A stretch of 64,000 nt of DNA, from positions 5,949-69,948 of the forward strand of contig CAYMJR010000001.1 in NCBI GenBank assembly GCA_964391315.1, given 5' to 3'. Positions 1 through 64,000 of the stretch are shown in pieces. Made by a program: the position numbers and the translations under genes. Origin of the DNA: an uncultured Gammaproteobacteria bacterium (GTDB lineage Bacteria > Patescibacteriota > Microgenomatia > Levybacterales > UBA12049). The notes beneath the pieces are model-generated. The model searched no databases and was not told the origin of the DNA. It was given only the letters and a program-made list of their open reading frames with translations. Positions within the stretch are counted from its first letter, which is position 1. Every line of letters begins with the position of its first letter.

Positions 1-57
1 ACTCAAAAAAATTCAAAATATTGAAGAAAACAGAATAATTTGTATATACTACTTCCA

Positions 58-756
58 ATGAATAGAATTAATACGATATTTACTTTGTACTCTCTTACGG
101 TATTACTTATTATCGTCGAACGACTTCTGCCATATACAAGAGGTTTTTTCCAACCACATAATTTCATACAAGTACATCAACTTATCCAAGCACTCATTTT
201 TATCCCAGTAACTGTTATTTTGTCCTTCTTTGTTATGAAAATAATAACTCATGATTTCCAAGCTTTAAAAGACAAAAGGAATGCATTATTAGCAGGTATG
301 TTTGTTATCGGTGTTTATTTTTATGGTACAGGTGAAGGGTTACATGAAGTTGCAATCATTACACTACACAAATATTGCGGTCACTCACTCAGCGATCTAT
401 GCAGTGGACTTTTTATCAATAGTTATTATACAGGTAATATCATCTTTTTTATTGGTGGTGTTCTGATGAATTTTTCTCTCTTGGCACTAGCAAAAAAACT
501 TCCTACACATCCTCTTACAAAAAAAGATCTGGTAATTCTTACTATTAATAGTATTGTTTTTGCATTTACCTGGTTTGCCTATGCGGCTTTTGATACAGTG
601 TCTGTCGGGCTATTCTTCTCTGCATTGTTGATGATTGTTTCTCTGGGCTTTTTAACAGTAATAAGGAAAAAATGGAGAGCTTACCCTTTCATTATCTATA
701 GTGCTTTAGCTTACTCATTAGCAACAATCGCTACATTTATAGTAAGATTTTTTTAA
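58..756 (+). CDS. polytopic membrane protein, unknown function
   Basis: ORF track 40..756 starts at TTG. The in-frame ATG at 58 lies 7 nt after TATACT (45..50), so 58 is preferred. Translation is dominated by hydrophobic helices (IFTLYSLTVLLIIV, IIFFIGGVLMNFSLLALA). No family recognised. Confidence 0.6.
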   Translation: MNRINTIFTLYSLTVLLIIVERLLPYTRGFFQPHNFIQVHQLIQALIFIPVTVILSFFVMKIITHDFQALKDKRNALLAGMFVIGVYFYGTGEGLHEVAIITLHKYCGHSLSDLCSGLFINSYYTGNIIFFIGGVLMNFSLLALAKKLPTHPLTKKDLVILTINSIVFAFTWFAYAAFDTVSVGLFFSALLMIVSLGFLTVIRKKWRAYPFIIYSALAYSLATIATFIVRFF

Positions 757-767
757 TGAAGGACTCT

Positions 768-1130
768 TTATTTTTTAATATATTTTTTAACCGTATTTAT
801 CAGATCAAATGTTTCAAATGGCTTGGCAAGGAAACCATCAGCACCACATACTTTTGCATCCTTTGCTGCATAGTGATGAGCTGACATCATCACAACTGGT
901 ACATTTTTTAACTTCGCATTCTTTTTAAGATCTTTGCAAATTATTCTTCCATCACTTCCTGAGATTAACATATCAAGTAGGATAAGATCAGGTTTCAACT
1001 CCTCAATTTTTTTATAGTTATGCTCTACATTTTGAAAAGTAATAACTACATACCCTTCTTCTTCCAACAACAATAATATTGGTTCTAATATGTCTTTATC
1101 ATCATCAATAACAAGTATTTTTTTGCCCAT
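768..1130 (-). CDS. stand-alone response regulator receiver protein (CheY-like)
   Basis: 120 aa comprising a single receiver domain. Acidic pocket VIDDDKD, phospho-acceptor Asp in LILLDMLISG, MMSA, conserved Lys in LAKPF. No output domain. Starts 8 nt after the kinase stop. Confidence 0.9.
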   Translation of the reverse strand: MGKKILVIDDDKDILEPILLLLEEEGYVVITFQNVEHNYKKIEELKPDLILLDMLISGSDGRIICKDLKKNAKLKNVPVVMMSAHHYAAKDAKVCGADGFLAKPFETFDLINTVKKYIKK

Positions 1131-1138
1131 GAAATTAT

Positions 1139-2617
1139 TTAATTAGTGTTTTTATCGATTAACGGTAAACTAAAATAAAACTTTGAACCTTTTCCTTTGG
1201 TACTTTCTACCCATAATTTTCCTTTATGCCGTTGTATTATTTCTTTTGAGATATACAAACCAAGTCCCAATCCTGGAAATGTTTTTGCATTCGGTTGATT
1301 TATCTGGTACAAACGATCGAATATTCTTTGCTGCTGCTCTTTGTCAACCCCAATACCAAAATCTTGTACACTAACTACTACATCCTGTTTATGTTTGTTT
1401 ACTTTAATTATTATCTTTTTCCCTTCAGGAGAATATTTAATTGCATTCGAAAGAAGATTAACGAGTACCTGATAAATTCTATATCGATCTCCCCTTACGT
1501 ATAGATTACGTGCATTTGTTAATGTCATTTTATGATTATTTGTTGTCCCCTGCAATGCTTCGACTGTTTCATAAACCAATTTTGAGATATCAAATTCATT
1601 AAAGGTATAGTGTAATTTACCCGTCTGAATACCTGAAACATCAAGCAGGTCGTTCGTTAATTCTTTTAACCTATTTACTTGATCACGTATTCTTCCATTG
1701 AAATATTTTGTTTTGGTTAGATCTTTTTTCTCAAGCTGTTTTTGCTGCAAATCAACAAACATTTTTAAACTGGTAATGGGTGTTTTCAGTTCATGACTTA
1801 CCATGTTTAAGAAATCATCTTTTTGCTGGTTGATTTCCTTTTGTGGCGTAATGTCACTAATTGTGGTTGCAACCGCAATAAGTTTCTTTTTACTGTTTTG
1901 TATAGGAGCAGTATTCACTTGAATAAATGTTTTTTTCCCATGCTTACTTTCAAAAAGTATTTCTCGTCCAATAATAGGTTTTCCAGTAGTAAGCGTATTA
2001 AATGATGGCGCACTGGTCGGAATTATTGCTTTATCATTTATCTTAGCATTAGGTAAGTTATCTTCCCCTATTTTAAATCCTATGGGAATTTTAACACCAA
2101 GTATTCTATTAACATTCTTATTTATATGAGTAACTCTTCCGACATTATCCGTAATTATTGCACCAACTGGTAATTGCTGAATGATAGTTTCTAAACGCTT
2201 TCTTTCGTCTGCTTGTGTTTCAATTAATCTATCTATTTCTTCTTTAAGCCATCCAATGATAAATCCAATGAAAAAATATATGACACCAAGAATTACCGTA
2301 GTGATGACTCCTACAGTTAATTGTCCTCCAGTATAATGACGAGTATAAATGATATAAAAATAATAATCGATAGCAATTGCAGATGCTATAAACCCTCCCC
2401 GCAGACCCTCTCTAAATGAAAAATAAATAACTAATATGACATTAACGAAAATTATGTAATTTCCAACTGCTAGTGGGGACTTTGCAATACCATAGGTATA
2501 TGCTTCTGACAAAATGCAAACAACGATATTAACAAGAAGAGGAAATAAGACTGCATACCTCCGCTCGCCCAAATGAACCATCGGATTAAGATACCGAAGT
2601 ATTTTCTGTACTATCAT
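1139..2617 (-). CDS. sensor histidine kinase (multi-TM sensor, PAS, HisKA, HATPase)
   Basis: N-terminal multi-helix membrane block resembling the KdpD-type DUF4118 module, followed by a PAS-like region. H-box FLNMVSHELKTPITSL, N-box LVNLLSNAIKYSP, G-boxes QDFGIGV and GLGLGLYISKEI. Confidence 0.9.
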   Translation of the reverse strand: MIVQKILRYLNPMVHLGERRYAVLFPLLVNIVVCILSEAYTYGIAKSPLAVGNYIIFVNVILVIYFSFREGLRGGFIASAIAIDYYFYIIYTRHYTGGQLTVGVITTVILGVIYFFIGFIIGWLKEEIDRLIETQADERKRLETIIQQLPVGAIITDNVGRVTHINKNVNRILGVKIPIGFKIGEDNLPNAKINDKAIIPTSAPSFNTLTTGKPIIGREILFESKHGKKTFIQVNTAPIQNSKKKLIAVATTISDITPQKEINQQKDDFLNMVSHELKTPITSLKMFVDLQQKQLEKKDLTKTKYFNGRIRDQVNRLKELTNDLLDVSGIQTGKLHYTFNEFDISKLVYETVEALQGTTNNHKMTLTNARNLYVRGDRYRIYQVLVNLLSNAIKYSPEGKKIIIKVNKHKQDVVVSVQDFGIGVDKEQQQRIFDRLYQINQPNAKTFPGLGLGLYISKEIIQRHKGKLWVESTKGKGSKFYFSLPLIDKNTN

Positions 2618-2725
2618 GTGATTATAACAGAACGAGATTCGTTATAGGCATGTTACTCTAATCACTATCATTTTGCAATGCATGAATACAAAAAAACTAT
2701 AACTATTTTATTTTCAAAACTACTG

Positions 2726-2734
2726 TGATATACT
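2726..2734 (+). promoter_or_regulatory. extended -10 box TGaTATACT, 6 nt before ATG 2741 (leaderless-type promoter)
   Basis: Read directly: tgatatact followed by tttttt and then ATG. Same geometry as more than 12 other genes in the window. Confidence 0.45.
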
Positions 2735-2740
2735 TTTTTT

Positions 2741-3163
2741 ATGGTGAAGATGGATCCAGTTGTACATTTTGAAATGCCTGCAAAGGACAAAAAAAGAACC
2801 GCTGCATTTTACTCCAAAGTTTTCGGATGGCAAATGAACCAACTTGGCGCTGAAATGGGTAACTATCTTTTAGCAGGTACCACAGAAGTCGATGAAAACC
2901 GAATGCCAAAAACTCCAGGCGCAATTAATGGTGGCTTCTTTGAATATCAAGAAAAAGAAGGCTTTAATGTTCCCCATTTAGTTATTTCTGTTGATAATCT
3001 TGAAGAATCAATGAAAAAAGTAGAAGAAGCCGGAGGAAAAATACTTGGCGGCGCAAAAGGTCGGGGAACAATTGATGATATCCCAGGTATTGGCCGCTAT
3101 GTTTCTTTTGAAGATTCTGAAGGCAACCATGTCGGCATGCTTCAACCCGCCCCAAGGCAGTAA
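2741..3163 (+). CDS. VOC (glyoxalase/bleomycin-resistance/dioxygenase) family protein
   Basis: 140 aa. N-terminal VHFEMPAKDKKRTAAFYSKVFGW and C-terminal GRYVSFEDSEGNHVGMLQP are typical paired beta-alpha-beta-beta-beta VOC modules. Confidence 0.8.
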   Translation: MVKMDPVVHFEMPAKDKKRTAAFYSKVFGWQMNQLGAEMGNYLLAGTTEVDENRMPKTPGAINGGFFEYQEKEGFNVPHLVISVDNLEESMKKVEEAGGKILGGAKGRGTIDDIPGIGRYVSFEDSEGNHVGMLQPAPRQ

Positions 3164-3188
3164 AGATTGATTTCTCGATATATTAGAT

Positions 3189-3194
3189 TATAAT
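3189..3194 (+). promoter_or_regulatory. -10 box TATAAT, 6 nt before ATG 3201
   Basis: Read directly: gattataat ttcatc ATG. Confidence 0.45.
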
Positions 3195-3200
3195 TTCATC

Positions 3201-4262
3201 ATGTTCATTTTTTCTCTCATTGGCTTGGCAATCATTTTGATTATCCTGTGGGATGCTTTTGAAACAGTCGTGCTGCCACGAAGAGTCACTAGAAAAATCC
3301 GACTTGCCCGAATTTATTATCGTACCCTTTGGCCTCTTTGGAGAAAAGGTGCAAAAAAATTTAAGAACAGCTCTTCTAAAGAAGCATACCTTGGCTACTT
3401 TGGTCCTCTTTCTCAGCTTTTTCTGTTAATGCTGTGGGAAGCTGGACTCATTATAGGGTTTGCTCTTGTGGATTTTGGAGTACAACTTCGATTATCACAT
3501 GTTTTTAATCACTGGGACTTCTTTGAATACATACTTGCTAGCGGAGGAGCGTTTCTTCCTCTCGAATTTTCAGATCTTGGAGCAATTGATCCATTTGGAA
3601 AAATTCTCTATATCATTGAGTCAGCAATCGGTATTGGTTTCCTGGCACTGCTCGTTGGTTATTTTCCTGTTCAATATGAGTCTTTCTCCAGACGCGAAAT
3701 ACATATCAACCTTCTTGATCCCCGGGCTGGCTCACCTCCGAGCGTTTTGCATTTTATAAAAAATTATTCAGGAAACGGCAATCAAAACTCGTTTCAGACA
3801 CTCCTTGAGAATTGGGAGGTGTGGTGTGCAGAACTTTTAGAATCTCATTTATCGTATCCAATTTTAGCGTATTACCGCTCACAACACGATCATCAATCAT
3901 GGGTTTCAGCGCTTCTTGCTATGTTAGATGTATCAGCAATGGTCATGATTGGTATTGATGGCATTCCCCGTGATCAAGCCAAATTTACCTTCTTAATGGG
4001 ACGTCATGCAGTGACAGATTTAAGTAGCTTATTTTATCGCAAACCAAAAAAGAACCATAAAGACAGACTTCCGTCTACAGATTTTAAAAAATTGCGTACT
4101 ATTCTTAAACAACATGGTATTCCACTTACAGCAGAAAAAGATGCAGAAAAACGGCTGAAAGAATTAAGAGATTCTTATGAACCGCATATTCAAGTATTAT
4201 CAGAATACTTTCTCATGCCTATCCAACCATTTCTTTCGCCACAAACCAAACTAGCAGATTAG
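3201..4262 (+). CDS. membrane protein, possibly ion-channel related; function unknown
   Basis: 353 aa. N-terminal TM helix then WDAFETVVLPRRVTRK, with further helices to about aa 170 and a soluble C-terminal half. The N-terminal motif recalls proteins annotated as potassium-channel-family, but no pore signature (TVGYG) is seen. Confidence 0.6.
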   Translation: MFIFSLIGLAIILIILWDAFETVVLPRRVTRKIRLARIYYRTLWPLWRKGAKKFKNSSSKEAYLGYFGPLSQLFLLMLWEAGLIIGFALVDFGVQLRLSHVFNHWDFFEYILASGGAFLPLEFSDLGAIDPFGKILYIIESAIGIGFLALLVGYFPVQYESFSRREIHINLLDPRAGSPPSVLHFIKNYSGNGNQNSFQTLLENWEVWCAELLESHLSYPILAYYRSQHDHQSWVSALLAMLDVSAMVMIGIDGIPRDQAKFTFLMGRHAVTDLSSLFYRKPKKNHKDRLPSTDFKKLRTILKQHGIPLTAEKDAEKRLKELRDSYEPHIQVLSEYFLMPIQPFLSPQTKLAD

Positions 4263-4317
4263 AACGTATTTTCATACACTATTTATAAATATCCATTAAC
4301 AATTTTGTAAATAAATT

Positions 4318-4326
4318 TGATACACT
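4318..4326 (+). promoter_or_regulatory. extended -10 box TGaTACACT, 6 nt before GTG 4333
   Basis: Read directly: tgatacact gaaaac GTG. Confidence 0.4.
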
Positions 4327-4332
4327 GAAAAC

Positions 4333-4977
4333 GTGAAAAATATCAGACTTACTGTTATTTTGTTGCTGATTATTGTTTTTTTGATCGCAGGCTATTTTTT
4401 CATTCTGCAATTTCGTAAATCTGGACCTACACCTTCGATATCTCCTTCCCCTACTTCGTCACTCTCTCCAACTAATTCCCTACCACCTGCAGCGAGTGCT
4501 TCGCCAACGGCTACGAAGGGTACGCCAACAACACAAACCTCTACCCCTCCATGTACCAACGATCAATTAGCAGCAACGATAGCTGCCCAAGGAGGCGCTG
4601 GGAATATCTTTGGAACACTAGAACTGACCAATACGGGAGCAACAACCTGTTCAGTAGTACTTGGCAACACAATCATTGAAACAACACCTGCAACAAATGT
4701 AACAGTTCACTATCAACAAACAGCTACGACACAAGTATTCGTGCTTAAGCCGCATGCCAAAGCATATTCGCAAGTCCACTATCCCAATGGACCACAATGT
4801 TCAAGCGGTGTTACACCACAACCTATTACCTTTCTCTACAAATCAGATCAAACAGCAGTCCCATTCCAATCAACAGCACCTCAGACAGGAACGCTCATGA
4901 TACAAGCATGTACTTCACAGACTGAAAAAACTGTTGTCGATATCTGGCCGCTTTCACAATCTCCTATTACTCCTTAG
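4333..4977 (+). CDS. secreted/anchored protein with S/T/P-rich linker and DUF4232-like domain
   Basis: GTG start and N-terminal TM anchor (LTVILLLIIVFLIAGYFFIL), then a PSPTSSLSPT linker. The domain begins CTNDQLAATIAAQGGAGNIFGTLELTNTGATTCSVVLG, which is the pattern of DUF4232. Confidence 0.6.
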   Translation: MKNIRLTVILLLIIVFLIAGYFFILQFRKSGPTPSISPSPTSSLSPTNSLPPAASASPTATKGTPTTQTSTPPCTNDQLAATIAAQGGAGNIFGTLELTNTGATTCSVVLGNTIIETTPATNVTVHYQQTATTQVFVLKPHAKAYSQVHYPNGPQCSSGVTPQPITFLYKSDQTAVPFQSTAPQTGTLMIQACTSQTEKTVVDIWPLSQSPITP

Positions 4978-4994
4978 AGAAACGTAAAAAATCT

Positions 4995-5003
4995 TGCTAT
5001 AAT
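4995..5003 (+). promoter_or_regulatory. extended -10 box TGcTATAAT, 6 nt before ATG 5010
   Basis: Read directly: ttgctataat tgcctc ATG. Confidence 0.5.
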
Positions 5004-5009
5004 TGCCTC

Positions 5010-5780
5010 ATGAATGATGAAACAATTCGATTAGACAAGCATCTTGCAAATCTTGGAATCTGCTCACGGCGTGCAGTTGATGAGTTGTTGGAGAAAAATA
5101 TCGTCACAATTAATACCAAACGAGTAACGAAGTCTGGAGTACGACTTGATCCGAAAAAAGATGTCATTCTCATCAATGGAGAAAAACCAAAAAGACCAAC
5201 ACTCAAATATTATTTGCTTAATAAACCTAAAGGCTACATCTCGACAACCGCTGATGAACGTTCAAGAAAAAATGTTGTTTCTCTCATCAAAACAAATGAG
5301 CGGGTTTATCCTGTTGGCAGACTTGATAAAGATACCACAGGGCTGTTAATTTTAACCAATGATGGCGAGCTTACCAACCTCCTTACTCACCCACGATACC
5401 ATATTGCCAAAACATACCGCTTAACTGTTACTGGAGTTGTATCACAAGAACAACTCCAAAGATTCCGCAAAGGCATGTTGCTTGATGATGGCCCGACATC
5501 ACCTGCAGAAGTAAAAGTAGTAAACAAAAATGCGCAGGAAACAATCCTTGATATGACTATTCATGAAGGACGCAATAGACAAATACGAAGAATGTGCACC
5601 GAAGTAAAAGTGGATCTGAAAGAGCTTGAGAGAATCGCGATTGGTTCAATTCGTGATCAGAATCTGAAACTTGGTAAATATCGCGAGCTCTCCAAAAGTG
5701 AAATAAAGACACTTTTTACATATATCCACCAGAAGCAATCGCCTGACTCTCGAGTTGAACAATATCAGCAAAGAAGTTAA
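5010..5780 (+). CDS. pseudouridine synthase, RsuA/RluB family (S4 domain plus catalytic domain)
   Basis: S4 RNA-binding N-terminus IRLDKHLANLGICSRR. Catalytic motif GRLDKDTTGLLILTNDG. C-terminal EGRNRQIRRM. The last 65 nt overlap the convergent hydrolase gene. Confidence 0.85.
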   Translation: MNDETIRLDKHLANLGICSRRAVDELLEKNIVTINTKRVTKSGVRLDPKKDVILINGEKPKRPTLKYYLLNKPKGYISTTADERSRKNVVSLIKTNERVYPVGRLDKDTTGLLILTNDGELTNLLTHPRYHIAKTYRLTVTGVVSQEQLQRFRKGMLLDDGPTSPAEVKVVNKNAQETILDMTIHEGRNRQIRRMCTEVKVDLKELERIAIGSIRDQNLKLGKYRELSKSEIKTLFTYIHQKQSPDSRVEQYQQRS

Positions 5781-6594
5781 TCATCTCCCGATTGATATCT
5801 GCTGCATGTGTCCAAGGGATTCCGTGCGGTGCATTTTTCAATACAACCAATTTGCTTCCCTTTAGTTCTTCATGCAGACGCTTCCCAGTAATTGGAAACG
5901 GCAGAATCCGGTCAGCATCCCCTTGAATGATAAGGGTTGGGACATCAATCCGCTTTACATCTTCCCGAAAATCAGTCAGCCACGCCGGCACACAATCATA
6001 CGTCCCCTTGGGAGAAGCATTGACCGCTACATTCCAATTGGACTCCACAACTTCGGGACTGACAAGCTTATCAAGAGTGACATCAAGATTATAGAAATCT
6101 GAAAAGAATTTTGTGAGATAAGCAGGACGGTCTTCTGCAATACTTTTCATAAATCCATCAAACATACTCTGATCTACTCCCTGAGGATTGTCATCTGTCT
6201 TGAGAAGAAACGGCGGAATTGGAGAAACCAAAACAGCTCCACTGACCCGATCTGATCCATACTTACTAATATATCGTGTTACTTCCCCTGTCCCCATTGA
6301 ATGACCGACAAGAAAAGCATCCCGTAAATCAAGTTCTGTCATCAATATATCCAAATCCGCTGCAAAAGTATCGTAATCATAACCAAACGTTGGTTGACTG
6401 GATTTTCCAAATCCACGTCTATCATAGGTGATTGTTCGGAACCCTGCTTTCAAAAGTGCCATAACTTCTTTTTCCCACGCAACGCCGCTCATTGGAAATC
6501 CATGGATAAGAACAACAGGTTGACCTTTTCCATGATCTTCGAAATAAAGATTAACCTTGGTTGTATTTTCCCGATCTACAGTAAGTAATGACAT
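5716..6594 (-). CDS. alpha/beta hydrolase (non-haem haloperoxidase/arylesterase-like)
   Basis: HGFPMSG oxyanion region, nucleophile elbow GHSMGTGE, Asp in QGDADRILP, His in NAPHGIPWTH. ATG at 6594 lies 8 nt after TATAAT (minus strand, 6603..6608) and is preferred to TTG at 6600. Confidence 0.85.
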   Translation of the reverse strand: MSLLTVDRENTTKVNLYFEDHGKGQPVVLIHGFPMSGVAWEKEVMALLKAGFRTITYDRRGFGKSSQPTFGYDYDTFAADLDILMTELDLRDAFLVGHSMGTGEVTRYISKYGSDRVSGAVLVSPIPPFLLKTDDNPQGVDQSMFDGFMKSIAEDRPAYLTKFFSDFYNLDVTLDKLVSPEVVESNWNVAVNASPKGTYDCVPAWLTDFREDVKRIDVPTLIIQGDADRILPFPITGKRLHEELKGSKLVVLKNAPHGIPWTHAADINREMINFFADIVQLESQAIASGGYM

Positions 6595-6653
6595 AGGCAA
6601 CGATTATAAAAATCAATTACAAGATCCAGGTAACGTTCTGGTAATAAGGGAGT

Positions 6654-6687
6654 AAAAAAAGGCCGGAGTTTAACGAAAAACTCCGGC
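6654..6687 (-). terminator. Rho-independent terminator (minus strand)
   Basis: Minus strand reads GCCGGAGTTT-TTCGTT-AAACTCCGGC, a perfect 10-bp stem, followed by C and TTTTTTT. Confidence 0.65.
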
Positions 6688-6711
6688 ACATTTTTAGTAT
6701 GGTCGCTCCTT

Positions 6712-6798
6712 TTATGGAGTAGGTGTTGGGCTCACCTGATTTTTATGCCCAAACCATCGTCCGCGCATTCCTCCGCGAATGCCGCCTGGTCCAGGCAT
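6712..6798 (-). CDS. candidate 28-aa Gly/Arg/Pro-rich peptide (MPGPGGIRGGMRGRWFGHKNQVSPTPTP)
   Basis: Not in the ORF track because it is under 60 aa. ATG 6798 lies 6 nt after TAACAT (6805..6810, minus). The stop lies 25 nt before the terminator at 6654..6687. Locally GC-rich. No homolog recognised. Confidence 0.3.
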   Translation of the reverse strand: MPGPGGIRGGMRGRWFGHKNQVSPTPTP

Positions 6799-6864
6799 GA
6801 TAATATGTTAATCTACAATATCAGGTGATTCTTAAATGAGGCTTAAAGAGAAAAAGGATGGTAC

Positions 6865-7332
6865 TTAAGGCATGATTTGAATGAAATCTCCGTCTACTTT
6901 TTCTTTATCAGAACGGAGATCAAGCCACCGCATCCATAAAGGAATAACTTTATATGCAACAATGTCATTTCTTTCAGGTCTCAATTGGAAAAGTGGAGCA
7001 ACATAGTCATTTTTTAGGAAATTTTGTCTGAGCAGATCCATCGTTTTATCAAACTCTTTCGGATCAGTGATCCTTTGTGCTGTTCCCTGGATCTGTGCAG
7101 TAACTGGCTCATTCTCTGTCCCAATGACGAGAGCTACTTTAGGATTAGTCTCAAGATTGGTATATTTTCTTGAAAAGTTTTTAGTCATGAAATAAAATGT
7201 AAATTTCCCATCAACAACAAAGTAAATTGTTGCTGACTCTGGCTGTCCATCAGACGAAACTGTTGAGATAACAGCAACAGAATTACTTCTTAAAAATTCC
7301 ATAAAATCCAATTGTATCTTTGTATCAACCAT
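6865..7332 (-). CDS. pyridoxamine 5'-phosphate oxidase-like (general stress protein 26-like) FMN-binding protein
   Basis: 155 aa split-barrel pattern: VAVISTVSSDGQPESATIYFVVDGKFTFYFMT...NPKVALVIG. Confidence 0.7.
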   Translation of the reverse strand: MVDTKIQLDFMEFLRSNSVAVISTVSSDGQPESATIYFVVDGKFTFYFMTKNFSRKYTNLETNPKVALVIGTENEPVTAQIQGTAQRITDPKEFDKTMDLLRQNFLKNDYVAPLFQLRPERNDIVAYKVIPLWMRWLDLRSDKEKVDGDFIQIMP

Positions 7333-7341
7333 ATATATTTA

Positions 7342-7581
7342 CTAATCATCCTCTTCTTCATTATTCCTATGAATGATTGGACGCTGTATCTGCGCAGGGG
7401 GCTGAGTTGGTGTGGGTGATACCGCAATCCTTGTTTCTGCTATCGGTGTTTGAGATACTGAAGGTGTAGTAACTTCCTGTTGAGAAGCAAACACTAATGA
7501 ACTACCAAGAAGACCTAATACAAATATGATGAATATCGCACTGATAAGATTATTCTTCATATCATTGAAAGTATACCACAT
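7342..7581 (-). CDS. small signal-anchored protein with PT-rich tail
   Basis: ATG at 7581 (the track start 7584 is TTG). TM helix ISAIFIIFVLGLLGSSLVFA, then VSPTPTQPPAQ and an acidic C-terminus EEEDD. Confidence 0.5.
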   Translation of the reverse strand: MWYTFNDMKNNLISAIFIIFVLGLLGSSLVFASQQEVTTPSVSQTPIAETRIAVSPTPTQPPAQIQRPIIHRNNEEEDD

Positions 7582-7672
7582 CAATTTTATAATAAGTCTA
7601 TGCCTTTGAAAAAAATTCTGTCTACACTCTCCCGTTCTTGTCTACGGCTGGTACTTTCTTTTTTATCAACAG

Positions 7673-7828
7673 ATTCCTCCAAGCAAACTTAATGTTCTTG
7701 GGGCAAAAACCAAACAACAACTTAATGCAGATGGCGTGATGACGCGGTGGTCAAATCCGTCTTTTACTTTCAATCATGAAAAATCTATTATTATCGATAG
7801 GAATGAAGCATGTATCTTGAGCCAATAA
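7673..7828 (+). pseudogene. truncated remnant of a phospholipase D / HKD-family gene
   Basis: Open frame without a usable start: ...KLNVLGAKTKQQLNADGVMTRWSNPSFTFNHEKSIIIDRNEACILSQ*. HEKSIIID fits HxK(x)4D. The frame ends just after the motif, abutting the uspA stop. The N-terminal bulk of the family is absent. Confidence 0.35.
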
Positions 7829-8317
7829 TCATTTTTTCTGAGGATGGACGATCAACACAGGACATGAAGCATATCTCACGACATAATCCGTCACAGAACC
7901 AAGCAATACTCTTTCTAGACCTGAAGTCCCATGGGTTGCCATAATGATAAGATCTGCTTTGACATTGTTTGCAGCATCAACAATTTCCTCTTCAGGTACA
8001 CCTTCGGCAACTTCTGTTTCGACGGCTCCTGCACCGGCATCCTCAAATTGCTGTTTTACTTTTTCCAAATATTCCTTTGCTCCTTTTTTATTAAACTCTG
8101 AAATCGCGACAGCCGTTGTCGGTGTCATTGCAACAGGTGCAGTCAAATTTGTTGATGGAGCAGCTGCCGTTGCTTGTCCAACTACTTCAGATACCGAAAA
8201 AAGCAATATGTGAGCGTTGAAGTTTTTTGCGAGAAGCACAGCATGAGGAAACGCCTCTGATGCAAAGTCTGAACCATCAGTTGTGACCAGAATATTCTGA
8301 TACTTGATTTCTTTCAT
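7829..8317 (-). CDS. universal stress protein (UspA family)
   Basis: NILVTTDGSDFASEA at the N-terminus. ATP-binding-type C-terminal motif MATHGTSGLERVLLGSVTDYVVRYASCPVLIV. Confidence 0.85.
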   Translation of the reverse strand: MKEIKYQNILVTTDGSDFASEAFPHAVLLAKNFNAHILLFSVSEVVGQATAAAPSTNLTAPVAMTPTTAVAISEFNKKGAKEYLEKVKQQFEDAGAGAVETEVAEGVPEEEIVDAANNVKADLIIMATHGTSGLERVLLGSVTDYVVRYASCPVLIVHPQKK

Positions 8318-8349
8318 GGCAAGAAAAATATACTCTCTCCCCCCTTCTT

Positions 8350-8655
8350 TCAGTGATCTTGGTCACGTTTTTCAAAACGGTACCAATCCCTGGGATCGTT
8401 GCTTGGCTTTTCATTAGTGTAGAAAAACAGAAGTTTCTCTTCTTCGAATATCCGGAAAAATTCATCCCAGGAGATATCCCGCGTTTGATTTGCTTCACTG
8501 AGCAACTCTTCATCTTTTTTTCCCGGAAAATCCAGCCTAATTCCGACCATATCTCCCCGCGCTTGCGGATGATCAATGATTGCCGGTCTGGCGCTATTTT
8601 CAATCGCCCATTTTTTTATTTCTTTATGATCTGTCGTTCGATATATTCCATCCAT
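8350..8655 (-). CDS. hypothetical protein
   Basis: The track ORF starts with TTG at 8694. The first ATG, at 8655, gives MDGIYRTTDHKEIKKWAIEN... (101 aa, hydrophilic). No family recognised. Confidence 0.5.
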   Translation of the reverse strand: MDGIYRTTDHKEIKKWAIENSARPAIIDHPQARGDMVGIRLDFPGKKDEELLSEANQTRDISWDEFFRIFEEEKLLFFYTNEKPSNDPRDWYRFEKRDQDH

Positions 8656-8762
8656 ACTGCACCATAATAAACTTCTCCTGTAAAGTTTGTACAAACAAAA
8701 CGTAAGAGTGTGCTAAGAAGAAAATGTGTGGTGGCCACCACTTCCCAAAAGTAACTTACACA

Positions 8763-9038
8763 TTACACTGTTGATCTTCTTCCGGTAATTAAGCTCCAGA
8801 TAAAGATCGCAATACATGCTCCAATAACGCCCACAATTATTCCTGAAAAACTTAATCCATTATCAGTTGGAGTTGCCGGTGCAATTGATCCAAATAGCCA
8901 TGTACCGATCCATCCTCCGATAATACCTACGATGATATTGGCAATCCAGCCCATTTGTGCATCAGTTTTCATAATCATTGATGCGATCCATCCGACCAAT
9001 CCAGCCAAAAGTAGTGTAATAATTAAACCCATACTCAT
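8763..9038 (-). CDS. GlsB/YeaQ/YmgE family (transglycosylase-associated) stress membrane protein
   Basis: Gly-rich helices GWIANIIVGIIGGWIGTWLFG. Start ATG 9038 is preceded by AAAGGAGGTGGTA, a strong SD with 5-nt spacing. The track start GTG 9044 lies inside that SD. Confidence 0.85.
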   Translation of the reverse strand: MSMGLIITLLLAGLVGWIASMIMKTDAQMGWIANIIVGIIGGWIGTWLFGSIAPATPTDNGLSFSGIIVGVIGACIAIFIWSLITGRRSTV

Positions 9039-9065
9039 TACCACCTCCTTTCTTTAATCTTGAAA

Positions 9066-9266
9066 CTATTTTCCGTTTCCTTGGTGTACATTTACATCAA
9101 TTTTGTTAGGGATATTCACTTGTGGTGTCCCTCCTGATTGACGAAACATTGGTACGAGATACACAAAAAATATAACTGCGAACACAAGAACAAAAATGAC
9201 TCCCAAAATCAATCCCATTACATTACCTGAATTATCATTTCCGGGATTATTCACAATAGTTGCCAT
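9066..9266 (-). CDS. small single-pass membrane protein
   Basis: 66 aa with one TM helix (GLILGVIFVLVFAVIFFVYLV). Strong SD GGAGGTGA (9273..9280 on plus) lies 7 nt before the ATG. Confidence 0.65.
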   Translation of the reverse strand: MATIVNNPGNDNSGNVMGLILGVIFVLVFAVIFFVYLVPMFRQSGGTPQVNIPNKIDVNVHQGNGK

Positions 9267-9504
9267 TTCGTGTCACCTCCTTCTGTGTTTACCCTCAACT
9301 ATTATTGTAGTGGAGCAAAACAAAAGTTCAGTGAAATATCAGTAAGAAATCAGTAACAACGTCGAGTCTATTATCTCAAAGCTTCGGAGAATAAAGTGTC
9401 TACTAAACGACCCACTTTTTCTTCATATGCAATGGTTTCTCTTTTGGAGTCGGGAGCAACTTTCTTACACGAAAAATATGATTGAAAACTAAAATGAAAA
9501 ACAA

Positions 9505-10290
9505 ATGAAAAATATCCAGACCAAAAATATCGTTTTTATCACCGGCTCTTTTGTCACGCATCACTGCTGGGATGATTGGCAAAAATACTTTCAAAAAAAA
9601 GGTTACAATACGATGGCTCCCCCCTGGCCTTTCAAAGATGCATCCGTACAAGTACTTCGCGACAGACAGCCCAATGACACTGATCTGGCAACACTTACCC
9701 TATCTCAACTGATTAATCACTACGTAAAAATTGTCAAAGAATTTCCTGAAAAACCAATTGTCATCGGACACTCCCTTGGCGGTCTGGTAACACAAATACT
9801 CGTCAATAAAGGATTACCCGCAGCTGGTGTCGCGATTCACTCAGTTCCTCCACTTGGAGTATTTCCCTATGAATTCTCTTTTCTGAAATCTGGATGGCAT
9901 GCCCTTGGTGTATTTACCCCAGTTAAAGAGACATACCTGATGTCCTTTGAAGATTGGCAATATGCTTTCGTAAATGAAATGCCCCTCAAAGAACAAAAAA
10001 AAACGTATGAGAAATACCCAATTCCTGAATCCAAAACAGTAACACGAGGTGCACTCACAAAAGCCGCAAAAATTGATTTTGAGAAAGACCATCCTCCGCT
10101 TCTTCTTACTTCAGGAAGCGAAGATCATCTCATCCCAGCTCATCTTAATCTTCGTAATTTCAAACGCTATAAAAAGAACAAGTCTATCGTGGACTATAAA
10201 GAATTTAAGGGACGCACTCACTTTGTACTGGGACAGTCCACATGGAAAGAAGATGCCGATTTTATTCTTGATTGGCTAAATAAATTATAA
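9505..10290 (+). CDS. alpha/beta hydrolase
   Basis: 261 aa. IVFITGSF, nucleophile elbow IGHSLGG, C-terminal His region GRTHFV. Confidence 0.8.
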   Translation: MKNIQTKNIVFITGSFVTHHCWDDWQKYFQKKGYNTMAPPWPFKDASVQVLRDRQPNDTDLATLTLSQLINHYVKIVKEFPEKPIVIGHSLGGLVTQILVNKGLPAAGVAIHSVPPLGVFPYEFSFLKSGWHALGVFTPVKETYLMSFEDWQYAFVNEMPLKEQKKTYEKYPIPESKTVTRGALTKAAKIDFEKDHPPLLLTSGSEDHLIPAHLNLRNFKRYKKNKSIVDYKEFKGRTHFVLGQSTWKEDADFILDWLNKL

Positions 10291-10390
10291 GAAAAATATT
10301 ATTCTACCTTTGTCATTTCACCATTTTCTGACACTTGAAATATTTCCTGTTTGTATCCAAAAACAAACTCTTTTGTCTAGAATTGGTGCG

Positions 10391-10768
10391 TTATTTCAGT
10401 TCGATGACGTATGAGGTGAGTTGTTTAATCTTCGCGTTTTTATCATGACCCGTGAACTTATAAACATCACAAAAAGCAACAGAAAATTTTGAGAACCTTA
10501 TCACGCCATCTGCAGCTGCTTCGTCTCCATGTGTCACAATCGTATCAAGAATCAATTCCTCTGCTTTTTCATCGCCCATCGTCTCGAGAAATTTTCTGGC
10601 TTCTTCTTTGCCCTGCATTATTTTCTTCCCTACCATAACCCACACAATATCATCTGACATAAAATCCAGAATTTTCTCTTTGTTATTTTCAACAAATGCA
10701 ATATTGAAGTCGCGAATAAATTCTCTTTTTGGAGCATTCCCACAATCTTCCGGAACAGTAATTTTCAT
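10391..10768 (-). CDS. NTF2-like / SnoaL-like domain protein
   Basis: 125 aa. ILDFMSDDIVWVMVG and a cone-like alpha+beta pattern. TATAAT lies 9 nt upstream of the ATG. Confidence 0.6.
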   Translation of the reverse strand: MKITVPEDCGNAPKREFIRDFNIAFVENNKEKILDFMSDDIVWVMVGKKIMQGKEEARKFLETMGDEKAEELILDTIVTHGDEAAADGVIRFSKFSVAFCDVYKFTGHDKNAKIKQLTSYVIELK

Positions 10769-10786
10769 AATAACTTTATTATATCA

Positions 10787-11377
10787 TTAGAAAACAAAGG
10801 GGATCAGCATTTTGGTGCGTTTCATGTATACAGGATATTTCTCTGGAAATTCTTTTCTCATATTCCTCTCTTCTGTCTTTGCACTGTAATAAAAATAAGC
10901 TGCTATTGCGATAAGCGGAATAATCCAAATAAAACTACTGACAAGAACCGATCCAAAAACAGCTAACAAAATCCCCGTATAAATCGGATGACGGACATAT
11001 GCATATGGTCCACTCGTTACCAGTTCCGGCTTTTCTTTCACACTCATCGGCATCCCCCAATTTCTGCCTATATGCACTCTCGCCCAGATAGCAAAAGCAA
11101 TTCCCGCTCCAGCACAAATCACACCAAGTGTTCCCAAAACAGTATTGCTTGTTGATTGTATAGAAATATATTTCCCTCCTCCAAACGCAAACCACAGAAG
11201 AATTCCCAACGAGACAAGACTACGAAATAAAATCGCAGGATATGATCCTGATCTATTTTTCTTTGCAAAAAGAGATGCGACAAACCACACTGCAAGAAAA
11301 ATAACCCAAAAAAGAATAAGGAGAAAATTAAAGATACCCACAACATTCAGTATATCACCTTTTGTGAGATGCCTCAT
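10787..11377 (-). CDS. isoprenylcysteine carboxyl methyltransferase (ICMT/PEMT) family membrane protein
   Basis: Five or more TM helices and the family motif LVTSGPYAYVRHPIYTGILL...E near the C-terminus. ATG at 11377 (the track start at 11383 is TTG). Confidence 0.75.
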   Translation of the reverse strand: MRHLTKGDILNVVGIFNFLLILFWVIFLAVWFVASLFAKKNRSGSYPAILFRSLVSLGILLWFAFGGGKYISIQSTSNTVLGTLGVICAGAGIAFAIWARVHIGRNWGMPMSVKEKPELVTSGPYAYVRHPIYTGILLAVFGSVLVSSFIWIIPLIAIAAYFYYSAKTEERNMRKEFPEKYPVYMKRTKMLIPFVF

Positions 11378-11413
11378 AGACAAATGTTTGTTATTGATTA
11401 GAATTGTTTATTT

Positions 11414-11908
11414 ATGAATAAAACACATCCAATACCAAAAGAACAAGTAATAGTCGATTTTTCATTGAAAGGAGAAAAAAAAGGAGAAGCAAAAGCTTCT
11501 CTTATCAAAAGAATTGAGAAACAAGAGGATGAAGCATTGGGCAATGGTGCTGAAAATACTGCCTCTTTTACAAACAAACTTGTCAATCTTAGTGATCAAC
11601 CTGAAGAAATATTAATGAAAATGAAAACAGTTTTTCCTTTTGATTTTTTCCCGGACAGGATTACGATAGATCCAGTAAAAGTACAAATCATACAAAAATA
11701 CTTTTTTCTTTCTCAAACAGTGAAAACCATTCCGGTAAAAGACATCGTCGACGCTACTGTCGAAACCGGTCCTCTCACTTCAACACTTGAAATAGCAACA
11801 AAGGAAGATGATAAACCAATACGTATATCTTATATACGAACAAAAGATGCGGAAAAAGCAATGAAAATTATTAAAGGACTGATTATTGCACGAAATGAGG
11901 CACAATAA
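11414..11908 (+). CDS. hypothetical protein with bacterial PH-like C-terminal domain
   Basis: C-terminal FPDRITIDPVKVQIIQKYFFLSQTVKTIPVKDIVDATVETGPLTSTLEI resembles the bPH/YdbT-type fold seen again at 41777..42370. Confidence 0.5.
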   Translation: MNKTHPIPKEQVIVDFSLKGEKKGEAKASLIKRIEKQEDEALGNGAENTASFTNKLVNLSDQPEEILMKMKTVFPFDFFPDRITIDPVKVQIIQKYFFLSQTVKTIPVKDIVDATVETGPLTSTLEIATKEDDKPIRISYIRTKDAEKAMKIIKGLIIARNEAQ

Positions 11909-11914
11909 TAGACA

Positions 11915-12295
11915 TCATGGTTCGAGCACAGCGAGGATATTTCCGGCAGGATCTTTAAACCATGCAATATCAGGACCCATCTTCGCTTCTTTTCCGCGGG
12001 CAATTCCCTTTTCATCCTGATGAAATCCTTCATAACGCTCAAAGGACACACCGAGTTTTTCCAACTCCTCAACTGCCGTATCAATATCATCAACAACAAA
12101 ATTCAGAATAGTAAATGATGCTGGTGTATGGTTTGGCTTTTCGTAGATAAACACGTTGCCCCCATGTGGCAAAGTAATCTCAAGTCCCATGGTACTGTCA
12201 TCAATAGCAAGTCCTAAAGTCTCATGATAAAACTTTTTGGCTTTTTTTATATCATCAACTGAAAACCCGCTAAATCCTGCTTTTGCTTTAAACAT
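11915..12295 (-). CDS. VOC (glyoxalase) family protein
   Basis: 126 aa. GFSVDDIKKAKKFYHETLGL and FKDPAGNILAVLEP are typical of the family. Confidence 0.8.
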   Translation of the reverse strand: MFKAKAGFSGFSVDDIKKAKKFYHETLGLAIDDSTMGLEITLPHGGNVFIYEKPNHTPASFTILNFVVDDIDTAVEELEKLGVSFERYEGFHQDEKGIARGKEAKMGPDIAWFKDPAGNILAVLEP

Positions 12296-12322
12296 ATATT
12301 TATAATATCATACTCAGTATAC

Positions 12323-12961
12323 ATGTATATTCGGTTTGTACTCTTCTTTCTTATTGCATTATTCATAGGATTTGCCGGATCGTATGTATTTATAAACTAC
12401 ACAAAACAAAAAGTAGAAACACCTGCACCATCTGCTTTCTCTCCTGATAATCCGCCGCGAAATTCACTCAAAGGACAAATAACAACGCTTTCCGGTGACA
12501 CATTCTTGGAATCACGCGTTGCATCAGAACCAGCCAAACTTACAAAGACACAAGAAATTCTTCAGGGTGAAAATCTGGTTACCAAAACCAATGGAAAAAT
12601 AAACGTAGCGTTTGCAGATGCGGAAACGATGACCATCCTTCCCGATTCTGAAATTGATGTGATACAAACTCTACCTGCAAATATTGTCATCACCCAACCG
12701 CAAGGGAATGTCCAATATACAAAATCCGGAAATATCCCTTTTTCAATCAATGCACAATCGCTCCTTGTTAATCACAATCAGGGAACACTTACCGTCTCAG
12801 TCGATAAGAAAAACCAAACAACAACTGTTGTCGTGCAAAACGGTACAGCCCAAGTTGCCTATGCGGATACCGATCAAAATAGTCACGTCATCATACTCTC
12901 CCACGGACAAACGTTTGTGTATGACGCGACAGAACAAACAGGAGAAATCGCTTCCCAATAA
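12323..12961 (+). CDS. membrane-anchored FecR-like beta-rich protein
   Basis: N-terminal TM helix. The rest follows a FecR-type pattern (GENLVTKTNGKINVAFADAETMTILPDSEIDV). Confidence 0.5.
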   Translation: MYIRFVLFFLIALFIGFAGSYVFINYTKQKVETPAPSAFSPDNPPRNSLKGQITTLSGDTFLESRVASEPAKLTKTQEILQGENLVTKTNGKINVAFADAETMTILPDSEIDVIQTLPANIVITQPQGNVQYTKSGNIPFSINAQSLLVNHNQGTLTVSVDKKNQTTTVVVQNGTAQVAYADTDQNSHVIILSHGQTFVYDATEQTGEIASQ

Positions 12962-12963
12962 CA

Positions 12964-14130
12964 TTACTTCAGATACTGTTCAAGCGGCCGTAAAATCGTG
13001 TTTCCTTCATACCCTAATGCCCACAGTGCAAGTCCTCCAAGATGATTATTTTGCACGTAATTAATTTTTTCACTTGTCGATTTCTCTATCGGAAAGAAAA
13101 TCTGATGATATGTTTGGGAATCTGTGTCTTTATAAATCACATACGCTTCTTGGGCGGTATCATCAAATTGCGCACTACATGTTGCACACGATGCGACTAA
13201 ACTTTCGGCCCGTTTGTTACTAGCAGTCTGACCGGTGTTAGGAATTACAGCTGACCGCGGAATATTGCCAAGAGTCTCCCATTCATATCCATATAACGGA
13301 GCACCGAGAATGATCTTTTGTGATGGGATAATGGTGAGCGCTTTTTGAACTGCTGTCTCCACATCATATTCCGATTCGATACCCGCTCCCCCAAGCGGTG
13401 CGACAGGACCACTCACATACGAAGCAGTCGAGTGAAAATCATATGCCATGATCACAATGTTATCGGCAATCTCGGCAATTTTTTTAGGTCTGATAAGCGT
13501 TGTGCTTTTAATCAAATCAACTGTTGTGACATCAACGGTGAGCGTTTTACCTCCTGACTTACTCAAGGCATCTTTTAACGTCTTCGTAAATTGTACAAAA
13601 TGCTTTTGCGCTGCCGGTGATGCCTCCTCAGTACTTTCAATATCTAAATTAAGATTGGTAAATCCGTATTGATCCATCATTGGCACTACTTCACTAGTCA
13701 TATTGGTCGCATTAACAACTGGATCCTGCATCAGTGCATCAATAGTTGCATTGTTTCCAGTAAATAGCACAAGTGAGAGGGCTACATTGTGTTGTTTAGC
13801 ATTTTGTAAAAATGGATCCGCTCTTCCTGATGACAGAGCGTACCATCCTGGTTCTTCTTGCGTAGGTGTACTCAATTTCATAATTGTCCCGTCGGTATCA
13901 ATAATCAAACTAAAATATGCAAGTGTTGTAATGTATCGTGAGTAGTCCATCTGTGCGCGCGACAATAATGCAAACGGCAAAAATCCAATAACTTCTTTTT
14001 GTGCAGGCTGTGGATTAATGATAGTTATAGAAGAAGCAGGTGCAGGAGAAAAAGTACCCGATAAAAAAAGACAAAGAATAATTCCAAGAATCAAACTAAA
14101 ACCAACAACAATACTACTTTTTATCAACAC
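12964..14130 (-). CDS. glycoside hydrolase family 18-like (chitinase-like) secreted protein
   Basis: GTG start 5 nt after TACAAT (14136..14141, minus). N-terminal anchor. TIM-barrel motif FTNLNLDIES (a DxxDxDxE variant) and C-terminal GGLALWALGYE. Confidence 0.7.
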   Translation of the reverse strand: MLIKSSIVVGFSLILGIILCLFLSGTFSPAPASSITIINPQPAQKEVIGFLPFALLSRAQMDYSRYITTLAYFSLIIDTDGTIMKLSTPTQEEPGWYALSSGRADPFLQNAKQHNVALSLVLFTGNNATIDALMQDPVVNATNMTSEVVPMMDQYGFTNLNLDIESTEEASPAAQKHFVQFTKTLKDALSKSGGKTLTVDVTTVDLIKSTTLIRPKKIAEIADNIVIMAYDFHSTASYVSGPVAPLGGAGIESEYDVETAVQKALTIIPSQKIILGAPLYGYEWETLGNIPRSAVIPNTGQTASNKRAESLVASCATCSAQFDDTAQEAYVIYKDTDSQTYHQIFFPIEKSTSEKINYVQNNHLGGLALWALGYEGNTILRPLEQYLK

Positions 14131-14187
14131 ACCCTATTGTAACATGTTATTTTCCAGTGAATGTAGGTTATAATCAAATCATAAAAT

Positions 14188-14628
14188 ATGGCAGCAACTC
14201 CACCGATTCCCTATTTCACTACTTCCCGTTATCGGGTTGCAACAATGGCGGAGTTAGCAAACGTTAAACCAAAGGAAAAAGCTGCGGATCTGGGAACTGG
14301 TGACGGACGGATTGCAATTGCACTTGCAGAAAAAGGAATTCATGTCGACGCATATGAAATCGATAAGAACAGAATAAAACTTGCTGAGGAAAATATCAAA
14401 AAAGCAGGAGTTGCAAATGTTACAATCCTCGACAAAGATTTCTGGCAGGAAGATCTTTCACAATATGACATCATCTGCTGTTATCCAATGCCAACAATCA
14501 TGGGACGGCTTGAAACGAAACTCAAAAACGAATTAAAACCTGGGGCCCGAGTCCTTCTCAACTACTTCCCCTTTCTCCATTGGAAAGAAAAACAAATCAA
14601 AGACAATATTTATTTATATATAAAATAA
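14188..14628 (+). CDS. class I SAM-dependent methyltransferase (small)
   Basis: Motif I AADLGTGDGRIAIALAEKG, then an acidic residue after beta-2 (DAYEID). Confidence 0.7.
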   Translation: MAATPPIPYFTTSRYRVATMAELANVKPKEKAADLGTGDGRIAIALAEKGIHVDAYEIDKNRIKLAEENIKKAGVANVTILDKDFWQEDLSQYDIICCYPMPTIMGRLETKLKNELKPGARVLLNYFPFLHWKEKQIKDNIYLYIK

Positions 14629-14633
14629 CTCTG

Positions 14634-15167
14634 TTATAAATTAATTGTCGTAAGCGTTTCATATACTGCTCCCGTTCTTCTCAAGTGTGACTCAATCAAA
14701 GAAAAAGATGAAATCTTATCTTTCCACATGATAGTCTCCAAAAAATTCTTTTCTTCGAACTGTTGAAATTGTTCCAAAGAAAACCGGGCAAGTGTTGTAT
14801 GCAAAATCTCATGTCTTCTTTCTTCACCTTTTTGAAGAATATTTGTGAGTTGTTTTTTTAATAGTAAAAATTCCTGAGGCATTTCTCCTCGTGCCCACAT
14901 AAGCCAAGGACGCTTATTCTCAGGACCAAATGCAACCATTTCAAAGACAACTGGAAATGGTTTGACGCAAGGCTTCATGTTTTGTAAAACATCACTAATC
15001 TCTTCCACGTTTTCTTCATACCAGGGAGGAAGTAATGTAATATGCAGATTCTCAGGAGGCGTCCACCGCACAGGAAATGTGATATGTTCTTCTTTCCATT
15101 TCCCAATTTCCTCGCGTAATGCATTGGATATCGTTACGCCAATAAAAATTCTTTTCTTTTTCTTCAC
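14634..15167 (-). CDS. thpR: RNA 2',3'-cyclic phosphodiesterase / 2'-5' RNA ligase (2H family)
   Basis: Two HxT/Sx motifs, NLHITLLPP and LHTTLARF, at the expected spacing. GTG start. Confidence 0.8.
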   Translation of the reverse strand: MKKKKRIFIGVTISNALREEIGKWKEEHITFPVRWTPPENLHITLLPPWYEENVEEISDVLQNMKPCVKPFPVVFEMVAFGPENKRPWLMWARGEMPQEFLLLKKQLTNILQKGEERRHEILHTTLARFSLEQFQQFEEKNFLETIMWKDKISSFSLIESHLRRTGAVYETLTTINL

Positions 15168-15177
15168 GCGCTTTTAA

Positions 15178-15342
15178 TTATATCTTGTTTTTCAAATCAC
15201 CTATCTCTTCTCCACCTTTTGCTTCGAGTTTTTGTTTAAGCGCTTCTTGATGATTGTCATCGGACATCGTCTTCATATGATTAATGATGTCTTCATCTCC
15301 ATTTGCTTGATATCCGCAAACCGGACACGTTACATTCGCCAT
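15178..15342 (-). CDS. small hypothetical protein (54 aa, CxxC)
   Basis: Below the track cut-off. Sequence MANVTCPVCGYQANGDEDIINHMKTMSDDNHQEALKQKLEAKGGEEIGDLKNKI. ATG 15342 is preceded by GAGAGGTGGTGA (SD). Confidence 0.4.
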   Translation of the reverse strand: MANVTCPVCGYQANGDEDIINHMKTMSDDNHQEALKQKLEAKGGEEIGDLKNKI

Positions 15343-15435
15343 AAAAAATCACCACCTCTCAATCAAACTATAAAAAACAAACCAGTAGGCAATATGAAAA
15401 CCATGTGAGAGTTGTGTTTGAAAGAATAATCTCTT

Positions 15436-17007
15436 ATGATAAAAAGTGTGAAACAAATACCTGTCCTCATCATCGGCGCTGGTCCCACGGGTCTGATGAT
15501 TGCATGCCAGCTTGTCATCCACGATGTCCCTTTCATCATTGTTGAAAAAGATCCTGCAGCAACAACTGAATCACGGGCAATCGGTATCCAGGCAAGAACC
15601 CTTGAAATCTTCCGGCAAATGGGAATCGTCGACAAGTTTCTTGAAGGTGGTTACGCTGCAAAAGCAATTAATTTTGTGGCAAAAGGCAAAATACGGGCAC
15701 ATATCCCTCTTTCAACATTTGGGACCAACCTAACCCAATATCCCTATGTCTTCATGCATGAGCAATCAAAGACTGAAAGAAATTTTCTCAATTTCCTCAA
15801 AAAGCATGACAAACACATTTTGTATAATACAAAAGTTCTCTCATTGACTGATGAAGGCGATGATGTAAAAGCGGTCATCAAAACGAAAGAAGGTAAAGAA
15901 GAAACTATTCAAGCCCGGTGGGTTATCGGTGCTGACGGTGCGCATAGTATTGTCAGACACACACTCAATATCCCTTTTGCTGGGAAAACGTATAAGCAAT
16001 CATTATTTGTCATGGATTGTAAAATTGAGACAGATTTACCAACTGATGAATTAACTGTCTTTTTCTCAAATACTTCATTCGCTGCTATTTTTCCCATGAT
16101 CAATCACCATTGGCGAATTGTGGGCGAATTACCTCCGGGACTTAATAACAAAGATGAGATTACGTTTGAAGATATCAATAAAGATTTTGCAAAGAGAATG
16201 CAGGTTAACATGAAACTTTCCGATTGTTCATGGATTGCTGCATATCACTCACACCATCGCTGCGTCAGTACTTTTCATAAAGGAAATTACTTTTTACTTG
16301 GTGATGCAGCTCATATCCACAGTCCTGTCGGTGCACAAGGTATGAATACAGGTCTTCAAGATGCATACAATTTAGCCTGGAAAATAGCATATGTGTATCA
16401 CAAAAAAGCAAAACCGGAATTACTCGATACGTTAACAGCAGAACGTCTTCCCTTTGCACATAAACTTGTCCAAACAACTGACCGGGTATTTAGTCTTGTT
16501 GTTGGCGCAAACAAATTTGAAACGTATTTCCGCTTACTGCTTGCTCCTCGTCTGCTTCACATCCTCATAAACCACAAGCGGACAAGCAGATTTATGTTCC
16601 GTACAGTTTCACAAATCGGCATCAATTATCGCCATGGACCGCTTGCTGAGGATGCATCGTTTGGTTACTTTCCGGAAAATACCCCATTACCCGGTGACCG
16701 ACTCCCCTACATTCTGTATGAAGAAAATAAAAATATTCAGGAAGTAATTACGCCAAAATACTTCCATCTGCTGGTCTTTTCTGGCTTTGAAGGAAAAACA
16801 GATGAAATTGAAAAATCAATCAAACCCTATGAATCAATTATTAAAGTAACGAACATTCCGCTGACGATAGAAACAGAAGTACTCTACAAAACATTTGGAA
16901 TTAAACAGGGGTATTATTTAGTCCGCCCTGATATGTACATCGCAATGCGAAATGACGATTTGAAGATGGAAAACCTCCTCACCTACCTGTCGAGATATTT
17001 TATATAA
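15436..17007 (+). CDS. FAD-dependent aromatic-ring monooxygenase (PheA/TfdB-like)
   Basis: GxGxxG VLIIGAGPTGLMIA. DG motif VIGADGAHSIVR. GDAAHIHSPVGAQGMNTGLQDAYNLAWK. C-terminal thioredoxin-like extension. Confidence 0.85.
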   Translation: MIKSVKQIPVLIIGAGPTGLMIACQLVIHDVPFIIVEKDPAATTESRAIGIQARTLEIFRQMGIVDKFLEGGYAAKAINFVAKGKIRAHIPLSTFGTNLTQYPYVFMHEQSKTERNFLNFLKKHDKHILYNTKVLSLTDEGDDVKAVIKTKEGKEETIQARWVIGADGAHSIVRHTLNIPFAGKTYKQSLFVMDCKIETDLPTDELTVFFSNTSFAAIFPMINHHWRIVGELPPGLNNKDEITFEDINKDFAKRMQVNMKLSDCSWIAAYHSHHRCVSTFHKGNYFLLGDAAHIHSPVGAQGMNTGLQDAYNLAWKIAYVYHKKAKPELLDTLTAERLPFAHKLVQTTDRVFSLVVGANKFETYFRLLLAPRLLHILINHKRTSRFMFRTVSQIGINYRHGPLAEDASFGYFPENTPLPGDRLPYILYEENKNIQEVITPKYFHLLVFSGFEGKTDEIEKSIKPYESIIKVTNIPLTIETEVLYKTFGIKQGYYLVRPDMYIAMRNDDLKMENLLTYLSRYFI

Positions 17008-17012
17008 TCCTC

Positions 17013-17018
17013 TATACT
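17013..17018 (+). promoter_or_regulatory. -10 box TATACT, 6 nt before ATG 17025
   Basis: Read directly: tctatact acataa ATG. Confidence 0.4.
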
Positions 17019-17024
17019 ACATAA

Positions 17025-17612
17025 ATGATTACAAATCGTATCGAATCAGTTGCTAAATATGCTGGGATTGCAACAGTGAGTGTTGAATGGCTCGCACTCT
17101 TTCTTTACTACATCCAAATGCCTGCATATTTTGGCGGGAAATATCCAATAAGCTATTTCGCATATCTTCCCCAAACAAAACTGGTTTTTACTATTTGTTA
17201 TACCTTAGCCGGAACATTTTTCTGGATCTTTATCAGACATCATTTACATAAACACTATCGTGCACCGATTAACATTTTTGCATTATCAATGATTCTTTTT
17301 GTTGCATTAGCCATGGTTCCATTTAATCCGACTAATACAATAAGTAGTACCATTCACAGCACCATAGGATGGTCCTCGAGTATTTTTTTCTTAATCGGAA
17401 TGTATGTGCTTGCAAAAAATGCTCAAAACAAATATATCTATCGAGGAACAGTTCTTGCAATGATTTTCAGTACGATATTAATAGTTGCGTTTGCTAATAT
17501 CTCAAAAGAAAGCCCTCTTATCTTTGCATTGGAAGCAGGTTCTTGGTTTATCTGGCAAATCTGGATACTCTGGATTTCTTTTTATAGTTATAACCACAAA
17601 ATGTCCAAATAA
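17025..17612 (+). CDS. polytopic membrane protein, unknown function
   Basis: 195 aa with about 6 hydrophobic helices. No family recognised with confidence. Confidence 0.55.
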   Translation: MITNRIESVAKYAGIATVSVEWLALFLYYIQMPAYFGGKYPISYFAYLPQTKLVFTICYTLAGTFFWIFIRHHLHKHYRAPINIFALSMILFVALAMVPFNPTNTISSTIHSTIGWSSSIFFLIGMYVLAKNAQNKYIYRGTVLAMIFSTILIVAFANISKESPLIFALEAGSWFIWQIWILWISFYSYNHKMSK

Positions 17613-17656
17613 TCACCCAAACGTAAATATAAGACGTTACTTTAGAGATAAACCCA

Positions 17657-18079
17657 TTAAAGAAAGGTATTTGTTAATCGCCCGAAAAGCCCATCTTTAT
17701 CTACCAAAATCTTATTTCCTTCACTCATGACTTGTTTTGTTCCTTCGTCAACTGGATTTGTTTGTGCCCATTCTTCTGTTGCCAAATTAAACTCCGCTTC
17801 GATACCATTTTCATAAAAAACTCTTTTCGTCTTTACTACTCCCCAATCTTCATCATGAATACCATCCGGCTTAACTGTACCGAATTGATATATCCAAGAA
17901 TTATCATTGATATAAACATTTGGATTTTTAGTAATAATGATTAAATCAATATCTGAAGACTCTTTCGCAGCATTTCTTGCATGAGATCCAACAAGCGCAG
18001 CTCCTAAAATATTTTCCTGTTTTGTTGCCCACTCAGTAAGTTGTTGAAAGAATGTTTGAAGATGCTGCATGTCAACCAA
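17657..18079 (-). CDS. nucleotidyltransferase-domain protein (Pol-beta superfamily)
   Basis: GSHARNAAKESSDIDLIIIT matches G[SG]-x(9-11)-DxD. 140 aa. Start overlaps the dipZ stop by 8 nt. No HEPN partner is seen nearby. Confidence 0.7.
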   Translation of the reverse strand: MVDMQHLQTFFQQLTEWATKQENILGAALVGSHARNAAKESSDIDLIIITKNPNVYINDNSWIYQFGTVKPDGIHDEDWGVVKTKRVFYENGIEAEFNLATEEWAQTNPVDEGTKQVMSEGNKILVDKDGLFGRLTNTFL

Positions 18080-19793
18080 AGGTAAACGCGTAGACTTGAA
18101 CGTTGCCGTCGAATTGGATTTCTAAAACATGTGCTCCAGGTGTTGATAAATGAACTAATTTATAAAGCCGATCCTTATCAACAGTCACTACTCCATCCTG
18201 CGCGTCTATACCAAAATATTGCGGCTTGCCATCCACCATAACTTTCATCTGTGACGAACCATTTTTTGGACTGGCAACAAGATAAACATCCATTGCATTG
18301 AAATTAAAATCAAGTTTCGAACCATTTGCCGGTTCAGCATATTCTGATTTCACTGTCCACTTGCCTTGATACGCAAAATAGTTCTGAGGCAGTGGATTTG
18401 GCACGCTATATTCAGCCTCTTGATCCTGATTAATCTTTTCAGGTGAAGCGATATTTTGTATTCTTGCGTAGCCAAGATATGACTCAGGTGTTTGCGCATA
18501 GACATTGTAGGTAGGATTATCAATTTTCTCATTAACTGTTTTGCCTGTCTCAGAAAGCAATTGTTGAATCTCTTTCTCGTCGGTATCATAATCCCCCTCC
18601 CCAAAATGCGTGTGACGAATCAAACCATCTTTATCGATAAAATATTCTGCCGGCCAATATTCATTATTGTAGGCTTGCCAGGTCGCTAAATTATTGTCCT
18701 GTACAACAGGATACTTGATGCCAAAGTCTTTGATTGCCTGTGCAACATTTTTGGGATCTTTTTCAAATTCAAATTCTGGGGAATGGACGCCGATAATAAT
18801 TAACCCTTTGTCATGATATTTGTCCCACCAACTTTTTAAATATGGTAAGGTACGCTGACAATTGATACAGGAATAGGTCCAGAAATCTATAAGAACTACT
18901 TTTCCACGAAAATCTGAAAGCTTAACAGGTTGCGTGTTAAACCACTCTCCGCCTGGAATAATTTCAGGAGCAGGTGGACCTTTCATTTGGTTCACTTCTG
19001 AAAGCGGTTTGCCCATATCGCTTGTATTCATTGGTTTGTTGCTGATACTTTGTAGTGCTTGTTTGACAAAGCTATTGTCTTCAATTTTGGTCAGTCCTGT
19101 ACCATACTTTGGGAAGGTTTGGAGAATATATGATTGGAATGTCCGATCGAAATTGAAAAAGATTGCTGCAGCAGTAAGAATCATAATCACACCAAATGTT
19201 TTTTGAATTTGTGCTGTGTGAGACAAAAGCCACGGGACGCGACGCAATGCATTCTGTCCGCCAAGAATGATCAAAAACATCGGAATCGCAGTACCGAGTG
19301 AATAAGAAAGCGTAATAAGAAAGGCACCAAACGTAACCGTGCCAATAAGCGCCAATGAAATAACAGATGCAAGAATTGGTCCAACACACGGCGTCCACAA
19401 CAGACCAAGTGAAAGACCGATGATAAAGCCAGAACCAAACCCTTTTCGTGTTCCTGTTTGCGGAACAATATTTGAAAGCTTGGAAAACAACCGTTCCATC
19501 CATACTTGAAATTGCGCAATCAAGAGACTTGCGCCAAATAGTGCAATGACAACAACAGAAAAAATTCGAAGTGTATCAGAAGGAATACCACTCAATCGAA
19601 CAATCGTTGAAAGAAATAAAGTAAAGAAAGTGAAACTCAGAATGAATCCTGTGACAACACCAAGCGGCCTTCCCTTTCCTGTTGACTCCCCGCCAATAGT
19701 TGATGAAAGAACAATTGGTAAAACAGGAAGAATACACGGAGAAAGAATTGTCACAACCCCTGCAAGAAAAGCAAAAAGGATAAGAAGAAACAT
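18072..19793 (-). CDS. dipZ: DipZ-type fusion: CcdA/DsbD-like thiol-disulfide transporter plus thioredoxin-like plus C-terminal beta domain
   Basis: TM domain with LSPCILPVLP and LWTPCVGPIL. Thioredoxin-fold FWTYSCINCQRTLP. About 150-aa C-terminal extension. Confidence 0.85.
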   Translation of the reverse strand: MFLLILFAFLAGVVTILSPCILPVLPIVLSSTIGGESTGKGRPLGVVTGFILSFTFFTLFLSTIVRLSGIPSDTLRIFSVVVIALFGASLLIAQFQVWMERLFSKLSNIVPQTGTRKGFGSGFIIGLSLGLLWTPCVGPILASVISLALIGTVTFGAFLITLSYSLGTAIPMFLIILGGQNALRRVPWLLSHTAQIQKTFGVIMILTAAAIFFNFDRTFQSYILQTFPKYGTGLTKIEDNSFVKQALQSISNKPMNTSDMGKPLSEVNQMKGPPAPEIIPGGEWFNTQPVKLSDFRGKVVLIDFWTYSCINCQRTLPYLKSWWDKYHDKGLIIIGVHSPEFEFEKDPKNVAQAIKDFGIKYPVVQDNNLATWQAYNNEYWPAEYFIDKDGLIRHTHFGEGDYDTDEKEIQQLLSETGKTVNEKIDNPTYNVYAQTPESYLGYARIQNIASPEKINQDQEAEYSVPNPLPQNYFAYQGKWTVKSEYAEPANGSKLDFNFNAMDVYLVASPKNGSSQMKVMVDGKPQYFGIDAQDGVVTVDKDRLYKLVHLSTPGAHVLEIQFDGNVQVYAFTFG

Positions 19794-19892
19794 GACACAT
19801 AAAGTATATCAAATTTTGATAAAAACACTTACAGAAATCCTACTGGAAAACGGGGTGAAGCTTACGAAATATTTTTATGATCGTTTCTTTCT

Positions 19893-22070
19893 ATGACGGA
19901 AAAACAAACTGTCAAAACAAAACATAGAGCAACGCCTGCTGATCCAACTGTAGGAATCACTCATGAAACTCCACTTCCTAGAGCTGAATCACGAAATATT
20001 CCTCCTGAACTTGGAGAAGATGCCATCGCTATTTTGGAAGGACGAACCTTTATGTATTCCAACGATGTCGGCGATGTACCTGATGGAACAATCGGCGGAC
20101 TTATCCATGCAGATACCAGATTTATCAACACATGGGTCCTCACGATCAATGGTGAACGATTACTTCCTCTCCGGTCAGGAAGCGTCAACTATTATTCTGC
20201 TGCCTTTTTCCTCACCAATCCCCGCATGCCTAATATTAGAGCAGATAGACTTGCAGTCCGAAGGCTGCGGTTTGTCGGAGGAGGATTCCATGAAAAAATT
20301 GAAATAACAAATTTTGACAAAAAAGAGTTATCCTTTGAGGTACGTCTTGCAGTTGGAAATGATTTTGCCGACCTTTTTGAGGTGAAATCAAAGACTCGTT
20401 ACAAACCCAAAGATATAACAGTCGATCAGGCAGAAGATGGTTCGCAATTACGATTTGAATATAAAAACAAAACATTTTCTGCCGATACAACAGTAAAAGT
20501 ATCTCCTAAAGCAACACGGATTGAAAACAATGCATTCGTTTGGGAGATAACACTTACTCCGGAGGAAAAATGGGAATGTGAAATAGAAGTTCCGGTACAA
20601 TTAGGACCAAATGAAATTCAACCAAGACATAAAACCTTTGATGAAGCCTTTAGTTTAAAGGGAGATGATGCAGTAAAAAAGTGGCTTGCCCAAAGACCAC
20701 GAGTAGAGAGTGATTCCTACCTTCTTAATCAAGTAATTAGGAAATCTGCCCATGACCTTGCTTCTCTCCGACTCAATATGGAAATTGAACAACAAGAGGT
20801 ACTTCTTCCAGCTGCAGGACTTCCGTGGTTTCTTACCCTTTTTGGGAGAGACACACTCATTACTGCCTACCAAAGTATGAGTTCAGGTCCGTTACTTGCT
20901 AAAGGAGCACTCCTGTTGTTAGCTGCCGGCCAGGGAAAAGAAGAAAATGATTTTAAAGATGAAGAACCCGGAAAAATTCTTCATGAATCCCGCTCCGGTG
21001 AACTTACACAACTCGGAATCAAACCCCACAACCCTTATTATGGTACAGCGGATGCAACACAACTCTGGCTTATCCTCCTTTCAGAATACTGGCGGTGGAC
21101 CAAAGATGATGAGTTCGTAAAACGATTAAAGGAAAACGTGATATCTGCTCTTTCCTGGATTGATAACTATGGAGACCGGGATGGTGACGGATATGTAGAA
21201 TACCAAACAAGATCCTCTCAAGGACTTGGTAATCAGTGTTGGCGCGATTCATGGGAAGGTGTCCAATTTGCAGATGCGAGTATCCCCTACCTACCAATTG
21301 CGACGTGTGAATTACAAGGGTATGTATATGATGCAAAACTACGTGTTGCAGAACTTATGGACGGACCACTTGAAGATCAAGAAGGTGCGAAGCGTCTTCG
21401 CAAAGAAGCAGAAGATTTGAAAAATAGGTTTAACAAAGATTTCTGGATTAACAAACGCGGCGGATATTACGCACTTGGACTGGACGGAGATAAGAGAAAA
21501 ATTGACTCACTCACCTCCAATATCGGCCATTTACTCTGGAGTGGTATTGTTCCTGAGGAACGAGCAGCAATTATTGCTAAGCATCTTCTTTCTGATGCAT
21601 TATTCTCTGGCTGGGGTGTGAGAACACTTTCAACTGAAGATCGAGGATACAATCCAATTGGTTATCATCTCGGAACAGTTTGGCCACATGATAATTCTCT
21701 TATTGCAGCAGGTCTTGCCTTATATGGTTTTCGCAAAGAAGCAAACAAAATTATTTTGTCACTTCTTGATGCAGCTTCTTTTTCAGATTACCGACTTCCT
21801 GAGGCATTTTCAGGATATAATAGAGACGTCGGACATTTCCCCATCCCCTACCCAACAGCATGTAGTCCACAAGCATGGGCATCTGGTGCTCCATTACTCT
21901 TTGTTCGATCAATGTTGGGACTTGAGATAAAAGACAGTCATTTAACTGTCAATCCTGATGTTCCTCCTGAAATCGGAAGAATCTTAATTACAAAGACATA
22001 CGCATTTGGCAAGAAATGGGATATCGAAGCAAATGGGAAAAACGGCGATGTCCGACTGTCAGCGTTATAA
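19893..22070 (+). CDS. amylo-alpha-1,6-glucosidase / glycogen debranching enzyme-like (GDE_N plus (alpha/alpha)6 GDE_C)
   Basis: 725 aa. AGLPWFLTLFGRDTLITA, WRDSWEG and GTVWPHDNS are typical of the bacterial/archaeal debranching-type family. Confidence 0.85.
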   Translation: MTEKQTVKTKHRATPADPTVGITHETPLPRAESRNIPPELGEDAIAILEGRTFMYSNDVGDVPDGTIGGLIHADTRFINTWVLTINGERLLPLRSGSVNYYSAAFFLTNPRMPNIRADRLAVRRLRFVGGGFHEKIEITNFDKKELSFEVRLAVGNDFADLFEVKSKTRYKPKDITVDQAEDGSQLRFEYKNKTFSADTTVKVSPKATRIENNAFVWEITLTPEEKWECEIEVPVQLGPNEIQPRHKTFDEAFSLKGDDAVKKWLAQRPRVESDSYLLNQVIRKSAHDLASLRLNMEIEQQEVLLPAAGLPWFLTLFGRDTLITAYQSMSSGPLLAKGALLLLAAGQGKEENDFKDEEPGKILHESRSGELTQLGIKPHNPYYGTADATQLWLILLSEYWRWTKDDEFVKRLKENVISALSWIDNYGDRDGDGYVEYQTRSSQGLGNQCWRDSWEGVQFADASIPYLPIATCELQGYVYDAKLRVAELMDGPLEDQEGAKRLRKEAEDLKNRFNKDFWINKRGGYYALGLDGDKRKIDSLTSNIGHLLWSGIVPEERAAIIAKHLLSDALFSGWGVRTLSTEDRGYNPIGYHLGTVWPHDNSLIAAGLALYGFRKEANKIILSLLDAASFSDYRLPEAFSGYNRDVGHFPIPYPTACSPQAWASGAPLLFVRSMLGLEIKDSHLTVNPDVPPEIGRILITKTYAFGKKWDIEANGKNGDVRLSAL

Positions 22071-22095
22071 TCTTAATAAGCATGTATTAGGCTCA

Positions 22096-22608
22096 TTAAT
22101 GGTGGTGTCTGATTCCTTTTTTGACTAACGAATAATTAACAGGAAAGGCAACGATATATCCAGCAGTAAGTGCTGCCAGCAATCCGAGCCAATATTGGAT
22201 ATGCATAAGCCCCATTCTTCTCATACCTGGGAAAATGAGTTCAGTTCCTGCTTCTGCTGCTTCCATAGTCAAAATACTTAACGTCTCGGTTGTTAAAATG
22301 ATTTTCGCAGCAGCTGTAAATGACATGTTTGCTTTGAAAAGAGGAATTGCGCTAAAAATAAAACCAAAAATGAAACCGAAAATTACGCCAAAAAGAATTC
22401 GTATCGTATAAGGTAAGAAAAAAATTGTTCCAATAATAACGCCAAGAATATCACCCACACCACATCCAAGTAAGCAATGATAGGTTGCACTAAAAGCCAA
22501 TTTTTGAGTACTTGTTGTACTTGGCATAAGATGCATCCCACACTTAGGACATGTTTCATTTTCCGCACCCTTTACTTCCGGATGCATCGGGCAGGTGTAT
22601 GTTTTCAT
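22096..22608 (-). CDS. DUF4396-like membrane protein with N-terminal heavy-metal-binding domain
   Basis: N-terminal YTCPMHPEVKGAENETCPKCGMHLMP is the Cys/His motif found at the N-termini of copper efflux components. It is followed by 4-5 TM helices. Start overlaps the csoR stop by 4 nt. Confidence 0.7.
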   Translation of the reverse strand: MKTYTCPMHPEVKGAENETCPKCGMHLMPSTTSTQKLAFSATYHCLLGCGVGDILGVIIGTIFFLPYTIRILFGVIFGFIFGFIFSAIPLFKANMSFTAAAKIILTTETLSILTMEAAEAGTELIFPGMRRMGLMHIQYWLGLLAALTAGYIVAFPVNYSLVKKGIRHHH

Positions 22609-22874
22609 TTCTTTTTAAATACTTCCATGATTTCAGCAATTGACTTATCAGCTTTCCCTTTTTTAATGGAATCTGCGACACAAACTTTAAGATGGTTTTC
22701 CAACAACAAATTACCTGTCTGCTCCAATCCTTTCTCAACTGCTTGCATTTGGTGCATAACATCAATACAGTATGCATCTTCTTCCATCATTCGGATAACT
22801 TTATCAAGCTGTCCCCGTGCAATTTTGAGGCGGTGTGTAATTCTTTCCTGTGTATCTTTAGGTCTGTAGGCCAT
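22605..22874 (-). CDS. csoR: CsoR-family copper-sensing transcriptional repressor
   Basis: 89 aa. RLKIARGQLDKVIRMMEEDAYCIDVMHQMQAV...NHLKVC gives the C-H-C ligand pattern (Cys in AYCID, His/Cys in HLKVC) of CsoR rather than RcnR/FrmR. Confidence 0.8.
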   Translation of the reverse strand: MAYRPKDTQERITHRLKIARGQLDKVIRMMEEDAYCIDVMHQMQAVEKGLEQTGNLLLENHLKVCVADSIKKGKADKSIAEIMEVFKKK

Positions 22875-22893
22875 ATCTCCCCCTAGGGGATAT
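22873..22893. promoter_or_regulatory. putative CsoR operator (G/C-tract pseudo-palindrome) overlapping the csoR -10 box, TSS and start codon
   Basis: ATATCTCCCCCTAGGGGATAT has arms ATATC(T)CCCC and GGGGATAT. Flanked by CATAAT (-10, minus, 22892..22897) and the csoR ATG (22874). It is the only G/C tract of this kind in the window. Confidence 0.5.
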
Positions 22894-22928
22894 TATGACT
22901 TGCTTTTTTGCGTATGACAAGTGGCAAA

Positions 22929-23360
22929 CTAATCGTTTTTTCTCTCAATATCAGTAATAACAACTGTTGCCCTGTGTAAAATATCGTTAAATGGAGCATT
23001 CAGTTCTGTGACAAATGATCCTTTCACTTTCTGAGAAAGTGATTGGGGAAGATATGTAGTAATTTTTCCCAAAAATTCTTTATGTCCTCCGACAATAATT
23101 CCTGTAATGGATTGTTTTTTTGAAAAGGCAATTATCTCTTCTACAATTTTTTGTAAATGACGATGTAAGTGGTCTTCGATGTGGCGGAAAATCTTATCGC
23201 TTCTTCCGTAATAATGTTCCTCGTTTGCACGGACTTTCTGAGGCACATCATTAATAACAAGTTCCCTATGCTCTCCTACAGCCTTTCCATCAAGGACCGT
23301 AAACATAAGTACCTTCTTTCTGTCAACCAAGAGAACTATGTACGTTGTCCTTCCAATCAT
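22929..23360 (-). CDS. host-attachment-protein-like / eRF1-domain-like small protein
   Basis: Start ATG 23360 is preceded by GGAGGGTAGAACG. The pattern YGRSDKIFRHIEDHLHRHLQKIVEEI...ITGIIVGGHKEFLGKITTYL matches my memory of the Host_attach family (GRS, H..E, F..LA, LvlvApp.fLG). Not verified. Confidence 0.4.
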   Translation of the reverse strand: MIGRTTYIVLLVDRKKVLMFTVLDGKAVGEHRELVINDVPQKVRANEEHYYGRSDKIFRHIEDHLHRHLQKIVEEIIAFSKKQSITGIIVGGHKEFLGKITTYLPQSLSQKVKGSFVTELNAPFNDILHRATVVITDIERKND

Positions 23361-23421
23361 CGTTCTACCCTCCAACACTATACGTGTATTCTGAGTAAAT
23401 TACTGTGATTTAAATCATAGA

Positions 23422-24075
23422 TTAATAGGCTGAAGAAAGTTCTGCTTCAAGCAGAGAGAGATCGTGGATGGTGAGGGTATTTTTATTAAAACCCACCAAA
23501 TTTTTTTCTTTTAATACTTTCATTTCCCGGCTTACTGTTTCGCGTGTCATCCCTGCTTGTGCAGCCAACTCTTTTTCTGAAACATGAAATTCGATAACTC
23601 CATCTGTTGTGTGCTTCCCAAATCTTTTTGCCTGAATGACAATTTCTGTCACAAGCCTATCGTATGCCCCACCCGACATCATATACATCATACGCGTAAA
23701 CAATCCATCAAGCCCTCGGTAAATTCTTTGGACCAGATCATACAAAACCTCAGGATTCGATTGTAAAAATTTCAGAACTTTTTCTCTAGGTGCTTTCATC
23801 ACGATAGCGTCGGTTATTGCTTCATAATAATATTCATTTTTTGTATTGTTGATTGCCCAACCCATTGGAAAAAATGCTATTGGTTTATAAATATTAATAA
23901 CCAGTTCTTCTCCCTTTTTAGAAATCGCGTACAGTTTGACCGCACCATTTTTGAGAAAGAAAATACCAGTCGGCTCTTCATCTGCATTAATCAAGATGTC
24001 TCCTTTTTTATAACTTTTCTGTTGAAATTGAGAAAAAAAAGAATCAATTTTTTCCGTAATTTCTCTACTCTCCAT
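23422..24075 (-). CDS. Crp/Fnr family transcriptional regulator
   Basis: N-terminal cNMP-binding beta-barrel (GIFFLKNGAVKLY). C-terminal HTH ELAAQAGMTRETVSREMKVLKEKNLV. No N-terminal Cys cluster, so not a classical FNR. Confidence 0.85.
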   Translation of the reverse strand: MESREITEKIDSFFSQFQQKSYKKGDILINADEEPTGIFFLKNGAVKLYAISKKGEELVINIYKPIAFFPMGWAINNTKNEYYYEAITDAIVMKAPREKVLKFLQSNPEVLYDLVQRIYRGLDGLFTRMMYMMSGGAYDRLVTEIVIQAKRFGKHTTDGVIEFHVSEKELAAQAGMTRETVSREMKVLKEKNLVGFNKNTLTIHDLSLLEAELSSAY

Positions 24076-24081
24076 AGCAGG

Positions 24082-24090
24082 ATTATAACA
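24082..24090 (-). promoter_or_regulatory. extended -10 box TGtTATAAT, 6 nt before ATG 24075
   Basis: Minus strand reads ttgttataat cctgct ATG. Confidence 0.5.
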
Positions 24091-24186
24091 AAGAAAATGG
24101 ATAAAACGAAAGAAAAAAAATAGCCATTACTTATTTCCTACACAAGAAAATAACAACCTTTACACAACCAGCATACAATACGTTTT

Positions 24187-24531
24187 ATGGTTGGTATAGC
24201 TCTTTTTGCGGGATTCTTATTGATTTTAGGAGGAATCTTTCAACTTATTGAAGGATTTGCAGCCCTCTTTGGCGGAGGTTTTTTTGTCGTATGGGGCTTG
24301 ATTCACCTGATCATTGGAATCGTTATCGTGAGTGCCGGCATTGCAATATTCTCAGGACGGGTTTGGGGACGTATTGTTGGTATTATCCTCGCACTCTTAA
24401 GTGCAATTGCAAATTTCTTCTATATTCCCTACTATCCTATCTGGTCAATTATCCTCATTCTTCTGGATATTGTCATTATTTGGGCCCTTGCAAGCTATAC
24501 ACCTCAAGAGGCAAGAAGTAAAATAAAATAA
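24187..24531 (+). CDS. small 4-helix membrane protein (HdeD/DUF308-like)
   Basis: 114 aa, almost entirely Gly/Ile/Leu-rich helices. TACAAT (24174..24179) lies 7 nt before the ATG. Confidence 0.6.
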   Translation: MVGIALFAGFLLILGGIFQLIEGFAALFGGGFFVVWGLIHLIIGIVIVSAGIAIFSGRVWGRIVGIILALLSAIANFFYIPYYPIWSIILILLDIVIIWALASYTPQEARSKIK

Positions 24532-24592
24532 AACGTACTCTACTGAAATACATTGTTGACTTTTTTCATGAAAAACCAGTAGTATGTAATCT

Positions 24593-25153
24593 ATGACAAA
24601 AAATAGTCAACAAGATGACATGTGTCCAAAATGCGGCTCCCCTCTTGGACCGGTAACTGTCACCAAAACTGGAAAAAAATTACAACGCTGTTCAACAGGA
24701 TCCTGGGATCCAACCACCAGACAAACCGTAGGCTGCGATTATGTAAAATGGCTTGAAGTGGAGCCAGAAGCGCTTGATGAGAAATGCCCTAAATGCGGCA
24801 GCCCACTAATTCTTGCAACAACCCGCTTTGGTAAAAAAATGAAAAAATGTTCAACAGGTGTCTGGAATAAAGACACAAAAAAAGTAGAAGGGTGTGACTA
24901 TGTCGAGTGGATCAATGGAACAACTGAGCCACTTGATGAAGAATGCCCTGAATGCGGCAACAAACTTGTTTTGTTTACCACAAATGCTGGTAAAAAAATG
25001 AAAAAATGTTCAACTGCGGGCTGGGATAGTAAAAAAAGAAAAGCAACTGGCTGCACCTATATTTATTGGCTGAAACCTTCTGAATATCCACAAAAAGAAC
25101 AACAATATGACAGCGGCGGCGAAGAATTTTTACCTCCCGAACCCGAAGAATAA
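24593..25153 (+). CDS. stand-alone protein of three tandem topoisomerase-type C4 zinc ribbons
   Basis: Three 53-54-aa units, each CP(K/E)CG-x(17-18)-KCST-x(13-14)-GC-x-Y-(V/I)-x-W, followed by an acidic tail EEFLPPEPEE. TTGACT-18-TAGTAT lies upstream, with 7 nt to the ATG. Confidence 0.7.
   Translation: MTKNSQQDDMCPKCGSPLGPVTVTKTGKKLQRCSTGSWDPTTRQTVGCDYVKWLEVEPEALDEKCPKCGSPLILATTRFGKKMKKCSTGVWNKDTKKVEGCDYVEWINGTTEPLDEECPECGNKLVLFTTNAGKKMKKCSTAGWDSKKRKATGCTYIYWLKPSEYPQKEQQYDSGGEEFLPPEPEE
24614..25072 (+). repeat. three tandem intragenic repeats of about 160 nt (zinc-ribbon units)
   Basis: Protein-level period of 54 then 53 aa (Cys11, Cys65, Cys118 equivalents). The units are diverged at the DNA level. 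Confidence 0.7.
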
Positions 25154-25209
25154 TCAACTACTTTACTCTTACACATTCCTTATATAAACTATTTATACTA
25201 GTATAATCT

Positions 25210-26361
25210 ATGAGAAAACTATTCTTCTCATTTTTTCTTCTTTTTGTTGCGTTTGCAGCAGTAGTAACTCCCGTTTTTGCACAACAACAGCAACAAAATG
25301 TCATGCTCAACAAAGATCAGACAATAACCGGTGATTATTTTGCAAGCGGCAATACAGTCACTGTCCTTGGTACTGTCGATGGCGACGCATATGTGACCGG
25401 AGGTACGGTAACAATGGATGGAACAGTCAAAAACGACATTATTGCAGGCGGTGGGACAGTTACTATCAGTGGAACAGCGCAAAATATCCGCGTCGCAGGA
25501 GGCACTGTTACGATTAATGGAAACGTTGCTAAAAATGTTACTGTTTTTGGCGGCGATGTTACCATCGAACCGAATGCCAAAATCGGAGGCAGTCTAGTCG
25601 CTGCAGGAGGCACAGTAACAATCCTCTCACCAATCGGAAAAGCTGCTACACTTGGCGGCGGACAAGTCTCAATCAATAATTCGATCAATGGAGGAGTTAC
25701 TGCAGGTGTCAAGCAGTTAACTCTTCAACCGCAGGCAAAAATTAATGGCGATCTTAATTACACCAGTAATCAAAAAGTACAAATAGCAAAAGGTGCAACT
25801 GTTACTGGTGAAATTAAACAAACTATGCCCAACCAAAACAGACAAGGTATGAAGCAAAAAGTGCTTGCTGGTCTTGGAATTGCATGGTTTACGTTTGGAT
25901 TTGCAAATTTCATCTGCATGCTTCTCATAGGACTTCTCCTCATTTTCTTTGCACCAAATTATTTTAAGCGGGTCGCAGATTCCATTATTGAGAAACCCTG
26001 GTGGTGTCTTGGAGTTGGTATTCTTACGGTTATTTTCACGCCGGTTATTCTTGTAATAATCTTTGCAACGATTATTGGCATACCCTTGGCATTGCTTTTA
26101 CTTTTGATATATCTTGTCGCACTCTACTTGGCAAAACTGTTTGTCATGTATCTTATCGGTGAGAGAATCGGAAGAAAAATGAATCCAAAGCTTCATATGG
26201 CGTGGTTCTTTGTGATCGGACTCGTTATTTATCAATTCCTTGTCCTCATTCCTCTCATCGGCTGGCTGATTGATACGCTTGCAATGTTTTTTGGTCTCGG
26301 AGCTCTGTTGATACAGAAAAAATATCTTTACCTCACCCTCCGCAAAAACAAAACGATTTAA
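25210..26361 (+). CDS. secreted beta-helix repeat protein (bactofilin/polymer-forming-like repeats) with C-terminal polytopic membrane domain
   Basis: Signal peptide ending VFAQQ. About 10 degenerate repeats of GGTVT(I/M)xGxV. Then 4-5 TM helices from about aa 220. Confidence 0.6.
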   Translation: MRKLFFSFFLLFVAFAAVVTPVFAQQQQQNVMLNKDQTITGDYFASGNTVTVLGTVDGDAYVTGGTVTMDGTVKNDIIAGGGTVTISGTAQNIRVAGGTVTINGNVAKNVTVFGGDVTIEPNAKIGGSLVAAGGTVTILSPIGKAATLGGGQVSINNSINGGVTAGVKQLTLQPQAKINGDLNYTSNQKVQIAKGATVTGEIKQTMPNQNRQGMKQKVLAGLGIAWFTFGFANFICMLLIGLLLIFFAPNYFKRVADSIIEKPWWCLGVGILTVIFTPVILVIIFATIIGIPLALLLLLIYLVALYLAKLFVMYLIGERIGRKMNPKLHMAWFFVIGLVIYQFLVLIPLIGWLIDTLAMFFGLGALLIQKKYLYLTLRKNKTI

Positions 26362-26505
26362 AATTTAGTTTCGTATTCGCGCATATTCCGTGAGAATATC
26401 ATCCTGAACAGATTGATCCAAATTTGTTAATTTTTCTCTACCCATAAGAGATTCTTCTGGGCAGAATATCACTATGCTTGTGAAGATCAATATTATCCCC
26501 CATTA

Positions 26506-27015
26506 TTACTGATTATCCGGGATGAATTTGAGCGCTGAGGCGTTGATACAATATCGTTTTCCTGTTGGTGGCGGTCCATCATCAAACACATGACCTAAGT
26601 GTCCACCGCATTTACTTCCCAGAACTTCTGTCCTCACCATATCCAAGCTATCGTCTTCCCGAAGAGTCACAGCATTTGGAGTAATTGGCTTGGTAAAACT
26701 TGGCCAGCCCGTACCGCTGTCAAATTTGTCTTCTGACCGAAAAACTGGTTGTCCGCAATCCGCGGTGACATATGTTCCCTTCTGATGATTATTCAGCATA
26801 TCAAGATGGGTAAACGGTATATCAGTTCCTGCTTCACGAAGCGTATGATACTGCTCAGGCGTCAGCACCTTTTTCCAATAGGCATCGGATTTTTTTATGA
26901 AAGCACTCTGAGAATTGACCTGAGGTTTCACAGTAATATGCAAAAATGCTGCCAGGACAAACAACAATACAAATAAAATAACAAGATTTTTAATTGTCAG
27001 CAACCGGAATTGCAT
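26506..27015 (-). CDS. msrB: peptide-methionine (R)-S-oxide reductase MsrB, exported/anchored form
   Basis: N-terminal hydrophobic anchor LVILFVLLFVLAAFL. GTGWPSFTKPI and catalytic RYCINASAL. Lacks the two CxxC zinc motifs present in the second copy. Confidence 0.85.
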   Translation of the reverse strand: MQFRLLTIKNLVILFVLLFVLAAFLHITVKPQVNSQSAFIKKSDAYWKKVLTPEQYHTLREAGTDIPFTHLDMLNNHQKGTYVTADCGQPVFRSEDKFDSGTGWPSFTKPITPNAVTLREDDSLDMVRTEVLGSKCGGHLGHVFDDGPPPTGKRYCINASALKFIPDNQ

Positions 27016-27032
27016 AGTAGATTACTTTGATT

Positions 27033-27281
27033 CTACTGCTCTTCCCGTTCAACAGCAATGGTACACTCACCAATAAGCGCTGCCAAGGCTCCGACAGCTG
27101 CCAGAACAGGTGCAATAACTGCACCCACGACTCCAACAGTCAATGGAAAACTAGCAATCTCTCTCCCCTTCTTATCCGTAATGGTAATTTTACGGACATT
27201 CCCCTCGTTTATGAGCTCTTTAACTTTTTTAACAACTTCTTCTCCGTTAATTTTAAATGTCTCTTTTCTTTTTGTCGCCAT
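27033..27281 (-). CDS. DUF4342-like small protein
   Basis: 82 aa. FKINGEEVVKKVKELINEGNVRKITI followed by the hydrophobic VGVVGAVIAPVLAAVGALAAL. SD AAAGGAGGAG upstream. Confidence 0.65.
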   Translation of the reverse strand: MATKRKETFKINGEEVVKKVKELINEGNVRKITITDKKGREIASFPLTVGVVGAVIAPVLAAVGALAALIGECTIAVEREEQ

Positions 27282-27294
27282 CTGCTCCTCCTTT

Positions 27295-27882
27295 CTAATG
27301 AAGTTTTTCTCCTTTTGCTAACATCGACAGAATTGTCTGCATGCGTTTTTCTCTTGTTTCCGGCTTTTTCGCGGTTTGAAGTCTCCAAGCAATAGCATAG
27401 GTATTTGTTTTATTTAAGGTTTTAAAAAACGATTCAGCTTTTTTATTCTTTGCCAGCGCTTGTAAAAAATCATCTGGCATTTTCATGTTTGCAGGTGAAT
27501 CATAGGCCTGGTCCCATCTACCATCTTTTTTGGCTGCTTCAATTTTTGCGAGTCCTGCTGGCTGCATCTTTTTCTCTGCAATCAGGCGTGCTACAAATTC
27601 ACGATTTCTTTTTGACCACATACTTTTGGGTCCGCGGGGAGTAAATTTTTGTAAATAAAATTTTTCGTCAAAAGTATCGAGCAATCCATCAATCCACCCA
27701 TAACAAAGCGCTACCATCAGTGCTTCATCATATGTTATCGATACAATACCACTTGCTTTCTTTGCAATTTTCAGCCATAAACCCTTTGAGGACGCATGAT
27801 GTTGTGAAAGCCATTCTTCCCATTCGTTTGGAGATACAAATAACATAATTGAGAGCCCGTTTTTTGTATCCATACTAAACAT
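27295..27882 (-). CDS. YdeI/OmpD-associated (bacteriocin-protection) family protein
   Basis: 195 aa. EWEEWLSQHH...GLWLKIAKK and C-terminal NTYAIAWRLQTAKKPETREKRMQTILSMLAKGEKL. Confidence 0.7.
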   Translation of the reverse strand: MFSMDTKNGLSIMLFVSPNEWEEWLSQHHASSKGLWLKIAKKASGIVSITYDEALMVALCYGWIDGLLDTFDEKFYLQKFTPRGPKSMWSKRNREFVARLIAEKKMQPAGLAKIEAAKKDGRWDQAYDSPANMKMPDDFLQALAKNKKAESFFKTLNKTNTYAIAWRLQTAKKPETREKRMQTILSMLAKGEKLH

Positions 27883-27891
27883 AGTATACCA

Positions 27892-28623
27892 TCACCGTAT
27901 TAGCTTAAGGAATTCTGTCAGAAACAAAATAAGCATCTTTTCAAATTCTTTTTCTGTCACATCTTCGGGCATTCGCACGAGAAATTCTTTGAAAAAACCA
28001 TATCGTTCGGCAACGGGATGAGGCAACTTCTTAAGCAATACTTCGATCGCTTTTTCAATCTTTTCCCCTGAATCAGAAATACCATGTCTTTCCAAATTAC
28101 CCTGCGCAAATGCAGCACTGACAAGATTTTCTGCATTTTCCCATTTTTCTTTTGGTGTTTTTGCAGTAACCGGTTCATGAATCCAATTCATAAAAAACTC
28201 ATTAAGATGTTCGTGTTTCTCAAAAATTTTAAAACTAATATCGTCTGCGTACACGTCCTGAATATTATTCAGAATTCCCTGAATGATCTTCTCCTGATAT
28301 GGTTCAACTACTTTTCCATGCATGACCCATGCAGTAATGGATGTTAACAGCTGCTGATCATGGGAGGGATGATTCGATTGCTGACGATATACATGACTCA
28401 TCTCATGAATCAAAAGATTAAGAGCCATATTTCCGGAAAGCGCATCTCCCGAGACAACAATAACCGGTCCTGTATCAGTCTCTGTGGTATATCCCATGTA
28501 TGGAAGATCCTGATCTAATTCTACCGCAAGAGCATTAGGCAATGGATATCCTGCCTTCTCCATCAAAAGCAGCGCATTATTTTTTAGCGACTCAAGTTTT
28601 TCAAGTTGTGTTGTTTTGGTCAT
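27892..28623 (-). CDS. hypothetical protein with HExxH motif (putative zinc metallopeptidase)
   Basis: LLIHEMSHVY at about aa 72-81. Otherwise helical with no family recognised. Start overlaps the bcp stop by 4 nt. Confidence 0.5.
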   Translation of the reverse strand: MTKTTQLEKLESLKNNALLLMEKAGYPLPNALAVELDQDLPYMGYTTETDTGPVIVVSGDALSGNMALNLLIHEMSHVYRQQSNHPSHDQQLLTSITAWVMHGKVVEPYQEKIIQGILNNIQDVYADDISFKIFEKHEHLNEFFMNWIHEPVTAKTPKEKWENAENLVSAAFAQGNLERHGISDSGEKIEKAIEVLLKKLPHPVAERYGFFKEFLVRMPEDVTEKEFEKMLILFLTEFLKLIR

Positions 28624-29069
28624 ATAAATGTATTGAGATCATGAAGAAGCTCCTCTGCGTGTGTGAGCGGATTGACGTTTTGATATTCCTTCTGAATCTC
28701 TCCTTTAGGGTTAATCAAAACGGTATTTCTGATTGTTCCGGTAAATTCACGACCCATAAATTTTTTCTTTCCCCATGCTCCATATGCTTCAATAATTTTA
28801 TGATCAGGATCTGATAACAAAGGAAAATCTAAATGATATTTTTCTGCAAATTTTTTATGTGAGGCAACGCTGTCTTTTGAAATACCAATAATCGCAACAC
28901 CGCGTTTGGTAAATTCTTTCTTATTATCCTGCAAACTGCATGCTTCTTTGGTGCAACCTGGGGTGTCATCTTTAGGATAAAAATAGACAATAAGCCACTT
29001 GCCTTGATAATCATCAAGCGAATGAAACTTATTATCTTGATCTGGTAAGCTAAACTTAGGAGCTCTCAT
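28620..29069 (-). CDS. bcp: thioredoxin-dependent thiol peroxidase (Bcp/PrxQ)
   Basis: FYPKDDTPGCTKEAC peroxidatic-Cys motif; 149 aa. Confidence 0.9.
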   Translation of the reverse strand: MRAPKFSLPDQDNKFHSLDDYQGKWLIVYFYPKDDTPGCTKEACSLQDNKKEFTKRGVAIIGISKDSVASHKKFAEKYHLDFPLLSDPDHKIIEAYGAWGKKKFMGREFTGTIRNTVLINPKGEIQKEYQNVNPLTHAEELLHDLNTFI

Positions 29070-29149
29070 AACGTTTCAATTTTACCACAAAGAAACTACA
29101 GGGAGTAACTCCCTGTAGCCTCTTTACCTTACATATCGTAAGGAACAAA

Positions 29150-29779
29150 TTACTTTTTAGACTTTCTTTTCTCAGCTTTTCCACCTTTTGCTCCCATATA
29201 TTCTTGACCAGATGGCTGTGCATATCTCTCGGGTCGGTCTTGAAAACGTTCTTCTTGTTCTGGCATTTCAACAGTCTGAATAGAATCAGCATGATAATTT
29301 GCGAGAATTTTCTCGACATCACTTTCTTCATTGTGACGTGCCGGAACAGCAACCAGAATCGAGCCTTCCTGGATTCTTCTTTCATACATCTGTGCATCTT
29401 TTCTCGATACACCATACCCTGTTATTGCTCCAAGAATACCTCCACCGACAACACCGGTTGCCGCACCTGTAGCACCTGTAGCAGCAACACCGGCCAAACC
29501 CAATGCTGATGCAATCGGACCTCCGATAAAGAAGGCGCCAAGTCCCGGGATAACAACACCCGCAACCAGTCCAGCAATACCTCCAACAACAGCTCCTGTT
29601 GTTGCTCCTCTCCTCGTTCCTTGTCCTTTCACTTTCTTTTCTGTCTCTTGTGCTTCCATATCTTTCATGACAATTGAGATATCTTTCTCCGCATAACCTT
29701 TACTACGAAGTTCTTGAATGGCTTTGTCTGCATCTTCATGTTTATCAAATACCCCAAATACTGTATGTTTAGACATCAT
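29150..29779 (-). CDS. general stress protein, YflT/DUF1269-like with Gly-rich membrane-like core
   Basis: Start ATG 29779 follows GGAGGTGATATTT. FGVFDKHEDADKAIQELRSKGY, a Gly/Ala-rich core, then YERRIQEGSILVAV and a basic tail. Confidence 0.7.
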   Translation of the reverse strand: MMSKHTVFGVFDKHEDADKAIQELRSKGYAEKDISIVMKDMEAQETEKKVKGQGTRRGATTGAVVGGIAGLVAGVVIPGLGAFFIGGPIASALGLAGVAATGATGAATGVVGGGILGAITGYGVSRKDAQMYERRIQEGSILVAVPARHNEESDVEKILANYHADSIQTVEMPEQEERFQDRPERYAQPSGQEYMGAKGGKAEKRKSKK

Positions 29780-29876
29780 AAATATCACCTCCTTTCCAAG
29801 AAGCCACCACTATAATCATCTAAAGTAAGGGAAAATCCAAGAGAAAGTAAGTATTAAAAAAGAATCCTTCAGGAAG

Positions 29877-30746
29877 TTATGCGCGGCAGCCTTGAGGACA
29901 AAGGATGGTGCCATCTGCTTCGACACAATTTGTGCAGCAAATAAAATGCCGGTGACAAATATGATTGCGGCAATTTACATAGTTCTCACTTAGACTGTTG
30001 CAAACGACACACCGGCCAATGACTTCATGTTTTGGGTTATCTGTCTCAAATCCCATGACAAGGCGGTTATCAAACACATAAAGCTTTCCTTTAAAATCTT
30101 CATTTGGATATTTCTCCATGTAGGTTACAATGCCGTCTAAAAGCTGGTAGACGTCCTTAAAACCGTATTTTACTAATAATCCTGATGCCCGCTCGCATCT
30201 GATACCACCGGTACATACAGTAACAATCGGACGATCATCATATTTTTTAAGTTCGGGCAACATCTTTGGTAAATCTCTAAAATTGTCAATGTCAGGCAAG
30301 ATTGATCCTTCGAAATGACCACTTTTATGTTCATAGTTATTCCGCATATCCATGATATAAAACTTTTTGCCGCTTCTGATCCATTCATGAAGTTCTTCTG
30401 CAGTCAGATATTTTCCTGTTGTTTCGCGTGGATCAATTCCCCACTCCTCCGTGTGATCACTGACTAAATCTTTTCTCAGTCTCACTTGAAGTTTGCGAAG
30501 CGCATCTCCTGTCCCCTCACTCTTTTTGAAAACAATATCTGTAAAACGCGGATCGCGCTGCATTCGTTCAATATAGGCAGTTGTATCTTTCTTCAAACCT
30601 TCAACGGTTCCATTGATGCCATTATGTGCAACAATTATTCGACCTTTCAATCCCAACTCTTCACACCATGCTCTTTGCACTTTGCATACCTTTTCAGGGT
30701 CATCAATGGCGACATATTTATAATAAAGCAACACTTCGTATTTCAT
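29877..30746 (-). CDS. trhO: rhodanese-domain tRNA uridine(34) hydroxylase TrhO (UPF0176/YceA family)
   Basis: Family N-terminus LLYYKY. Rhodanese active loop VCTGGIRCERASG. Cys-rich C-terminus. TGGTATAAT lies 9 nt before the ATG. Confidence 0.85.
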   Translation of the reverse strand: MKYEVLLYYKYVAIDDPEKVCKVQRAWCEELGLKGRIIVAHNGINGTVEGLKKDTTAYIERMQRDPRFTDIVFKKSEGTGDALRKLQVRLRKDLVSDHTEEWGIDPRETTGKYLTAEELHEWIRSGKKFYIMDMRNNYEHKSGHFEGSILPDIDNFRDLPKMLPELKKYDDRPIVTVCTGGIRCERASGLLVKYGFKDVYQLLDGIVTYMEKYPNEDFKGKLYVFDNRLVMGFETDNPKHEVIGRCVVCNSLSENYVNCRNHICHRHFICCTNCVEADGTILCPQGCRA

Positions 30747-30794
30747 TGCTTTGAAATTATACCAAAAAAGAACAAAAGGTAGACCACGATAATT

Positions 30795-31343
30795 TTAGGA
30801 AGCGGCATTCGTTGCCTGAATCTGGGTAACTTCAATCATTTTCGTTTTCAACTTGTATGGAACACAGGTAAATTCCTCACAGTGATAATATTCAAAAATT
30901 TCCTCAATATCTTCAACCAAATCCTCGTCAACAGCAACAGCAAGCAATACGCCTCCTTCTTGAATGCGTCTTTCATATCGTTGCGCCTGATTTGTCGAAA
31001 CACCTAAATCCACCAATGCCCCCAAAAACCCTCCAGTTACAGCTCCCATCGCGAATCCCGACAAGATAATAGCTGGTCCAACGGCAAAAAATCCCACACC
31101 TGGAATAAGAACAGGAGTGGCAGCAACGAGTAAGCCTGCTAATCCACCAAGAATTCCACCTGTTAATGCACCTTCACCTGCGAGATTCTTTTTTGCAGAA
31201 CGATATGGAATTATGTGGTCCTCCCGACCAACCACAGACATATCACGGTTCCTCACACCTTCCACTTTAAGCCTCAATAATATGTCATCAACATATCTCT
31301 TATCTGAAAATAATCCTAAAATTAATTGCTTCATCACTATCAC
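30795..31343 (-). CDS. general stress protein, DUF1269-like (paralog of 29150..29779)
   Basis: Same architecture as the paralog: LGLFSDKRYVDDILLRLKVEGV, a Gly-rich hydrophobic core, QRYERRIQEGGVLLAV. GTG start 6 nt after AGGAG. Confidence 0.65.
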   Translation of the reverse strand: MIVMKQLILGLFSDKRYVDDILLRLKVEGVRNRDMSVVGREDHIIPYRSAKKNLAGEGALTGGILGGLAGLLVAATPVLIPGVGFFAVGPAIILSGFAMGAVTGGFLGALVDLGVSTNQAQRYERRIQEGGVLLAVAVDEDLVEDIEEIFEYYHCEEFTCVPYKLKTKMIEVTQIQATNAAS

Positions 31344-31454
31344 TTTCTGCTCCTCTCCACTCTACGCAGTTACCATAAGACTAGCACTAAAACTTTGTAA
31401 GTATTTAAAAAGAAACATTGCTGGAGAAACGGAAATAAAGATGCAGTACTCTTA

Positions 31455-31754
31455 CTATTGTTCTGCGCTACCTTCTCTTGAAGGAAATCTTTCGTCCATT
31501 CTTTTTGTAGCTTCATCCATTCTCTTTGTTGCTTTTTCAAGTTTGTTTTCAACTTTGTTGCTTGCTTCTTGTCCCATTTGTTTCATATATTTCTTCATTT
31601 CCGAAATTGCATCCATCACACTTTTTGTAATCTTTTCTCGGGTGTCTTTATTCGCAAGAACAGCAACAGCAGCAGCAACAGCGGCACCAATAACTGCGCC
31701 TTTAAAAATATCTCTTCCTGAACTTGGATTATATTGAGAATCGCGGTAATGCAT
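31455..31754 (-). CDS. YtxH-domain protein
   Basis: Start at the internal ATG 31754, because the track start 31871 would overlap the upstream gene. GAVIGAAVAAAVAVLANKDTREKI is followed by a charged coiled segment. Confidence 0.7.
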   Translation of the reverse strand: MHYRDSQYNPSSGRDIFKGAVIGAAVAAAVAVLANKDTREKITKSVMDAISEMKKYMKQMGQEASNKVENKLEKATKRMDEATKRMDERFPSREGSAEQ

Positions 31755-31827
31755 ACTCTTTATTCTAAATGCGGTATGTAAAAAACGATTTAAAATGTCG
31801 TGATTGATATGTAAGAAATTGAAGAAT

Positions 31828-32763
31828 CTATATGGCAATAACAATTTTACCTTTGGCGTGTTTTGTTTCAAGATACTCGTATGCTTCTCTTGCCTCGTCT
31901 AAAGGAAAAACTTTTTCAATTTGGACTTTGATCACCCCAGAATCAACTAATTCTGCAAGCATCGATAATTTTTCCGTTGTAACATGTGTCTGTTGGGAAA
32001 TTGTTGTCACCTCATGTTGTTTATCAAGCCCCGAATCAGCCTTTGCTACCATCGTTACAATTATTCCACCTTTTTTCAACACGGCAAATGATTTGGTATA
32101 CGTTTCCGAACCTACAGTATCATACACAACATCAAGATCTTTCAACATGGTTGAGAAATCCTGAGATGTATAATCAATCACTTCATCTGCACCTAAGTTT
32201 TTAACAAAATCCATGTGTGAGCTACTTGCAGTGGTTATCACATACGCACCCATGTGTTTAGCAAGCTGTATTGCAACCGAACCAATGCCACCTGAACCTC
32301 CATGAATAAGAATTTTTTGACCTTTGGACAAACGCGCGTGATCGACAAGTGCCTGAATCACACTAACTCCGACTAGAGGTAATGCTGCAGCCTGCTGAAA
32401 ATCAACAGTGTGAGGTTTTTTCGCAATGCTTCCCGCCTTTGCGGCAGCGAATTCTGCAAGACTTCCCGATCCACCACCAACAACTATTGCCGAACCAAAT
32501 ATTTCATCACCAAGAGCAAAATTTGAAACTTCTTCACCAACTTCGACAATAACACCTGCCAAATCGCCACCAAGTGTAACCGGAAGAGAAAGTGGAATCA
32601 TATCTTTCATATACCCACGTCTTATTTTGTAATCAAAAGGATTAAGACTTGCTGCATGTACTTGAACAAGCACCTGTCCTTTTTGTGCTAATGGTCTTGG
32701 AGTATCTGGTGAGACAACAATAACCTCAGGTCCACCGTAGGAGTTATACTGTGCTGCTTTCAT
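31828..32763 (-). CDS. NADPH:quinone oxidoreductase / zinc-type alcohol dehydrogenase superfamily (MDR)
   Basis: 311 aa. AASLNPFDYKIRRG. Cofactor loop ILIHGGSGGIGSVAIQLAK. Confidence 0.85.
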   Translation of the reverse strand: MKAAQYNSYGGPEVIVVSPDTPRPLAQKGQVLVQVHAASLNPFDYKIRRGYMKDMIPLSLPVTLGGDLAGVIVEVGEEVSNFALGDEIFGSAIVVGGGSGSLAEFAAAKAGSIAKKPHTVDFQQAAALPLVGVSVIQALVDHARLSKGQKILIHGGSGGIGSVAIQLAKHMGAYVITTASSSHMDFVKNLGADEVIDYTSQDFSTMLKDLDVVYDTVGSETYTKSFAVLKKGGIIVTMVAKADSGLDKQHEVTTISQQTHVTTEKLSMLAELVDSGVIKVQIEKVFPLDEAREAYEYLETKHAKGKIVIAI

Positions 32764-32832
32764 AAATCTATATTTATCATACTCCCTTTTTTATATCAAA
32801 ACAAACACAACCGTTTTTTTGTTTAAAAATTT

Positions 32833-33849
32833 TTACTTTGTCTCTGTAGATCGTTGACTAAGATCTATATCGGAAATGCCAAAATCTTTCATAATATATT
32901 GAATATATTCATTATGATATCCCTCTGGGGCAAATTGTTGCAAAAGCGAGACAAGTTCATTGAATGCTCCACCTACCGATCTAACATCATATTGATCTAT
33001 AAATCTCTCCGAAAGATATTGATAACTCAATGAACAAGCTGTATTCTTACCTCCTCTAGAATCATGTAGAAAGGCATTATAATCTGCACCTCGTAATGAC
33101 GCAAAATCTGGAAGCACATCTCCAAAAACTCTCATGATATCTTGAGGCGTTTGTATTGTTGTTGGATCAATATGAAATGCTTCAAAAAAACCACGCGCTG
33201 CATTTTGAACAATTATATTAAAATTTGTTAAATTATTTGTGTCAAATACTTTTATTTTTCCATTCGCATAATCAACCATAATCTGATCATCAATACATAC
33301 ACCTGCTTCCAGTGTCATATGTTCATAACGTTTAATAAATTCTACCATTTCATCTTTCAATTGAGGAGAAACCTGAGGAAGTGCATGACGTGAAAAAGGA
33401 TCATATTCTTCTCCTGTTACTCTCTCTTGTATCAAAACATGTTCATTATCAAGCAGACCACTTTCATTATCTCTCAATATTCCATCAACTATGACAAATT
33501 CTGTATATGGAACAAATCGTCTTCCAAAGTATTTCTCAATTAACTGATGTTCCTGTTGATATTGCAACCAGGATTCGTTAACATCATCCACGCTTGACAG
33601 GGAAACCCTTTTAACAACAATTCTGTCATCATTTTCAATAGGATGAGAAATGAGTGTACTACCAAGTGGAAATTTTTTTCCGATATCAGCTTTTTTTAAC
33701 GCAGCAACTAATTCTGACTTAAAAACGCTATCTGCATCCTGAAGTGTGTGAGCATTAAGCTTTCTGTTAGTTGGAACTGATGATAAAACATATTCGGCTA
33801 CCTTATTTGGTAGTTGAGGTTTATCTTGACTTTTACCTACTTCACTCAT
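32833..33849 (-). CDS. hypothetical protein, possible atypical protein-kinase-like fold
   Basis: 338 aa. The ordered motifs IVVKRV, QLIEKYFG, VLIQERVTGEEY and GKIKVFDTNN resemble beta3-Lys, alphaC-Glu, hinge and DFG-like elements. No canonical HRD...N loop. Last gene after the kinase and two receivers. Confidence 0.5.
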   Translation of the reverse strand: MSEVGKSQDKPQLPNKVAEYVLSSVPTNRKLNAHTLQDADSVFKSELVAALKKADIGKKFPLGSTLISHPIENDDRIVVKRVSLSSVDDVNESWLQYQQEHQLIEKYFGRRFVPYTEFVIVDGILRDNESGLLDNEHVLIQERVTGEEYDPFSRHALPQVSPQLKDEMVEFIKRYEHMTLEAGVCIDDQIMVDYANGKIKVFDTNNLTNFNIIVQNAARGFFEAFHIDPTTIQTPQDIMRVFGDVLPDFASLRGADYNAFLHDSRGGKNTACSLSYQYLSERFIDQYDVRSVGGAFNELVSLLQQFAPEGYHNEYIQYIMKDFGISDIDLSQRSTETK

Positions 33850-33885
33850 ATTTATGAGTACAGTATACCATCTATAAAATAAAAA

Positions 33886-34272
33886 TTATGAAGTTTTCTG
33901 AAGAGTTGTTTCGCCAAGAATTACATTAACTCGGTGTACTACTTCTTCAGGAGTAATTTCTGCTTTGGTTAAAAAGGAAGCTGCTCCCCAGTTATTGACC
34001 ATATCTTGTCCATCTGCGTGGACATTTGTCAAAATAACAATTCGGATATCTTTTAATGTTGGGTCCTGTTTGGCAAACTTCAGAACATCAAATCCACTTT
34101 GTTCTGGCATGAGAAGATCCAAAAGCACAATATCAGGCTGGAAAGAACGCATTTTATTAATCCCCTGTTCTCCATCAGGTGCAATCTCTACCTCAAATCC
34201 TTCATGGAGAAATTTATCCCGGTACATGCCAAGAAGAATTGGATCATCCTCAACTAATAAAATTTTACTCAT
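33886..34272 (-). CDS. stand-alone response regulator receiver protein
   Basis: LLVEDDP, phospho-acceptor Asp in IVLLDLLMPE, ILTN, FLTKA. No output domain. Confidence 0.9.
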   Translation of the reverse strand: MSKILLVEDDPILLGMYRDKFLHEGFEVEIAPDGEQGINKMRSFQPDIVLLDLLMPEQSGFDVLKFAKQDPTLKDIRIVILTNVHADGQDMVNNWGAASFLTKAEITPEEVVHRVNVILGETTLQKTS

Positions 34273-34275
34273 ATA

Positions 34276-34650
34276 TTATTTATAATTAATAATATCACTC
34301 GCTTTTGCTAATACATCATCAGGTGTTGTATTTGCTTTCATCAGTGAATATGTAGGCTTATTTTTAATAATCTCCTCCAAAAGTTTACCATCAATATTAA
34401 GATTAGTCAAAATGATAACAGGAACAGATTCTCCCCACGTGTCAGAACGCAGATGTTTCATAACAGTCATGCCGTCCATTTTAGGCATTGCTAAATCAAG
34501 AAGAATAAGATCAGGATGATGACGGATTGCCGCATTGAGTCCATCTTCACCATTAAGTGCTGTAATAACCCCCCATCGACTCACCTGAAATTTATCCCTG
34601 TACATTTCAAGAATAATTTGATCATCTTCAATAATAAGTACCGTTCTCAT
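34276..34650 (-). CDS. stand-alone response regulator receiver protein
   Basis: LIIEDDQ, Asp in LILLDLAMPK, ILTN, LMKAN. The ATG lies 1 nt after the kinase stop. Confidence 0.9.
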   Translation of the reverse strand: MRTVLIIEDDQIILEMYRDKFQVSRWGVITALNGEDGLNAAIRHHPDLILLDLAMPKMDGMTVMKHLRSDTWGESVPVIILTNLNIDGKLLEEIIKNKPTYSLMKANTTPDDVLAKASDIINYK

Positions 34651-34651
34651 C

Positions 34652-36409
34652 TTATGCTCCTTCTTTTTTATTTAACGTTAATTCTCTCGTTTTTTCAAGT
34701 TCTGTTTTGACATCCAATGCGCGTTGTGTATCAGCTCTTGGGATAGAATACACAAACGTACTTCCTTCATTCGGAGCAGATTTCTCAAGATAGACATCTC
34801 CTCCCATCTTTCGTGCAACGCCACGTGAAATATAGAGTCCAAGACCAGACCCAACAGCTTTTCCTTGGGTAGGAGTAATGATTTGTTCAAATTTACCGAA
34901 TAATTTTTCTTGTTCTTCAACTGCAATTCCTGTTCCTGTATCGGTAATAACAACCATCGCCTGATCGTGATCAACACGGTAAGAGAGCGAAACTGATCCA
35001 GTGTTGGTAAATTTGATGGCATTGGAAAGTAAATTGTTCAGAACCTCTTTAATCCAAAAATCATCTCCCTGTACCAAAATATCCTGCGTTGGAACAACAG
35101 TAAGTGAAATTCTTTTCAAACGAGCCTGTGCCTGAAATGATAACACCACCTCTTCTGTTATTTTAGCAAGTGAAAAATTAAATAATGTATATTTAATTCT
35201 GCCTGCCTGGAAGCGGGAAATATTTAATAAATCGTTAATAAGATGTAATTGTCGTTCAGCTGAAGCGTATACATTTGTTAACGGCTGTCTGAGTCTGTCT
35301 GTTATTTCTCCATAATCTCCACTCAATGTCATTGAAACAAGTCCCTTGATTGCAGTCATTGGTGCACGAAGCTCATGTGAGACAAGCGATATAAATTGAT
35401 CCTTTACATGATCAAGTTCCTTCTCACGAGTGATATCTCTGAAAATTTCAATTGAACCAACAATCTTATTTGCAAGAGCAAGAGGCGTAACGGTCATTGA
35501 TACTGGAAGTTTGGTAGCATCCCGCCTTTTATAATAATATGTTGCTGAAATTTTTTTATTCGATCGTAATGCAAGAGTAATCGGATTTCCTTCTTCGGAA
35601 ATAGGATTTTCCTTTTCATCCTCCAGACCCACAATTTCAGTGAGAATGCTTCCAACTGCATCTTTACTTTCCCATTGCAACAGATCTTGCGCAACACGAT
35701 TCATCAACATAATTCTCCCAATATCATCAGTAACGACTAGTCCATCACCGATATTGGCAAGAATAGCCTGATCTTTTACCCGTTCTTTCTCTAACTCATC
35801 AGTCCGGTGTTTGAGTTCTGTAATATCGTGTGACACACAAAAAACGTATTGGACAGCCCCTTCTTTTGTTTTTTCCGGAACAAGTCTTGCCTGAAAATAA
35901 CGAATTTGTTGATCTGGAGAACGATACCAATATTCAATCCGTGCCTCTTGCCCTGTTTCGAAAACTTTATTCAGATTTTCTGTCCACAAATGTTCCTGTT
36001 CTTCAGGAATACTCAAATCTTTATTTGTTTTACCAATAAATGAAGACGGGACAATTCCTGTCACTTTTTCAACAGTTGGATTTACATACACATGCCTCAG
36101 CTCTCTATCATATCGGACGATAATATCCGGTGACTCATCAACAAGCGCTTTTAAATCCTGTGTTTGTCGATAAAAGGCATTCTGCAGTTGTTTGTTTGCC
36201 GCAATTTCTTCATCGAGTTGTTTTTGCTTTCCAGAAAGTTCCTGTAGTAAAGTTTGGAGAGCTTCATACACATGAGTCAAATCATCCTGTTCTTCCGGGA
36301 GCTGGATCGTTTCAGAAAAATCTCCTCCCTTTATTTTTTCCAGCAGAGGCAGAAGCTTTGCTAAATGTTCTGTTAGATTCGTTTTTGTGGAATTTTGTTG
36401 GGAATCCAT
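34652..36409 (-). CDS. cytoplasmic sensor histidine kinase (coiled coil, two PAS, HisKA, HATPase)
   Basis: No TM segment. PAS-like blocks. H-box FISLVSHELRAPMTAIKG, N-box LNNLLSNAIKFT, G-boxes DTGTGIAVEE and GSGLGLYISRGVA. Confidence 0.9.
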   Translation of the reverse strand: MDSQQNSTKTNLTEHLAKLLPLLEKIKGGDFSETIQLPEEQDDLTHVYEALQTLLQELSGKQKQLDEEIAANKQLQNAFYRQTQDLKALVDESPDIIVRYDRELRHVYVNPTVEKVTGIVPSSFIGKTNKDLSIPEEQEHLWTENLNKVFETGQEARIEYWYRSPDQQIRYFQARLVPEKTKEGAVQYVFCVSHDITELKHRTDELEKERVKDQAILANIGDGLVVTDDIGRIMLMNRVAQDLLQWESKDAVGSILTEIVGLEDEKENPISEEGNPITLALRSNKKISATYYYKRRDATKLPVSMTVTPLALANKIVGSIEIFRDITREKELDHVKDQFISLVSHELRAPMTAIKGLVSMTLSGDYGEITDRLRQPLTNVYASAERQLHLINDLLNISRFQAGRIKYTLFNFSLAKITEEVVLSFQAQARLKRISLTVVPTQDILVQGDDFWIKEVLNNLLSNAIKFTNTGSVSLSYRVDHDQAMVVITDTGTGIAVEEQEKLFGKFEQIITPTQGKAVGSGLGLYISRGVARKMGGDVYLEKSAPNEGSTFVYSIPRADTQRALDVKTELEKTRELTLNKKEGA

Positions 36410-36427
36410 AGATTAAGCTTTCCATAG

Positions 36428-37660
36428 CTATTGTTCAAGCTCTAACTCAAAGACATTCCATCGTTTGAGCGCTTTCGTAAAAGAAAGAATGCCAAAAAGA
36501 TAGCGAAGTAAAACAATTTGCTGAAGTATCCATCCAAAAAATCCTTCAAGATAAATACCATACATTAATTCAGCAACAGCAAACCGCCCTCTGAGTGGAA
36601 CAACATAGCCAAAATGACGATAATGATATGGTTGTACTGCCTCGCCCCGAATAAGCCGAGCGACATTTTCTCCGGCAACAGCTCCCTGCTCTTCTGCAAC
36701 TTGTGCGACATTGGGTATTGGTTTTTGAGTTTTGGGATCGATAAATCCGGCAACATCACCTGCGACAAATACAGTATCAACTCCATCCATTTGCAAATAT
36801 TCATTCACGATCACTTGTCCCCGTTTCGTTACTGGTAAACCTGACTGTGCTGCCAATTGATTGGCTTCTACTCCCCCTGTCCAAATCAATATATGATAAG
36901 GATATTCTTTCCCATTATCTGTATAGACCTTTTCACTATCAACCTTGTTAATATGTCCACCGAAGGCAAATTTTACATTTCCACCTGCCACCCGTTTTTG
37001 AGCAACGTCTGAGACGCGTGTATTCAATTCATTTAGCAACCGATCTGATCCCTGAATAATTGTTATTTCAAGACAATCTTTATCAAGTCCATTTTGTTTT
37101 GCAATTTTATCTTTATACATGAGCAATTCCGCGGCAAGTTCTGTTCCTGCAAATCCGCCCCCGCCAATAATTGCCTGAACTTTTCTCTGGCATTTTCCCT
37201 CTCGGCAACACAACATCTTAATCTTGTCTTTAATTTTGAGTGCATCACGAAGATCTTTTAATCCAACGCTGTGCTGCGCAAGTCCGGGAATTCCCATAAA
37301 AGCAGGCTGACTCCCAACAGCAATAATGAGATAGTCATAGGAAACCTCTTCTTTGTTTTTTAATGCAATGATCTTCCCTTGCGTATCAATTTTCTCAACT
37401 TCACTGCAGACAATCGAAACGCCGGAAGGAAAAATATTTTTGAACGGAATAACAATATCTTTATTAGGAACTTCGGATGTCGCTACTTCATAAAGTGATG
37501 GAGTGAACAAATGATAGGGATGTTTATCAATAAGGGTAATTTTTATTTGGTTCTTGCCAAGTTTTTTCTGGAGGCGAAGTCCTGCTGCAATTCCTGCAAA
37601 CCCACCGCCAAGAATAACAACATGTTTTACTAAGCCAGTTTTCTGACTTTTCTCATCCAT
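36428..37660 (-). CDS. ndh: type II NADH dehydrogenase (NDH-2) family flavoprotein
   Basis: Two dinucleotide folds, VVILGGGFAGIAAG and IGGGGFAGTELAAEL. GDVAG motif. C-terminal amphipathic membrane-association helix. Confidence 0.85.
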   Translation of the reverse strand: MDEKSQKTGLVKHVVILGGGFAGIAAGLRLQKKLGKNQIKITLIDKHPYHLFTPSLYEVATSEVPNKDIVIPFKNIFPSGVSIVCSEVEKIDTQGKIIALKNKEEVSYDYLIIAVGSQPAFMGIPGLAQHSVGLKDLRDALKIKDKIKMLCCREGKCQRKVQAIIGGGGFAGTELAAELLMYKDKIAKQNGLDKDCLEITIIQGSDRLLNELNTRVSDVAQKRVAGGNVKFAFGGHINKVDSEKVYTDNGKEYPYHILIWTGGVEANQLAAQSGLPVTKRGQVIVNEYLQMDGVDTVFVAGDVAGFIDPKTQKPIPNVAQVAEEQGAVAGENVARLIRGEAVQPYHYRHFGYVVPLRGRFAVAELMYGIYLEGFFGWILQQIVLLRYLFGILSFTKALKRWNVFELELEQ

Positions 37661-37666
37661 AGTTTT

Positions 37667-37672
37667 ATCATA
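37667..37672 (-). promoter_or_regulatory. -10 box TATGAT, 6 nt before ATG 37660
   Basis: Minus strand reads cctgtatgat aaaact ATG. Confidence 0.4.
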
Positions 37673-37707
37673 CAGGACGTTGATAAAAAATAACAGATGA
37701 AAAAATG

Positions 37708-39618
37708 CTAGGCCTCAATCGCTACCTGCAATGGTAAATCGTCTTCTAGAAAATCTGACTCTGACTGCTCTCCCGCTGAAGCTTCTTGCTGCGGTGCAAT
37801 TTCAAAATTTCCTCCCTCCCTCGCTAAACTGATAAGGTCAAGATCACGAAGCAGAAATTCTAAACCTTCATTTTCTCCAATGTTAAGATCCAACCAATCT
37901 TTTATATATGGATGGTAAGGAATGAGGGCAAAAATTGCATCCAAATTAGGTTTCACATACTCTTTTTTCTTTTTATAAATAGACTCAATCAACTCGGAAG
38001 CACTCCGCTCCATCAAAAGCATAAGCTCTCTCGAATTATTCCACTTACCAGGATCTTTGGCAAGAAGTTGTGTGCCAAAATGGAGAATACTGGCAAACCA
38101 CTCTGTCCTATGCGCGCTTTTCTCATCTTTCAAATATGGCAAAACATCAAGTAAACTATTAATCGCTGCATCGGAACCTGTTTCTGTTTGAAGTTGATCA
38201 ATTCTTGTAGAAAGCACTTGTTGTATAAGCTCCTGAGCAAGATCCGGAGTAAGACCCTCAACAATATCCTGAGTAAGGTTCTGGGCCAAATCCGGAGTAA
38301 GATTCTGAGGAAGATCCTTAGAAAATTCCGTCTGATATCTCTCAATGAGATTGATCAACTCATGTAAAGGAGGTGGGTTGTAATCAAAAGAAGCCATAGC
38401 AAATATTTCATACAACAATTGCTTAGGAGTCATTGCTTCAGAAAGCCTTGGTACTGGATTTTCAGGATCGCTCTTCAAAAAGTAGCTATCCAATACGTCA
38501 CGCATACGATCTCCTTCATCAAAAACAAAAGATCTGTCGCGCTCATGCATAGCGAGCCTATTATCCCACAACCGCCCTTGTTGTGTTTCAGTTAACAAAT
38601 TCCATTTTCTATTTAATTCCGCAAATAAATATCGCATAACTGTTGCTCGTTTTTCCGGAGTGGATACATCAAATTCTCTCTTATTTGGACCAATAATCTT
38701 CTGTAAATCCTGATTCACAAGAAGAGCATCAAAATTATCAAGTCCCTGCTCCAGCAGTTGCAATTCTCCTTCATAAGACTTCCTATTACGTTCAGAAAAT
38801 CTGATTAATCTGGGATCTCCTGCTAATACCACGCCTTGACCTCTTCTAAACTTCACAGGAAGAATTGCCTCATCATGTTCCCCAACCTTTACACCACTCG
38901 TTGGACGATCAGTTGGCCCTGGACCATAAACAGGATGATTTGTCCCAATGGCTACCTCTGTTTGTCTATCGTGAGAAAAAAACTTTCCGACTGTGGTAAG
39001 GATTCTCATTGTCCTTGATTGTTCTGTATCTATGTCGGTTACTTGACCCTTAAGCGTACCATGTGCTTCCTCTCTTCTTAATCTCTGTCTTGTCCGCCAA
39101 TTCGGATTAGGAATCAAATATGCAACCATATCTCCAACTCTGTCCAAGTATTTTTCCCCCTCCTCTGCCTCATTAAAGACGAGAGGCACCACCATGTCAT
39201 ATCCTGCTAATTTATCTTCAATAAATCTCTGCGCCTCCGGGCTGACTTGTCCTAAATTAAGATCCATTTTTGCCGTTTGCAACACTGCATCCTTTTCATC
39301 AGTAATGTACATAACCCCGCGTGCAATATACAGATCACCCGCCTTGACAGACCTAAGAGAATCTACTTTATCCAATGATTTAAGAGGTTGTCCGTCATAT
39401 ACATGAGTATCAAAACTTCTTTCTGAACCCAATGCAAGTTCACCAATATTATATTTACCGGGATCTTTTTTTAATTCCTCGTCCATTCCCACAAGTGTCT
39501 GATACATTACCTTTTGTACGTCAGACGGTCTCCTGCGAGTTTCATGGAATCCTAATCGCGGTAAAGTATTTAATCTTCTTCTGCTGTGGGGTTGTACAAC
39601 TTTTGCTTCTGCTGCCAT
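37708..39618 (-). CDS. large orphan protein (636 aa), no recognisable domain
   Basis: Long uninterrupted ORF, hydrophilic. Arg-rich N-terminus (HSRRRLNTLPRLGFHETRRRP). Internal duplicated LTPDLAQ(N/E)L from a 48-nt DNA period at 38233..38301. Acidic C-terminus. Confidence 0.6.
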   Translation of the reverse strand: MAAEAKVVQPHSRRRLNTLPRLGFHETRRRPSDVQKVMYQTLVGMDEELKKDPGKYNIGELALGSERSFDTHVYDGQPLKSLDKVDSLRSVKAGDLYIARGVMYITDEKDAVLQTAKMDLNLGQVSPEAQRFIEDKLAGYDMVVPLVFNEAEEGEKYLDRVGDMVAYLIPNPNWRTRQRLRREEAHGTLKGQVTDIDTEQSRTMRILTTVGKFFSHDRQTEVAIGTNHPVYGPGPTDRPTSGVKVGEHDEAILPVKFRRGQGVVLAGDPRLIRFSERNRKSYEGELQLLEQGLDNFDALLVNQDLQKIIGPNKREFDVSTPEKRATVMRYLFAELNRKWNLLTETQQGRLWDNRLAMHERDRSFVFDEGDRMRDVLDSYFLKSDPENPVPRLSEAMTPKQLLYEIFAMASFDYNPPPLHELINLIERYQTEFSKDLPQNLTPDLAQNLTQDIVEGLTPDLAQELIQQVLSTRIDQLQTETGSDAAINSLLDVLPYLKDEKSAHRTEWFASILHFGTQLLAKDPGKWNNSRELMLLMERSASELIESIYKKKKEYVKPNLDAIFALIPYHPYIKDWLDLNIGENEGLEFLLRDLDLISLAREGGNFEIAPQQEASAGEQSESDFLEDDLPLQVAIEA

Positions 39619-39745
39619 GATGGGTAATTTCTAGCTATTCTGTATGTTGAGAGTACAGCTTGAATGTAAAGCAAGGTATCAGGAAGTAGTAAGAAAGATG
39701 TAACACTACTAAAATGTGTTAGGATTTATGCGGTAAATCTTATCA

Positions 39746-39895
39746 TCATTGTGCTTGAGGTGCTCTCGCAGTTGGTGTTTTAAGAAAAGAATGATGCGTC
39801 TCTGCAATTTTTTTCAGCTGTCTTCCAAGAATGAGTGAAAAAACAGTCAGAGCAAGAAATAAAAAAATAAGAAGACCCAACATCCACCTTCGCAT
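39746..39895 (-). CDS. candidate 49-aa single-pass membrane peptide
   Basis: Below the track cut-off. Sequence MRRWMLGLLIFLFLALTVFSLILGRQLKKIAETHHSFLKTPTARAPQAQ. ATG 39895 lies exactly 6 nt after TATACT (39902..39907, minus). Confidence 0.45.
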   Translation of the reverse strand: MRRWMLGLLIFLFLALTVFSLILGRQLKKIAETHHSFLKTPTARAPQAQ

Positions 39896-39901
39896 AGAGT
39901 T

Positions 39902-39907
39902 AGTATA
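39902..39907 (-). promoter_or_regulatory. -10 box TATACT, 6 nt before ATG 39895
   Basis: Minus strand reads tgtagtatact aactct ATG. Lies 8 nt after the stop of the upstream orphan gene. Confidence 0.4.
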
Positions 39908-39915
39908 CTACATTT

Positions 39916-41424
39916 CTATTCTTCAACTCCTGGAAATAAGTTCACTTCGATTACCTTAGGAGGTAGTTCCCTTGCTTGCTTCTCTAAGGCTGCGTCTAAT
40001 TCTGTTTCAGATCTCATTGTTTCGAATTCTTTTACACCATTGCCTAAATTGGTCCACAAAACTAGGTCGCGCAGCTGATCTACTGTTTCTGGATTTGGAA
40101 ATTGTCTAGTAAGCCAGCTTTCCAAAAGTTCCTGAGTATGACCCCGATCGGTTGCTTCTTCTTGCTGTGTTTTGGTTAAAACGTTAATTGTTATCCTTCC
40201 ATGATCTCGAATAGATGCATGTAAAGAACTAATCATAGTAGCTACCAGTTGATCATCAAATTCAACGGGTATTCTATCTGTCCCTGAATAATGCATGCGG
40301 TGTTCGAGTAAAGTAAAGATTTTTTTCGGTGCTTCCTGTAAAGGCAACAAAGCGAGTCCTCGCATTGCTTGATTTATCATCTGGACATCAATCCAACTAT
40401 CGTGACTATCTGGTATTTTTGAAAGTCTCCCTGCAGCTGCATCAATTGTTGTAGATAAAAAATCGTAAGCATCTTTATCATCGAACTTTTCCTGAATGAG
40501 TCTTGCCATAGCAAGAATTGGAGGGACGTCTGCTTCCTGATCATCTGGTCTCGGTTCCATTTCGATAGCAACTCGATTAAAAAATTCCTTTGCTTCTTCC
40601 TTGGTCCGTGATGCTAATCTGGTATTAAAAGGGTCTACACCACGGTAGTACACACTATCTATAGCTAAAACATCTGCATAATTAATTTCACTGGTAAAAG
40701 GTTCTTGTCCTGCTTTATAATTTTCTCCATTAACACTTTCTCTTAACATTCTTCTTATATGATCTGGTAAATCTGGTTGCGCATCTAAATCGGCAAAAAG
40801 TCTTCGTGCTTCTGCATAATCTTCAGCTATCTGTTCGGGATCTCTGTCAGTATGAGCTCTATTTAGTCGCAATAGATATTCTGATGTATCTGTTCTGTCC
40901 TTCGCTAGTCTCCCTTCCGTATCAACAGAACCAGCTGCAACAGGTCTTCGCTTTCTATCTATCCTATACATTACCGCTTCCGGAACAACTTGTACGGCAT
41001 GTTGTGCTGCAATTCTAGGATCAAGCTCACCTGTAGAAATTTCATGGTCGTATCTCACTTGCAACCCAAAAGTAATACCTTCATAGTTTGCTAATGCCCC
41101 TGCAAGTTTTTTTGTAACTGTTCCTCCATTCAAGACTTCTGTTGGTCCACCTCTTTGTGGGTGAGGGAGAATAATAAGAAGTTCGTCGTCAGGACTAATG
41201 ACAAGAGGACCATGAACTTCAAAAAATACACCTGAGTGAATTGCTGGTCTTTCAGTTCCCTGTCTCATCCATGGCCAATAGAATACTGTATCTCCTTGTT
41301 CTGGAGAAGGAGAAGGGCTATGAAGACCATCGAGACGCATCCTCTGAGGTATTATTTCAGCAGCACCGAGACCATCAGGTCTCCTTTGCTGAACAGTTAC
41401 TGCTTGTCTATTCTCTGGCAACAT
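39916..41424 (-). CDS. large orphan protein (502 aa), no recognisable domain
   Basis: Long ORF, hydrophilic. The N-terminal third looks beta-rich (VFFEVHGPLVISPDDELLIILPHP). The C-terminal two-thirds is helical and acidic. No motif recognised. Confidence 0.6.
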   Translation of the reverse strand: MLPENRQAVTVQQRRPDGLGAAEIIPQRMRLDGLHSPSPSPEQGDTVFYWPWMRQGTERPAIHSGVFFEVHGPLVISPDDELLIILPHPQRGGPTEVLNGGTVTKKLAGALANYEGITFGLQVRYDHEISTGELDPRIAAQHAVQVVPEAVMYRIDRKRRPVAAGSVDTEGRLAKDRTDTSEYLLRLNRAHTDRDPEQIAEDYAEARRLFADLDAQPDLPDHIRRMLRESVNGENYKAGQEPFTSEINYADVLAIDSVYYRGVDPFNTRLASRTKEEAKEFFNRVAIEMEPRPDDQEADVPPILAMARLIQEKFDDKDAYDFLSTTIDAAAGRLSKIPDSHDSWIDVQMINQAMRGLALLPLQEAPKKIFTLLEHRMHYSGTDRIPVEFDDQLVATMISSLHASIRDHGRITINVLTKTQQEEATDRGHTQELLESWLTRQFPNPETVDQLRDLVLWTNLGNGVKEFETMRSETELDAALEKQARELPPKVIEVNLFPGVEE

Positions 41425-41512
41425 ATGATCTAGATCGATACTCTAGCCTTATTCTATCTTAAGTAGACTTATCTTGTCAAGCTCTACAAGAAGTTTTCAA
41501 CAAGCGGAATGA

Positions 41513-41764
41513 TCAATAAATGCGGAAGAGGACAAAAATACAGATACAAACTGCAGTTACAAAGGGAATCCAAATACAGGTTCTCACCATATGATGCACA
41601 TGCTGAGGCGGCTGTATCCCAACTTGGTCACTAGACTTAAGCAGTTTTGAAAGGTAAAGCCAATTATATGCTCCCAAAATTATCACCAGAATCAAACAAA
41701 ATACAAAAGCTACTACTTTGAAAGCATTGAGCAGCAATTCCTGATTTTGTAGAAGTTCAATCAT
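41513..41764 (-). CDS. small two-helix membrane protein
   Basis: 83 aa with two hydrophobic helices (VVAFVFCLILVIILGAY and WIPFVTAVCICIFVLF). Begins 12 nt after the upstream gene. Confidence 0.45.
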   Translation of the reverse strand: MIELLQNQELLLNAFKVVAFVFCLILVIILGAYNWLYLSKLLKSSDQVGIQPPQHVHHMVRTCIWIPFVTAVCICIFVLFRIY

Positions 41765-41776
41765 ATATTTTCTTTT

Positions 41777-42370
41777 TTAATTTTTGGCGAATCCATGTCT
41801 CTCCCGGAACCACATCGGAAAAAGCGGAGCATCTGCTCCATGATCCATCAAACGTTGTGTTAAGAATTTTTCGATTGTCTCCGGCTGCGGAATATCATTA
41901 AAAACAAATTCCTCCTGGTGGGTCGGTCGATCAAAGGTCACGACAATATCACCCATACCGATAAGCTCATGTATAAAACCATTTATTTTAATATCAATCT
42001 CCGTACAATTTACCTTATCCAACAATACATCGTTAACGTTGTATGACGTAAGCGGTGTATACCATACCTCAAGAATTTTTCTCGTCGTCAATATATAAAC
42101 ATGAAAATACCAATCAATAATAACCTTGGCAATCATACTCATACATGCACTCACAAGAAGCAGGGATACGATGATAAAAAGTGAAAGTGAATGGAAGAAA
42201 GAGATAAAGACGAGAAACGCAGTTAAAAGAAGAACTGCGAGCACAAATATTGTAAAAACAATTGGCAAAAAAATCACAAAAGAATGTCGGCGCTGCACTA
42301 AAAGCAATTTCTCTCCGGCCAATGTTAAAAATGTATTCCAATTTCCATTCACAACCATACCATGTTTCAT
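41777..42370 (-). CDS. membrane-flanked bacterial PH domain protein (YdbS/YdbT-like, bPH_2/DUF304)
   Basis: Start ATG 42370 is preceded by GAGAGGAGTATATT. Two TM helices, then WYFHVYILTTRKILEVWYTPL...GDIVVTFDR. Confidence 0.65.
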   Translation of the reverse strand: MKHGMVVNGNWNTFLTLAGEKLLLVQRRHSFVIFLPIVFTIFVLAVLLLTAFLVFISFFHSLSLFIIVSLLLVSACMSMIAKVIIDWYFHVYILTTRKILEVWYTPLTSYNVNDVLLDKVNCTEIDIKINGFIHELIGMGDIVVTFDRPTHQEEFVFNDIPQPETIEKFLTQRLMDHGADAPLFPMWFRERHGFAKN

Positions 42371-42624
42371 AATATACTCCTCTCTTTTCTTGCAGTTTTC
42401 TTTCTTACTTTTGATGATCTTAATACATATTACATTTAGCATGATCCTTTAACGTCAAATTTTTATGTGGAGACAGTAAGAATTCTATAAGAAAACCTCA
42501 GCTTTTAGCCTCAAAAATTGCCTCTTAATGAATCTAGAAAACGTACACTCTTTTTCTTTCTTCTTTTGTTAGTAAATTGCCACTATAAAATAGATAAAAA
42601 AACGCTATAATATCTTTTATCCGA

Positions 42625-44463
42625 ATGACAGAGATAAAAAATCTTCAAGAACTGGCAAAACTTCTCAGATATTTCATTCTCAGGTCATCCTCAGAAGCAG
42701 GATCAGGACATCCTACCTCATCACTCTCTGCAGTTGAACTCATGACAGTCCTCGCATTTGATGGTTTTTTGCGTTATGATCTCAAAAATCCAGAAAACCC
42801 AACAAATGACAGGCTTATTTTTTCCAAAGGACATGCATCTCCCCTCTTCTATTCTCTGTTTACAGCAGCCGGAGCAATCACTGAAGAAGAACTGATGACA
42901 TTTAGAAAATTCGGAAGCCGTCTCGAAGGACATCCCACACTTACTTTTCCTTACACACAGGCAACAACAGGCTCTCTGGGTCAGGGACTCGCTGTTGGTA
43001 TCGGTATGGCGCTGAATGCAAAATTGGAAAAGCTTCCCTATAAAACCTACGTGCTTTTTGGTGACAGTGAAATGGCAGAAGGATCTGTTTGGGAATCAAT
43101 GCAGATAGCCTCTTACTACAAACTCAACAATATTATCGGCATTATTGATGTAAATAGACTTGGACAAAGCCGCGAAACCATGTTTGGTCATGACGTAAAA
43201 AGTTATGCAAAAAAAATCGAGGCATTTGGTTGGAAAGTCGCGACTGTCGATGGCCATTCACTCACACAAATCAGAAATGCATTTGAAAAAGCAGAGCAAG
43301 TCAAAGATGCACCAGTCATGATCGTTGCCAAAACAATGAAAGGGCGAGGCATTTCCTTCCTTGAGAATAAAGAGGGCTGGCACGGCAAACCACTAAATAA
43401 AGAACAACTGGAAGCAGCACTTTCGGAATTAGGAAAAGTAGATACAAAACTTCGGGGTAAAATTGAAAAACCCACCTCCAGAAAAGCTCAGGACAAAAAA
43501 TCAAAAACAATCAAACAACCTGCTTATACAGTTGGAGACAAACTTGCAACGCGAAAAGCATATGGCAACGCACTTGTCCGGATCGCTCCCAAATTCCCAG
43601 AACTGGTTGTTCTTGATGCTGAAACAAGTAACTCGACATTCTCTGAAACATTTGCGAAAGCCCATCCTGAGAAATATTTTGAAATGTTTATTGCAGAACA
43701 AAATATGGTCGGAACTGCGCTTGGATTTTCCCGCATGGGAAAAATTTCCTTTGTTGCGACATTTGCTGCATTTTTCTCCCGCGCTTTTGATCAGATCCGT
43801 ATGTCGCAATATTCTGACGGAAATATCAAATTTCTTGGTTCTCATGCCGGTGTCTCAATTGGTGAAGACGGCGCCTCGCAAATGGGACTTGAGGATCTTG
43901 CTATGTTCCGGACAATCCGAGACAGTGTTGTTCTCTACCCAAGTGATGCAGTCGCAATGGAGAAGCTGACAGAAATTGCTGCAGAAACTCATGGGATTTT
44001 CTACATCCGCGCCACAAGAAGTGATACCCCTGTTCTTTATCCAAATGATGAAACCTTTACAATTGGTGGCAGTAAAACGCTTAAAAGCAGTAAGAATGAT
44101 GTTGTGACAGTAGCAAGTGCTGGAATCACGCTTTTTGAAGCACTCAAAGCATATGATGAATTGAAAAAAGAAGGAATCACAATCCGCATCATCGATCTCT
44201 ACAGCATCAAACCCCTTGATATCAAAACGCTTGAAAAAGCAGGAAAAGAAACAAAGGCAATTATTACCGTAGAAGATCATTATGAAGCAGGCGGGATTGG
44301 CGAAGCAGTGAAAAGTGCTCTTTCTGAAATAGAGGCCAAAGTCTATTCCCTTGCTGTTCGCAAAATGCCACGAAGCGGCAAACCGGCAGAACTTCTCGAC
44401 TATGAAGAAATTTCAAGTGTGGCAATTGTAAAAAAAGTAAAAGATCTCTTACACAAAAATTAA
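42625..44463 (+). CDS. tkt: transketolase, fused single-chain short form (612 aa)
   Basis: GSGHPTSSLSAVE, the TPP motif GDSEMAEGSVWE...NN, and a Pyr domain FIAEQNMVGTALG. Colinear with the split pair downstream. Confidence 0.9.
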   Translation: MTEIKNLQELAKLLRYFILRSSSEAGSGHPTSSLSAVELMTVLAFDGFLRYDLKNPENPTNDRLIFSKGHASPLFYSLFTAAGAITEEELMTFRKFGSRLEGHPTLTFPYTQATTGSLGQGLAVGIGMALNAKLEKLPYKTYVLFGDSEMAEGSVWESMQIASYYKLNNIIGIIDVNRLGQSRETMFGHDVKSYAKKIEAFGWKVATVDGHSLTQIRNAFEKAEQVKDAPVMIVAKTMKGRGISFLENKEGWHGKPLNKEQLEAALSELGKVDTKLRGKIEKPTSRKAQDKKSKTIKQPAYTVGDKLATRKAYGNALVRIAPKFPELVVLDAETSNSTFSETFAKAHPEKYFEMFIAEQNMVGTALGFSRMGKISFVATFAAFFSRAFDQIRMSQYSDGNIKFLGSHAGVSIGEDGASQMGLEDLAMFRTIRDSVVLYPSDAVAMEKLTEIAAETHGIFYIRATRSDTPVLYPNDETFTIGGSKTLKSSKNDVVTVASAGITLFEALKAYDELKKEGITIRIIDLYSIKPLDIKTLEKAGKETKAIITVEDHYEAGGIGEAVKSALSEIEAKVYSLAVRKMPRSGKPAELLDYEEISSVAIVKKVKDLLHKN

Positions 44464-44512
44464 CTTCCTCTCTTAGAAATAAAATAATTTCCTCGTATAA
44501 TAACTAGTTCTT

Positions 44513-45064
44513 ATGGGCAAACACGAGAGACCTCATTGGATGAGGCAAAGATGGGATACGATTCGGACTCGCATTGGAAAAAAAAATGACACGTTATTGA
44601 GAAAAGATCCAAGAGAAGAAGAAGTACAACGACTACGGGAACTTGACCTGCCTCCATATATTAGACTTCCAATTCAAGATATACCCAATGTCGCGCTTAG
44701 TTCTCCAGTATGGGAAACAATTTCGGAATACCTCAGAAAAAAAGAAAAATTACCATATCATCTGGGCCAGATGTTTGCTGACGCGACCATAAGTTTTGTT
44801 ACTACAACTCCTGATCATATTGCTGCTATTATTGCACGAGTACCAGAAACTTCGACGCAAGATCCATCTCAAAGACCACTACTTGACCGCTATGCGTTTT
44901 CACCAAAACAAGTGCTTGCCATACATGATAAAGCAAGCAGGGCTATGGAAGCCGGACAACTAACAGAGGTTGATATTACTTTTATCGCCGATCATCCTGA
45001 CTCCCAACAACATCTTATCTGGAGAGATCCAATAATCGTAACTATGAAAACTCCACAATTCTAA
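44513..45064 (+). CDS. orphan hydrophilic protein (183 aa)
   Basis: Arg/Trp-rich N-terminus HERPHWMRQRWDTIRTRIGKK. TATAAT (44496..44501) lies 11 nt upstream. No family recognised. Confidence 0.5.
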   Translation: MGKHERPHWMRQRWDTIRTRIGKKNDTLLRKDPREEEVQRLRELDLPPYIRLPIQDIPNVALSSPVWETISEYLRKKEKLPYHLGQMFADATISFVTTTPDHIAAIIARVPETSTQDPSQRPLLDRYAFSPKQVLAIHDKASRAMEAGQLTEVDITFIADHPDSQQHLIWRDPIIVTMKTPQF

Positions 45065-45094
45065 TTAGTTCATCTGGAAAATCACCTTTTCCTT

Positions 45095-45103
45095 TGCTAC
45101 ACT
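45095..45103 (+). promoter_or_regulatory. extended -10 box TGcTACACT, 7 nt before ATG 45111
   Basis: Read directly: ttgctacact gtaacta ATG. Confidence 0.45.
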
Positions 45104-45110
45104 GTAACTA

Positions 45111-46379
45111 ATGCCCGTTATTAAGAATTACGACAGCCTTGCTAGTAACGACAACCGTAAAGTTGTTTTGCAATTAATTGAAACAGCTTTTGCCGCCATC
45201 ACCCCTGAAGAAGTTTTTAAAAACGGTTTTTCCTTCCAAAACAATATTCTCAAAATTCAGGATAAAACATTTGAACTCAACAATTGCGACCGGGTAATTC
45301 TTGTTGGCTATGGCAAAGGCTCAAGCGGAATTTGTAAACGGATTGAACAAATGCTTGGTGACAAATTAACTGAAGGATTTGATATTGATGTCGTTGATGA
45401 AACATTCACCAAGATACAATACACAAAAGGTACTCACCCGCTTCCCTCGCAAGCAAATTTTGACTACACAGAAATGGTCTGTCAGCATGTTTCCAATCTT
45501 ACTGAAAAAGATCTGGTAATTATTGTCACCTGCGGCGGCGGCTCAGTTCTTTTTGAAAAACCTCACACTTTTACTCTTGATCAGATGATTGCTGTTAATA
45601 AAGGACTTTTGGATTCAGGTGCAACGATTTCTGAAATTAATACGATTAGGAAACATCTATCCAAAGTCAAAGCAGGCGGACTTGCCAAAACTATTTACCC
45701 TGCAACTGCAGTCAATCTTATCTTTTCAGACGTTCCCGGTAATGATCTCTCAGTTATTGCCTCTGCTCCACTTGTAAAAGATAAAACATCGATCGAAGAT
45801 GCAAAAGCAATTCTTGAAAAATATAAACTTACAACGCCAACTGTTGCTGACCTTGTCGAAACACCAAAAGAAGACAAATACTTTGAAAAGGTATCCAATA
45901 TCCTTATGCTCAGTAACCTCACAGCACTCAATGCCATGGAGAAAAAAGCAAAAGAACTTGGCTATCATTGCTACGTGATGACCGACCGGTTGCAAGGTGA
46001 CGCACGAACACTTGGCAAACAATTAATTAATGAAACACCACAAGGACAAATTTTGCTTGCAGGTGGTGAGTCCACAATTAAAATTACTGGACATGGCAAA
46101 GGGGGCCGCAATCAAGCCCTCGTTTCCTGCTCATTCCCATACATCACAGGCGATACAGTCATCGCAACATTTAGTACTGACGGTTGGGACTTCTATGGCT
46201 ACACTGGAGCTATCGCAGACAAAGATACACTCAAAAAAATTGATGACCAGCATATTGACGTTAAATCATTTTTAGATGATGATAATACTTATGAGCTATT
46301 AAACAAGCTCGGAGACGGAATCGACACAGGCAAGCAAGAATCGAACGTGTCAGATTTATTTATTGTTTTGAAAAAATGA
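45111..46379 (+). CDS. glycerate 2-kinase / hydroxypyruvate reductase-like (DUF4147 plus MOFRL family)
   Basis: 422 aa. ILVGYGKGS and LLAGGESTIKITGHGKGGRNQAL are characteristic of the family. The stop overlaps the ATG of the next gene (ATGA). Confidence 0.75.
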   Translation: MPVIKNYDSLASNDNRKVVLQLIETAFAAITPEEVFKNGFSFQNNILKIQDKTFELNNCDRVILVGYGKGSSGICKRIEQMLGDKLTEGFDIDVVDETFTKIQYTKGTHPLPSQANFDYTEMVCQHVSNLTEKDLVIIVTCGGGSVLFEKPHTFTLDQMIAVNKGLLDSGATISEINTIRKHLSKVKAGGLAKTIYPATAVNLIFSDVPGNDLSVIASAPLVKDKTSIEDAKAILEKYKLTTPTVADLVETPKEDKYFEKVSNILMLSNLTALNAMEKKAKELGYHCYVMTDRLQGDARTLGKQLINETPQGQILLAGGESTIKITGHGKGGRNQALVSCSFPYITGDTVIATFSTDGWDFYGYTGAIADKDTLKKIDDQHIDVKSFLDDDNTYELLNKLGDGIDTGKQESNVSDLFIVLKK

Positions 46380-47239
46380 ACGACGAATTACATGATGACA
46401 AAGTAAAAGAACTTGAAGAAAAAGCCGAACAAGGCCGTGAACTACTCATTCAAACACTTCTTGAAGCAGGAAGTGGTCATTCCGCCGGACCTCTCGATAT
46501 GATGGAAGTCTTCATCTCCTTTTACTTTCATATATTAAATCATGACCCAAAAAATCCTGATTGGCCAGACCGCGACCGCCTCGTTCTTTCCAATGGACAC
46601 ATCGTTCCTGTTCGCTACGTAGTCATGGCACTGGCAGGCTACTTCCCCATCGAAGAATTAAAGACACTTCGAAAACTTAACTCCCGTCTTCAGGGCCATC
46701 CGCATCGCACCATCCTTCCCGGTCTTGAAACAACATCAGGACCCCTTGGTGAAGGACTCTCCCAAGCAATCGGTATCGCACTCGCAGCAAAATTAGATAA
46801 GAAAAATTATTACACCTATGTCATTACCGGAGATGGAGAGCTTGATGAAGGCAATATCTGGGAAGCCATGATGTATGCAGGAAAAATCAAACTCAACAAC
46901 CTTATCATGATCGTTGACCGTAACAACATCCAAATCGACGGTTTCACCGAAGACGTCATGCCACTTGAGCCGCTTCGAGCAAAATTCGAAGCATTTAACT
47001 GGCACGTTTTGGAAGTTGATGCTCACAACATCCGTGCATTTGTCGACAAAATAGCTGAAGCAAAAGCCATTTATGAAAAACCCACAGCCATCATTGCCCA
47101 CTCCATCGCCGGAAAAGGCGTCGGCTTCATGGAAAAAGATTTCCACTGGCACGGCAAACCACCAAACAAAGAAGAAGCCAAAAAAGCACTTGATGAATTG
47201 AGAACCTTACAAGGAAAAATTGTTAGCGAACATAAATAA
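46376..47239 (+). CDS. transketolase, N-terminal (TPP-binding) subunit
   Basis: 287 aa. GSGHSAGPLDMME, GDGELDEGNIWEA, DRNNIQIDG. Confidence 0.9.
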   Translation: MNDELHDDKVKELEEKAEQGRELLIQTLLEAGSGHSAGPLDMMEVFISFYFHILNHDPKNPDWPDRDRLVLSNGHIVPVRYVVMALAGYFPIEELKTLRKLNSRLQGHPHRTILPGLETTSGPLGEGLSQAIGIALAAKLDKKNYYTYVITGDGELDEGNIWEAMMYAGKIKLNNLIMIVDRNNIQIDGFTEDVMPLEPLRAKFEAFNWHVLEVDAHNIRAFVDKIAEAKAIYEKPTAIIAHSIAGKGVGFMEKDFHWHGKPPNKEEAKKALDELRTLQGKIVSEHK

Positions 47240-47277
47240 AAATTGGAGTGACGCGACAGAAACGTTCCAAATAAACT

Positions 47278-48276
47278 ATGCTAAATCAAAACTTAAAACT
47301 AAATACCAAACTCTTCGACCAAGACGTCGAAGTCCAGCCTACCCGTAAAGGCTACGGTGAAGGACTGCTTGCCCTTGGGGAACAAAATCCAAATATTGTC
47401 GGCTTGTCAGCAGATCTCACAGAATCCACCTACGCTCACCTCTTCGCAGAAAAATTCCCAGAAAGATTCTTTGAAATAGGGATCGGAGAACAAAACATGG
47501 CAGCAGTCGCAGCAGGACTTGCAGTTACCGGCAAAATCCCCTTCATCTCTTCATACGCCACTTTCTCTCCAGGCAAAAATTGGGAAACAATCCGCACCAC
47601 AATTGTCTATAATCAAGCCAATGTCAAAATTGCAGGACATCACTCAGGTGTTATGACAGGACCCGACGGCTGCACACATCAAGCAACTGAAGATATCGCA
47701 ATCACCCGCTGCTGGCCAGACATTGAAATCTATATCCCTTGCGACTCAATTGAAAGTAAAAAAGCAACCATAGCATCAGCTAATACGACCAAACCTGTGT
47801 ACCTTCGATATACCAGAGACAAAACACCCATTATCACAACCGAAGAAACACCATTCCAAGTGGGCAAAATGCAGGATTTCTGGGTCACAGACAATCCGCA
47901 AGTTACCATCTTTGCAACAGGCTATATGCTTTATTATGCGCTTGTGGCCGCCAAAGAGCTCGAAGATGAAGGCTTCCCAACACTTGTCATCAATGTTGCA
48001 ACAATTAAACCTCTTGATGAGGATGGCATCATGCGGTTTACCGGACACACTAAAGCAGTAGTCTCTGTTGAAGATCACCAGATCGCAGGCGGTATGGGCA
48101 GCGCAATTGCAGAATTTTTGGCAAAAACCAATCCCCTCCCAATGGAATTTATCGGACTGCAAAACACTTTTGCCGAATCAGGCGGATGGAAAGAAATTAT
48201 TGAAAAATACGGTATGGGAGTAAAATCAATAAAAGAAGCTGTTAAAAAAGTTGCGAAACGAAAGCATCAAGAATAA
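47278..48276 (+). CDS. transketolase, C-terminal (pyrimidine-binding) subunit
   Basis: 332 aa. FEIGIGEQNMAAVAAGLA, THQATEDIA and a C-terminal TKC domain. Confidence 0.9.
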   Translation: MLNQNLKLNTKLFDQDVEVQPTRKGYGEGLLALGEQNPNIVGLSADLTESTYAHLFAEKFPERFFEIGIGEQNMAAVAAGLAVTGKIPFISSYATFSPGKNWETIRTTIVYNQANVKIAGHHSGVMTGPDGCTHQATEDIAITRCWPDIEIYIPCDSIESKKATIASANTTKPVYLRYTRDKTPIITTEETPFQVGKMQDFWVTDNPQVTIFATGYMLYYALVAAKELEDEGFPTLVINVATIKPLDEDGIMRFTGHTKAVVSVEDHQIAGGMGSAIAEFLAKTNPLPMEFIGLQNTFAESGGWKEIIEKYGMGVKSIKEAVKKVAKRKHQE

Positions 48277-48302
48277 ATCAAAAGAAAGGATAAACCTCAT
48301 CC

Positions 48303-48331
48303 TTGACTCTTGTGTCTTAATTCTTGATACT
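48303..48331 (+). promoter_or_regulatory. sigma-70-type promoter TTGACT-17 nt-GATACT, 6 nt before ATG 48338
   Basis: Read directly. -35 at 48303..48308 and -10 at 48326..48331. Confidence 0.5.
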
Positions 48332-48337
48332 TAATAT

Positions 48338-49990
48338 ATGGAACCTGCCCTGTTAAAAAAATTAGAAGATAAAATCAAAGGTGATGTCGTGACTGACAAA
48401 GATACACTCTATACCTACAGTCATGACACCAGCCTCTTTGAAGTCAAACCACAAGTTGTTATTACCCCAAAAGACGCGGATGATATAAAAAAAGTTATTA
48501 AGTTTGTCACAGAAAATAAGAAAGCTCATCCTGATCTTTCTATCACAGGCCGGTCAGCTGGTACAGATATGAGTGGCGGTGCAGTGAATGATTCAATAAT
48601 CCTTGCCTTTCAAAAATACTTTAATCAAATCGTTTCTCAAAAAGATGATGTATTTACTGTTCAACCAGGAGTTTTCTATCGTGACTTTGAAAAAGAAACA
48701 CTCAAACACGGCCTCATCTTCCCTTCCTACCCAGCATCCCGCGAACTCTGTGCGATGGGAGGCATTGTCAACAACAATTCAGGCGGAGAAAAATCTCTTG
48801 AATACGGCAAAACAGAACGCTACGTCCGAAAAGTAAAAGTTATTTTGTCTGACGGCAATCAATATACTTTGGAACCCCTTACCGAAGCAGAACTCAAGAA
48901 AAAAATGGCACTCAAAAGTTTTGAAGGGCATCTCTATCGCAATATGTATGAACTGATTTCCAAAAATTATGACCTGATTAAAAAAGCCAAACCAAAAGTG
49001 ACCAAAAATGCAGCAGGATACAATCTCTGGAATGTTTATGATAAGGAAACCGGCATTTTTGATCTAACACAACTGTGGGTAGGTGCACAAGGAACCCTCG
49101 GAATGCTTGTGGAAGCAGATATCCAAGTCGTTCCTGTCCGCAAACATCATGAGATGGAAATCATTTTCCTGGATGATCTTACTCACCTTGGCGAAATTAT
49201 CGATGCTGTGTTGCCTCTCAACCCGGAAAGTTTTGAAAGTTATGACGATAATACCCTCAAACTCGCCCTTCGCTTCTTCCCGGAATTTGCCAAAAAACTT
49301 GGCATTCCTGGTCTTGTTCAGTCTGGTTTGGCATTTTTCCCTGCGTTTATTGAACTTGCTGTCGGCAAATTACCAAAATTGATTCTCCAGGTAGATTTCG
49401 CAGGAGATGACTTGGATGAGTTACAGAAAAAAATTCAGACACTTCGCGAAAAGATTAAACATCTTCATCCCAAAACCCGCATCGCAATTGATGATAAAGA
49501 AAAACAGTATTGGTTGATCAGAAGAGAAAGCTTTAATCTGCTTCGCAATAAAATTCGGAACAAACACACTGCACCATTTATCGATGATTTCGTTATCGAT
49601 CCACACAAAATGCAAGAAGTTGTCTCTCAAGTGACTGATATTTTGAAACAATATCCTGAATTTATCTTTACTGTCGCAGGACACGTCGGTAATGGCAATT
49701 TCCATATTATCCCAATTGCAGATATCAAAGATCAAAAAGTCCGGGATGCAATTCCCGTCATTGCCAAAAAAGTCTATGAGATCGTGATCAAAAACGGCGG
49801 ATCAACAACTGGTGAACACAATGATGGTCTGATCCGGACTCCCTATCTTGAGCAAATGTATGGAGAAAAAATGGTCAAACTGTTTGAAAAAACCAAACAC
49901 ATCTTTGATCCATTAAATATCTTCAATCCTCGCAAAAAAGTTCATGGAGACCTCAAATTTGCCATGTCCCACATTAGGACTGAGTGGTAG
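48338..49990 (+). CDS. FAD-linked oxidase (GlcD / D-lactate dehydrogenase-like, FAD_binding_4)
   Basis: 550 aa. PCMH-type FAD domain (ITGRSAGTDMSGGAV, GGIVNNNSGGEKS). C-terminal cap with GSTTGEHNDG. Confidence 0.8.
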   Translation: MEPALLKKLEDKIKGDVVTDKDTLYTYSHDTSLFEVKPQVVITPKDADDIKKVIKFVTENKKAHPDLSITGRSAGTDMSGGAVNDSIILAFQKYFNQIVSQKDDVFTVQPGVFYRDFEKETLKHGLIFPSYPASRELCAMGGIVNNNSGGEKSLEYGKTERYVRKVKVILSDGNQYTLEPLTEAELKKKMALKSFEGHLYRNMYELISKNYDLIKKAKPKVTKNAAGYNLWNVYDKETGIFDLTQLWVGAQGTLGMLVEADIQVVPVRKHHEMEIIFLDDLTHLGEIIDAVLPLNPESFESYDDNTLKLALRFFPEFAKKLGIPGLVQSGLAFFPAFIELAVGKLPKLILQVDFAGDDLDELQKKIQTLREKIKHLHPKTRIAIDDKEKQYWLIRRESFNLLRNKIRNKHTAPFIDDFVIDPHKMQEVVSQVTDILKQYPEFIFTVAGHVGNGNFHIIPIADIKDQKVRDAIPVIAKKVYEIVIKNGGSTTGEHNDGLIRTPYLEQMYGEKMVKLFEKTKHIFDPLNIFNPRKKVHGDLKFAMSHIRTEW

Positions 49991-50324
49991 ATTCTTGCCA
50001 TCGGTATTCGTCAACTCTTCCGCGCCTCACTGTGATTCCACATATCGTTTTTTGAGGTACTACATTTTTTATCTCTCTTGCATTAATTTGATCGTTACGG
50101 AAAATAGCCCTACTTCTTCGACGCAATGCCGGCATATGATAATCTATTTTTCGAAAAACAATAATTGCATCATCTCTAACATCCCCTCTTGCTTTAAGAG
50201 TTTCTGGTTTCCAACGAGAACCTGCAGGATATTTCTCACTATTATATCTAAACCGCATACCTGGTGGTATAGGTTTACTCGTCGGTTCTCTACCCTCGAT
50301 TGTTCTTATTCTGACAACTGCCAT
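49974..50324 (-). CDS. hypothetical basic protein (116 aa), uncertain
   Basis: The more protein-like of two overlapping ORFs; the plus-strand 49944..50345 ORF is Cys/Ser-rich junk. No SD or -10 box at a suitable distance. Its 3' end overlaps the oxidase gene by 17 nt. Confidence 0.3.
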   Translation of the reverse strand: MAVVRIRTIEGREPTSKPIPPGMRFRYNSEKYPAGSRWKPETLKARGDVRDDAIIVFRKIDYHMPALRRRSRAIFRNDQINAREIKNVVPQKTICGITVRRGRVDEYRWQESTTQS

Positions 50325-50377
50325 AGGAAAACGGGAATAGGATAGTATGTTTTCGTTAAAAACACAACAATGAAGTT

Positions 50378-50938
50378 TTATTTTCCTTTAAATAATTTTC
50401 CAGGGAACCAAGGAGTGCCGAGAAGCGGCAAAATGTAGCGATCAAATCCATACCAACCAGCAACTCTCCATGCGAGAATCAAAAATAATTGAATTAACAC
50501 CATAATTGGATTGACACTGACAGTTCCTGCAAAAAGATAACTCATATTCATAAAGGTGCCAAAAAATGCAGCGATACCGGTAAACGCACCGAGTATTAAC
50601 CCGACGCCCACCAATAATTCTCCAAACGCAACAACATGAGAAAAAGCAGCGGCGTTTGGAAGAATAACATCTTTCAACCATGCTGCATACCAACCCGATA
50701 CATCAGGATGCGCGCCAGCAGTTTTACTTAATGCTCCATGAATAAATCCAGCAATTGCTCCACCTGCATGCGGACCTACCCAGACAGGGCTTGTCACTTT
50801 TTCCCATCCTGCTTCAAGCCAAATCCATCCCACGTAAATTCGAAGAATTACCCACATCCATGCAAGCCGTGTGTCTGCAAAAATAAATCGTGATATCGGC
50901 GGTTCTGGAATTTGTGTAACTTCTTCTTTTCTGCTCAT
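50378..50938 (-). CDS. DoxX-family membrane protein
   Basis: 186 aa with 4 TM helices. WMWVILRIYVGWIWLEAGWEK and FGELLVGVGLILG are typical of DoxX/DoxD. Confidence 0.75.
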   Translation of the reverse strand: MSRKEEVTQIPEPPISRFIFADTRLAWMWVILRIYVGWIWLEAGWEKVTSPVWVGPHAGGAIAGFIHGALSKTAGAHPDVSGWYAAWLKDVILPNAAAFSHVVAFGELLVGVGLILGAFTGIAAFFGTFMNMSYLFAGTVSVNPIMVLIQLFLILAWRVAGWYGFDRYILPLLGTPWFPGKLFKGK

Positions 50939-51019
50939 ACATCAACCGTAACACAGCAATATCCCCCCTGCCAGTGATATAAATCACTGACAAAACTTTT
51001 ACCAATCCCCTTTTTCCTG

Positions 51020-51025
51020 TACAAT
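51020..51025 (+). promoter_or_regulatory. -10 box TACAAT, 6 nt before ATG 51032
   Basis: Read directly: cctgtacaat acagtc ATG. Confidence 0.4.
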
Positions 51026-51031
51026 ACAGTC

Positions 51032-51493
51032 ATGCATCCCTATAAAGAAGCACTGAGAAGAAAAATACCAGCTGATGCGATACCACTCTCAGAGTTTACG
51101 CCAACAGTAAGAGGTTCAACAAAATTTGTCAGAGTTGGTGATGAAATACGAGTCGCTGCAAAAAAGGACCCGATACCTCCACATCCAAACTTAGTATCAG
51201 ATCTTGATGCTCAGATAAGAAGATTAAGAATTGAAGACCCTGCTCAACTTGATGGTGGTACTTTAGAATTTTTTCCTACTGAGAAGGTGTTAAGAATTGA
51301 TGGATCATCTGATAGTTTGGGTTATCCTCTTCCAGAACATACCGAAGATGCACGTAGAATAACAGCAGGCATAATAGAAGCTACGCTCTCTGGATATACT
51401 ATACGTTACGATAATAAATCAATTCCAGGTAACACAATACAAGGTGATTCTGGAGAGGCAGAATATGCATATTTTGATATAACAGAAGACTAA
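51032..51493 (+). CDS. orphan hydrophilic protein (153 aa)
   Basis: No family recognised. The stop TAA shares its last base with the ATG of the HAD gene (TAATG). Confidence 0.5.
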   Translation: MHPYKEALRRKIPADAIPLSEFTPTVRGSTKFVRVGDEIRVAAKKDPIPPHPNLVSDLDAQIRRLRIEDPAQLDGGTLEFFPTEKVLRIDGSSDSLGYPLPEHTEDARRITAGIIEATLSGYTIRYDNKSIPGNTIQGDSGEAEYAYFDITED

Positions 51494-52062
51494 TGTATAA
51501 AGCTATTATCTTTGATTTCTTTGATGTCATTCATACAGACCCTTTCCATGCATGGATGAAAAAGCATGGATACACGCGGGAAGGCGCATTTGCAGAGGCA
51601 TCACGTATGCTCGATAGAGGTACCATTTCCCAGCAAGAATTTTACGAAAAGCTTTCTGAAGCAAGTGCCATTAAAGCAGCAGAGATTGAATCTGATTTTC
51701 ATCACTTCTCCCGCGTTGACCATGAGATGGTTGCATTTATCTCCAAACTTCGTGCTTCGTATAAAACAGCACTCCTCTCAAATTCTGGAAAGGCATATCT
51801 TCGCAATCTCCTTACTAAGCATCAACTGGAATCACTTTTTGATCTCATTGTTATTTCTTCAGAAGTAAAACTTATCAAACCAGAACCCGAAGTCTTTTTA
51901 CATATCTTGGGGAAATTAAACATACCGGCATTAGAAACAGTTTTTATTGATGACAATGAGAATAATATCAAGGCAGCGCACATATTAGACATTAAAGCAT
52001 TCCACTATCGTAATCTAAAAACATTACAAACTGAATTGGAAGCAGTTGGTATTACGGTATAA
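51493..52062 (+). CDS. HAD-superfamily hydrolase (subfamily IA-like)
   Basis: Motif I IIFDFFDVI, motif II ALLSNS, motif IV FIDDNENNIKAA. Confidence 0.8.
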   Translation: MYKAIIFDFFDVIHTDPFHAWMKKHGYTREGAFAEASRMLDRGTISQQEFYEKLSEASAIKAAEIESDFHHFSRVDHEMVAFISKLRASYKTALLSNSGKAYLRNLLTKHQLESLFDLIVISSEVKLIKPEPEVFLHILGKLNIPALETVFIDDNENNIKAAHILDIKAFHYRNLKTLQTELEAVGITV

Positions 52063-52118
52063 TCTTTGTCCGAATTTTGTCTTGCAATTTGCTTCTCCAC
52101 CCGCTAGTATAAATACTA

Positions 52119-53165
52119 ATGAACCAGGAAGAACTACAAAAAGTCGCAAAAGCCCTTGTCGCCACAGGGAAAGGAATCCTCGCTGCTGATGAAAGTGCAA
52201 AGACCTGTCAAAAGAGGTTTGATAGTGTCGGCGTTGAATGTACTGAAGAAACACGACGTGAATACCGCGGACTTCTTTTTACTACTCCAAACGTCAATGA
52301 TCATATGAGTGGTGTCATCTTCTATGACGAAACCTTCTGGCAGAAAACAGATGATGGAAAAGCTTTTCCTGATTATCTCAAAGAACATGGTGTCGTCCCA
52401 GGCATCAAGGTAGACAAAGGACTTGTCGATTTGCCCGGTTTTGAAGGAGAAAAACTTACACAAGGCTTGGATGGTCTTCCTGAAGAAATGGCAAAATATC
52501 ACGAAGCTGGTGCACAATTTGCCAAATGGCGCGCAGTGATTACAATTGGTGAAGGCATTCCGACACAACAGTGTATTGATGCTAATGCGTTTGTCCTCGC
52601 CCGCTACGCACGGATTTGTCAGGACGCAAATATCGTACCGATTGTCGAACCAGAAGTACTTTATGATGGCAATCACAGTATTGAACAATGCGAAGAAGTG
52701 ATTCATAAAACATATGATGTTCTCTTCTCTACCATGAAAGCATTTCGTGTCTTTATGCCAGGAGCAATTCTCAAAACGAGTATGGTCCTTCCCGGAAAAG
52801 ACAGCGGCACACCAATCAATCACGATGATGTCGCAGCACGGACTGTCAAAGCACTACACGAACACGTCCCACATGACCTCGGCGGCGTTGTGTTCTTAAG
52901 TGGCGGACAAACCAGTAATGATGCATTTATTAATCTCAATAGAATTGCCAAAGGTGGCCCTCATCCATGGGGTGTCACTTTTTCCTACTCTCGCGCTATC
53001 CAGGATCCAGTGCTAAAAGCATGGGCAAAAAATCGAAGCGATAAAAATGCTGTACAAGATCTCTTTAAAAAGCAATTGGAAATGGTTGGTGCAGCAAGTG
53101 AGGGAAAATTGGATGAATCATTGTTGCAAACAGATACTGCTGCCTCCCGCTCTCAAGACCTCTAA
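52119..53165 (+). CDS. fba: fructose-1,6-bisphosphate aldolase, class I
   Basis: GILAADES near the N-terminus. Schiff-base Lys context AILKTSMV. LSGGQ. 348 aa, typical class I length. Confidence 0.9.
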   Translation: MNQEELQKVAKALVATGKGILAADESAKTCQKRFDSVGVECTEETRREYRGLLFTTPNVNDHMSGVIFYDETFWQKTDDGKAFPDYLKEHGVVPGIKVDKGLVDLPGFEGEKLTQGLDGLPEEMAKYHEAGAQFAKWRAVITIGEGIPTQQCIDANAFVLARYARICQDANIVPIVEPEVLYDGNHSIEQCEEVIHKTYDVLFSTMKAFRVFMPGAILKTSMVLPGKDSGTPINHDDVAARTVKALHEHVPHDLGGVVFLSGGQTSNDAFINLNRIAKGGPHPWGVTFSYSRAIQDPVLKAWAKNRSDKNAVQDLFKKQLEMVGAASEGKLDESLLQTDTAASRSQDL

Positions 53166-53166
53166 A

Positions 53167-54138
53167 CTATCCCACTCGTTCTTCCATTTCCATGATCGTG
53201 AGGAGGCCGGCTTCGGCGCCAATATGTTCGACAACTGATGCGGCGTTTACCGCTCCCCATTTCATTCTCTGAGGAATTGGTAAACCATTGATGGTCGCTG
53301 CAAGAAATCCTGTTGTGTATGCATCACCTGAACCGGTTCTTTCAACAACTTCACCAGGAGCCATCGGACAGGTATAGAATTCACCATTTTCATCAAGACA
53401 AAATGAACCATCTTGTCCATTGGTGATGACAACTGTTTTGGGACCTCTTTTTTGCAGTTTCTCTGCAAGCCGCTGTATATATCCGTCGGTATCATCATCT
53501 TTCTCTCCGTAATGATTAAAGAGCAGCAGCTCAGCTTCCTCTTTATTCACAACCAATACTTCTGTATTGCTAAGTACAGCATGGACAACATCTTTGCCGT
53601 CTTTAAATTGAGGATTGCCAGGATTGAAAGCGATCTTTGCACCGACCTTTAAAGCGAAATCTAACACATGTTTGTATGCCTCATGCCATTCATTTCCAAG
53701 ACTAGTGATATAGACATATTTTGCTGTCGCGTCAATAATCTCAAATTTATTTTGTCTGACAACATGTTCATCAAAGATTGTCCGCTCCCCTTTATAATTG
53801 ATAATAACGGAGAAATTCGTCGCGCCGGGATTCTGGATCATAAAAAGTCGTTCAATATTTTCTTTGGCAAGACTATTTCTAATCCGTATTGAGAATTCAT
53901 CATCACCAATCTCGCTACAAAGGGTAGCTTTTAGTCCCAATCGTGCAAGACCAACTGCGACATTGGTCGCGTTTCCACCCATACAGAAATCATACCGGTC
54001 AACATTGATCTTTTCTCCATGACGAAAACACAAATGTCCATCTTCTGATAAATAATATTTCTCATGACTATCAGCAAGCCTCATGAATGCATCAATAGTT
54101 GTACTACCTACCGTAATAACGTCGTATTCTCGGATCAT
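53167..54138 (-). CDS. PfkB-family carbohydrate/nucleoside kinase
   Basis: Start at ATG 54138 (MIREYDVITVGS). GGNATNVAVGLARLG, and the anion-hole/ATP motif ERTGSGDAYTTGFL. Substrate not assignable. Confidence 0.85.
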   Translation of the reverse strand: MIREYDVITVGSTTIDAFMRLADSHEKYYLSEDGHLCFRHGEKINVDRYDFCMGGNATNVAVGLARLGLKATLCSEIGDDEFSIRIRNSLAKENIERLFMIQNPGATNFSVIINYKGERTIFDEHVVRQNKFEIIDATAKYVYITSLGNEWHEAYKHVLDFALKVGAKIAFNPGNPQFKDGKDVVHAVLSNTEVLVVNKEEAELLLFNHYGEKDDDTDGYIQRLAEKLQKRGPKTVVITNGQDGSFCLDENGEFYTCPMAPGEVVERTGSGDAYTTGFLAATINGLPIPQRMKWGAVNAASVVEHIGAEAGLLTIMEMEERVG

Positions 54139-54234
54139 ATAATAAGAGTAGCATAAAGAAAAAGAAAAACGCAATCGATGAGAATTAGAATTTCAATCGT
54201 GGATATATAGAAGATGTTACAGGATCTGCAGAAA

Positions 54235-54432
54235 TCATTGTCCCCTGTAAAAAACTCTTCTTACATATACTACAGCTTCTCTTGGAAGACGGCTTAACCT
54301 CGTACCCTCTCCTGGTACTCCCTTTTCTACTCTATGTGTATTCGGCTTCTGCAATCCTTCTACCGACCTTATTTTTTCAAGAGCGATTCGTGAAAAAGCA
54401 GCAGCCACTTCTATTCGAACTGATGTTGTCAT
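54235..54432 (-). other. GC-enriched segment: either a 65-aa basic ORF or an unclassified structured RNA
   Basis: The track ORF MTTSVRIEVAAAFSRIALEKIRSVEG... has only a weak TAGAAA 7 nt upstream and no SD. The region holds hairpins 54217..54250 and 54302..54318. No match to RNA families I can recognise by eye. Confidence 0.25.
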
Positions 54433-54497
54433 AGTATTCTTTCTATTTGGATACTACCATAAAAGCAGAATAAAATGAAAAATGATGAGGATCAGAA

Positions 54498-56066
54498 TTA
54501 CTTTCTCTGTTTATTACTTCTTACCAATCTTCCAATCTCTTGCAGTTGATACGAAGATAATGTTTCTGTCCCTCTTTTCGGAGATTGAATGAGCAATGTC
54601 CTCAGTTTCCTCAGATCATCATATGTTAAACGTGTCTGCAAATAAAGGATAATATTCCTTATCTTCTTTCTTTGCCGATATACTTCCCATCCTACCATGC
54701 CATTAATGACAGCTTCCTCAGCCTTACGTGATTTTTGTCCATCAACAGCATGCGTGCCTGTACGATAATGACGTAATGGATCAAACGGTTCATACTTTTC
54801 TGCGTTTGGCAAAGTATGTTGAATATTAGGATTGTTTGCCAGAAATCGTGACTTTGCTATTCCCCAAAGATACCAACTTTGACTCCTACTACGTTTATCT
54901 CTTTTAAGTCCAAGGTCCCTCATTACATTTTCCAAAGTCTGTATTGCATGGGCGGCTTTTCCTAACACAAACTCGCGCCCGTACTCTTTCATCATCGCAT
55001 GCAATTCTCGTGCGTAATTATTGACAACCTCTGAACTTATCAATAGATTTGCCTGTCTATCACGGTTTCTTCTAAAAACGTCATTGTATAAAAGTTTTAC
55101 TGCCGCATCTATTTCGCCGCGTGTTATAAGGTGGTATGCTTGAAGTTCTTTTTCAGTTGGTGCAGGATATACTTGAGTAGGTTCTTTTTTCTCTTGTTTC
55201 TTTTCTTCAGGTGTAGTAGTAGTTTTGGTGGGTGGTATATTTTGTGGTTCTGCTTTGCGACCTGCCATTTCCGTAGGCCCAGTCGTTTGTTTAACAACAG
55301 GTGGAGGTTGTGCCTCGGGTGGCGATTCTGCAGAAGGTTCAGCTCTTTTTTGAGCAGCTCCTTCCTCTCCTTCTCCTGGCTCTTGTTTCTGTACTTCTTC
55401 GCTGCTATCTTTTTGAATTTTGTGAAGCAAAGGATGAGTAATTACTTCAATAGTATTTATTTTTTCTCTCGCTTTCCTGATAAATGCATCACTATCTGTT
55501 TTTACATTCTTCACGCCATGGATCAGATGCTCAATTACTTCACTACTTTCATACCCAAATGCATTCCCTAATTGTCTAATAATGTCTTGATTGTTGAGTA
55601 TCTGTTCATGACTTGCTTGGGTTTCAACCTCGCCAACAAATTTAATAATATCGGATTTTTTGTTTAAATACTCTTCATAAAAATCATCTGCAGTCACTGT
55701 GTCAGTAATACCTAGTGTATCCAAAAATGCTTTTCTTTCATTATGTTCTGTATCATTTCGTATTCCATCTAAATAGGTGTTAAATCCATCTCGCCACTGT
55801 GCATAGGTTAGCCCTTTTTCTTGTTGGTAGCGGCTCCGTTGGGTAAGTGATGCCTTTTGGTAGATATTTCCCGCTCGATCATTGATTCCTAAAGCACCAT
55901 TTTCTTGAATAGAATCAAACTGTTTTTTTTTGATTTTCACCTGAGGATTGGAAAGATCTCCTAACAAAAATCGTGCTTGTAATCCAACATTTGCTGCTCC
56001 CAATAATTCTGTGGGCTTTGCACTTTCCTTCTTTATAGGTGACGGTTGTAGTTCTTTAGGATGCAT
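54498..56066 (-). CDS. large orphan protein (522 aa) with central Pro/Glu/Lys/Thr-rich linker
   Basis: Uninterrupted ORF. Helical N-terminal and C-terminal parts are separated by EPGEGEEGAAQKRAEPSAESPPEAQPPPVVKQ...TTTTPEEKKQEKKEP. Basic C-terminus. No family recognised. Confidence 0.6.
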   Translation of the reverse strand: MHPKELQPSPIKKESAKPTELLGAANVGLQARFLLGDLSNPQVKIKKKQFDSIQENGALGINDRAGNIYQKASLTQRSRYQQEKGLTYAQWRDGFNTYLDGIRNDTEHNERKAFLDTLGITDTVTADDFYEEYLNKKSDIIKFVGEVETQASHEQILNNQDIIRQLGNAFGYESSEVIEHLIHGVKNVKTDSDAFIRKAREKINTIEVITHPLLHKIQKDSSEEVQKQEPGEGEEGAAQKRAEPSAESPPEAQPPPVVKQTTGPTEMAGRKAEPQNIPPTKTTTTPEEKKQEKKEPTQVYPAPTEKELQAYHLITRGEIDAAVKLLYNDVFRRNRDRQANLLISSEVVNNYARELHAMMKEYGREFVLGKAAHAIQTLENVMRDLGLKRDKRSRSQSWYLWGIAKSRFLANNPNIQHTLPNAEKYEPFDPLRHYRTGTHAVDGQKSRKAEEAVINGMVGWEVYRQRKKIRNIILYLQTRLTYDDLRKLRTLLIQSPKRGTETLSSYQLQEIGRLVRSNKQRK

Positions 56067-56128
56067 ACTTTATTAACAAATTTCACGAGAGCAAGAGTCG
56101 CAACCCTTGCCCTCGTGTAATTCGTGCA

Positions 56129-56440
56129 TCACGAGCGTGAACGCGAACCACCTCTACTTCCAGCTATCCTTGCTTCTTCACTGGTAAACTCATGCGCTGT
56201 TCCTCTTTGATGAGCTATTCTACCTCCTTTACTTCTTTCTTCATCAGTAAGCTTATGCGCTTGTCCACTCTGCTGAGCTGCGCGACCACCTTTAGAACCG
56301 ATGTCTTGATGGAAATCTTCACCGTATCGTTCTTCAGCAGTCTGTGCCGCTTTTTGACCAGCCACTTTATGACCTGCCACATCACCATGCCACCCTGCTC
56401 CGGGCTTCTTTTTACCCGCACCTCCTCTGTTATTTGCCAT
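56129..56440 (-). CDS. KGG-repeat general stress protein (YciG/GsiB-like)
   Basis: Repeats GSKGGRAAQQSGQAHKLT, RSKGGRIAHQRGTAHEFT and GSRGGSRS. Strong SD GAGGAGGTGA 6 nt upstream. Confidence 0.8.
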   Translation of the reverse strand: MANNRGGAGKKKPGAGWHGDVAGHKVAGQKAAQTAEERYGEDFHQDIGSKGGRAAQQSGQAHKLTDEERSKGGRIAHQRGTAHEFTSEEARIAGSRGGSRSRS

Positions 56441-56544
56441 TGTGTTTCACCTCCTCTGTCATTTGGAAATGTTTACTGTACGCGTTTTTTTTAAATGCGT
56501 CATGAGAGTTACATAAGAAGGCTGTAAGGTGTCCGAATAGGATC

Positions 56545-56892
56545 TTAGTATCCAAATGTTCGAGAGGAACCAAGTTGCGTATACATACTGTAAAACTGCT
56601 GAATAAAGATGGCATATGCATACAATGAAAATGCAATGGAGCCGATAACAAGACACAAGATAACAACACCAACTATCCGCGTTTTTTTATTTTGTTGTCT
56701 GATATATCGAATTGCAAACGGTAACGCCGCTGGTGGCAAAAAAATACTTACGAGATAAAGAACTATTTGTCTACCAACTGAAATAGTGATTGGCTTGATT
56801 CGTACTTGTTTACCGCAATTGGGACAAAAATAAAAATCCGAAAGGAGAGGAAGCTGACAATTTGGGCAAGGAGTAAGATGCTGTTCCGGCAT
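56545..56892 (-). CDS. zinc-ribbon membrane protein
   Basis: N-terminal CPNCQLPLLSDFYFCPNCG followed by two or three TM helices. Begins 4 nt after the msrB stop. Confidence 0.6.
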   Translation of the reverse strand: MPEQHLTPCPNCQLPLLSDFYFCPNCGKQVRIKPITISVGRQIVLYLVSIFLPPAALPFAIRYIRQQNKKTRIVGVVILCLVIGSIAFSLYAYAIFIQQFYSMYTQLGSSRTFGY

Positions 56893-56896
56893 ATTA

Positions 56897-57295
56897 TTAA
56901 TTGGGTTTGAAACTCAAAGAGCAACCATTGATGCAATACCTCTCTCCTGTTGTTTCCTTTGGTCCATCATTAAAAACATGTCCAAGATGTGAACCACAAT
57001 TTTTACAATTCACTTCAATCCTATGCATACCATAACTATTATCTTCCTCAAGATCAACATGCTCACGATTCATCGGTTGATCAAAACTTGGCCATCCAGT
57101 GCCACTATCAAATTTGGCATCACTGGAAAACAATTCGTAACCACACGCAGCACAAACATATTTTCCCTTATCATGATTTTGATATAACGTACTAGTAAAT
57201 GCTGGCTCCGTCCCCTTCTCTCGCAATATATGATATTGTTCTGGGCTTAGTCGTTTTTTCCACTCGTCCTCTGAAAGATGTTTCCAATCTGTCAT
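56897..57295 (-). CDS. msrB: peptide-methionine (R)-S-oxide reductase MsrB, cytoplasmic zinc-binding form
   Basis: Two CxxC pairs (CAACG and CKNCG). [11 protein letters not shown]. Catalytic RYCINGCSL. Confidence 0.9.
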
Positions 57296-57301
57296 GAAAT
57301 C

Positions 57302-57307
57302 AGTATA
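57302..57307 (-). promoter_or_regulatory. -10 box TATACT, 6 nt before ATG 57295
   Basis: Minus strand reads gatttatact gatttc ATG. Confidence 0.45.
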
Positions 57308-57452
57308 AATCGAAAACGTCTTTTTATCAACCAGAACTACTTTAAACTAGCTATAAATGTTCTTGACAAAGTTATTGATCTAGAGTACTATCTCAGCTAT
57401 AAGGATAAATTATTAGAAACTAAATTGTTTGTTTCAGCTAGTAACACAATGT

Positions 57453-57494
57453 CCATGAGAATACTATTAATACTCTCGTGGCTTTCTTATTTTT
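57453..57494 (+). terminator. terminator-like hairpin plus T-tract inside the leader of the permease gene (possible attenuator)
   Basis: CCATGAGA...TCTCGTGG stem (8 bp including one G-U, plus 2 more bp), then CTTTCTTATTTTT. Ends 10 nt before ATG 57504. The candidate promoter TTGACA-17-TACTAT lies upstream at 57363..57391. Confidence 0.35.
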
Positions 57495-57503
57495 AGAACG
57501 AAT

Positions 57504-59249
57504 ATGGCTAAAAATGCACATCCAGTTAAAAAACTAAATCAGTTCTTTGCTACAGCTATTTGTGGCAACGATATTTTAAGTTCCACATTTTACGTATCTG
57601 GTATCTCAATTCTTTATGTTGGTATTTATGCCCCACTTGTACTTGCAATAATTGTTTTGGTACTTTTTTTCTATAAAAGTGTTTATACTGAAGTTGTTGA
57701 AGCTCTTCCTGTTAATGGTGGTGCATATAATTGTCTCCTAAATGCATCATCCAAGACAATTGCTGCCTTTGCGGGTACTATGACAATTCTTTCCTATATC
57801 GCAACGGCAGTTCTTTCTGCCAAAACGGCAATTGAATATCTTTCATCTGTTGTAACTCTTCCTGTTATTCCAATTACCATCGGGCTTCTTCTCGTTTTTG
57901 CCATCCTTGTTATTTCCGGGATTAAAGATAGTGCAAAAGTTGCTTTTACTATTTTTGCCGCACATATTGTTGTATTAACAGTCTTTTTACTGATGGGGAT
58001 TCTCTATGCGTTCCATGGTCACTCATATCTTTTAGCAAATCTGCAAAGCACCAAAGAAATTGCCCTAAAAAGCGGCGGATTGCTGACAGCTTTATTCTTC
58101 GGTTTTTCTGCATCACTTTTAGGTGTTTCAGGGTTTGAGTCTTCTGCAAATTTTGTCGAAGAACAGGATCATGGAGTTTTTCGCAAAACTTTAAGAAATA
58201 TGCTTGTTGGTGTCGCAATTTTTAATCCACTGATTGCGCTTATTGTATTGAATGTGATGCCATATGCTGGCATTGTCCATTCTGCTGACTTTCTCTTGTC
58301 AGATGCCGCACAGATTATGGGTGGTGCACTTCTTAAAAACATTGTTGTCCTGGATGCATTTCTGGTACTCGCCGGAGCAGTTCTCACTGGATACGTTGGT
58401 GTCTCAGGACTTATCTATCGTATGACAACTGATGGATGTTTTCCCAATATCCTTGCCAAACTCAACAAAAAAGGATCTGCTCCTTATATTATTACTACCT
58501 TTTTCCTTCTTTGTGCATCAATTCTTATTATTACAAAAGGTAATCTCCTTTCACTTGCTGGAGTCTACACAATTGCATTCCTTGGCGTTATGAGTCTTTT
58601 TGCGTTTGGTAATCTTCTTATGCGGGAAACACGACCAACACTCAAAAGAACATATCATGCACCTACTCTCTATGTGCTTTTAGCATTTATCGCAACAGCT
58701 GCCGGTGTTGTAGGCAATATCCGTCTTGATCCACTTAACTTTGACTACTTTTTATATTACTTTATCCCAACACTTGCTTTAGTATATTTATCACTCAAAC
58801 TAGATATGGTATACATCTCATTGCTTCGTATTTCGAGACATATTCGAACAATTAATCAATGGCTCCAACGACACTTTGAAGACATTATCGGAGGAAAATA
58901 TGTCGTTTTTGTGCACCACATTGAAAGATTGTATGATGTTTTAGAATATATCAACCGTAACGAGATAGGAAGAAATATTTATATAGTCCATTGCAATAAC
59001 AATGACAAAAAACAATACGAGAAGAGCTATAAACTACTGAAAGATACCTTACCTCATCTACAAAAGGCAGGAGTCTTTGATCATTTTAATTTGTATCCAA
59101 TCTATCGAAATGAACCATTTGGCCCAGAAGTCATTAATAAGGTAGCAAAAGAATTGAATGTTAGAAAAAATAGGATCTTGATTGGCTCAATTCATCGAAC
59201 ACATCCTTTTGATTACGAAAGCCTCGGGAACGTACGAATTATTTTCTAA
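57504..59249 (+). CDS. APC-superfamily amino acid/polyamine permease with C-terminal cytoplasmic domain
   Basis: About 12 TM helices over aa 1-430 (GNDILSSTFYVSG, PVNGGAYNCLLN). Then a soluble domain of about 150 aa of unknown function. Confidence 0.8.
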   Translation: MAKNAHPVKKLNQFFATAICGNDILSSTFYVSGISILYVGIYAPLVLAIIVLVLFFYKSVYTEVVEALPVNGGAYNCLLNASSKTIAAFAGTMTILSYIATAVLSAKTAIEYLSSVVTLPVIPITIGLLLVFAILVISGIKDSAKVAFTIFAAHIVVLTVFLLMGILYAFHGHSYLLANLQSTKEIALKSGGLLTALFFGFSASLLGVSGFESSANFVEEQDHGVFRKTLRNMLVGVAIFNPLIALIVLNVMPYAGIVHSADFLLSDAAQIMGGALLKNIVVLDAFLVLAGAVLTGYVGVSGLIYRMTTDGCFPNILAKLNKKGSAPYIITTFFLLCASILIITKGNLLSLAGVYTIAFLGVMSLFAFGNLLMRETRPTLKRTYHAPTLYVLLAFIATAAGVVGNIRLDPLNFDYFLYYFIPTLALVYLSLKLDMVYISLLRISRHIRTINQWLQRHFEDIIGGKYVVFVHHIERLYDVLEYINRNEIGRNIYIVHCNNNDKKQYEKSYKLLKDTLPHLQKAGVFDHFNLYPIYRNEPFGPEVINKVAKELNVRKNRILIGSIHRTHPFDYESLGNVRIIF

Positions 59250-59255
59250 GGAGTA

Positions 59256-59264
59256 TGCTACAAT
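59256..59264 (+). promoter_or_regulatory. extended -10 box TGcTACAAT, 6 nt before ATG 59271
   Basis: Read directly: atgctacaat ctaatt ATG. Supports 59271 over the internal ATG 59346 as the PBP start. Confidence 0.45.
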
Positions 59265-59270
59265 CTAATT

Positions 59271-61604
59271 ATGAACCTTCGTGCCCAGGTCATAGCACTT
59301 CGTGCGTTTTTTTCTAAAGAAACGATAGTCCTCCGGCTTCATTCGATGAAAAAACTTCTCGCTTGGAAATTTTGGTGGGACGGGATGAAAAAACACCGCC
59401 GTAAAATATTTTTCTTCATCGGTCTTTTCTTTATCATTCTGCTTGCAATTCCAATTGTCACCTATGCATATTTTGCAGGGGATCTCAAAGACAAAAATAG
59501 CTTTACCAATCATAATAATACTGGACTGACACTCCTTGATGATCAAGGCAAACCCTTTTTCACGTTTTACCATGCTAAGCAAGTAACCTATGTGCCACTT
59601 TCACAAATCCCAACATCAATACAAAATGCTGCTATCGCGTCTGAAGACCGCGATTTTTATACTAACCCAGGGTTTTCTTTCAATGGGATTATACGAGCAT
59701 TTATCACTAATTTTTTTGCGGGAAGAATTGTTGAGGGTGGATCAACAATCAGTCAGGAATTAGTTAAGAATGCGCTTCTCAATTCTAATCGCAATATCTT
59801 ACGAAAATATCAGGAACTGGTGTTGGCAACAGAACTGAACCGGCGATTTAGTAAACAAGATATTTTGGAAATGTATCTTAACTCAGTATATTTTGGTGAA
59901 GGCTCATTTGGGGTTGAAAATGCAGCCCAAACATATTTTGGTGAACATGCAAAAGACCTCACTCTTGCACAATCAGCAATTCTTATCGGTATTCTTCCTG
60001 CTCCTTCTGCATATTCACCGCTTTCAAATAATCCACAAATTGCCAAAAACAAACAACATCAAGTCCTTTCAGATATGGTTACAGAAAAATTTATCACAAA
60101 ACAACAGGAAGATCAGGCACTCTCTGAAAAACTTGTCTATCAATCGCTTGACCAAAACCAAAATCAAAATGTGCTTGCTCCACATTTTGCTATTTACGTC
60201 AAAGATCAACTAGTACAAAAATATGGTGAAGAACGAATCATTAATGACGGATTTCAGGTAAAAACAACTCTTAATAGTAAATGGCAGGTATATGCTGAAC
60301 AAGTTGTAAAAAATCAAGTTTCCTATTTACAAAGAAACAATGCAAGTAACGGTGCTGTCGTTGTCATTGACCCAACAACAGGTGCAATAAAAGTAATGGT
60401 CGGCAGTCATGACTGGAATGATGAGAAAAACGGCAAAATAAATATGGCAATCCATCCTCGCCAACCAGGATCGAGTTTTAAACCATTTATTTATTCCGAC
60501 GCAATTGAAAAACATCTGATAACACCCGCTACTCTTTTAAAAGATAATCCAATTGCCTATGGTGATTACAAACCGTTTGATTACGACAGAAGATTTCGGG
60601 GTGATGTAACAGTCAGAAGAGCGCTCTCAAATTCGCTCAATATTCCTGCAGTGCAGGTTATGAATATGCTTGGTGTTCCTGAAGGTCTCACTATAGCCAA
60701 AAAATTTGGTATTACCTCCTTAGGAGATGATGCATCAAAATATGGGTTGTCGCTTGTTCTTGGAGCTGGTGAAGTGTCGCTGCTTGAAATGACGGATGGC
60801 TATGCTGTTTTTGCTGATCAAGGAGTCTATCACACACCTTACTCAATTATCGATATCAAAGATAAATATGGCAATGAAGTAAATGCCAACCCACAAAACT
60901 TCTTCTCTCAATTGTTAAGTCTCTTTAATATTTCTTCAATCATTCCTTCACCAAATCAACGTGAAGAAAGGATTGTTATTGGCGAAGATACAGCATTTCT
61001 TATCTCTTCAATCCTTTCAGACAACAATGCCCGAGCTGAAGAATTTGGTAATGCTCTTACCATTTTCCGACCAGCAGCAGTTAAAACAGGAACAACCAAT
61101 GATTTTAAAGATGCACTCACCATTGGGTATACACCAGGACTCGTTGTAGGAGTGTGGGTCGGAAACAATGATAATACACCGATGGATAATATCGCCGGCT
61201 CATTAGGAGCAGCACCAATCTGGAGGCTTTTGATGCAAGATTTTCTCGCCGGTACTCCTCTACAACCGTTTATCAAGCCAGCATCTGTAGTAAAAATTTT
61301 CCCGTGCACTTCACCTTCTCCATCAAATGCTCCAACAGGAACACCAATTGCATCTATTTCAGGAGTTGAATATTTTATTCAGGGTACAGAACCTCCAGCA
61401 TGTCCAACACCAACAACAAGTCCAACAACAAGTCCAACAACAAGTCCAACAACAAATCCGACAACATCTCCAACACAATCACCTACTAATGCGCCTTCCG
61501 CAACACCGACTGACTCTCCAACACCTACACAATCTGTTCCTCCAACACCTACGCCAACAAGTATCCTTCCGACACTACCACTTAGTCCTACCCCAACCCC
61601 GTAA
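59271..61604 (+). CDS. class A penicillin-binding protein (PBP1A: GT51 transglycosylase plus transpeptidase) with PT-rich C-terminal tail
   Basis: GT51 motifs ASEDRDFYTNPG, GGSTISQEL and RKYQELVLATELN. Transpeptidase motifs SSFKPFIY (SxxK), SNS and KTGTT. Tail PTTSPTTSPTTSPTTNPTTSP...PTPTP. Confidence 0.9.
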   Translation: MNLRAQVIALRAFFSKETIVLRLHSMKKLLAWKFWWDGMKKHRRKIFFFIGLFFIILLAIPIVTYAYFAGDLKDKNSFTNHNNTGLTLLDDQGKPFFTFYHAKQVTYVPLSQIPTSIQNAAIASEDRDFYTNPGFSFNGIIRAFITNFFAGRIVEGGSTISQELVKNALLNSNRNILRKYQELVLATELNRRFSKQDILEMYLNSVYFGEGSFGVENAAQTYFGEHAKDLTLAQSAILIGILPAPSAYSPLSNNPQIAKNKQHQVLSDMVTEKFITKQQEDQALSEKLVYQSLDQNQNQNVLAPHFAIYVKDQLVQKYGEERIINDGFQVKTTLNSKWQVYAEQVVKNQVSYLQRNNASNGAVVVIDPTTGAIKVMVGSHDWNDEKNGKINMAIHPRQPGSSFKPFIYSDAIEKHLITPATLLKDNPIAYGDYKPFDYDRRFRGDVTVRRALSNSLNIPAVQVMNMLGVPEGLTIAKKFGITSLGDDASKYGLSLVLGAGEVSLLEMTDGYAVFADQGVYHTPYSIIDIKDKYGNEVNANPQNFFSQLLSLFNISSIIPSPNQREERIVIGEDTAFLISSILSDNNARAEEFGNALTIFRPAAVKTGTTNDFKDALTIGYTPGLVVGVWVGNNDNTPMDNIAGSLGAAPIWRLLMQDFLAGTPLQPFIKPASVVKIFPCTSPSPSNAPTGTPIASISGVEYFIQGTEPPACPTPTTSPTTSPTTSPTTNPTTSPTQSPTNAPSATPTDSPTPTQSVPPTPTPTSILPTLPLSPTPTP
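61410..61469 (+). repeat. 12-nt tandem repeat (CCAACAACAAGT x3 perfect, plus 2 degenerate) encoding PTTS units
   Basis: Read directly at 61410..61445, with degenerate copies running to 61469. Confidence 0.85.
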
Positions 61605-61633
61605 TTTTGTAAGAAAAAATTTTGTCTTTCCAC

Positions 61634-62233
61634 ATGGATTTTGTTACCTTTTCACCTACTATGAGCAAATCAGAACTGTATATTCCCAGACGTCGTCGGC
61701 CAGTTCATGATCTGCTGTCTAGAGGACAAGAAGATCGCGACAAACATCCTATCGTTGCATATCTTGAACAGGATAGCAGATGGCATGATTTATCTCGCTC
61801 TCCTCATTCCCGCTATCTTCAATTTCGTGTGCTTGATACTGCAATGCAAATTCATCTTATGTCGAAAGATCAAGTTGATGCTAAAATAACTGAACTTGAT
61901 AACGAAATTCTTTTTAGTCCTTATCTAAATACTCTCAGCCAAAAACGAGGAACATTACGGGAACAACATGAGGAAATGGTTGAAATTTCTACAATTATGT
62001 TAGACGATGCTCACCTGTTAGAAGGTTTAGGTATACCTCCAGAAGGGTCCTATCTCATTCCCTATCTTTTCACGCAAATTCATCTCGCTGAAAGAGCTCT
62101 GGGAAGAAAAATAGAAAAAGATAGAGAAATTGCCTGGACTACAGAAAAAGGATTTGCAGATCCAGCAGTAGACGTAGCAATCGAGCTCTGTATGGCAGCA
62201 GTTCGCGATATTCCTTCGACAGATATCTACTGA
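61634..62233 (+). CDS. orphan hydrophilic protein; start uncertain
   Basis: The track ORF starts at TTG 61622. ATGs at 61634 and 61661 (MSKSELYIPRRRRPVHD...). Arg-rich N-terminus, helical remainder. No family recognised. Confidence 0.5.
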   Translation: MDFVTFSPTMSKSELYIPRRRRPVHDLLSRGQEDRDKHPIVAYLEQDSRWHDLSRSPHSRYLQFRVLDTAMQIHLMSKDQVDAKITELDNEILFSPYLNTLSQKRGTLREQHEEMVEISTIMLDDAHLLEGLGIPPEGSYLIPYLFTQIHLAERALGRKIEKDREIAWTTEKGFADPAVDVAIELCMAAVRDIPSTDIY

Positions 62234-62309
62234 AGTTAGAAAACGGCTGATCAGCTTGACATTCCCCAGCAAAATCGGTAAGGTATTGGTAATAAATCTG
62301 TAAGTATCT

Positions 62310-62843
62310 ATGCACACCTTATCCCTGCCTATCAATTTTTCTGAGTATCATATCGAGAGATTGTTCTCACTGCATGTCATGCAAAAGACACGTTCGACGA
62401 AAATTGTCATGCAAACACATCACAAATATGTAAATACGGGATATATCCCATCTGTCGAAAAACTTTTGCGTAAATACCTGCCTACAGTACTTTTGACTGA
62501 ATGTGACAACGATGAGCGTTTGCCTTTTGCTCTCGAGGTAAAAAGTACTGAAATTGGACATCTTTTTGAGCATATTCTACTCGAGTACCTTTGCCAATTA
62601 AAAATTGCAAAAGGTTCTGAAAGTGCTATTTTCTCAGGGAGAACAAGCTGGAACTGGATCAGAGATCCTCGAGGAAAGTTTCATATCCGTGTATCTTTAG
62701 GAAGAAATGATGCAGATATTTTACCTGAAGCATTGGAAAAAACAATCAGCCTTATGAAAATGATTTTCAAAACAACCGAACCGAGACTGTTATCCATACA
62801 TAAACACGTAACCACGAGTGGTCTCAAAAATGGTAAGGCTTAA
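62310..62843 (+). CDS. orphan protein (177 aa) containing an HxxEH motif
   Basis: ALEVKSTEIGHLFEHILLEYL resembles the inverted-zincin (M16-like) GxxHFLEH context, but the protein is far shorter than M16 peptidases. No other motif recognised. Confidence 0.5.
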   Translation: MHTLSLPINFSEYHIERLFSLHVMQKTRSTKIVMQTHHKYVNTGYIPSVEKLLRKYLPTVLLTECDNDERLPFALEVKSTEIGHLFEHILLEYLCQLKIAKGSESAIFSGRTSWNWIRDPRGKFHIRVSLGRNDADILPEALEKTISLMKMIFKTTEPRLLSIHKHVTTSGLKNGKA

Positions 62844-62864
62844 GGCTCCACGAACAAAAACTCG

Positions 62865-63131
62865 TTATAGCATCATGCGATGTTGCTGACTTTTAAATTC
62901 TTCTATATGAGCCGGTTTTCCGAAAATTCCCATTGGCCGTTCACGCCATATATCTTCTTCTTTATATTTCAACGTATATATATGAAGTAATACCCATCCA
63001 TCTGAGAATAGCTTGTTCACAGCTTCACGATTTTTTGCTTCAAGACTTTCTCCAGCCACTTGCTCAATTTCAAGTTCCCAAAGAAAGATCCGTTCTAATT
63101 CATGTTGGTCAAATTCATCTTGGTCCACACA
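62865..63131 (-). CDS. small acidic hypothetical protein
   Basis: Track ORF 62865..63164 begins with TTG. The in-frame GTG at 63131 lies 7 nt after TAAGAT (63139..63144, minus). No family recognised. Confidence 0.4.
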   Translation of the reverse strand, partial: CVDQDEFDQHELERIFLWELEIEQVAGESLEAKNREAVNKLFSDGWVLLHIYTLKYKEEDIWRERPMGIFGKPAHIEEFKSQQHRMML

Positions 63132-63193
63132 ACCTATCTTAAAAATGAGGGGTAAAAACAACAAAAAATCTGGGTAAGAATTACAAAAGAAAC

Positions 63194-63868
63194 CTACTGA
63201 CCAAACCTTCTTTTTCTTGTATCAAAATCTTCAAGTGCTTTCTCAAATTCTTTTTCTGTAAAATCTGGCCAATACACTTTTGGAAAATATAACTCACTAT
63301 ATTCGGATTGCCAGAGGAGAAAACCGCTCAGCCGTTGTTCTCCACCTGTTCGAATAATAAGATCCGGATCTGGCTGACTAGCAGTGTAAAGAAATGAAGA
63401 AAATGTTTCTTCATCAACATTTTTTTGTTTCGACTCAACCACGCTATTAACTGCCTGTAAAATTTCTTCTCTTCCTCCATAATTAAGACCAATATTAATT
63501 GTTATTGCTGTGTTATTTTTTGTTAATTCTATTAATTGTTTTATTTTTTCAGCGATATCCTGAGGAAATGCATTGATATCTCCAAGAACATTTATCTTCA
63601 CATTATTTTTATGTAAACGCTTTATCAGTGATCCATGAAATAATTTTCTAAAAATTTGTAACAAAACTGCTACCTCTTTTTTGTCCCGGTTCCAGTTTTC
63701 TGTTGAAAACGCCCAAAACGTCAGATAAGCAATCTTTTGTTTGATAGCATAGGCAATGAGAGGTTCTATCACCTGATATCCTTTTGTATGACCTGCGAGG
63801 ATAGGAAGATGCCGCTCTTTTGCCCATCGTCTATTACCATCCATGATAAATGCTACGTGTTGAATCAT
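63194..63868 (-). CDS. uppS: isoprenyl transferase (undecaprenyl diphosphate synthase)
   Basis: HVAFIMDGNRRWA, and RTGGEQRLSGFLLWQSEYSELYF. ATG 63868 is preferred over the track TTG at 63889. Confidence 0.95.
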   Translation of the reverse strand: MIQHVAFIMDGNRRWAKERHLPILAGHTKGYQVIEPLIAYAIKQKIAYLTFWAFSTENWNRDKKEVAVLLQIFRKLFHGSLIKRLHKNNVKINVLGDINAFPQDIAEKIKQLIELTKNNTAITINIGLNYGGREEILQAVNSVVESKQKNVDEETFSSFLYTASQPDPDLIIRTGGEQRLSGFLLWQSEYSELYFPKVYWPDFTEKEFEKALEDFDTRKRRFGQ

Positions 63869-63879
63869 ATGCGAGTTGT

Positions 63880-63940
63880 AAGTCTTCAAGTCGAAAGTCC
63901 AAAGTGCTTTATAATTTGATGACTTTTGACTTTATGACTT
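63880..63940. repeat. 61-nt imperfect inverted repeat built from six AAGTC/GACTT pentamers
   Basis: Arm A 63880..63899 is AAGTCttcAAGTCgaAAGTC. Arm B 63921..63940 is GACTTttGACTTtatGACTT. 17 of 20 positions are complementary, with a 21-nt loop. Confidence 0.7.
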
Positions 63941-64000
63941 AATAATTTTGTTTCTTCAACACACCAAGGTGAATAATTGTCAGGATTTTTTTTCACTTCC
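63886..64000 (-). CDS. 3' end of a gene continuing beyond the window edge (unknown product)
   Basis: The minus-strand frame is open from the window edge to TGA at 63886..63888: ...EVKKNPDNYSPWCVEETKLLSHKVKSHQIIKHFGLST*. Too short to classify. Confidence 0.3.
   Translation of the reverse strand, partial: EVKKNPDNYSPWCVEETKLLSHKVKSHQIIKHFGLST

Follow-up and report, generated by a model that had tools for sequence, protein, structure and literature searches.

The locus and its host

The window, by which we mean the whole 64,000-nucleotide stretch of DNA analysed here, carries genes for proteins as diverse as glyoxalases, a Crp-like regulator, a class I fructose-bisphosphate aldolase and the penicillin-binding protein PBP1A. 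Many of them are preceded, within a few nucleotides of the start codon, by a TAnnnT hexamer that resembles the -10 box, and others by a Shine-Dalgarno (SD) site (Table 1). The GC content is 39% and the intergenic spacers are extremely short.

The host is a soil bacterium of the Patescibacteria/CPR, probably Microgenomates-like, its placement below the phylum being tentative. No rRNA or ribosomal-protein marker was found in the window. The best credible named match of PBP1A belongs to a Patescibacteria group bacterium (65% identity), and a 67% match labelled Methylomirabilota is what we take to be a mis-binned contig. PBP1A homologues sit on contigs of 1.0-1.3 Mb. Furthermore, the CysRS encoded in a syntenic relative (L088) matches Patescibacteria at 71% and Levyibacteriota at 65%.

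Table 1. Genes of the window with a -10-like box near the start codon, and SD-led genes for contrast. The gap is the distance between box (or SD site) and start codon.
Positions	Strand	Gene	Start	Elements	Gap (nt)	Remarks
45..60	+	hypothetical protein	ATG 58	TATACT (45-50)	7	favoured over in-frame upstream TTG 40
2726..2743	+	glyoxalase-family	ATG 2741	TGaTATACT	6	Pfam Glyoxalase from residue 8
3189..3203	+		ATG 3201	TATAAT	6	-35 TTGATT, spacer 16 nt
4318..4335	+	DUF4232 protein	GTG 4333	TGaTACACT	6
4995..5012	+	pseudouridine synthase	ATG 5010	TGcTATAAT	6	S4 domain from residue 7
6592..6608	-	alpha/beta hydrolase	ATG 6594	TATAAT (6603-6608)	8	alternative start: in-frame TTG 6600
8315..8332	-	universal stress protein	ATG 8317	TATATT	9	weaker case; Usp domain from residue 6
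9490..9507	+	alpha/beta hydrolase	ATG 9505	TAAAAT	9
10766..10786	-	SnoaL-like protein	ATG 10768	TGaTATAAT	9
11399..11416	+		ATG 11414	TAGAAT	9	-35 TAGACA, spacer 16 nt
12293..12310	-	glyoxalase	ATG 12295	TGaTATTAT	6	divergent intergenic region of 27 nt; box overlaps that of gene starting at 12323
14128..14144	-	GH18 glycosidase	GTG 14130	TGtTACAAT	5
15165..15182	-	LigT-like phosphoesterase	GTG 15167	TATAAT	9
17013..17027	+		ATG 17025	TATACT	6	17 nt past upstream gene's stop
19791..19811	-	DsbD-thioredoxin fusion	ATG 19793	TGaTATACT	9	DsbD_TM profile position 3 = residue 3
24073..24090	-	Crp-like regulator	ATG 24075	TGtTATAAT	6
24174..24189	+	DUF7144 protein	ATG 24187	TACAAT	7	DUF7144 domain from residue 5
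24556..24595	+	zinc-ribbon protein	ATG 24593	TTGACT, spacer 18 nt, TAGTAT	7
29067..29087	-	Bcp/AhpC peroxiredoxin	ATG 29069	TGgTAAAAT	9	AhpC-TSA profile position 4 = residue 2
30744..30764	-	UPF0176 rhodanese protein	ATG 30746	TGgTATAAT	9	profile position 1 = residue 3
37658..37672	-	pyridine nucleotide-disulphide oxidoreductase	ATG 37660	TATGAT	6
39893..39907	-	49-aa ORF	ATG 39895	TATACT	6	possibly not a real gene
45095..45113	+	DUF4147/MOFRL glycerate-kinase-like	ATG 45111	TGcTACACT	7
48303..48340	+	FAD-linked oxidase	ATG 48338	TTGACT, spacer 17 nt, GATACT	6
51020..51034	+		ATG 51032	TACAAT	6	-35 TTTACC, spacer 16 nt
52082..52121	+	class I fructose-bisphosphate aldolase	ATG 52119	TTGCAA, spacer 17 nt, TAGTAT	8	Glycolytic profile position 1 = residue 5
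54136..54153	-	PfkB kinase	ATG 54138	TGcTACTCT	6	start per collection's gene call
57293..57330	-	MsrB/SelR	ATG 57295	TTGATA, spacer 17 nt, TATACT	6
59256..59273	+	PBP1A	ATG 59271	TGcTACAAT	6
9264..9280	-	contrast: SD-led	ATG 9266	GGAGG	9
27279..27291	-	contrast: operon-internal, SD-led	ATG 27281	GGAGG	5
34648..34660	-	contrast: operon-internal, SD-led	ATG 34650	GGAG	6	1 nt past upstream stop
56438..56454	-	contrast: SD-led	ATG 56440	GGAGG	9

Position of the boxes relative to start codons

The first ATG, GTG or TTG of each open reading frame was taken as its start, without sight of the motif (73 starts in the window), and a strict -10 box was defined as TAnnnT with at least five of six matches to TATAAT. 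Such a box lies 5-9 nt before 20 of the 73 starts, against 3.5 ± 1.8 (maximum 11) when these upstream regions are shuffled 1000 times with dinucleotides preserved, i.e., a z of about 9. Tallied by gap, strict boxes precede 10 genes at 6 nt and 8 genes at 9 nt; the highest count at any one position in any shuffle was 6. The peak at 6 nt is sharp by comparison with shuffled, internal-ATG and flanking-position controls; internal and all other ATGs carry boxes at about 0.3-1% per position, and the internal ones show no peak. These counts bear out the positional enrichment that the original prediction expected, as well as its argument that one fixed spacing would not recur by chance; when the 24 upstream sequences that it cited were re-read in the window, hexamer, gap and start codon agreed in every one.

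Generic -35/-10 pairs are no commoner in the window than in its shuffles (46 vs 48.2); the signal is carried solely by position relative to the start codons. The lack of an excess of such promoter-like pairs, and the abundance of TATAAT-like words at 39% GC, would suit an explanation by chance in AT-rich DNA or by an artefact of start-codon choice. We regard this as extremely improbable in view of the shuffles and the internal ATGs, and also of the start codons themselves, which are fixed by Pfam domain boundaries near the protein N-termini (domains begin 2-20 residues into the proteins). The motif-blind starts are consistent with these boundaries and with the gene calls of the sequence collection; in particular, the PBP1A start that the box pattern had been said to resolve, 59271, is identical to the collection's call. 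Moreover, the same pipeline finds no 6-nt peak but a flat profile in the SD-led Bacillus anthracis plasmid pXO1, which at 33% GC is more AT-rich than the window, whereas it peaks at 6 nt in Deinococcus radiodurans MP1, known to be rich in leaderless genes, and the peak recurs in independent genomes, as described below.

Promoter hallmarks and operon context

The element TGn precedes 9 of the 20 strict boxes, compared with a background of 5.9% (p about 8e-7); six boxes had been credited with it, and the recount raises this to at least 12. Matches of at least four in six to the -35 element accompany 7 of the 20, a modest enrichment over the background of 11.8% (p = 0.006), the -35 being clear at some boxes (TTGACT, TTGCAA, TTGATA) and missing at many. 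Within the pooled 6-nt class (n = 89), 70% have T at -15 and 62% have G at -14; start codons are ATG in 90%, GTG in 10% and TTG in none. A pyrimidine at -1, which a transcription start on the start codon would call for, is only weakly enriched (71% vs 60%), a point against the leaderless interpretation.

Strict-type genes amount to 25 of 76 curated genes and to 24 of 65 plausible heads of transcription units; counting four further genes, whose weaker boxes are supported by a good -35 or TGn, the total becomes 24-28 of 65. Of the coupled genes in the window, only 1 of 11 has a box. In relatives, a box precedes 5% of coupled genes vs 31% of genes behind gaps of 16-60 nt (Fisher p = 0.0018), and SD-like words show the reverse trend (18.6% vs 8.1%).

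It could be argued that the AT-rich hexamer is a translation signal of non-SD type within a longer 5' UTR, as in Bacteroidetes (GeneMarkS-2 group B), rather than a promoter, given that it occupies the usual place of a ribosome-binding site and that many boxed genes closely follow a co-directional one. This we consider improbable: TAnnnT with TG two positions upstream marks an extended -10 element, -35 matches are modestly enriched, and coupled internal genes are depleted in the box and enriched in SD-like words, while a motif of group B stands before every gene (PMC6028130). In addition, clear GGAGG sites at other genes show that the organism employs ordinary SD pairing. Taken together, TGn, the -35 matches, the rarity at coupled genes, the absence of TTG starts and the conservation among orthologues argue for promoters and not for ribosome-binding signals.

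The genome is mixed, and not free of SD sites. Leaderless organisation had been called pervasive: this would hold for about 40% of the transcription units, which coexist with SD-led and coupled genes. Similarly, the statement that none of the listed genes has an SD sequence stands for those genes, but clear SD sites occur at no fewer than nine others in the window. The AAGGAG about 17 nt 5' of the PBP1A start lies too far away to serve as one. Many boxed genes lie 17-60 nt past a gene of the same direction, and no terminator is obvious between the two; at such genes read-through transcripts with an internal start codon may also exist.

Conservation in relatives

Box and gap can be followed into related loci. 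In L088, as in the window, the DUF4147 gene has TGCTACACT followed by 7 nt, and box and gap are identical in L091 too. The PfkB gene of L094 has TGcTACTCT and a 6-nt gap, as in the window. In three Microgenomates loci, those of Curtissbacteria included, the Crp-like orthologues show TGnTAnnAT with a 6-nt gap, and the zinc-ribbon orthologue in L121 shows TTGACT-17-TACTAT with a gap of 9 nt. For MsrB the gap is 6 nt in the window and in L089, where the boxes differ, and among relatives a -10 box is retained within 6-9 nt of the start. The aldolase promoter is kept in relatives as TTGCAA/TAGTAT with an 8-nt gap, which replaces the TATAAA with a 5-nt gap proposed earlier for the gene at 52119. As for PBP1A, TGCTACAAT is kept in relatives, where the gap varies from 6 to 15 nt, and the start is promoter-proximal in nearly all of them; in the orthologues nearest to that of the window the gap is 11-12 nt, hence the spacing is not strictly conserved.

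At a larger scale, about 1 Mb of relatives contains 49 instances of TGnTAnnnT at exactly 6 nt from the start, compared with a background of 2.1 per position, and Curtissbacteria loci contain 9, compared with 0.33. The 6-nt peak is also present in other named Microgenomates loci and is missing from the Bacteroidota loci. The 9-nt class of the original prediction is present in the window and has no corresponding peak in relatives: loci with at least 55% PBP1A identity yield 20 cases at 6 nt vs 3 at 9 nt.

Proposed mode of expression

All the sequence-level predictions tested (peak, hallmarks, operon context, start codons, conservation and calibration) support the leaderless interpretation. Where the 5' ends lie and how ribosomes are recruited is inferred, the former from promoter geometry, and the word leaderless is to be read in this sense. 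With this understanding, the hexamers are very likely the -10 elements of sigma-70-type promoters of leaderless mRNAs, working alongside SD-led and coupled operon genes; about four in ten transcription units have such a box within 5-9 nt of the start codon, and their mRNAs are probably devoid of a leader.

The boxes would be recognized as -10 elements of the housekeeping sigma-70 type, most of them in the extended form (TGnTAtaaT) and accompanied by a poor -35 or by none. Transcription start sites are centred 7 bp past the -10 box (PMC12641261), and RNA polymerase starting at about that distance from a box with a 6-nt gap would begin the mRNA with the A or G of the start codon itself. These mRNAs would have neither 5' UTR nor SD site; if they behave like those of Actinobacteria and Deinococcus, ribosomes would bind the AUG or GUG at the 5' terminus and initiate there directly. 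Gaps of 7-9 nt would lead to the same start or to leaders of 1-3 nt, and boxes at 10-14 nt to SD-less leaders of about 4-7 nt. In turn, operon-internal genes would rely on SD sites or on stop/start overlap.

A neighbouring possibility, to which we give a minor though appreciable weight, is that the boxes are promoters but that many transcripts, above all where the gap is 9-14 nt, carry minimal leaders (1-7 nt) devoid of an SD site, on which initiation may differ from recognition of a 5'-terminal AUG. The window has 9 more boxes at 10-14 nt besides the 8 strict ones at 9 nt, PBP1A gaps reach 11-15 nt in several relatives, and with the usual start-site distance the 9-nt class would have leaders of 3 nt, barring a shift in start-site selection. 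Nevertheless, the dominant class, and the sole one replicated in relatives, is that of exactly 6 nt, and start-site choice is able to move a few nucleotides to a purine. With a box at 9-14 nt, a leader of 1-7 nt and no leader at all are equally likely; this would alter the particulars at some of the genes, leaving the overall picture of leaderless promoters unchanged.

Comparison with known systems

In the group C genomes of GeneMarkS-2 (Actinobacteria, e.g., Mycobacterium tuberculosis, and Deinococcus-Thermus), a Pribnow box lies 6-8 nt from first-in-operon starts and 25-50% of operons are leaderless, with SD sites on other genes (PMC6028130). The window resembles them in the proportion of boxed unit heads, in its 6-nt peak and in having SD sites elsewhere. 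Unlike group C hosts such as a high-GC actinobacterium or Deinococcus, its host is an AT-rich, small-genome member of the CPR/Patescibacteria, and its intergenic spacers are extremely short. Furthermore, its promoters are mostly extended -10, with TGn in about 45-60%, whereas the Deinococcus plasmid used as control is almost devoid of TGn. In Deinococcus-Thermus, mutation and reporters have shown that a "-10 motif adjacent to ORFs", found at about 30% of ORFs, is the promoter of leaderless mRNAs (PMC12340547, 2025). The geometry is common to both systems, the promoter role in the window being predicted from sequence; phylum and base composition differ.

The likeness to extended -10 (TGnTATAAT) sigma-70 promoters is also close, with TG two positions before the hexamer and a weak or dispensable -35; however, these define a class of promoter and not of gene organisation, and what distinguishes the window is the fixed distance to the start codon. 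With Bacteroidetes (group B) and leaderless archaea (group D) it shares the many genes that lack an SD sequence. The group B motif occurs at operon-internal genes too, unlike the box of the window, which is depleted at coupled ones. In group D genomes a TATA box precedes the start by about 26 nt (PMC6028130); an archaeal-type signal was considered and rejected, the pooled 6-nt class having no specific motif at -32 to -20 and the proteins, e.g., PBP1A, being bacterial. In the literature we found no description of leaderless expression in the CPR group, though it is known from Actinobacteria and Deinococcus. The organisation proposed here would be of a known leaderless type, that of GeneMarkS-2 group C, encountered in a Patescibacteria/CPR lineage.

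Gene Starts in the Window

The window is bacterial DNA of ~39% GC with a coding density of 92%. It uses the standard genetic code (stop usage TAA 50, TAG 14, TGA 12), and tRNA and Rfam scans gave no matches over its whole length. The original prediction had described a leaderless organization in which start codons follow -10 hexamers at a few fixed gaps, the gap being the number of nucleotides between hexamer and start codon. When the 24 upstream regions on which it was built were re-read, hexamer, gap and start codon agreed with the sequence in all 24. Nearly every one of these starts is the first ATG, GTG or TTG downstream of an in-frame stop, so that the frames cannot be extended upstream; in turn, the onset of Pfam domains at 2-20 residues from the protein N-terminus indicates that the true starts are not far downstream. 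Furthermore, public-assembly gene calls on identical contigs agree with starts 45111, 48338, 51032, 52119, 57295 and 59271, and place the PfkB start at 54138. The organism occurs in soil and was assembled from read sets SRR12266071/72/74 and SRR31070024/45/48. Gene starts and other features of the window are collected in the table.

Coordinates of gene starts, promoter elements and other features of the window (SD, Shine-Dalgarno)
Position	Strand	Feature	Details
2617-2632	-	-10 box of PAS histidine kinase	TGtTATAAT just 3 nt ahead of first ATG; 7 nt past the box falls inside the ORF, at the second codon (ATA); next in-frame ATG 2581
5010	+	Gene start	S4 domain, profile position 2 at residue 7
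5716-5780		Convergent 3' ends sharing 65 nt	Pseudouridine synthase (5010-5780, +) and alpha/beta hydrolase (5716-6594, -)
7333-7828		Unusually long non-coding gap, 496 nt	Possible unannotated 79-aa ORF (-), ATG 7581, TATTAT 7 nt upstream
8317, 9505, 10768, 11414, 15167, 19793, 29069, 30746		Gene starts	9-nt class
9038, 9266, 15342, 23360, 27281, 29779, 31343, 34650, 56440		Gene starts	Good, properly spaced SD
11384-11413		30 nt between divergent pair	Starts 11383/11414
12296-12322		27 nt between divergent pair	Starts 12295 (-)/12323 (+); overlapping -10 boxes TATTAT 12302-12307 (-) and TATCAT 12306-12311 (+)
14188, 42625, 44513		Gene starts	Examples of box at 10-14 nt; 42625 is transketolase
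19793		Gene start	DsbD_TM, profile position 3 at residue 3
24187		Gene start	DUF7144, profile position 2 at residue 5
24593		Gene start	Textbook promoter TTGACT-18-TAGTAT
29069		Gene start	AhpC-TSA, profile position 4 at residue 2
30746		Gene start	UPF0176_N, profile position 1 at residue 3
41425-41776		Unusually long non-coding gap, 352 nt	
48338		Gene start	Textbook promoter TTGACT-17-GATACT
52119		Gene start	Textbook promoter TTGCAA-17-TAGTAT; class I aldolase, profile position 1 at residue 5
56084-56117	-	Strong terminator-like hairpin	15-bp stem then T-rich tail; separates hyp103 gene from 522-aa gene starting 56066
57295		Gene start	Textbook promoter TTGATA-17-TATACT

At the divergent pair 12295/12323 the -10 boxes overlap, so that the promoters oppose each other head-on, each having its -35 region within the neighbor's coding sequence. 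Neither of the two long non-coding gaps, which are unusual in a window of such coding density, has an Rfam match.

Positional Excess of -10 Boxes

Enrichment was measured on 73 ORF-based genes, each taken from its first start codon, a rule blind to the motif, by counting strict boxes (TAnnnT with at least five of six matches to TATAAT). Such a box occurs at a gap of 5-9 nt in 20 of the 73 genes, the remaining 5-nt bins holding 0-10, against 3.5 +/- 1.8 (maximum 11) in 1000 dinucleotide-preserving shuffles (z ~9). By single gaps, 10 genes fall at 6 nt and 8 at 9 nt, where the shuffles reach at most 6 at any one position, and control ATGs (293 in-frame internal, 2394 others) carry the box at ~0.3-1% per position. 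The positional excess anticipated by the original prediction is therefore present over both shuffled and internal-ATG controls, with peaks at gaps 6 and 9. Since TATAAT at either gap makes no in-frame stop, these peaks are not produced by the first-start-codon rule. Two further controls went through the identical pipeline without gene calls: Deinococcus radiodurans MP1 (150 kb), known to be leaderless-rich, gave a TAnnnT peak at gap 6, whereas the SD-led Bacillus anthracis pXO1 (150 kb, 33% GC) gave a flat profile.

The secondary peak stands at exactly 9 nt in the window, with 7-8 nt nearly empty; in the relatives there is no 9-nt peak and a flat shoulder extends across 7-9 nt. Reading the sequences of the 9-nt class revealed no non-canonical start codon 3 nt upstream, and no orthologues of these genes were found among the fetched loci. 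This peak could reflect chance or an organism-specific start-site preference.

Promoter Character of the Boxes

AT-rich DNA can be expected to hold promoter-like words. Generic sigma-70 -35/-10 pairs in the window (46) show no excess over shuffles (48.2), so that raw promoter-word counts are uninformative; only the placement of the pairs relative to start codons is enriched. Among the 20 boxes, 9 have TG two positions 5' of the hexamer, compared with a background of 5.9% for such hexamers throughout the window (p ~8e-7), and 7 have, across a 16-18-nt spacer, a -35 element that matches in four or more of six positions, compared with 11.8% (p = 0.006). When the genes with a 6-nt gap in the window and its relatives are pooled (n=89), 70% have T at -15 and 62% G at -14, and their start codons are ATG in 90%, GTG in 10% and TTG in none. 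A pyrimidine at -1, taken as a test for transcription starting on the start codon, gave a weak signal (71% vs 60%).

A box at a fixed distance from the start could also be a ribosome-binding motif of non-SD type, and operon context has been described as the criterion that divides such motifs from promoter-adjacent starts (PMC6028130). Over ~1 Mb of related contigs, a box precedes 5% of the genes lying at most 15 nt behind a co-directional ORF and 31% of those behind gaps of 16-60 nt, a depletion at closely following genes with Fisher p = 0.0018. SD-like words run in the opposite direction (18.6% and 8.1%, respectively).

Conservation in Syntenic Relatives

Syntenic relatives, fetched through PBP1A homologues, have in common the gene order DUF4147/MOFRL, split transketolase, FAD oxidase, aldolase, PfkB and on to PBP1A; in the window, a full-length transketolase adjoins the split one. 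Upstream of DUF4147, TGCTACACT followed by 7 nt is identical in the window and in the fetched locus L088, and TGCTACTCT followed by 6 nt is common to the PfkB genes of the window and L094. For MsrB, the gap is 6 nt in the window (TATACT) and in L089 (TACAAT), and 6-9 nt in L100, L104 and L121. The Crp-like regulator (24075) has orthologues with ~40% protein identity in L043 and two Curtissbacteria loci, which carry TGnTAnnAT, 6 nt and GTG. Before the PBP1A start, TGCTACAAT or a similar extended box is found in nearly all relatives, at gaps of 6-15 nt. What is conserved is a promoter directly ahead of the ORF, the exact gap being variable.

The aldolase promoter, TTGCAA-17-TA(G/C)TAT, is kept across relatives, including those with a class II aldolase. 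The region of promoter and gene holds a class I aldolase (PF00274) in the window (52082-53165), L092 and L096, and a class II aldolase (PF01116) in L088 (4973-5986) and L089 (2926-3936); the swap under a common promoter looks like a non-orthologous replacement.

Host Placement and Spread of the Trait

The best credible named match of PBP1A is a Patescibacteria group bacterium (65% identity), a Methylomirabilota-labelled match at 67% being one that we take to be a mis-binned contig, and its homologues sit on contigs 1.0-1.3 Mb long. For CysRS from L088, one of the syntenic relatives, the best named matches are Patescibacteria (71%) and Levyibacteriota (65%), and the best transketolase matches are genomes of the candidate phyla radiation (CPR), at ~66%. 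Together, these three proteins place the organism in CPR/Patescibacteria, probably among Microgenomates-like lineages, the rank below phylum being provisional because the window lacks rRNA and ribosomal-protein markers. For a CPR bacterium the gene content is unusual: redox and stress functions are numerous (Usp, Bcp, two MsrB, DsbD-thioredoxin, two YflT/DUF1269, DoxX, FAD monooxygenase and two PAS histidine kinases), and domains typical of Actinobacteria/Chloroflexi are also present (DUF4232, DUF7144, baeRF family 10, ActD-like).

A metagenome scan with PBP1A yielded 80 unlabelled loci, in which the peak at gap 6 appears in every identity tier: 20 strict boxes in 327 ORFs at identities of at least 55%, 9 in 87 at 46-53%, and 45 in 782 at 43% or less. 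A few high-GC loci lack the signal and are probably not CPR. Among public records (L001-L080 of the transketolase search, and the named PBP1A and CysRS matches), many MAGs with close homologues are tagged as uncultured Gammaproteobacteria, Methylomirabilota, Acidoferrales, Limnocylindrales or Xanthomonadales; these records have CPR-like GC and gene content and the same 6-nt promoter peak, and probably represent CPR contigs that were mis-binned or mislabelled.

A transketolase search of genome contigs returned matches in CPR and Ktedonobacteria that reached 66% identity at the highest and were not syntenic with the window; of no use for orthologous promoters, they served as a panel of labelled taxa. 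In a stricter test, TGnTAnnnT at exactly 6 nt was compared with the background per position: 7 vs 0.11 in the window, 49 vs 2.1 in the PBP1A relatives, 9 vs 0.33 in Curtissbacteria loci, 6 vs 0.5 in Roizman-/Levy-/Gottesman-/Daviesbacteria loci, 2 vs 0.39 (not significant) in Parcubacteria-like loci, 0-2 vs 0.17-0.67 in Ktedonobacteria and other non-CPR loci, and 0 vs 0.22 in pXO1. The Saccharibacteria-labelled sample (three loci, 43 kb) is too small to judge. On balance, we lean slightly towards a clade-wide (near-)leaderless expression from extended -10 promoters in Microgenomates-type CPR, much weaker or absent in the sampled Parcubacteria-like loci.

Mixed Gene Organization and Mechanism

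Of the 76 genes in the curated table, a strict box lies 5-9 nt ahead of 25 and 10-14 nt ahead of another nine, the latter distance predicting leaders of about 4-7 nt that lack an SD. Nine of the 76 have a good SD, and 33 have neither, many of them coupled by stop/start overlap. Four genes beyond the 25 (24593, 48338, 52119 and 54138) have a weaker box with support from a -35 or TGn element. Roughly 40% of transcription units are thus promoter-adjacent, where the original prediction spoke of an apparently pervasive organization.

A leaderless mRNA is bound directly by the ribosome and initiator tRNA, with no SD pairing and no need for protein S1. As read from the DNA, the extended -10 promoter is so placed that the canonical transcription start, 7 nt past the -10 box (PMC12641261), would coincide with the first base (A or G) of the start codon, and the mRNAs of the 6-nt genes would begin with that codon. 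Later genes of a transcription unit rely on SD sites or translational coupling.

Relation to Known Systems

Among the papers searched, including those on Saccharibacteria and Microgenomates, none was found that links leaderless organization to CPR/Patescibacteria, and a preprint on the TM7x transcriptome is without UTR or promoter analysis; automated annotation with GeneMarkS-2 may already have captured the trait silently. If the clade-wide reading is true, this would be the first AT-rich, ultra-small-genome lineage among leaderless-rich bacteria, a low-GC, reduced-genome group joining those that rely heavily on leaderless initiation. CPR ribosomes have no uL30, often miss bL9 and tend to a shorter bS1 (PMC9297842), and the trait may be linked with this reduction; it bears on initiation by such ribosomes and on the question whether Terrabacteria-like lineages were leaderless-translating ancestrally. 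From a practical perspective, modelling promoter-adjacent starts would improve start-codon calls in CPR metagenome bins (promoter adjacency settles 58 vs 40, 6594 vs 6600 and 54138 vs 54174), and TGnTAtaaT, 6 nt and ATG provide a promoter rule for genetic tools in a largely uncultured group.

The window shows the organization that defines group C of GeneMarkS-2, the class of leaderless-rich bacterial genomes, which accounts for 90% of Actinobacteria and 97% of Deinococcus-Thermus genomes and in which 25-50% of operons are leaderless (PMC6028130), a range that includes the share of promoter-adjacent transcription units found here. This share is also near the ~30% of ORFs that carry the motif in Deinococcus-Thermus, promoter-adjacent leaderless organization having been experimentally validated in Deinococcus (PMC12340547). 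The mechanism is not a new one; what sets the window apart from these known systems is a host with low GC and a reduced genome, and the predominance of the TGn extension.

Follow-up and report, generated by a model that had tools for sequence, protein, structure and literature searches.

Lineage-restricted hypothetical families are very common in uncultured bacteria. We analyzed a locus with two large proteins, p502 and p636, that shares several features with taxonomically restricted orphan families of this kind. Approximately eight members are detectable among about 15 billion proteins, and they come from a few metagenome projects. The two proteins have no annotated domain, and their divergence is several-fold above that of their neighbours. 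In contrast to such families, p502 and p636 have a stable chromosomal position and an ancient internal duplication, and their promoter/operator DNA is conserved better than the protein. Taken together, the stable position, the ancient duplication and the conserved promoter DNA point to a maintained, regulated function rather than to transient ORFs. Other parts of the locus can be compared with soluble glucose-sorbosone (aldose sugar) dehydrogenases of the GSDH family (PF07995), with TPR-like scaffolds represented by the designed protein 4y6w, and with bPH membrane proteins of the YdbS/YdbT type.

The locus lies in a stretch of 64,000 nucleotides from an uncultured Gammaproteobacteria bacterium (GCA_964391315.1, CAYMJR010000001.1:5949-69948), referred to below as the window. 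A first-pass annotation made from the sequence alone had described five co-directional genes as an orphan module. A picture of five unrelated orphans in one system does not hold: p502 and p636 are distant paralogs, p49 is a relic, and p221 and p83 are found beside the pair in the closest relative only. We estimate a probability of about 0.55 for the whole of the main reading, namely that p502 and p636 are ancient duplicates which belong to one undescribed family with a presumed binding or scaffold role. The minus-strand ORFs of the first-pass annotation were all found at the coordinates it gave (Table 1), with a gap of 297 nt between p502 and p636. The downstream genes are also as it described: the module is succeeded on its strand by NDH-2, a PAS histidine kinase and two receiver genes. 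The adjacency of NDH-2 is present in the related lineage L009 and absent in L011, L020 and L021. With NDH-2, transketolases, aldolase and two-component systems, the gene content resembles that of a free-living aerobe or microaerophile.

Table 1. Coordinates of genes and sequence elements of the p502/p636 locus in the window
Feature	Position	Strand	Basis
p221 ORF	41777-42442 (probable true start 42370)	minus	ORF call
p83 ORF	41513-41764	minus	ORF call
p502-type promoter/operator-like region	41427-41480	minus	sequence conservation
p502 ORF	39916-41424	minus	ORF call
ATGTAGTATACT, -10-type element of GSDH start, contains TATACT	39902-39913	minus	conserved 12-mer
p49 ORF	39746-39895	minus	ORF call
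GSDH gene relic	39709-39895	minus	DNA alignments of both ends with GSDH of relatives
p636-type upstream region	39619-39706	minus	conserved in five lineages
p636 ORF	37708-39618	minus	ORF call
p636 in-frame tandem repeat	38226-38317	minus	TRF, 24-nt unit, 3.8 copies

The orphan status attributed to both large proteins was borne out. Neither p502 nor p636 has a match in Pfam, NCBIfam or PDB sequences, and with family profiles included they stay unmatched in Pfam, NCBIfam, PHROGs, PADLOC and PDB. Word-seeded homology searches with p502 and p636 returned the queries alone, and even the seven-sequence profile A4 missed true relatives in a word-seeded search. This singleton verdict is explained by protein identities that go down to 27-37%. 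The relatives were obtained by an exhaustive HMMER search, which yielded six distant ones. These are P0011 (E=1.8e-11 in 1.84 billion sequences) and P0012 (E=2.2e-4) for p502, and P0007 (E=1e-90), P0008, P0009 and P0010 for p636, to which a 607-aa ortholog of p636 in L020 is added. A metagenome scan with the p636-family pattern was empty, and a scan for P0011 gave its known contig alone. Searches of the window with single sequences and family HMMs revealed no further paralogs; thus the other Arg-rich orphans p183, p153 and p203 are not detectably related. The family is real and undescribed, it is carried by at least five lineages, and it is restricted to a few uncultured bacteria.

The p502 and p636 groups are tied together by a bridging member, P0011. 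The HMM of the p636 family scores 19.4 bits with P0011, whereas the best of 3,000 shuffles reached 5.4 bits. An hhalign comparison of the two groups gave E=1.3e-3 over 192 co-linear columns at a probability of just 18.7%, so the case for paralogy depends on P0011 as the transitive link, together with co-linearity. The combined alignment of the two groups is co-linear over the full length, and the combined HMM scores 36.4 bits with a 321-aa protein of L011, to which the single-group HMMs give 12.0 and 1.6 bits. Judged from these comparisons, p502 and p636 can be regarded as anciently duplicated paralogs, a tandem pair within one small family.

The 49-aa TM peptide p49, which had been listed as one of the five genes of the module, turned out to be the remnant of a GSDH-type dehydrogenase with both ends homologous and the catalytic body gone. 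It consists of the membrane anchor and linker from the N-terminus of GSDH (the region is homologous to the first ~45 codons) joined to the last ~17 codons (39760-39709), with a 1-nt insertion that creates TGA-TGA-TAA. In the window a deletion has removed approximately 320 beta-propeller codons. The identity of p49 to the GSDH N-terminus is 41% over 49 aa (L011) and 44% over 45 columns (L020). The GSDH of L020 matches PF07995 with E=2e-85, and no PF07995 match was found in p49. Thus p49 shares both termini and an identical promoter element with the GSDH family, but it lacks the entire propeller and its frame is broken; therefore it cannot be a dehydrogenase. GSDH fills the p49 slot in L020 and L011, and in L009 and L021 it lies upstream of the p636-type gene, directly or one gene off. 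Among the lineages compared, the window alone has no GSDH. The 5' anchor, the 3' end, the promoter and the shared slot indicate that the p49 locus descends from a GSDH gene, and p49 is at most a residual membrane-anchor peptide.

A TATACT box had been reported for p49, and the hexamer does occur at 39907-39902, 6 nt 5' of the p49 ATG. However, it is not a distinguishing signal of p49's own: it belongs to the GSDH promoter, and such boxes are usual in this genome. A -10-like box stands directly 5' of the start codon in 29 of 56 genes, compared with 7.8% of random positions, so TATACT does not mark p49 out. The 12-mer ATGTAGTATACT has one exact copy in the window, and in L020 and L011 an identical 12-mer stands at the same position 5' of the start of GSDH. 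An SD motif was found in only 4 of the 56 genes, and the genes of the window mostly look leaderless in type.

Both large genes are preceded by conserved DNA. The p502 promoter has TTGACA (41480-41475) and TAGAAT (41456-41451) separated by 18 nt, which is the best promoter match of the region (11/12). The palindrome GATCTAGATC (41436-41427) lies 3' of TAGAAT, and no other good copy of it was found in the window. L020, L011 and L015/P0011 retain the two hexamers and the core of the palindrome 5' of their p502-type genes. The promoter core is 70-74% identical between the window, L020 and L011, compared with ~27% for the encoded proteins. The p636 upstream region is common to the window, L020, L011, L009 and L021; it includes GTTACatctTTCTTAC (39704-39689), 33 nt, TACTCT (39655-39650), ~31 nt and the start ATG-GCA-nnA-GAA. 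Every related locus contains exactly one copy of the GTTACatctTTCTTAC motif, and it always lies here. With a direct-repeat-like motif, a -10 box and no -35, the p636-type promoter has an activator-type layout. A second exact copy of GTTACatctTTCTTAC in the window (9342-9357, minus strand) stands 5' of a Transgly_assoc/Usp (YeaQ/Usp) cluster with a spacing of 32 nt, versus 33 nt at p636. The two large genes have separate conserved promoters, so the co-direction of the module is no evidence for an operon. Two candidates were rejected: an RNA structure in the conserved p636 leader (0 predicted pairs, no consensus structure) and TGTAGTATACT as a repeated genomic motif (17 matches versus 11.9 expected).

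A check of synteny showed that the genes co-occur in related genomes. L020 has the gene order of the window, i.e., p221, p83, p502-type, GSDH, p636-type, and across lineages the pair keeps a stable place flanked by housekeeping genes. The interval from GSDH to the p636-type gene varies: it is empty in L020 and holds a 153-aa gene in L009 and a 293-aa gene in L011. Between the window and L020, the flanking proteins are 78-85% identical (DoxX 81%, FAD oxidase 81%, TktC 78%, MOFRL 85%), compared with 63% for p83, 59% for p221, 37% for p636 (the 607-aa ortholog) and 27% for p502 (its positional ortholog in L020 is P0012). GSDH is 70% and the p636 homologs are 43% identical between L020 and L011; the values for L009 and L011 are 83% and 45%. 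The p502 and p636 proteins thus diverge far faster than their neighbours.

The p636 of the window is the outlier of the family, with 33-38% identity to the other members versus 39-52% among the others. Relative-rate tests gave 129 versus 46 unique substitutions (p=3.5e-10) and, in a second comparison, 104 versus 58 (p=3e-4); a control pair was not significant. In a comparison of two strains over 17.5 kb there were 2 differences in all, both of them non-synonymous and both in p636. One explanation is that p502 and p636 serve an exported GSDH as accessory or regulatory partners, and that the loss of GSDH here left the pair drifting under relaxed or altered selection. The order [p502-type]-[GSDH]-[p636-type] recurs in L020 and L011, GSDH is near the p636-type gene in L009 and L021, and the sole lineage without GSDH is the one with the outlying p636, its rate asymmetry, its strain differences and a repeat insertion unique to it. 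We nevertheless consider this explanation unlikely. The p502 and p636 ORFs are intact and their promoters conserved in the window, GSDH and each paralog have separate promoters, and it is not obvious how a cytoplasmic protein would reach an extracytoplasmic enzyme. Tree shape could account for the rate asymmetry if the lineage of the window is the outgroup. The lineages bearing the family are all related, so the conserved order may reflect shared descent and not functional coupling.

The members of the family are soluble and strongly acidic and favour Arg over Lys in their AT-rich genomes. p502 in particular is soluble, acidic and Arg-rich (R/(R+K) 0.72), and the net charges of p502 and p636 are -26 and -27. 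The Arg-rich starts and acidic tails described earlier are present in the two proteins of the window (+6/-9 and +1/-5), but their conservation across the family is only loose. The architecture of the family is a beta-rich N-terminal domain, shortened or absent in some members, followed by an all-helical C-terminal domain of ~330 aa with at least one TPR-like helix-turn-helix hairpin. The longer paralog, p636, has a beta-rich N-domain of ~280 aa and a helical C-domain of ~350 aa. The N-domain of the shorter paralog, p502, is reduced (~155 aa) and is also followed by a helical C-domain, and L011_321 and P0009 have the C-domain only. AF2 single-sequence models presented the C-domain as all helical at low confidence (pLDDT 35 for p636 and 38 for p502) and were discarded.

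The start MAxE (ATG-GCA-nnA-GAA) is common to p636, L020_607, P0008, P0009, P0011 and P0012, with near-matches in P0007 (MPLE) and p502 (MLPE); L011_321 is without it. The family C-terminus is a loosely conserved amphipathic peptide. The invariant positions of A4 are M1, E4, P31, F432, L476, L496, L532, L543, W575 and L590. In the ten-sequence alignment A6 the C-domain contains the motifs (R)YLFAEL/RxLFxxL, (A)MTP/RT, PPxLxxM..LI, Q/ExF, DAxxxL and R..QLR, as well as LPYL/GLxxLP, W and LLRDL. Positions conserved in both paralog groups are nearly all hydrophobic, and the family alignment contains no catalytic-type motif.

The C-domain resembles TPR-like scaffolds in one 42-residue hairpin, PPxLxxMxGLIxDYQxxF...DAAxxLLQxVLxxREEQLRTG (p636 residues ~415-478, repeat insertion counted), which aligns with every repeat of 4y6w. 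These scaffolds have 42-residue units of the TPR_10/TPR_12 type; the conserved positions of the family are hydrophobic, a feature of binding scaffolds, and the C-domain is predicted to be helical at low confidence. In contrast to these scaffolds, a single hairpin is matched, with only 8-10 bits per 4y6w repeat (the summed E=5e-5 is due to the repetitive target), and the beta-rich N-terminal domain has no counterpart in them. The 4y6w match was downgraded once the alignment was inspected. Pfam TPR models gave no match at E<=1 to the seven A4 members. A duplicated LTPDLAQ(N/E)L element had been described in p636 with a period of 48 nt; the duplication is real, whereas 48 nt is a double unit and the base period is 24 nt. 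The tandem repeat encodes a 24-residue insertion in the turn of the TPR-like hairpin. This insertion is found in the p636 of this genome alone and is missing in the other members of A1, A4 and A6.

No TM segment or signal peptide was found in the family by simple hydropathy rather than a trained predictor, the maximum 19-residue Kyte-Doolittle mean being 0.5-1.4 in all members. We found no support for the envelope- or interaction-related role that had been suggested for p502 and p636, and the absent export signals are the sole contrary sign. In a second explanation, p502 and p636 would be effectors or partner-interaction proteins that leave the cell by non-classical secretion and evolve under diversifying selection, e.g., in a symbiotic or predatory bacterium. 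It would account for the extreme divergence relative to the flanks, the orphan status against 15 billion proteins, the loosely conserved termini (MAxE start, amphipathic C-terminal peptide) and the strain differences that are all non-synonymous. The N-terminal region also matches the Cif effector marginally (E=0.04-0.07), which would fit. The Cif identity was rejected as not significant. The lack of a signal peptide or TM segment, conserved positions that form a buried hydrophobic core, gene content that resembles a free-living aerobe or microaerophile, and the lack of any phage, plasmid or defence link all make an effector role rather improbable. In addition, no recognisable secretion-system component is present among the window proteins scanned or read (part of the 56 genes were profile-scanned).

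Fast evolution, the variable slot that separates GSDH from the p636-type gene, and the palindromic operator-like site could also be expected if the region were a remnant of a mobile element, prophage or defence island, with p502 and p636 as defence or anti-defence factors. This is highly improbable and largely refuted. PADLOC and PHROGs profiles gave no match to p502 or p636 (best E>0.05), tblastn found no matches in phage and plasmid collections, and no integrase, transposase or tRNA is present nearby. Moreover, the pair keeps its chromosomal place amid housekeeping genes in the different lineages, and the codon usage, GC and GC3 of p502 and p636 are native, with GC1>GC2>GC3 as in the neighbours in a genome of 39% GC. 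The same composition argues against the view that p502 and p636 are non-functional, i.e., chance ORFs or decaying pseudogenes, the probability of which is close to negligible. The absence of known domains, the poor AF2 single-sequence models, the very low sequence conservation and the lack of an SD motif agree with this view, but chance is an implausible source of ORFs as long as 502 and 636 codons when the genome is AT-rich, the absence of SD is normal here, and several lineages carry homologs over the full length, with motifs and promoters conserved. For practical purposes it is refuted. In an NDH-2-based scan of a genome collection the closest match, L006 (59%), was without the module.

Under the main reading, an undescribed family of ancient duplicates, p502 and p636 would be individually regulated, non-enzymatic cytoplasmic binding or scaffold proteins. 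p636 may belong to a stress-type regulon, a guess prompted by the same motif upstream of the YeaQ/Usp cluster, and the original role of the pair may have been tied to GSDH. We propose this functional picture tentatively, as a possibility suggested by sequence features. The regulon hint is one second copy of the motif in 64 kb. The first-pass annotation had spoken of an undescribed system; an undescribed family is indeed present, but nothing points to a new kind of system. It is very unlikely that p502 and p636 are the cytoplasmic part of an undescribed, tightly regulated system with an extracytoplasmic GSDH-type propeller, in a lineage whose mRNAs are mostly leaderless, in which the operator/activator sites would represent a new regulon. 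An example of such a system would be a stress- or partner-sensing module whose fast-evolving TPR-like adaptors recognise variable targets.

If the main reading is right, two "unrelated orphans" become one DUF-grade family with a domain model (alignments A3, A6 and A7), the apparent novel micropeptide p49 is explained as a gene relic, and the conserved promoter/operator sequences are experimental handles on the regulation of p502 and p636. The value is then chiefly annotation clean-up. The analysis gave no sign of a new mechanism for p502 and p636, and no long-standing question is opened at present. The region exemplifies proteins with 27-37% identity beside neighbours with ~80% and their own promoters with ~70%.

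The remaining two genes, p221 and p83, stand beside the p502/p636 pair in the closest relative only (L020), and L011 has a different upstream neighbour; they are not demonstrably part of the p502/p636 unit. The probable true start of p221 is the ATG at 42370 (197 aa), preceded by a strong AGAGGAG SD, and its L020 homolog (198 aa, 59% identity) has an equivalent start position. p221 had been labelled a bPH membrane protein. It resembles this group in having an N-terminal hydrophobic block (residues 27-89, KD) followed by a compact soluble domain of ~100 aa. The label is not supported: p221 is unmatched in Pfam, neither p221 nor the L020 homolog matches bPH_2 (PF03703) or bPH_3 (PF14470) even at E<=10, and a two-sequence p221 profile has no match in PDB. 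As a positive control, Pfam does recognise a true bPH protein in the product of 11414-11908 of the window (bPH_3, E=4e-5). p83 starts 12 nt downstream of p221 and has no family match in Pfam or NCBIfam. It is a small membrane protein with hydrophobic segments at residues 8-42 and 58-83, and its homolog, which is 63% identical, occupies the same position in L020 (L020:9648-9899).

Two large proteins, p502 and p636 (ORFs are named here by their length in amino acids), belong to a protein family of a common sort, as yet undescribed: taxonomically restricted hypothetical proteins. The first-pass annotation had placed them among five consecutive minus-strand genes, an arrangement with which the six-frame ORF list agrees. 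An NDH-2-type oxidoreductase, a PAS histidine kinase and two receiver proteins follow 3' of p636 on the same strand. Both p502 and p636 are genuine native coding genes, with GC3 and synonymous codon usage like those of the rest of the window. They contain no hydrophobic segments and have net charges of -27 and -26. For p221, 42370 is a more probable start than 42442, in view of a strong AGAGGAG Shine-Dalgarno (SD) sequence and of the homolog on L020, the contig of the closest relative, which begins at the equivalent residue.

Coordinates of the features discussed (window positions unless a contig is named)
Feature	Position	Strand	Remark
p221 ORF	41777-42442	-	six-frame ORF list
p83 ORF	41513-41764	-	six-frame ORF list
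p502 ORF	39916-41424	-	six-frame ORF list
p49 ORF	39746-39895	-	six-frame ORF list
p636 ORF	37708-39618	-	six-frame ORF list
NDH-2	36428-37660	-
TTGACA to TAGAAT, p502-type	41480-41451
Palindrome, p502-type	41436-41427
Motif, p636-type	39704-39689
TAnTCT, p636-type	39655-39650
Second copy of p636-type motif	9342-9357	-
66-aa TM protein	9066-9266	-	behind TACAAT box
Transgly_assoc (YeaQ/GlsB-type)	8763-9044	-	behind TACAAT box
114-aa ORF	8350-8694	-	behind TACAAT box
Universal stress protein	7829-8317	-	behind TACAAT box
MAxE gene starts	39618-39607, 41424-41413	-	also L020, L011, L009, L021, L015
Retained last ~17 GSDH codons	39760-39709
Tandem repeat in p636	38226-38317
Differences in L022	38993, 38997
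bPH protein, 164 aa	11414-11908	+
p183	44513-45064	+
p153	51032-51493	+
p203	61622-62233	+
522-aa protein	54498-56066	-
186-aa protein	24593-25153	+
153-aa slot protein	L009:1048-1509
293-aa slot protein	L011:3394-4275

The description of both large proteins as orphans was right: neither matched Pfam or NCBIfam (E<=1), PDB sequences, PHROGs, PADLOC, or annotated phage or plasmid records. Among 5.8 billion clusters, a word-seeded search recovered the queries alone. The exact proteins occur on a single NCBI contig and, for a few runs, in Logan assemblies, as identical copies except for one variant, and their single-sequence AlphaFold2 models were useless (mean pLDDT 35 and 38). Relatives were found by an exhaustive HMMER search of 1.84 billion representatives with p502 and p636 concatenated as one query. 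Those of p636 are P0007 (595 aa, E=1e-90), P0008 (618 aa, E=7e-79), and P0009 and P0010, which are fragments or short forms; those of p502 are P0011 (640 aa, E=1.8e-11) and P0012 (499 aa, E=2e-4). They come from groundwater and other metagenomes. The word-seeded search missed all six, even with a seven-sequence profile that included them. For fast-evolving proteins, a return of the query alone from such a search should not be read as proof of singleton status.

Co-occurrence in related genomes was observed, as the neighbourhood is conserved on the contigs encoding the relatives. On L020 the order is p221 homolog, p83 homolog, P0012, a glucose-sorbosone dehydrogenase-type gene (GSDH; 380 aa, PF07995, E=2e-85) and a 607-aa p636 ortholog. 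It is a 321-aa protein, GSDH, a 293-aa gene and P0008 on L011-L014; GSDH, a 153-aa gene, P0007 and NDH-2 (62% identical to that of the window) on L009 and L010; and GSDH, P0009 and DUF1801 on L021. Among GTDB species representatives, the closest NDH-2 to that of the window (59%) is on L006, whose MAG bears the label Gammaproteobacteria and shares no synteny with the window. Between GSDH and the p636-type gene lies a variable slot, which is empty in L020 and holds an Arg-rich protein in L009 and a protein with a Tat-like RRTLL signal in L011, neither of which matched Pfam.

Identity between the window and L020 is 85% for the MOFRL glycerate kinase, 81% for both the FAD-linked oxidase and DoxX, 78% for the transketolase C-half, 63% and 59% for the p83 and p221 homologs, 37% for the p636 ortholog and 27% for the p502 ortholog, P0012. 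GSDH is 70% identical between L020 and L011 and 83% between L009 and L011; the corresponding values for the p636 homologs are 43% and 45%. In every lineage, the divergence of the p502/p636 family outpaces that of its neighbours several-fold, and its members look like singletons for this reason.

The five genes had been proposed to form one system. This is not upheld: outside the window, p221 and p83 stand next to the pair in L020 alone, and in L011 the upstream neighbour is a different membrane protein in divergent orientation. Nor is the bPH label of p221 supported; a genuine bacterial PH-domain protein of 164 aa (bPH_3 E=4e-5, bPH_2 E=0.01) lies elsewhere in the window.

The supposedly novel 49-aa peptide is better explained by GSDH. 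Its N-terminus is MRRWMLGLLIFLFLALTVFSLILGRQLKKI and that of the L020 GSDH membrane anchor is MSKWVAGLLIFLFLILGAFSVVMGKKIKEI; identity to the L011 GSDH start is 41% over 49 residues. The 5' end of GSDH is kept in the window together with an upstream DNA element, ATGTAGTATACT, that the window, L020 and L011 share without change. The last ~17 codons are kept as well, with a 1-nt insertion that makes TGA-TGA-TAA, and the beta-propeller of ~320 codons between both ends is missing. By these comparisons p49 is evidently a gene relic, left by the deletion of a GSDH gene that formerly stood between the two large genes. The TATACT box noted before p49 is present, but it is ordinary in the window and corresponds to the GSDH promoter.

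The two large proteins themselves are probably related. P0011, found as a p502 relative, also has the motifs that the p636 group carries at the N-terminus and in the centre, and the p636-group HMM scores it at 19.4 bits (best of 3,000 shuffled sequences, 5.4 bits). The hhalign comparison of the two groups gave a co-linear 192-column match with E=1.3e-3 and a probability of just 18.7%. The combined seven-sequence alignment is co-linear from a shared MAxE start to a C-terminal LLRDL-type motif, and its HMM gives the 321-aa L011 protein a C-domain score of 36.4 bits, versus 12.0 and 1.6 bits for the single-group HMMs. These results make us moderately confident that the two proteins are ancient tandem paralogs.

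Family members consist of a variable, often Arg-rich N-terminus, a beta-rich N-domain and an all-helical C-domain of ~330 residues. The N-domain, ~280 aa long in the p636 type, measures 155-180 aa in p502 and P0012; the 321-aa L011 protein and P0009 lack it. All members except that L011 protein are acidic (net charge -17 to -37), and Arg exceeds Lys in every one (e.g., 44 R vs 5 K) although the genomes have 40-44% GC. The positions invariant in both groups of the seven-sequence alignment (M1, E4, P31 and seven hydrophobic residues) include no catalytic-like motif. The data show a fast-evolving, lineage-restricted family of two-domain proteins, whose two paralogs form an old tandem pair. The first 12 nt of the genes, ATG-GCA-nnA-GAA (MAxE), are nearly the same in both paralog groups, third codon positions included, and may be a translation-initiation element for SD-less mRNAs or a conserved N-terminal peptide.

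Family, C-domain and N-domain profiles found nothing significant in PDB with the exception of 4y6w, a designed protein of 42-residue TPR-like repeats (E=5e-5). In the residue-level alignment a single C-domain hairpin aligns with each 4y6w repeat at 8-10 bits. This indicates a TPR-like helix-turn-helix element in the C-domain, but the likeness concerns one hairpin and does not show TPR membership; no family member matched the Pfam TPR models at E<=1.

The window p636 is the outlier of the family. In Tajima relative-rate tests it has 129 unique substitutions versus 46 in L020 with P0007 as the outgroup (p=3.5e-10), and 104 versus 58 with P0008 (p=3e-4); a control pair gave 82 versus 62, not significant. 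A 24-residue repeat insertion, unique to this genome, lies in the turn of the TPR-like hairpin. The underlying DNA repeat had been recognized earlier, but its reported 48-nt period is double the 24-nt unit (3.8 copies, Tandem Repeats Finder). If the window and L020 are assumed to be sister lineages, the rate asymmetry would, together with the deletion of GSDH and the inserted repeat, fit altered selection after GSDH loss. These observations also bear on the alternative that both proteins are functionally tied to GSDH and are now drifting, which we consider rather doubtful. Over 17,505 bases, a second strain from another project (L022, SRR12266074) matches the window except at two positions, each a non-synonymous change, in the adjacent p636 codons 208-209 (TT to SK); this cluster, suggestive but anecdotal, may reflect either genuine clustered substitution or an error of assembly.

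Upstream DNA is conserved in both paralog groups. The p502-type genes of four lineages, including that of P0011, are preceded by TTGACA, 18 nt, TAGAAT and then the palindrome GATCTAGATC; in the core of this region the window, L020 and L011 show 70-74% identity, versus ~27% for the proteins. The p636-type genes of five lineages are preceded by (G)TTACnnnnTTCTTAC, 33 nt, TAnTCT and ~31 nt before the MAxE start. No -35 element stands there at proper spacing, so the layout would be of the activator-dependent promoter type; RNAalifold predicted no structure in this region. Each of the two types has its own conserved and regulated promoter. The p636-type motif occurs once per related locus, each time at the same position. 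A second exact copy in the window (GTTACnnnnTTCTTAC, extended match TGTTACnnnTTTCTTACT; ~0.01 exact copies expected by chance) lies 32 nt upstream of a TACAAT box followed by four genes, one of them for a universal stress protein. As a single-instance hint, p636 and these stress-type genes may share a regulator or regulon.

A match of at least 5/6 to TATAAT ending 3-13 nt before the start codon was found for 29 of the 56 window genes, versus 7.8% at random positions; an SD-like motif precedes just four of the 56. The genome seems to depend mostly on mRNAs with a short leader or none, each gene having a promoter of its own. Co-directional genes in the window need not be co-transcribed, which bears on operon inference.

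No export signals, enzyme motif, or link to mobile elements or defence systems were seen for the pair. The reading we favour, with a probability of roughly one in four, sees p502 and p636 as non-enzymatic proteins under regulation that serve in binding or as scaffolds. That they are interaction proteins secreted by a non-classical route is quite unlikely. The analysis gives the family a domain model and regulatory motifs, along with a gene relic and a history of duplication, and its alignments permit MSA-based structure prediction.

Several other window proteins deserve mention. The family-less, hydrophilic p183, p153 and p203 have R/(R+K) of 0.62-0.67, versus about 0.15-0.5 for other genes, with native GC3; no relatedness to p502/p636 or to one another was detectable, and p183 has a positional homolog in L020 with just 37% identity. 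A large family-less hydrophilic protein of 522 aa has a Pro/Glu/Thr-rich central linker and a sole, sub-threshold match to Dynamin_N (E=0.004, 17.6 bits, cutoff 27). A 186-aa protein appears by eye to consist of three CPxCGxxL...CS...C.Y..W units, like a topoisomerase-type C4 zinc finger.
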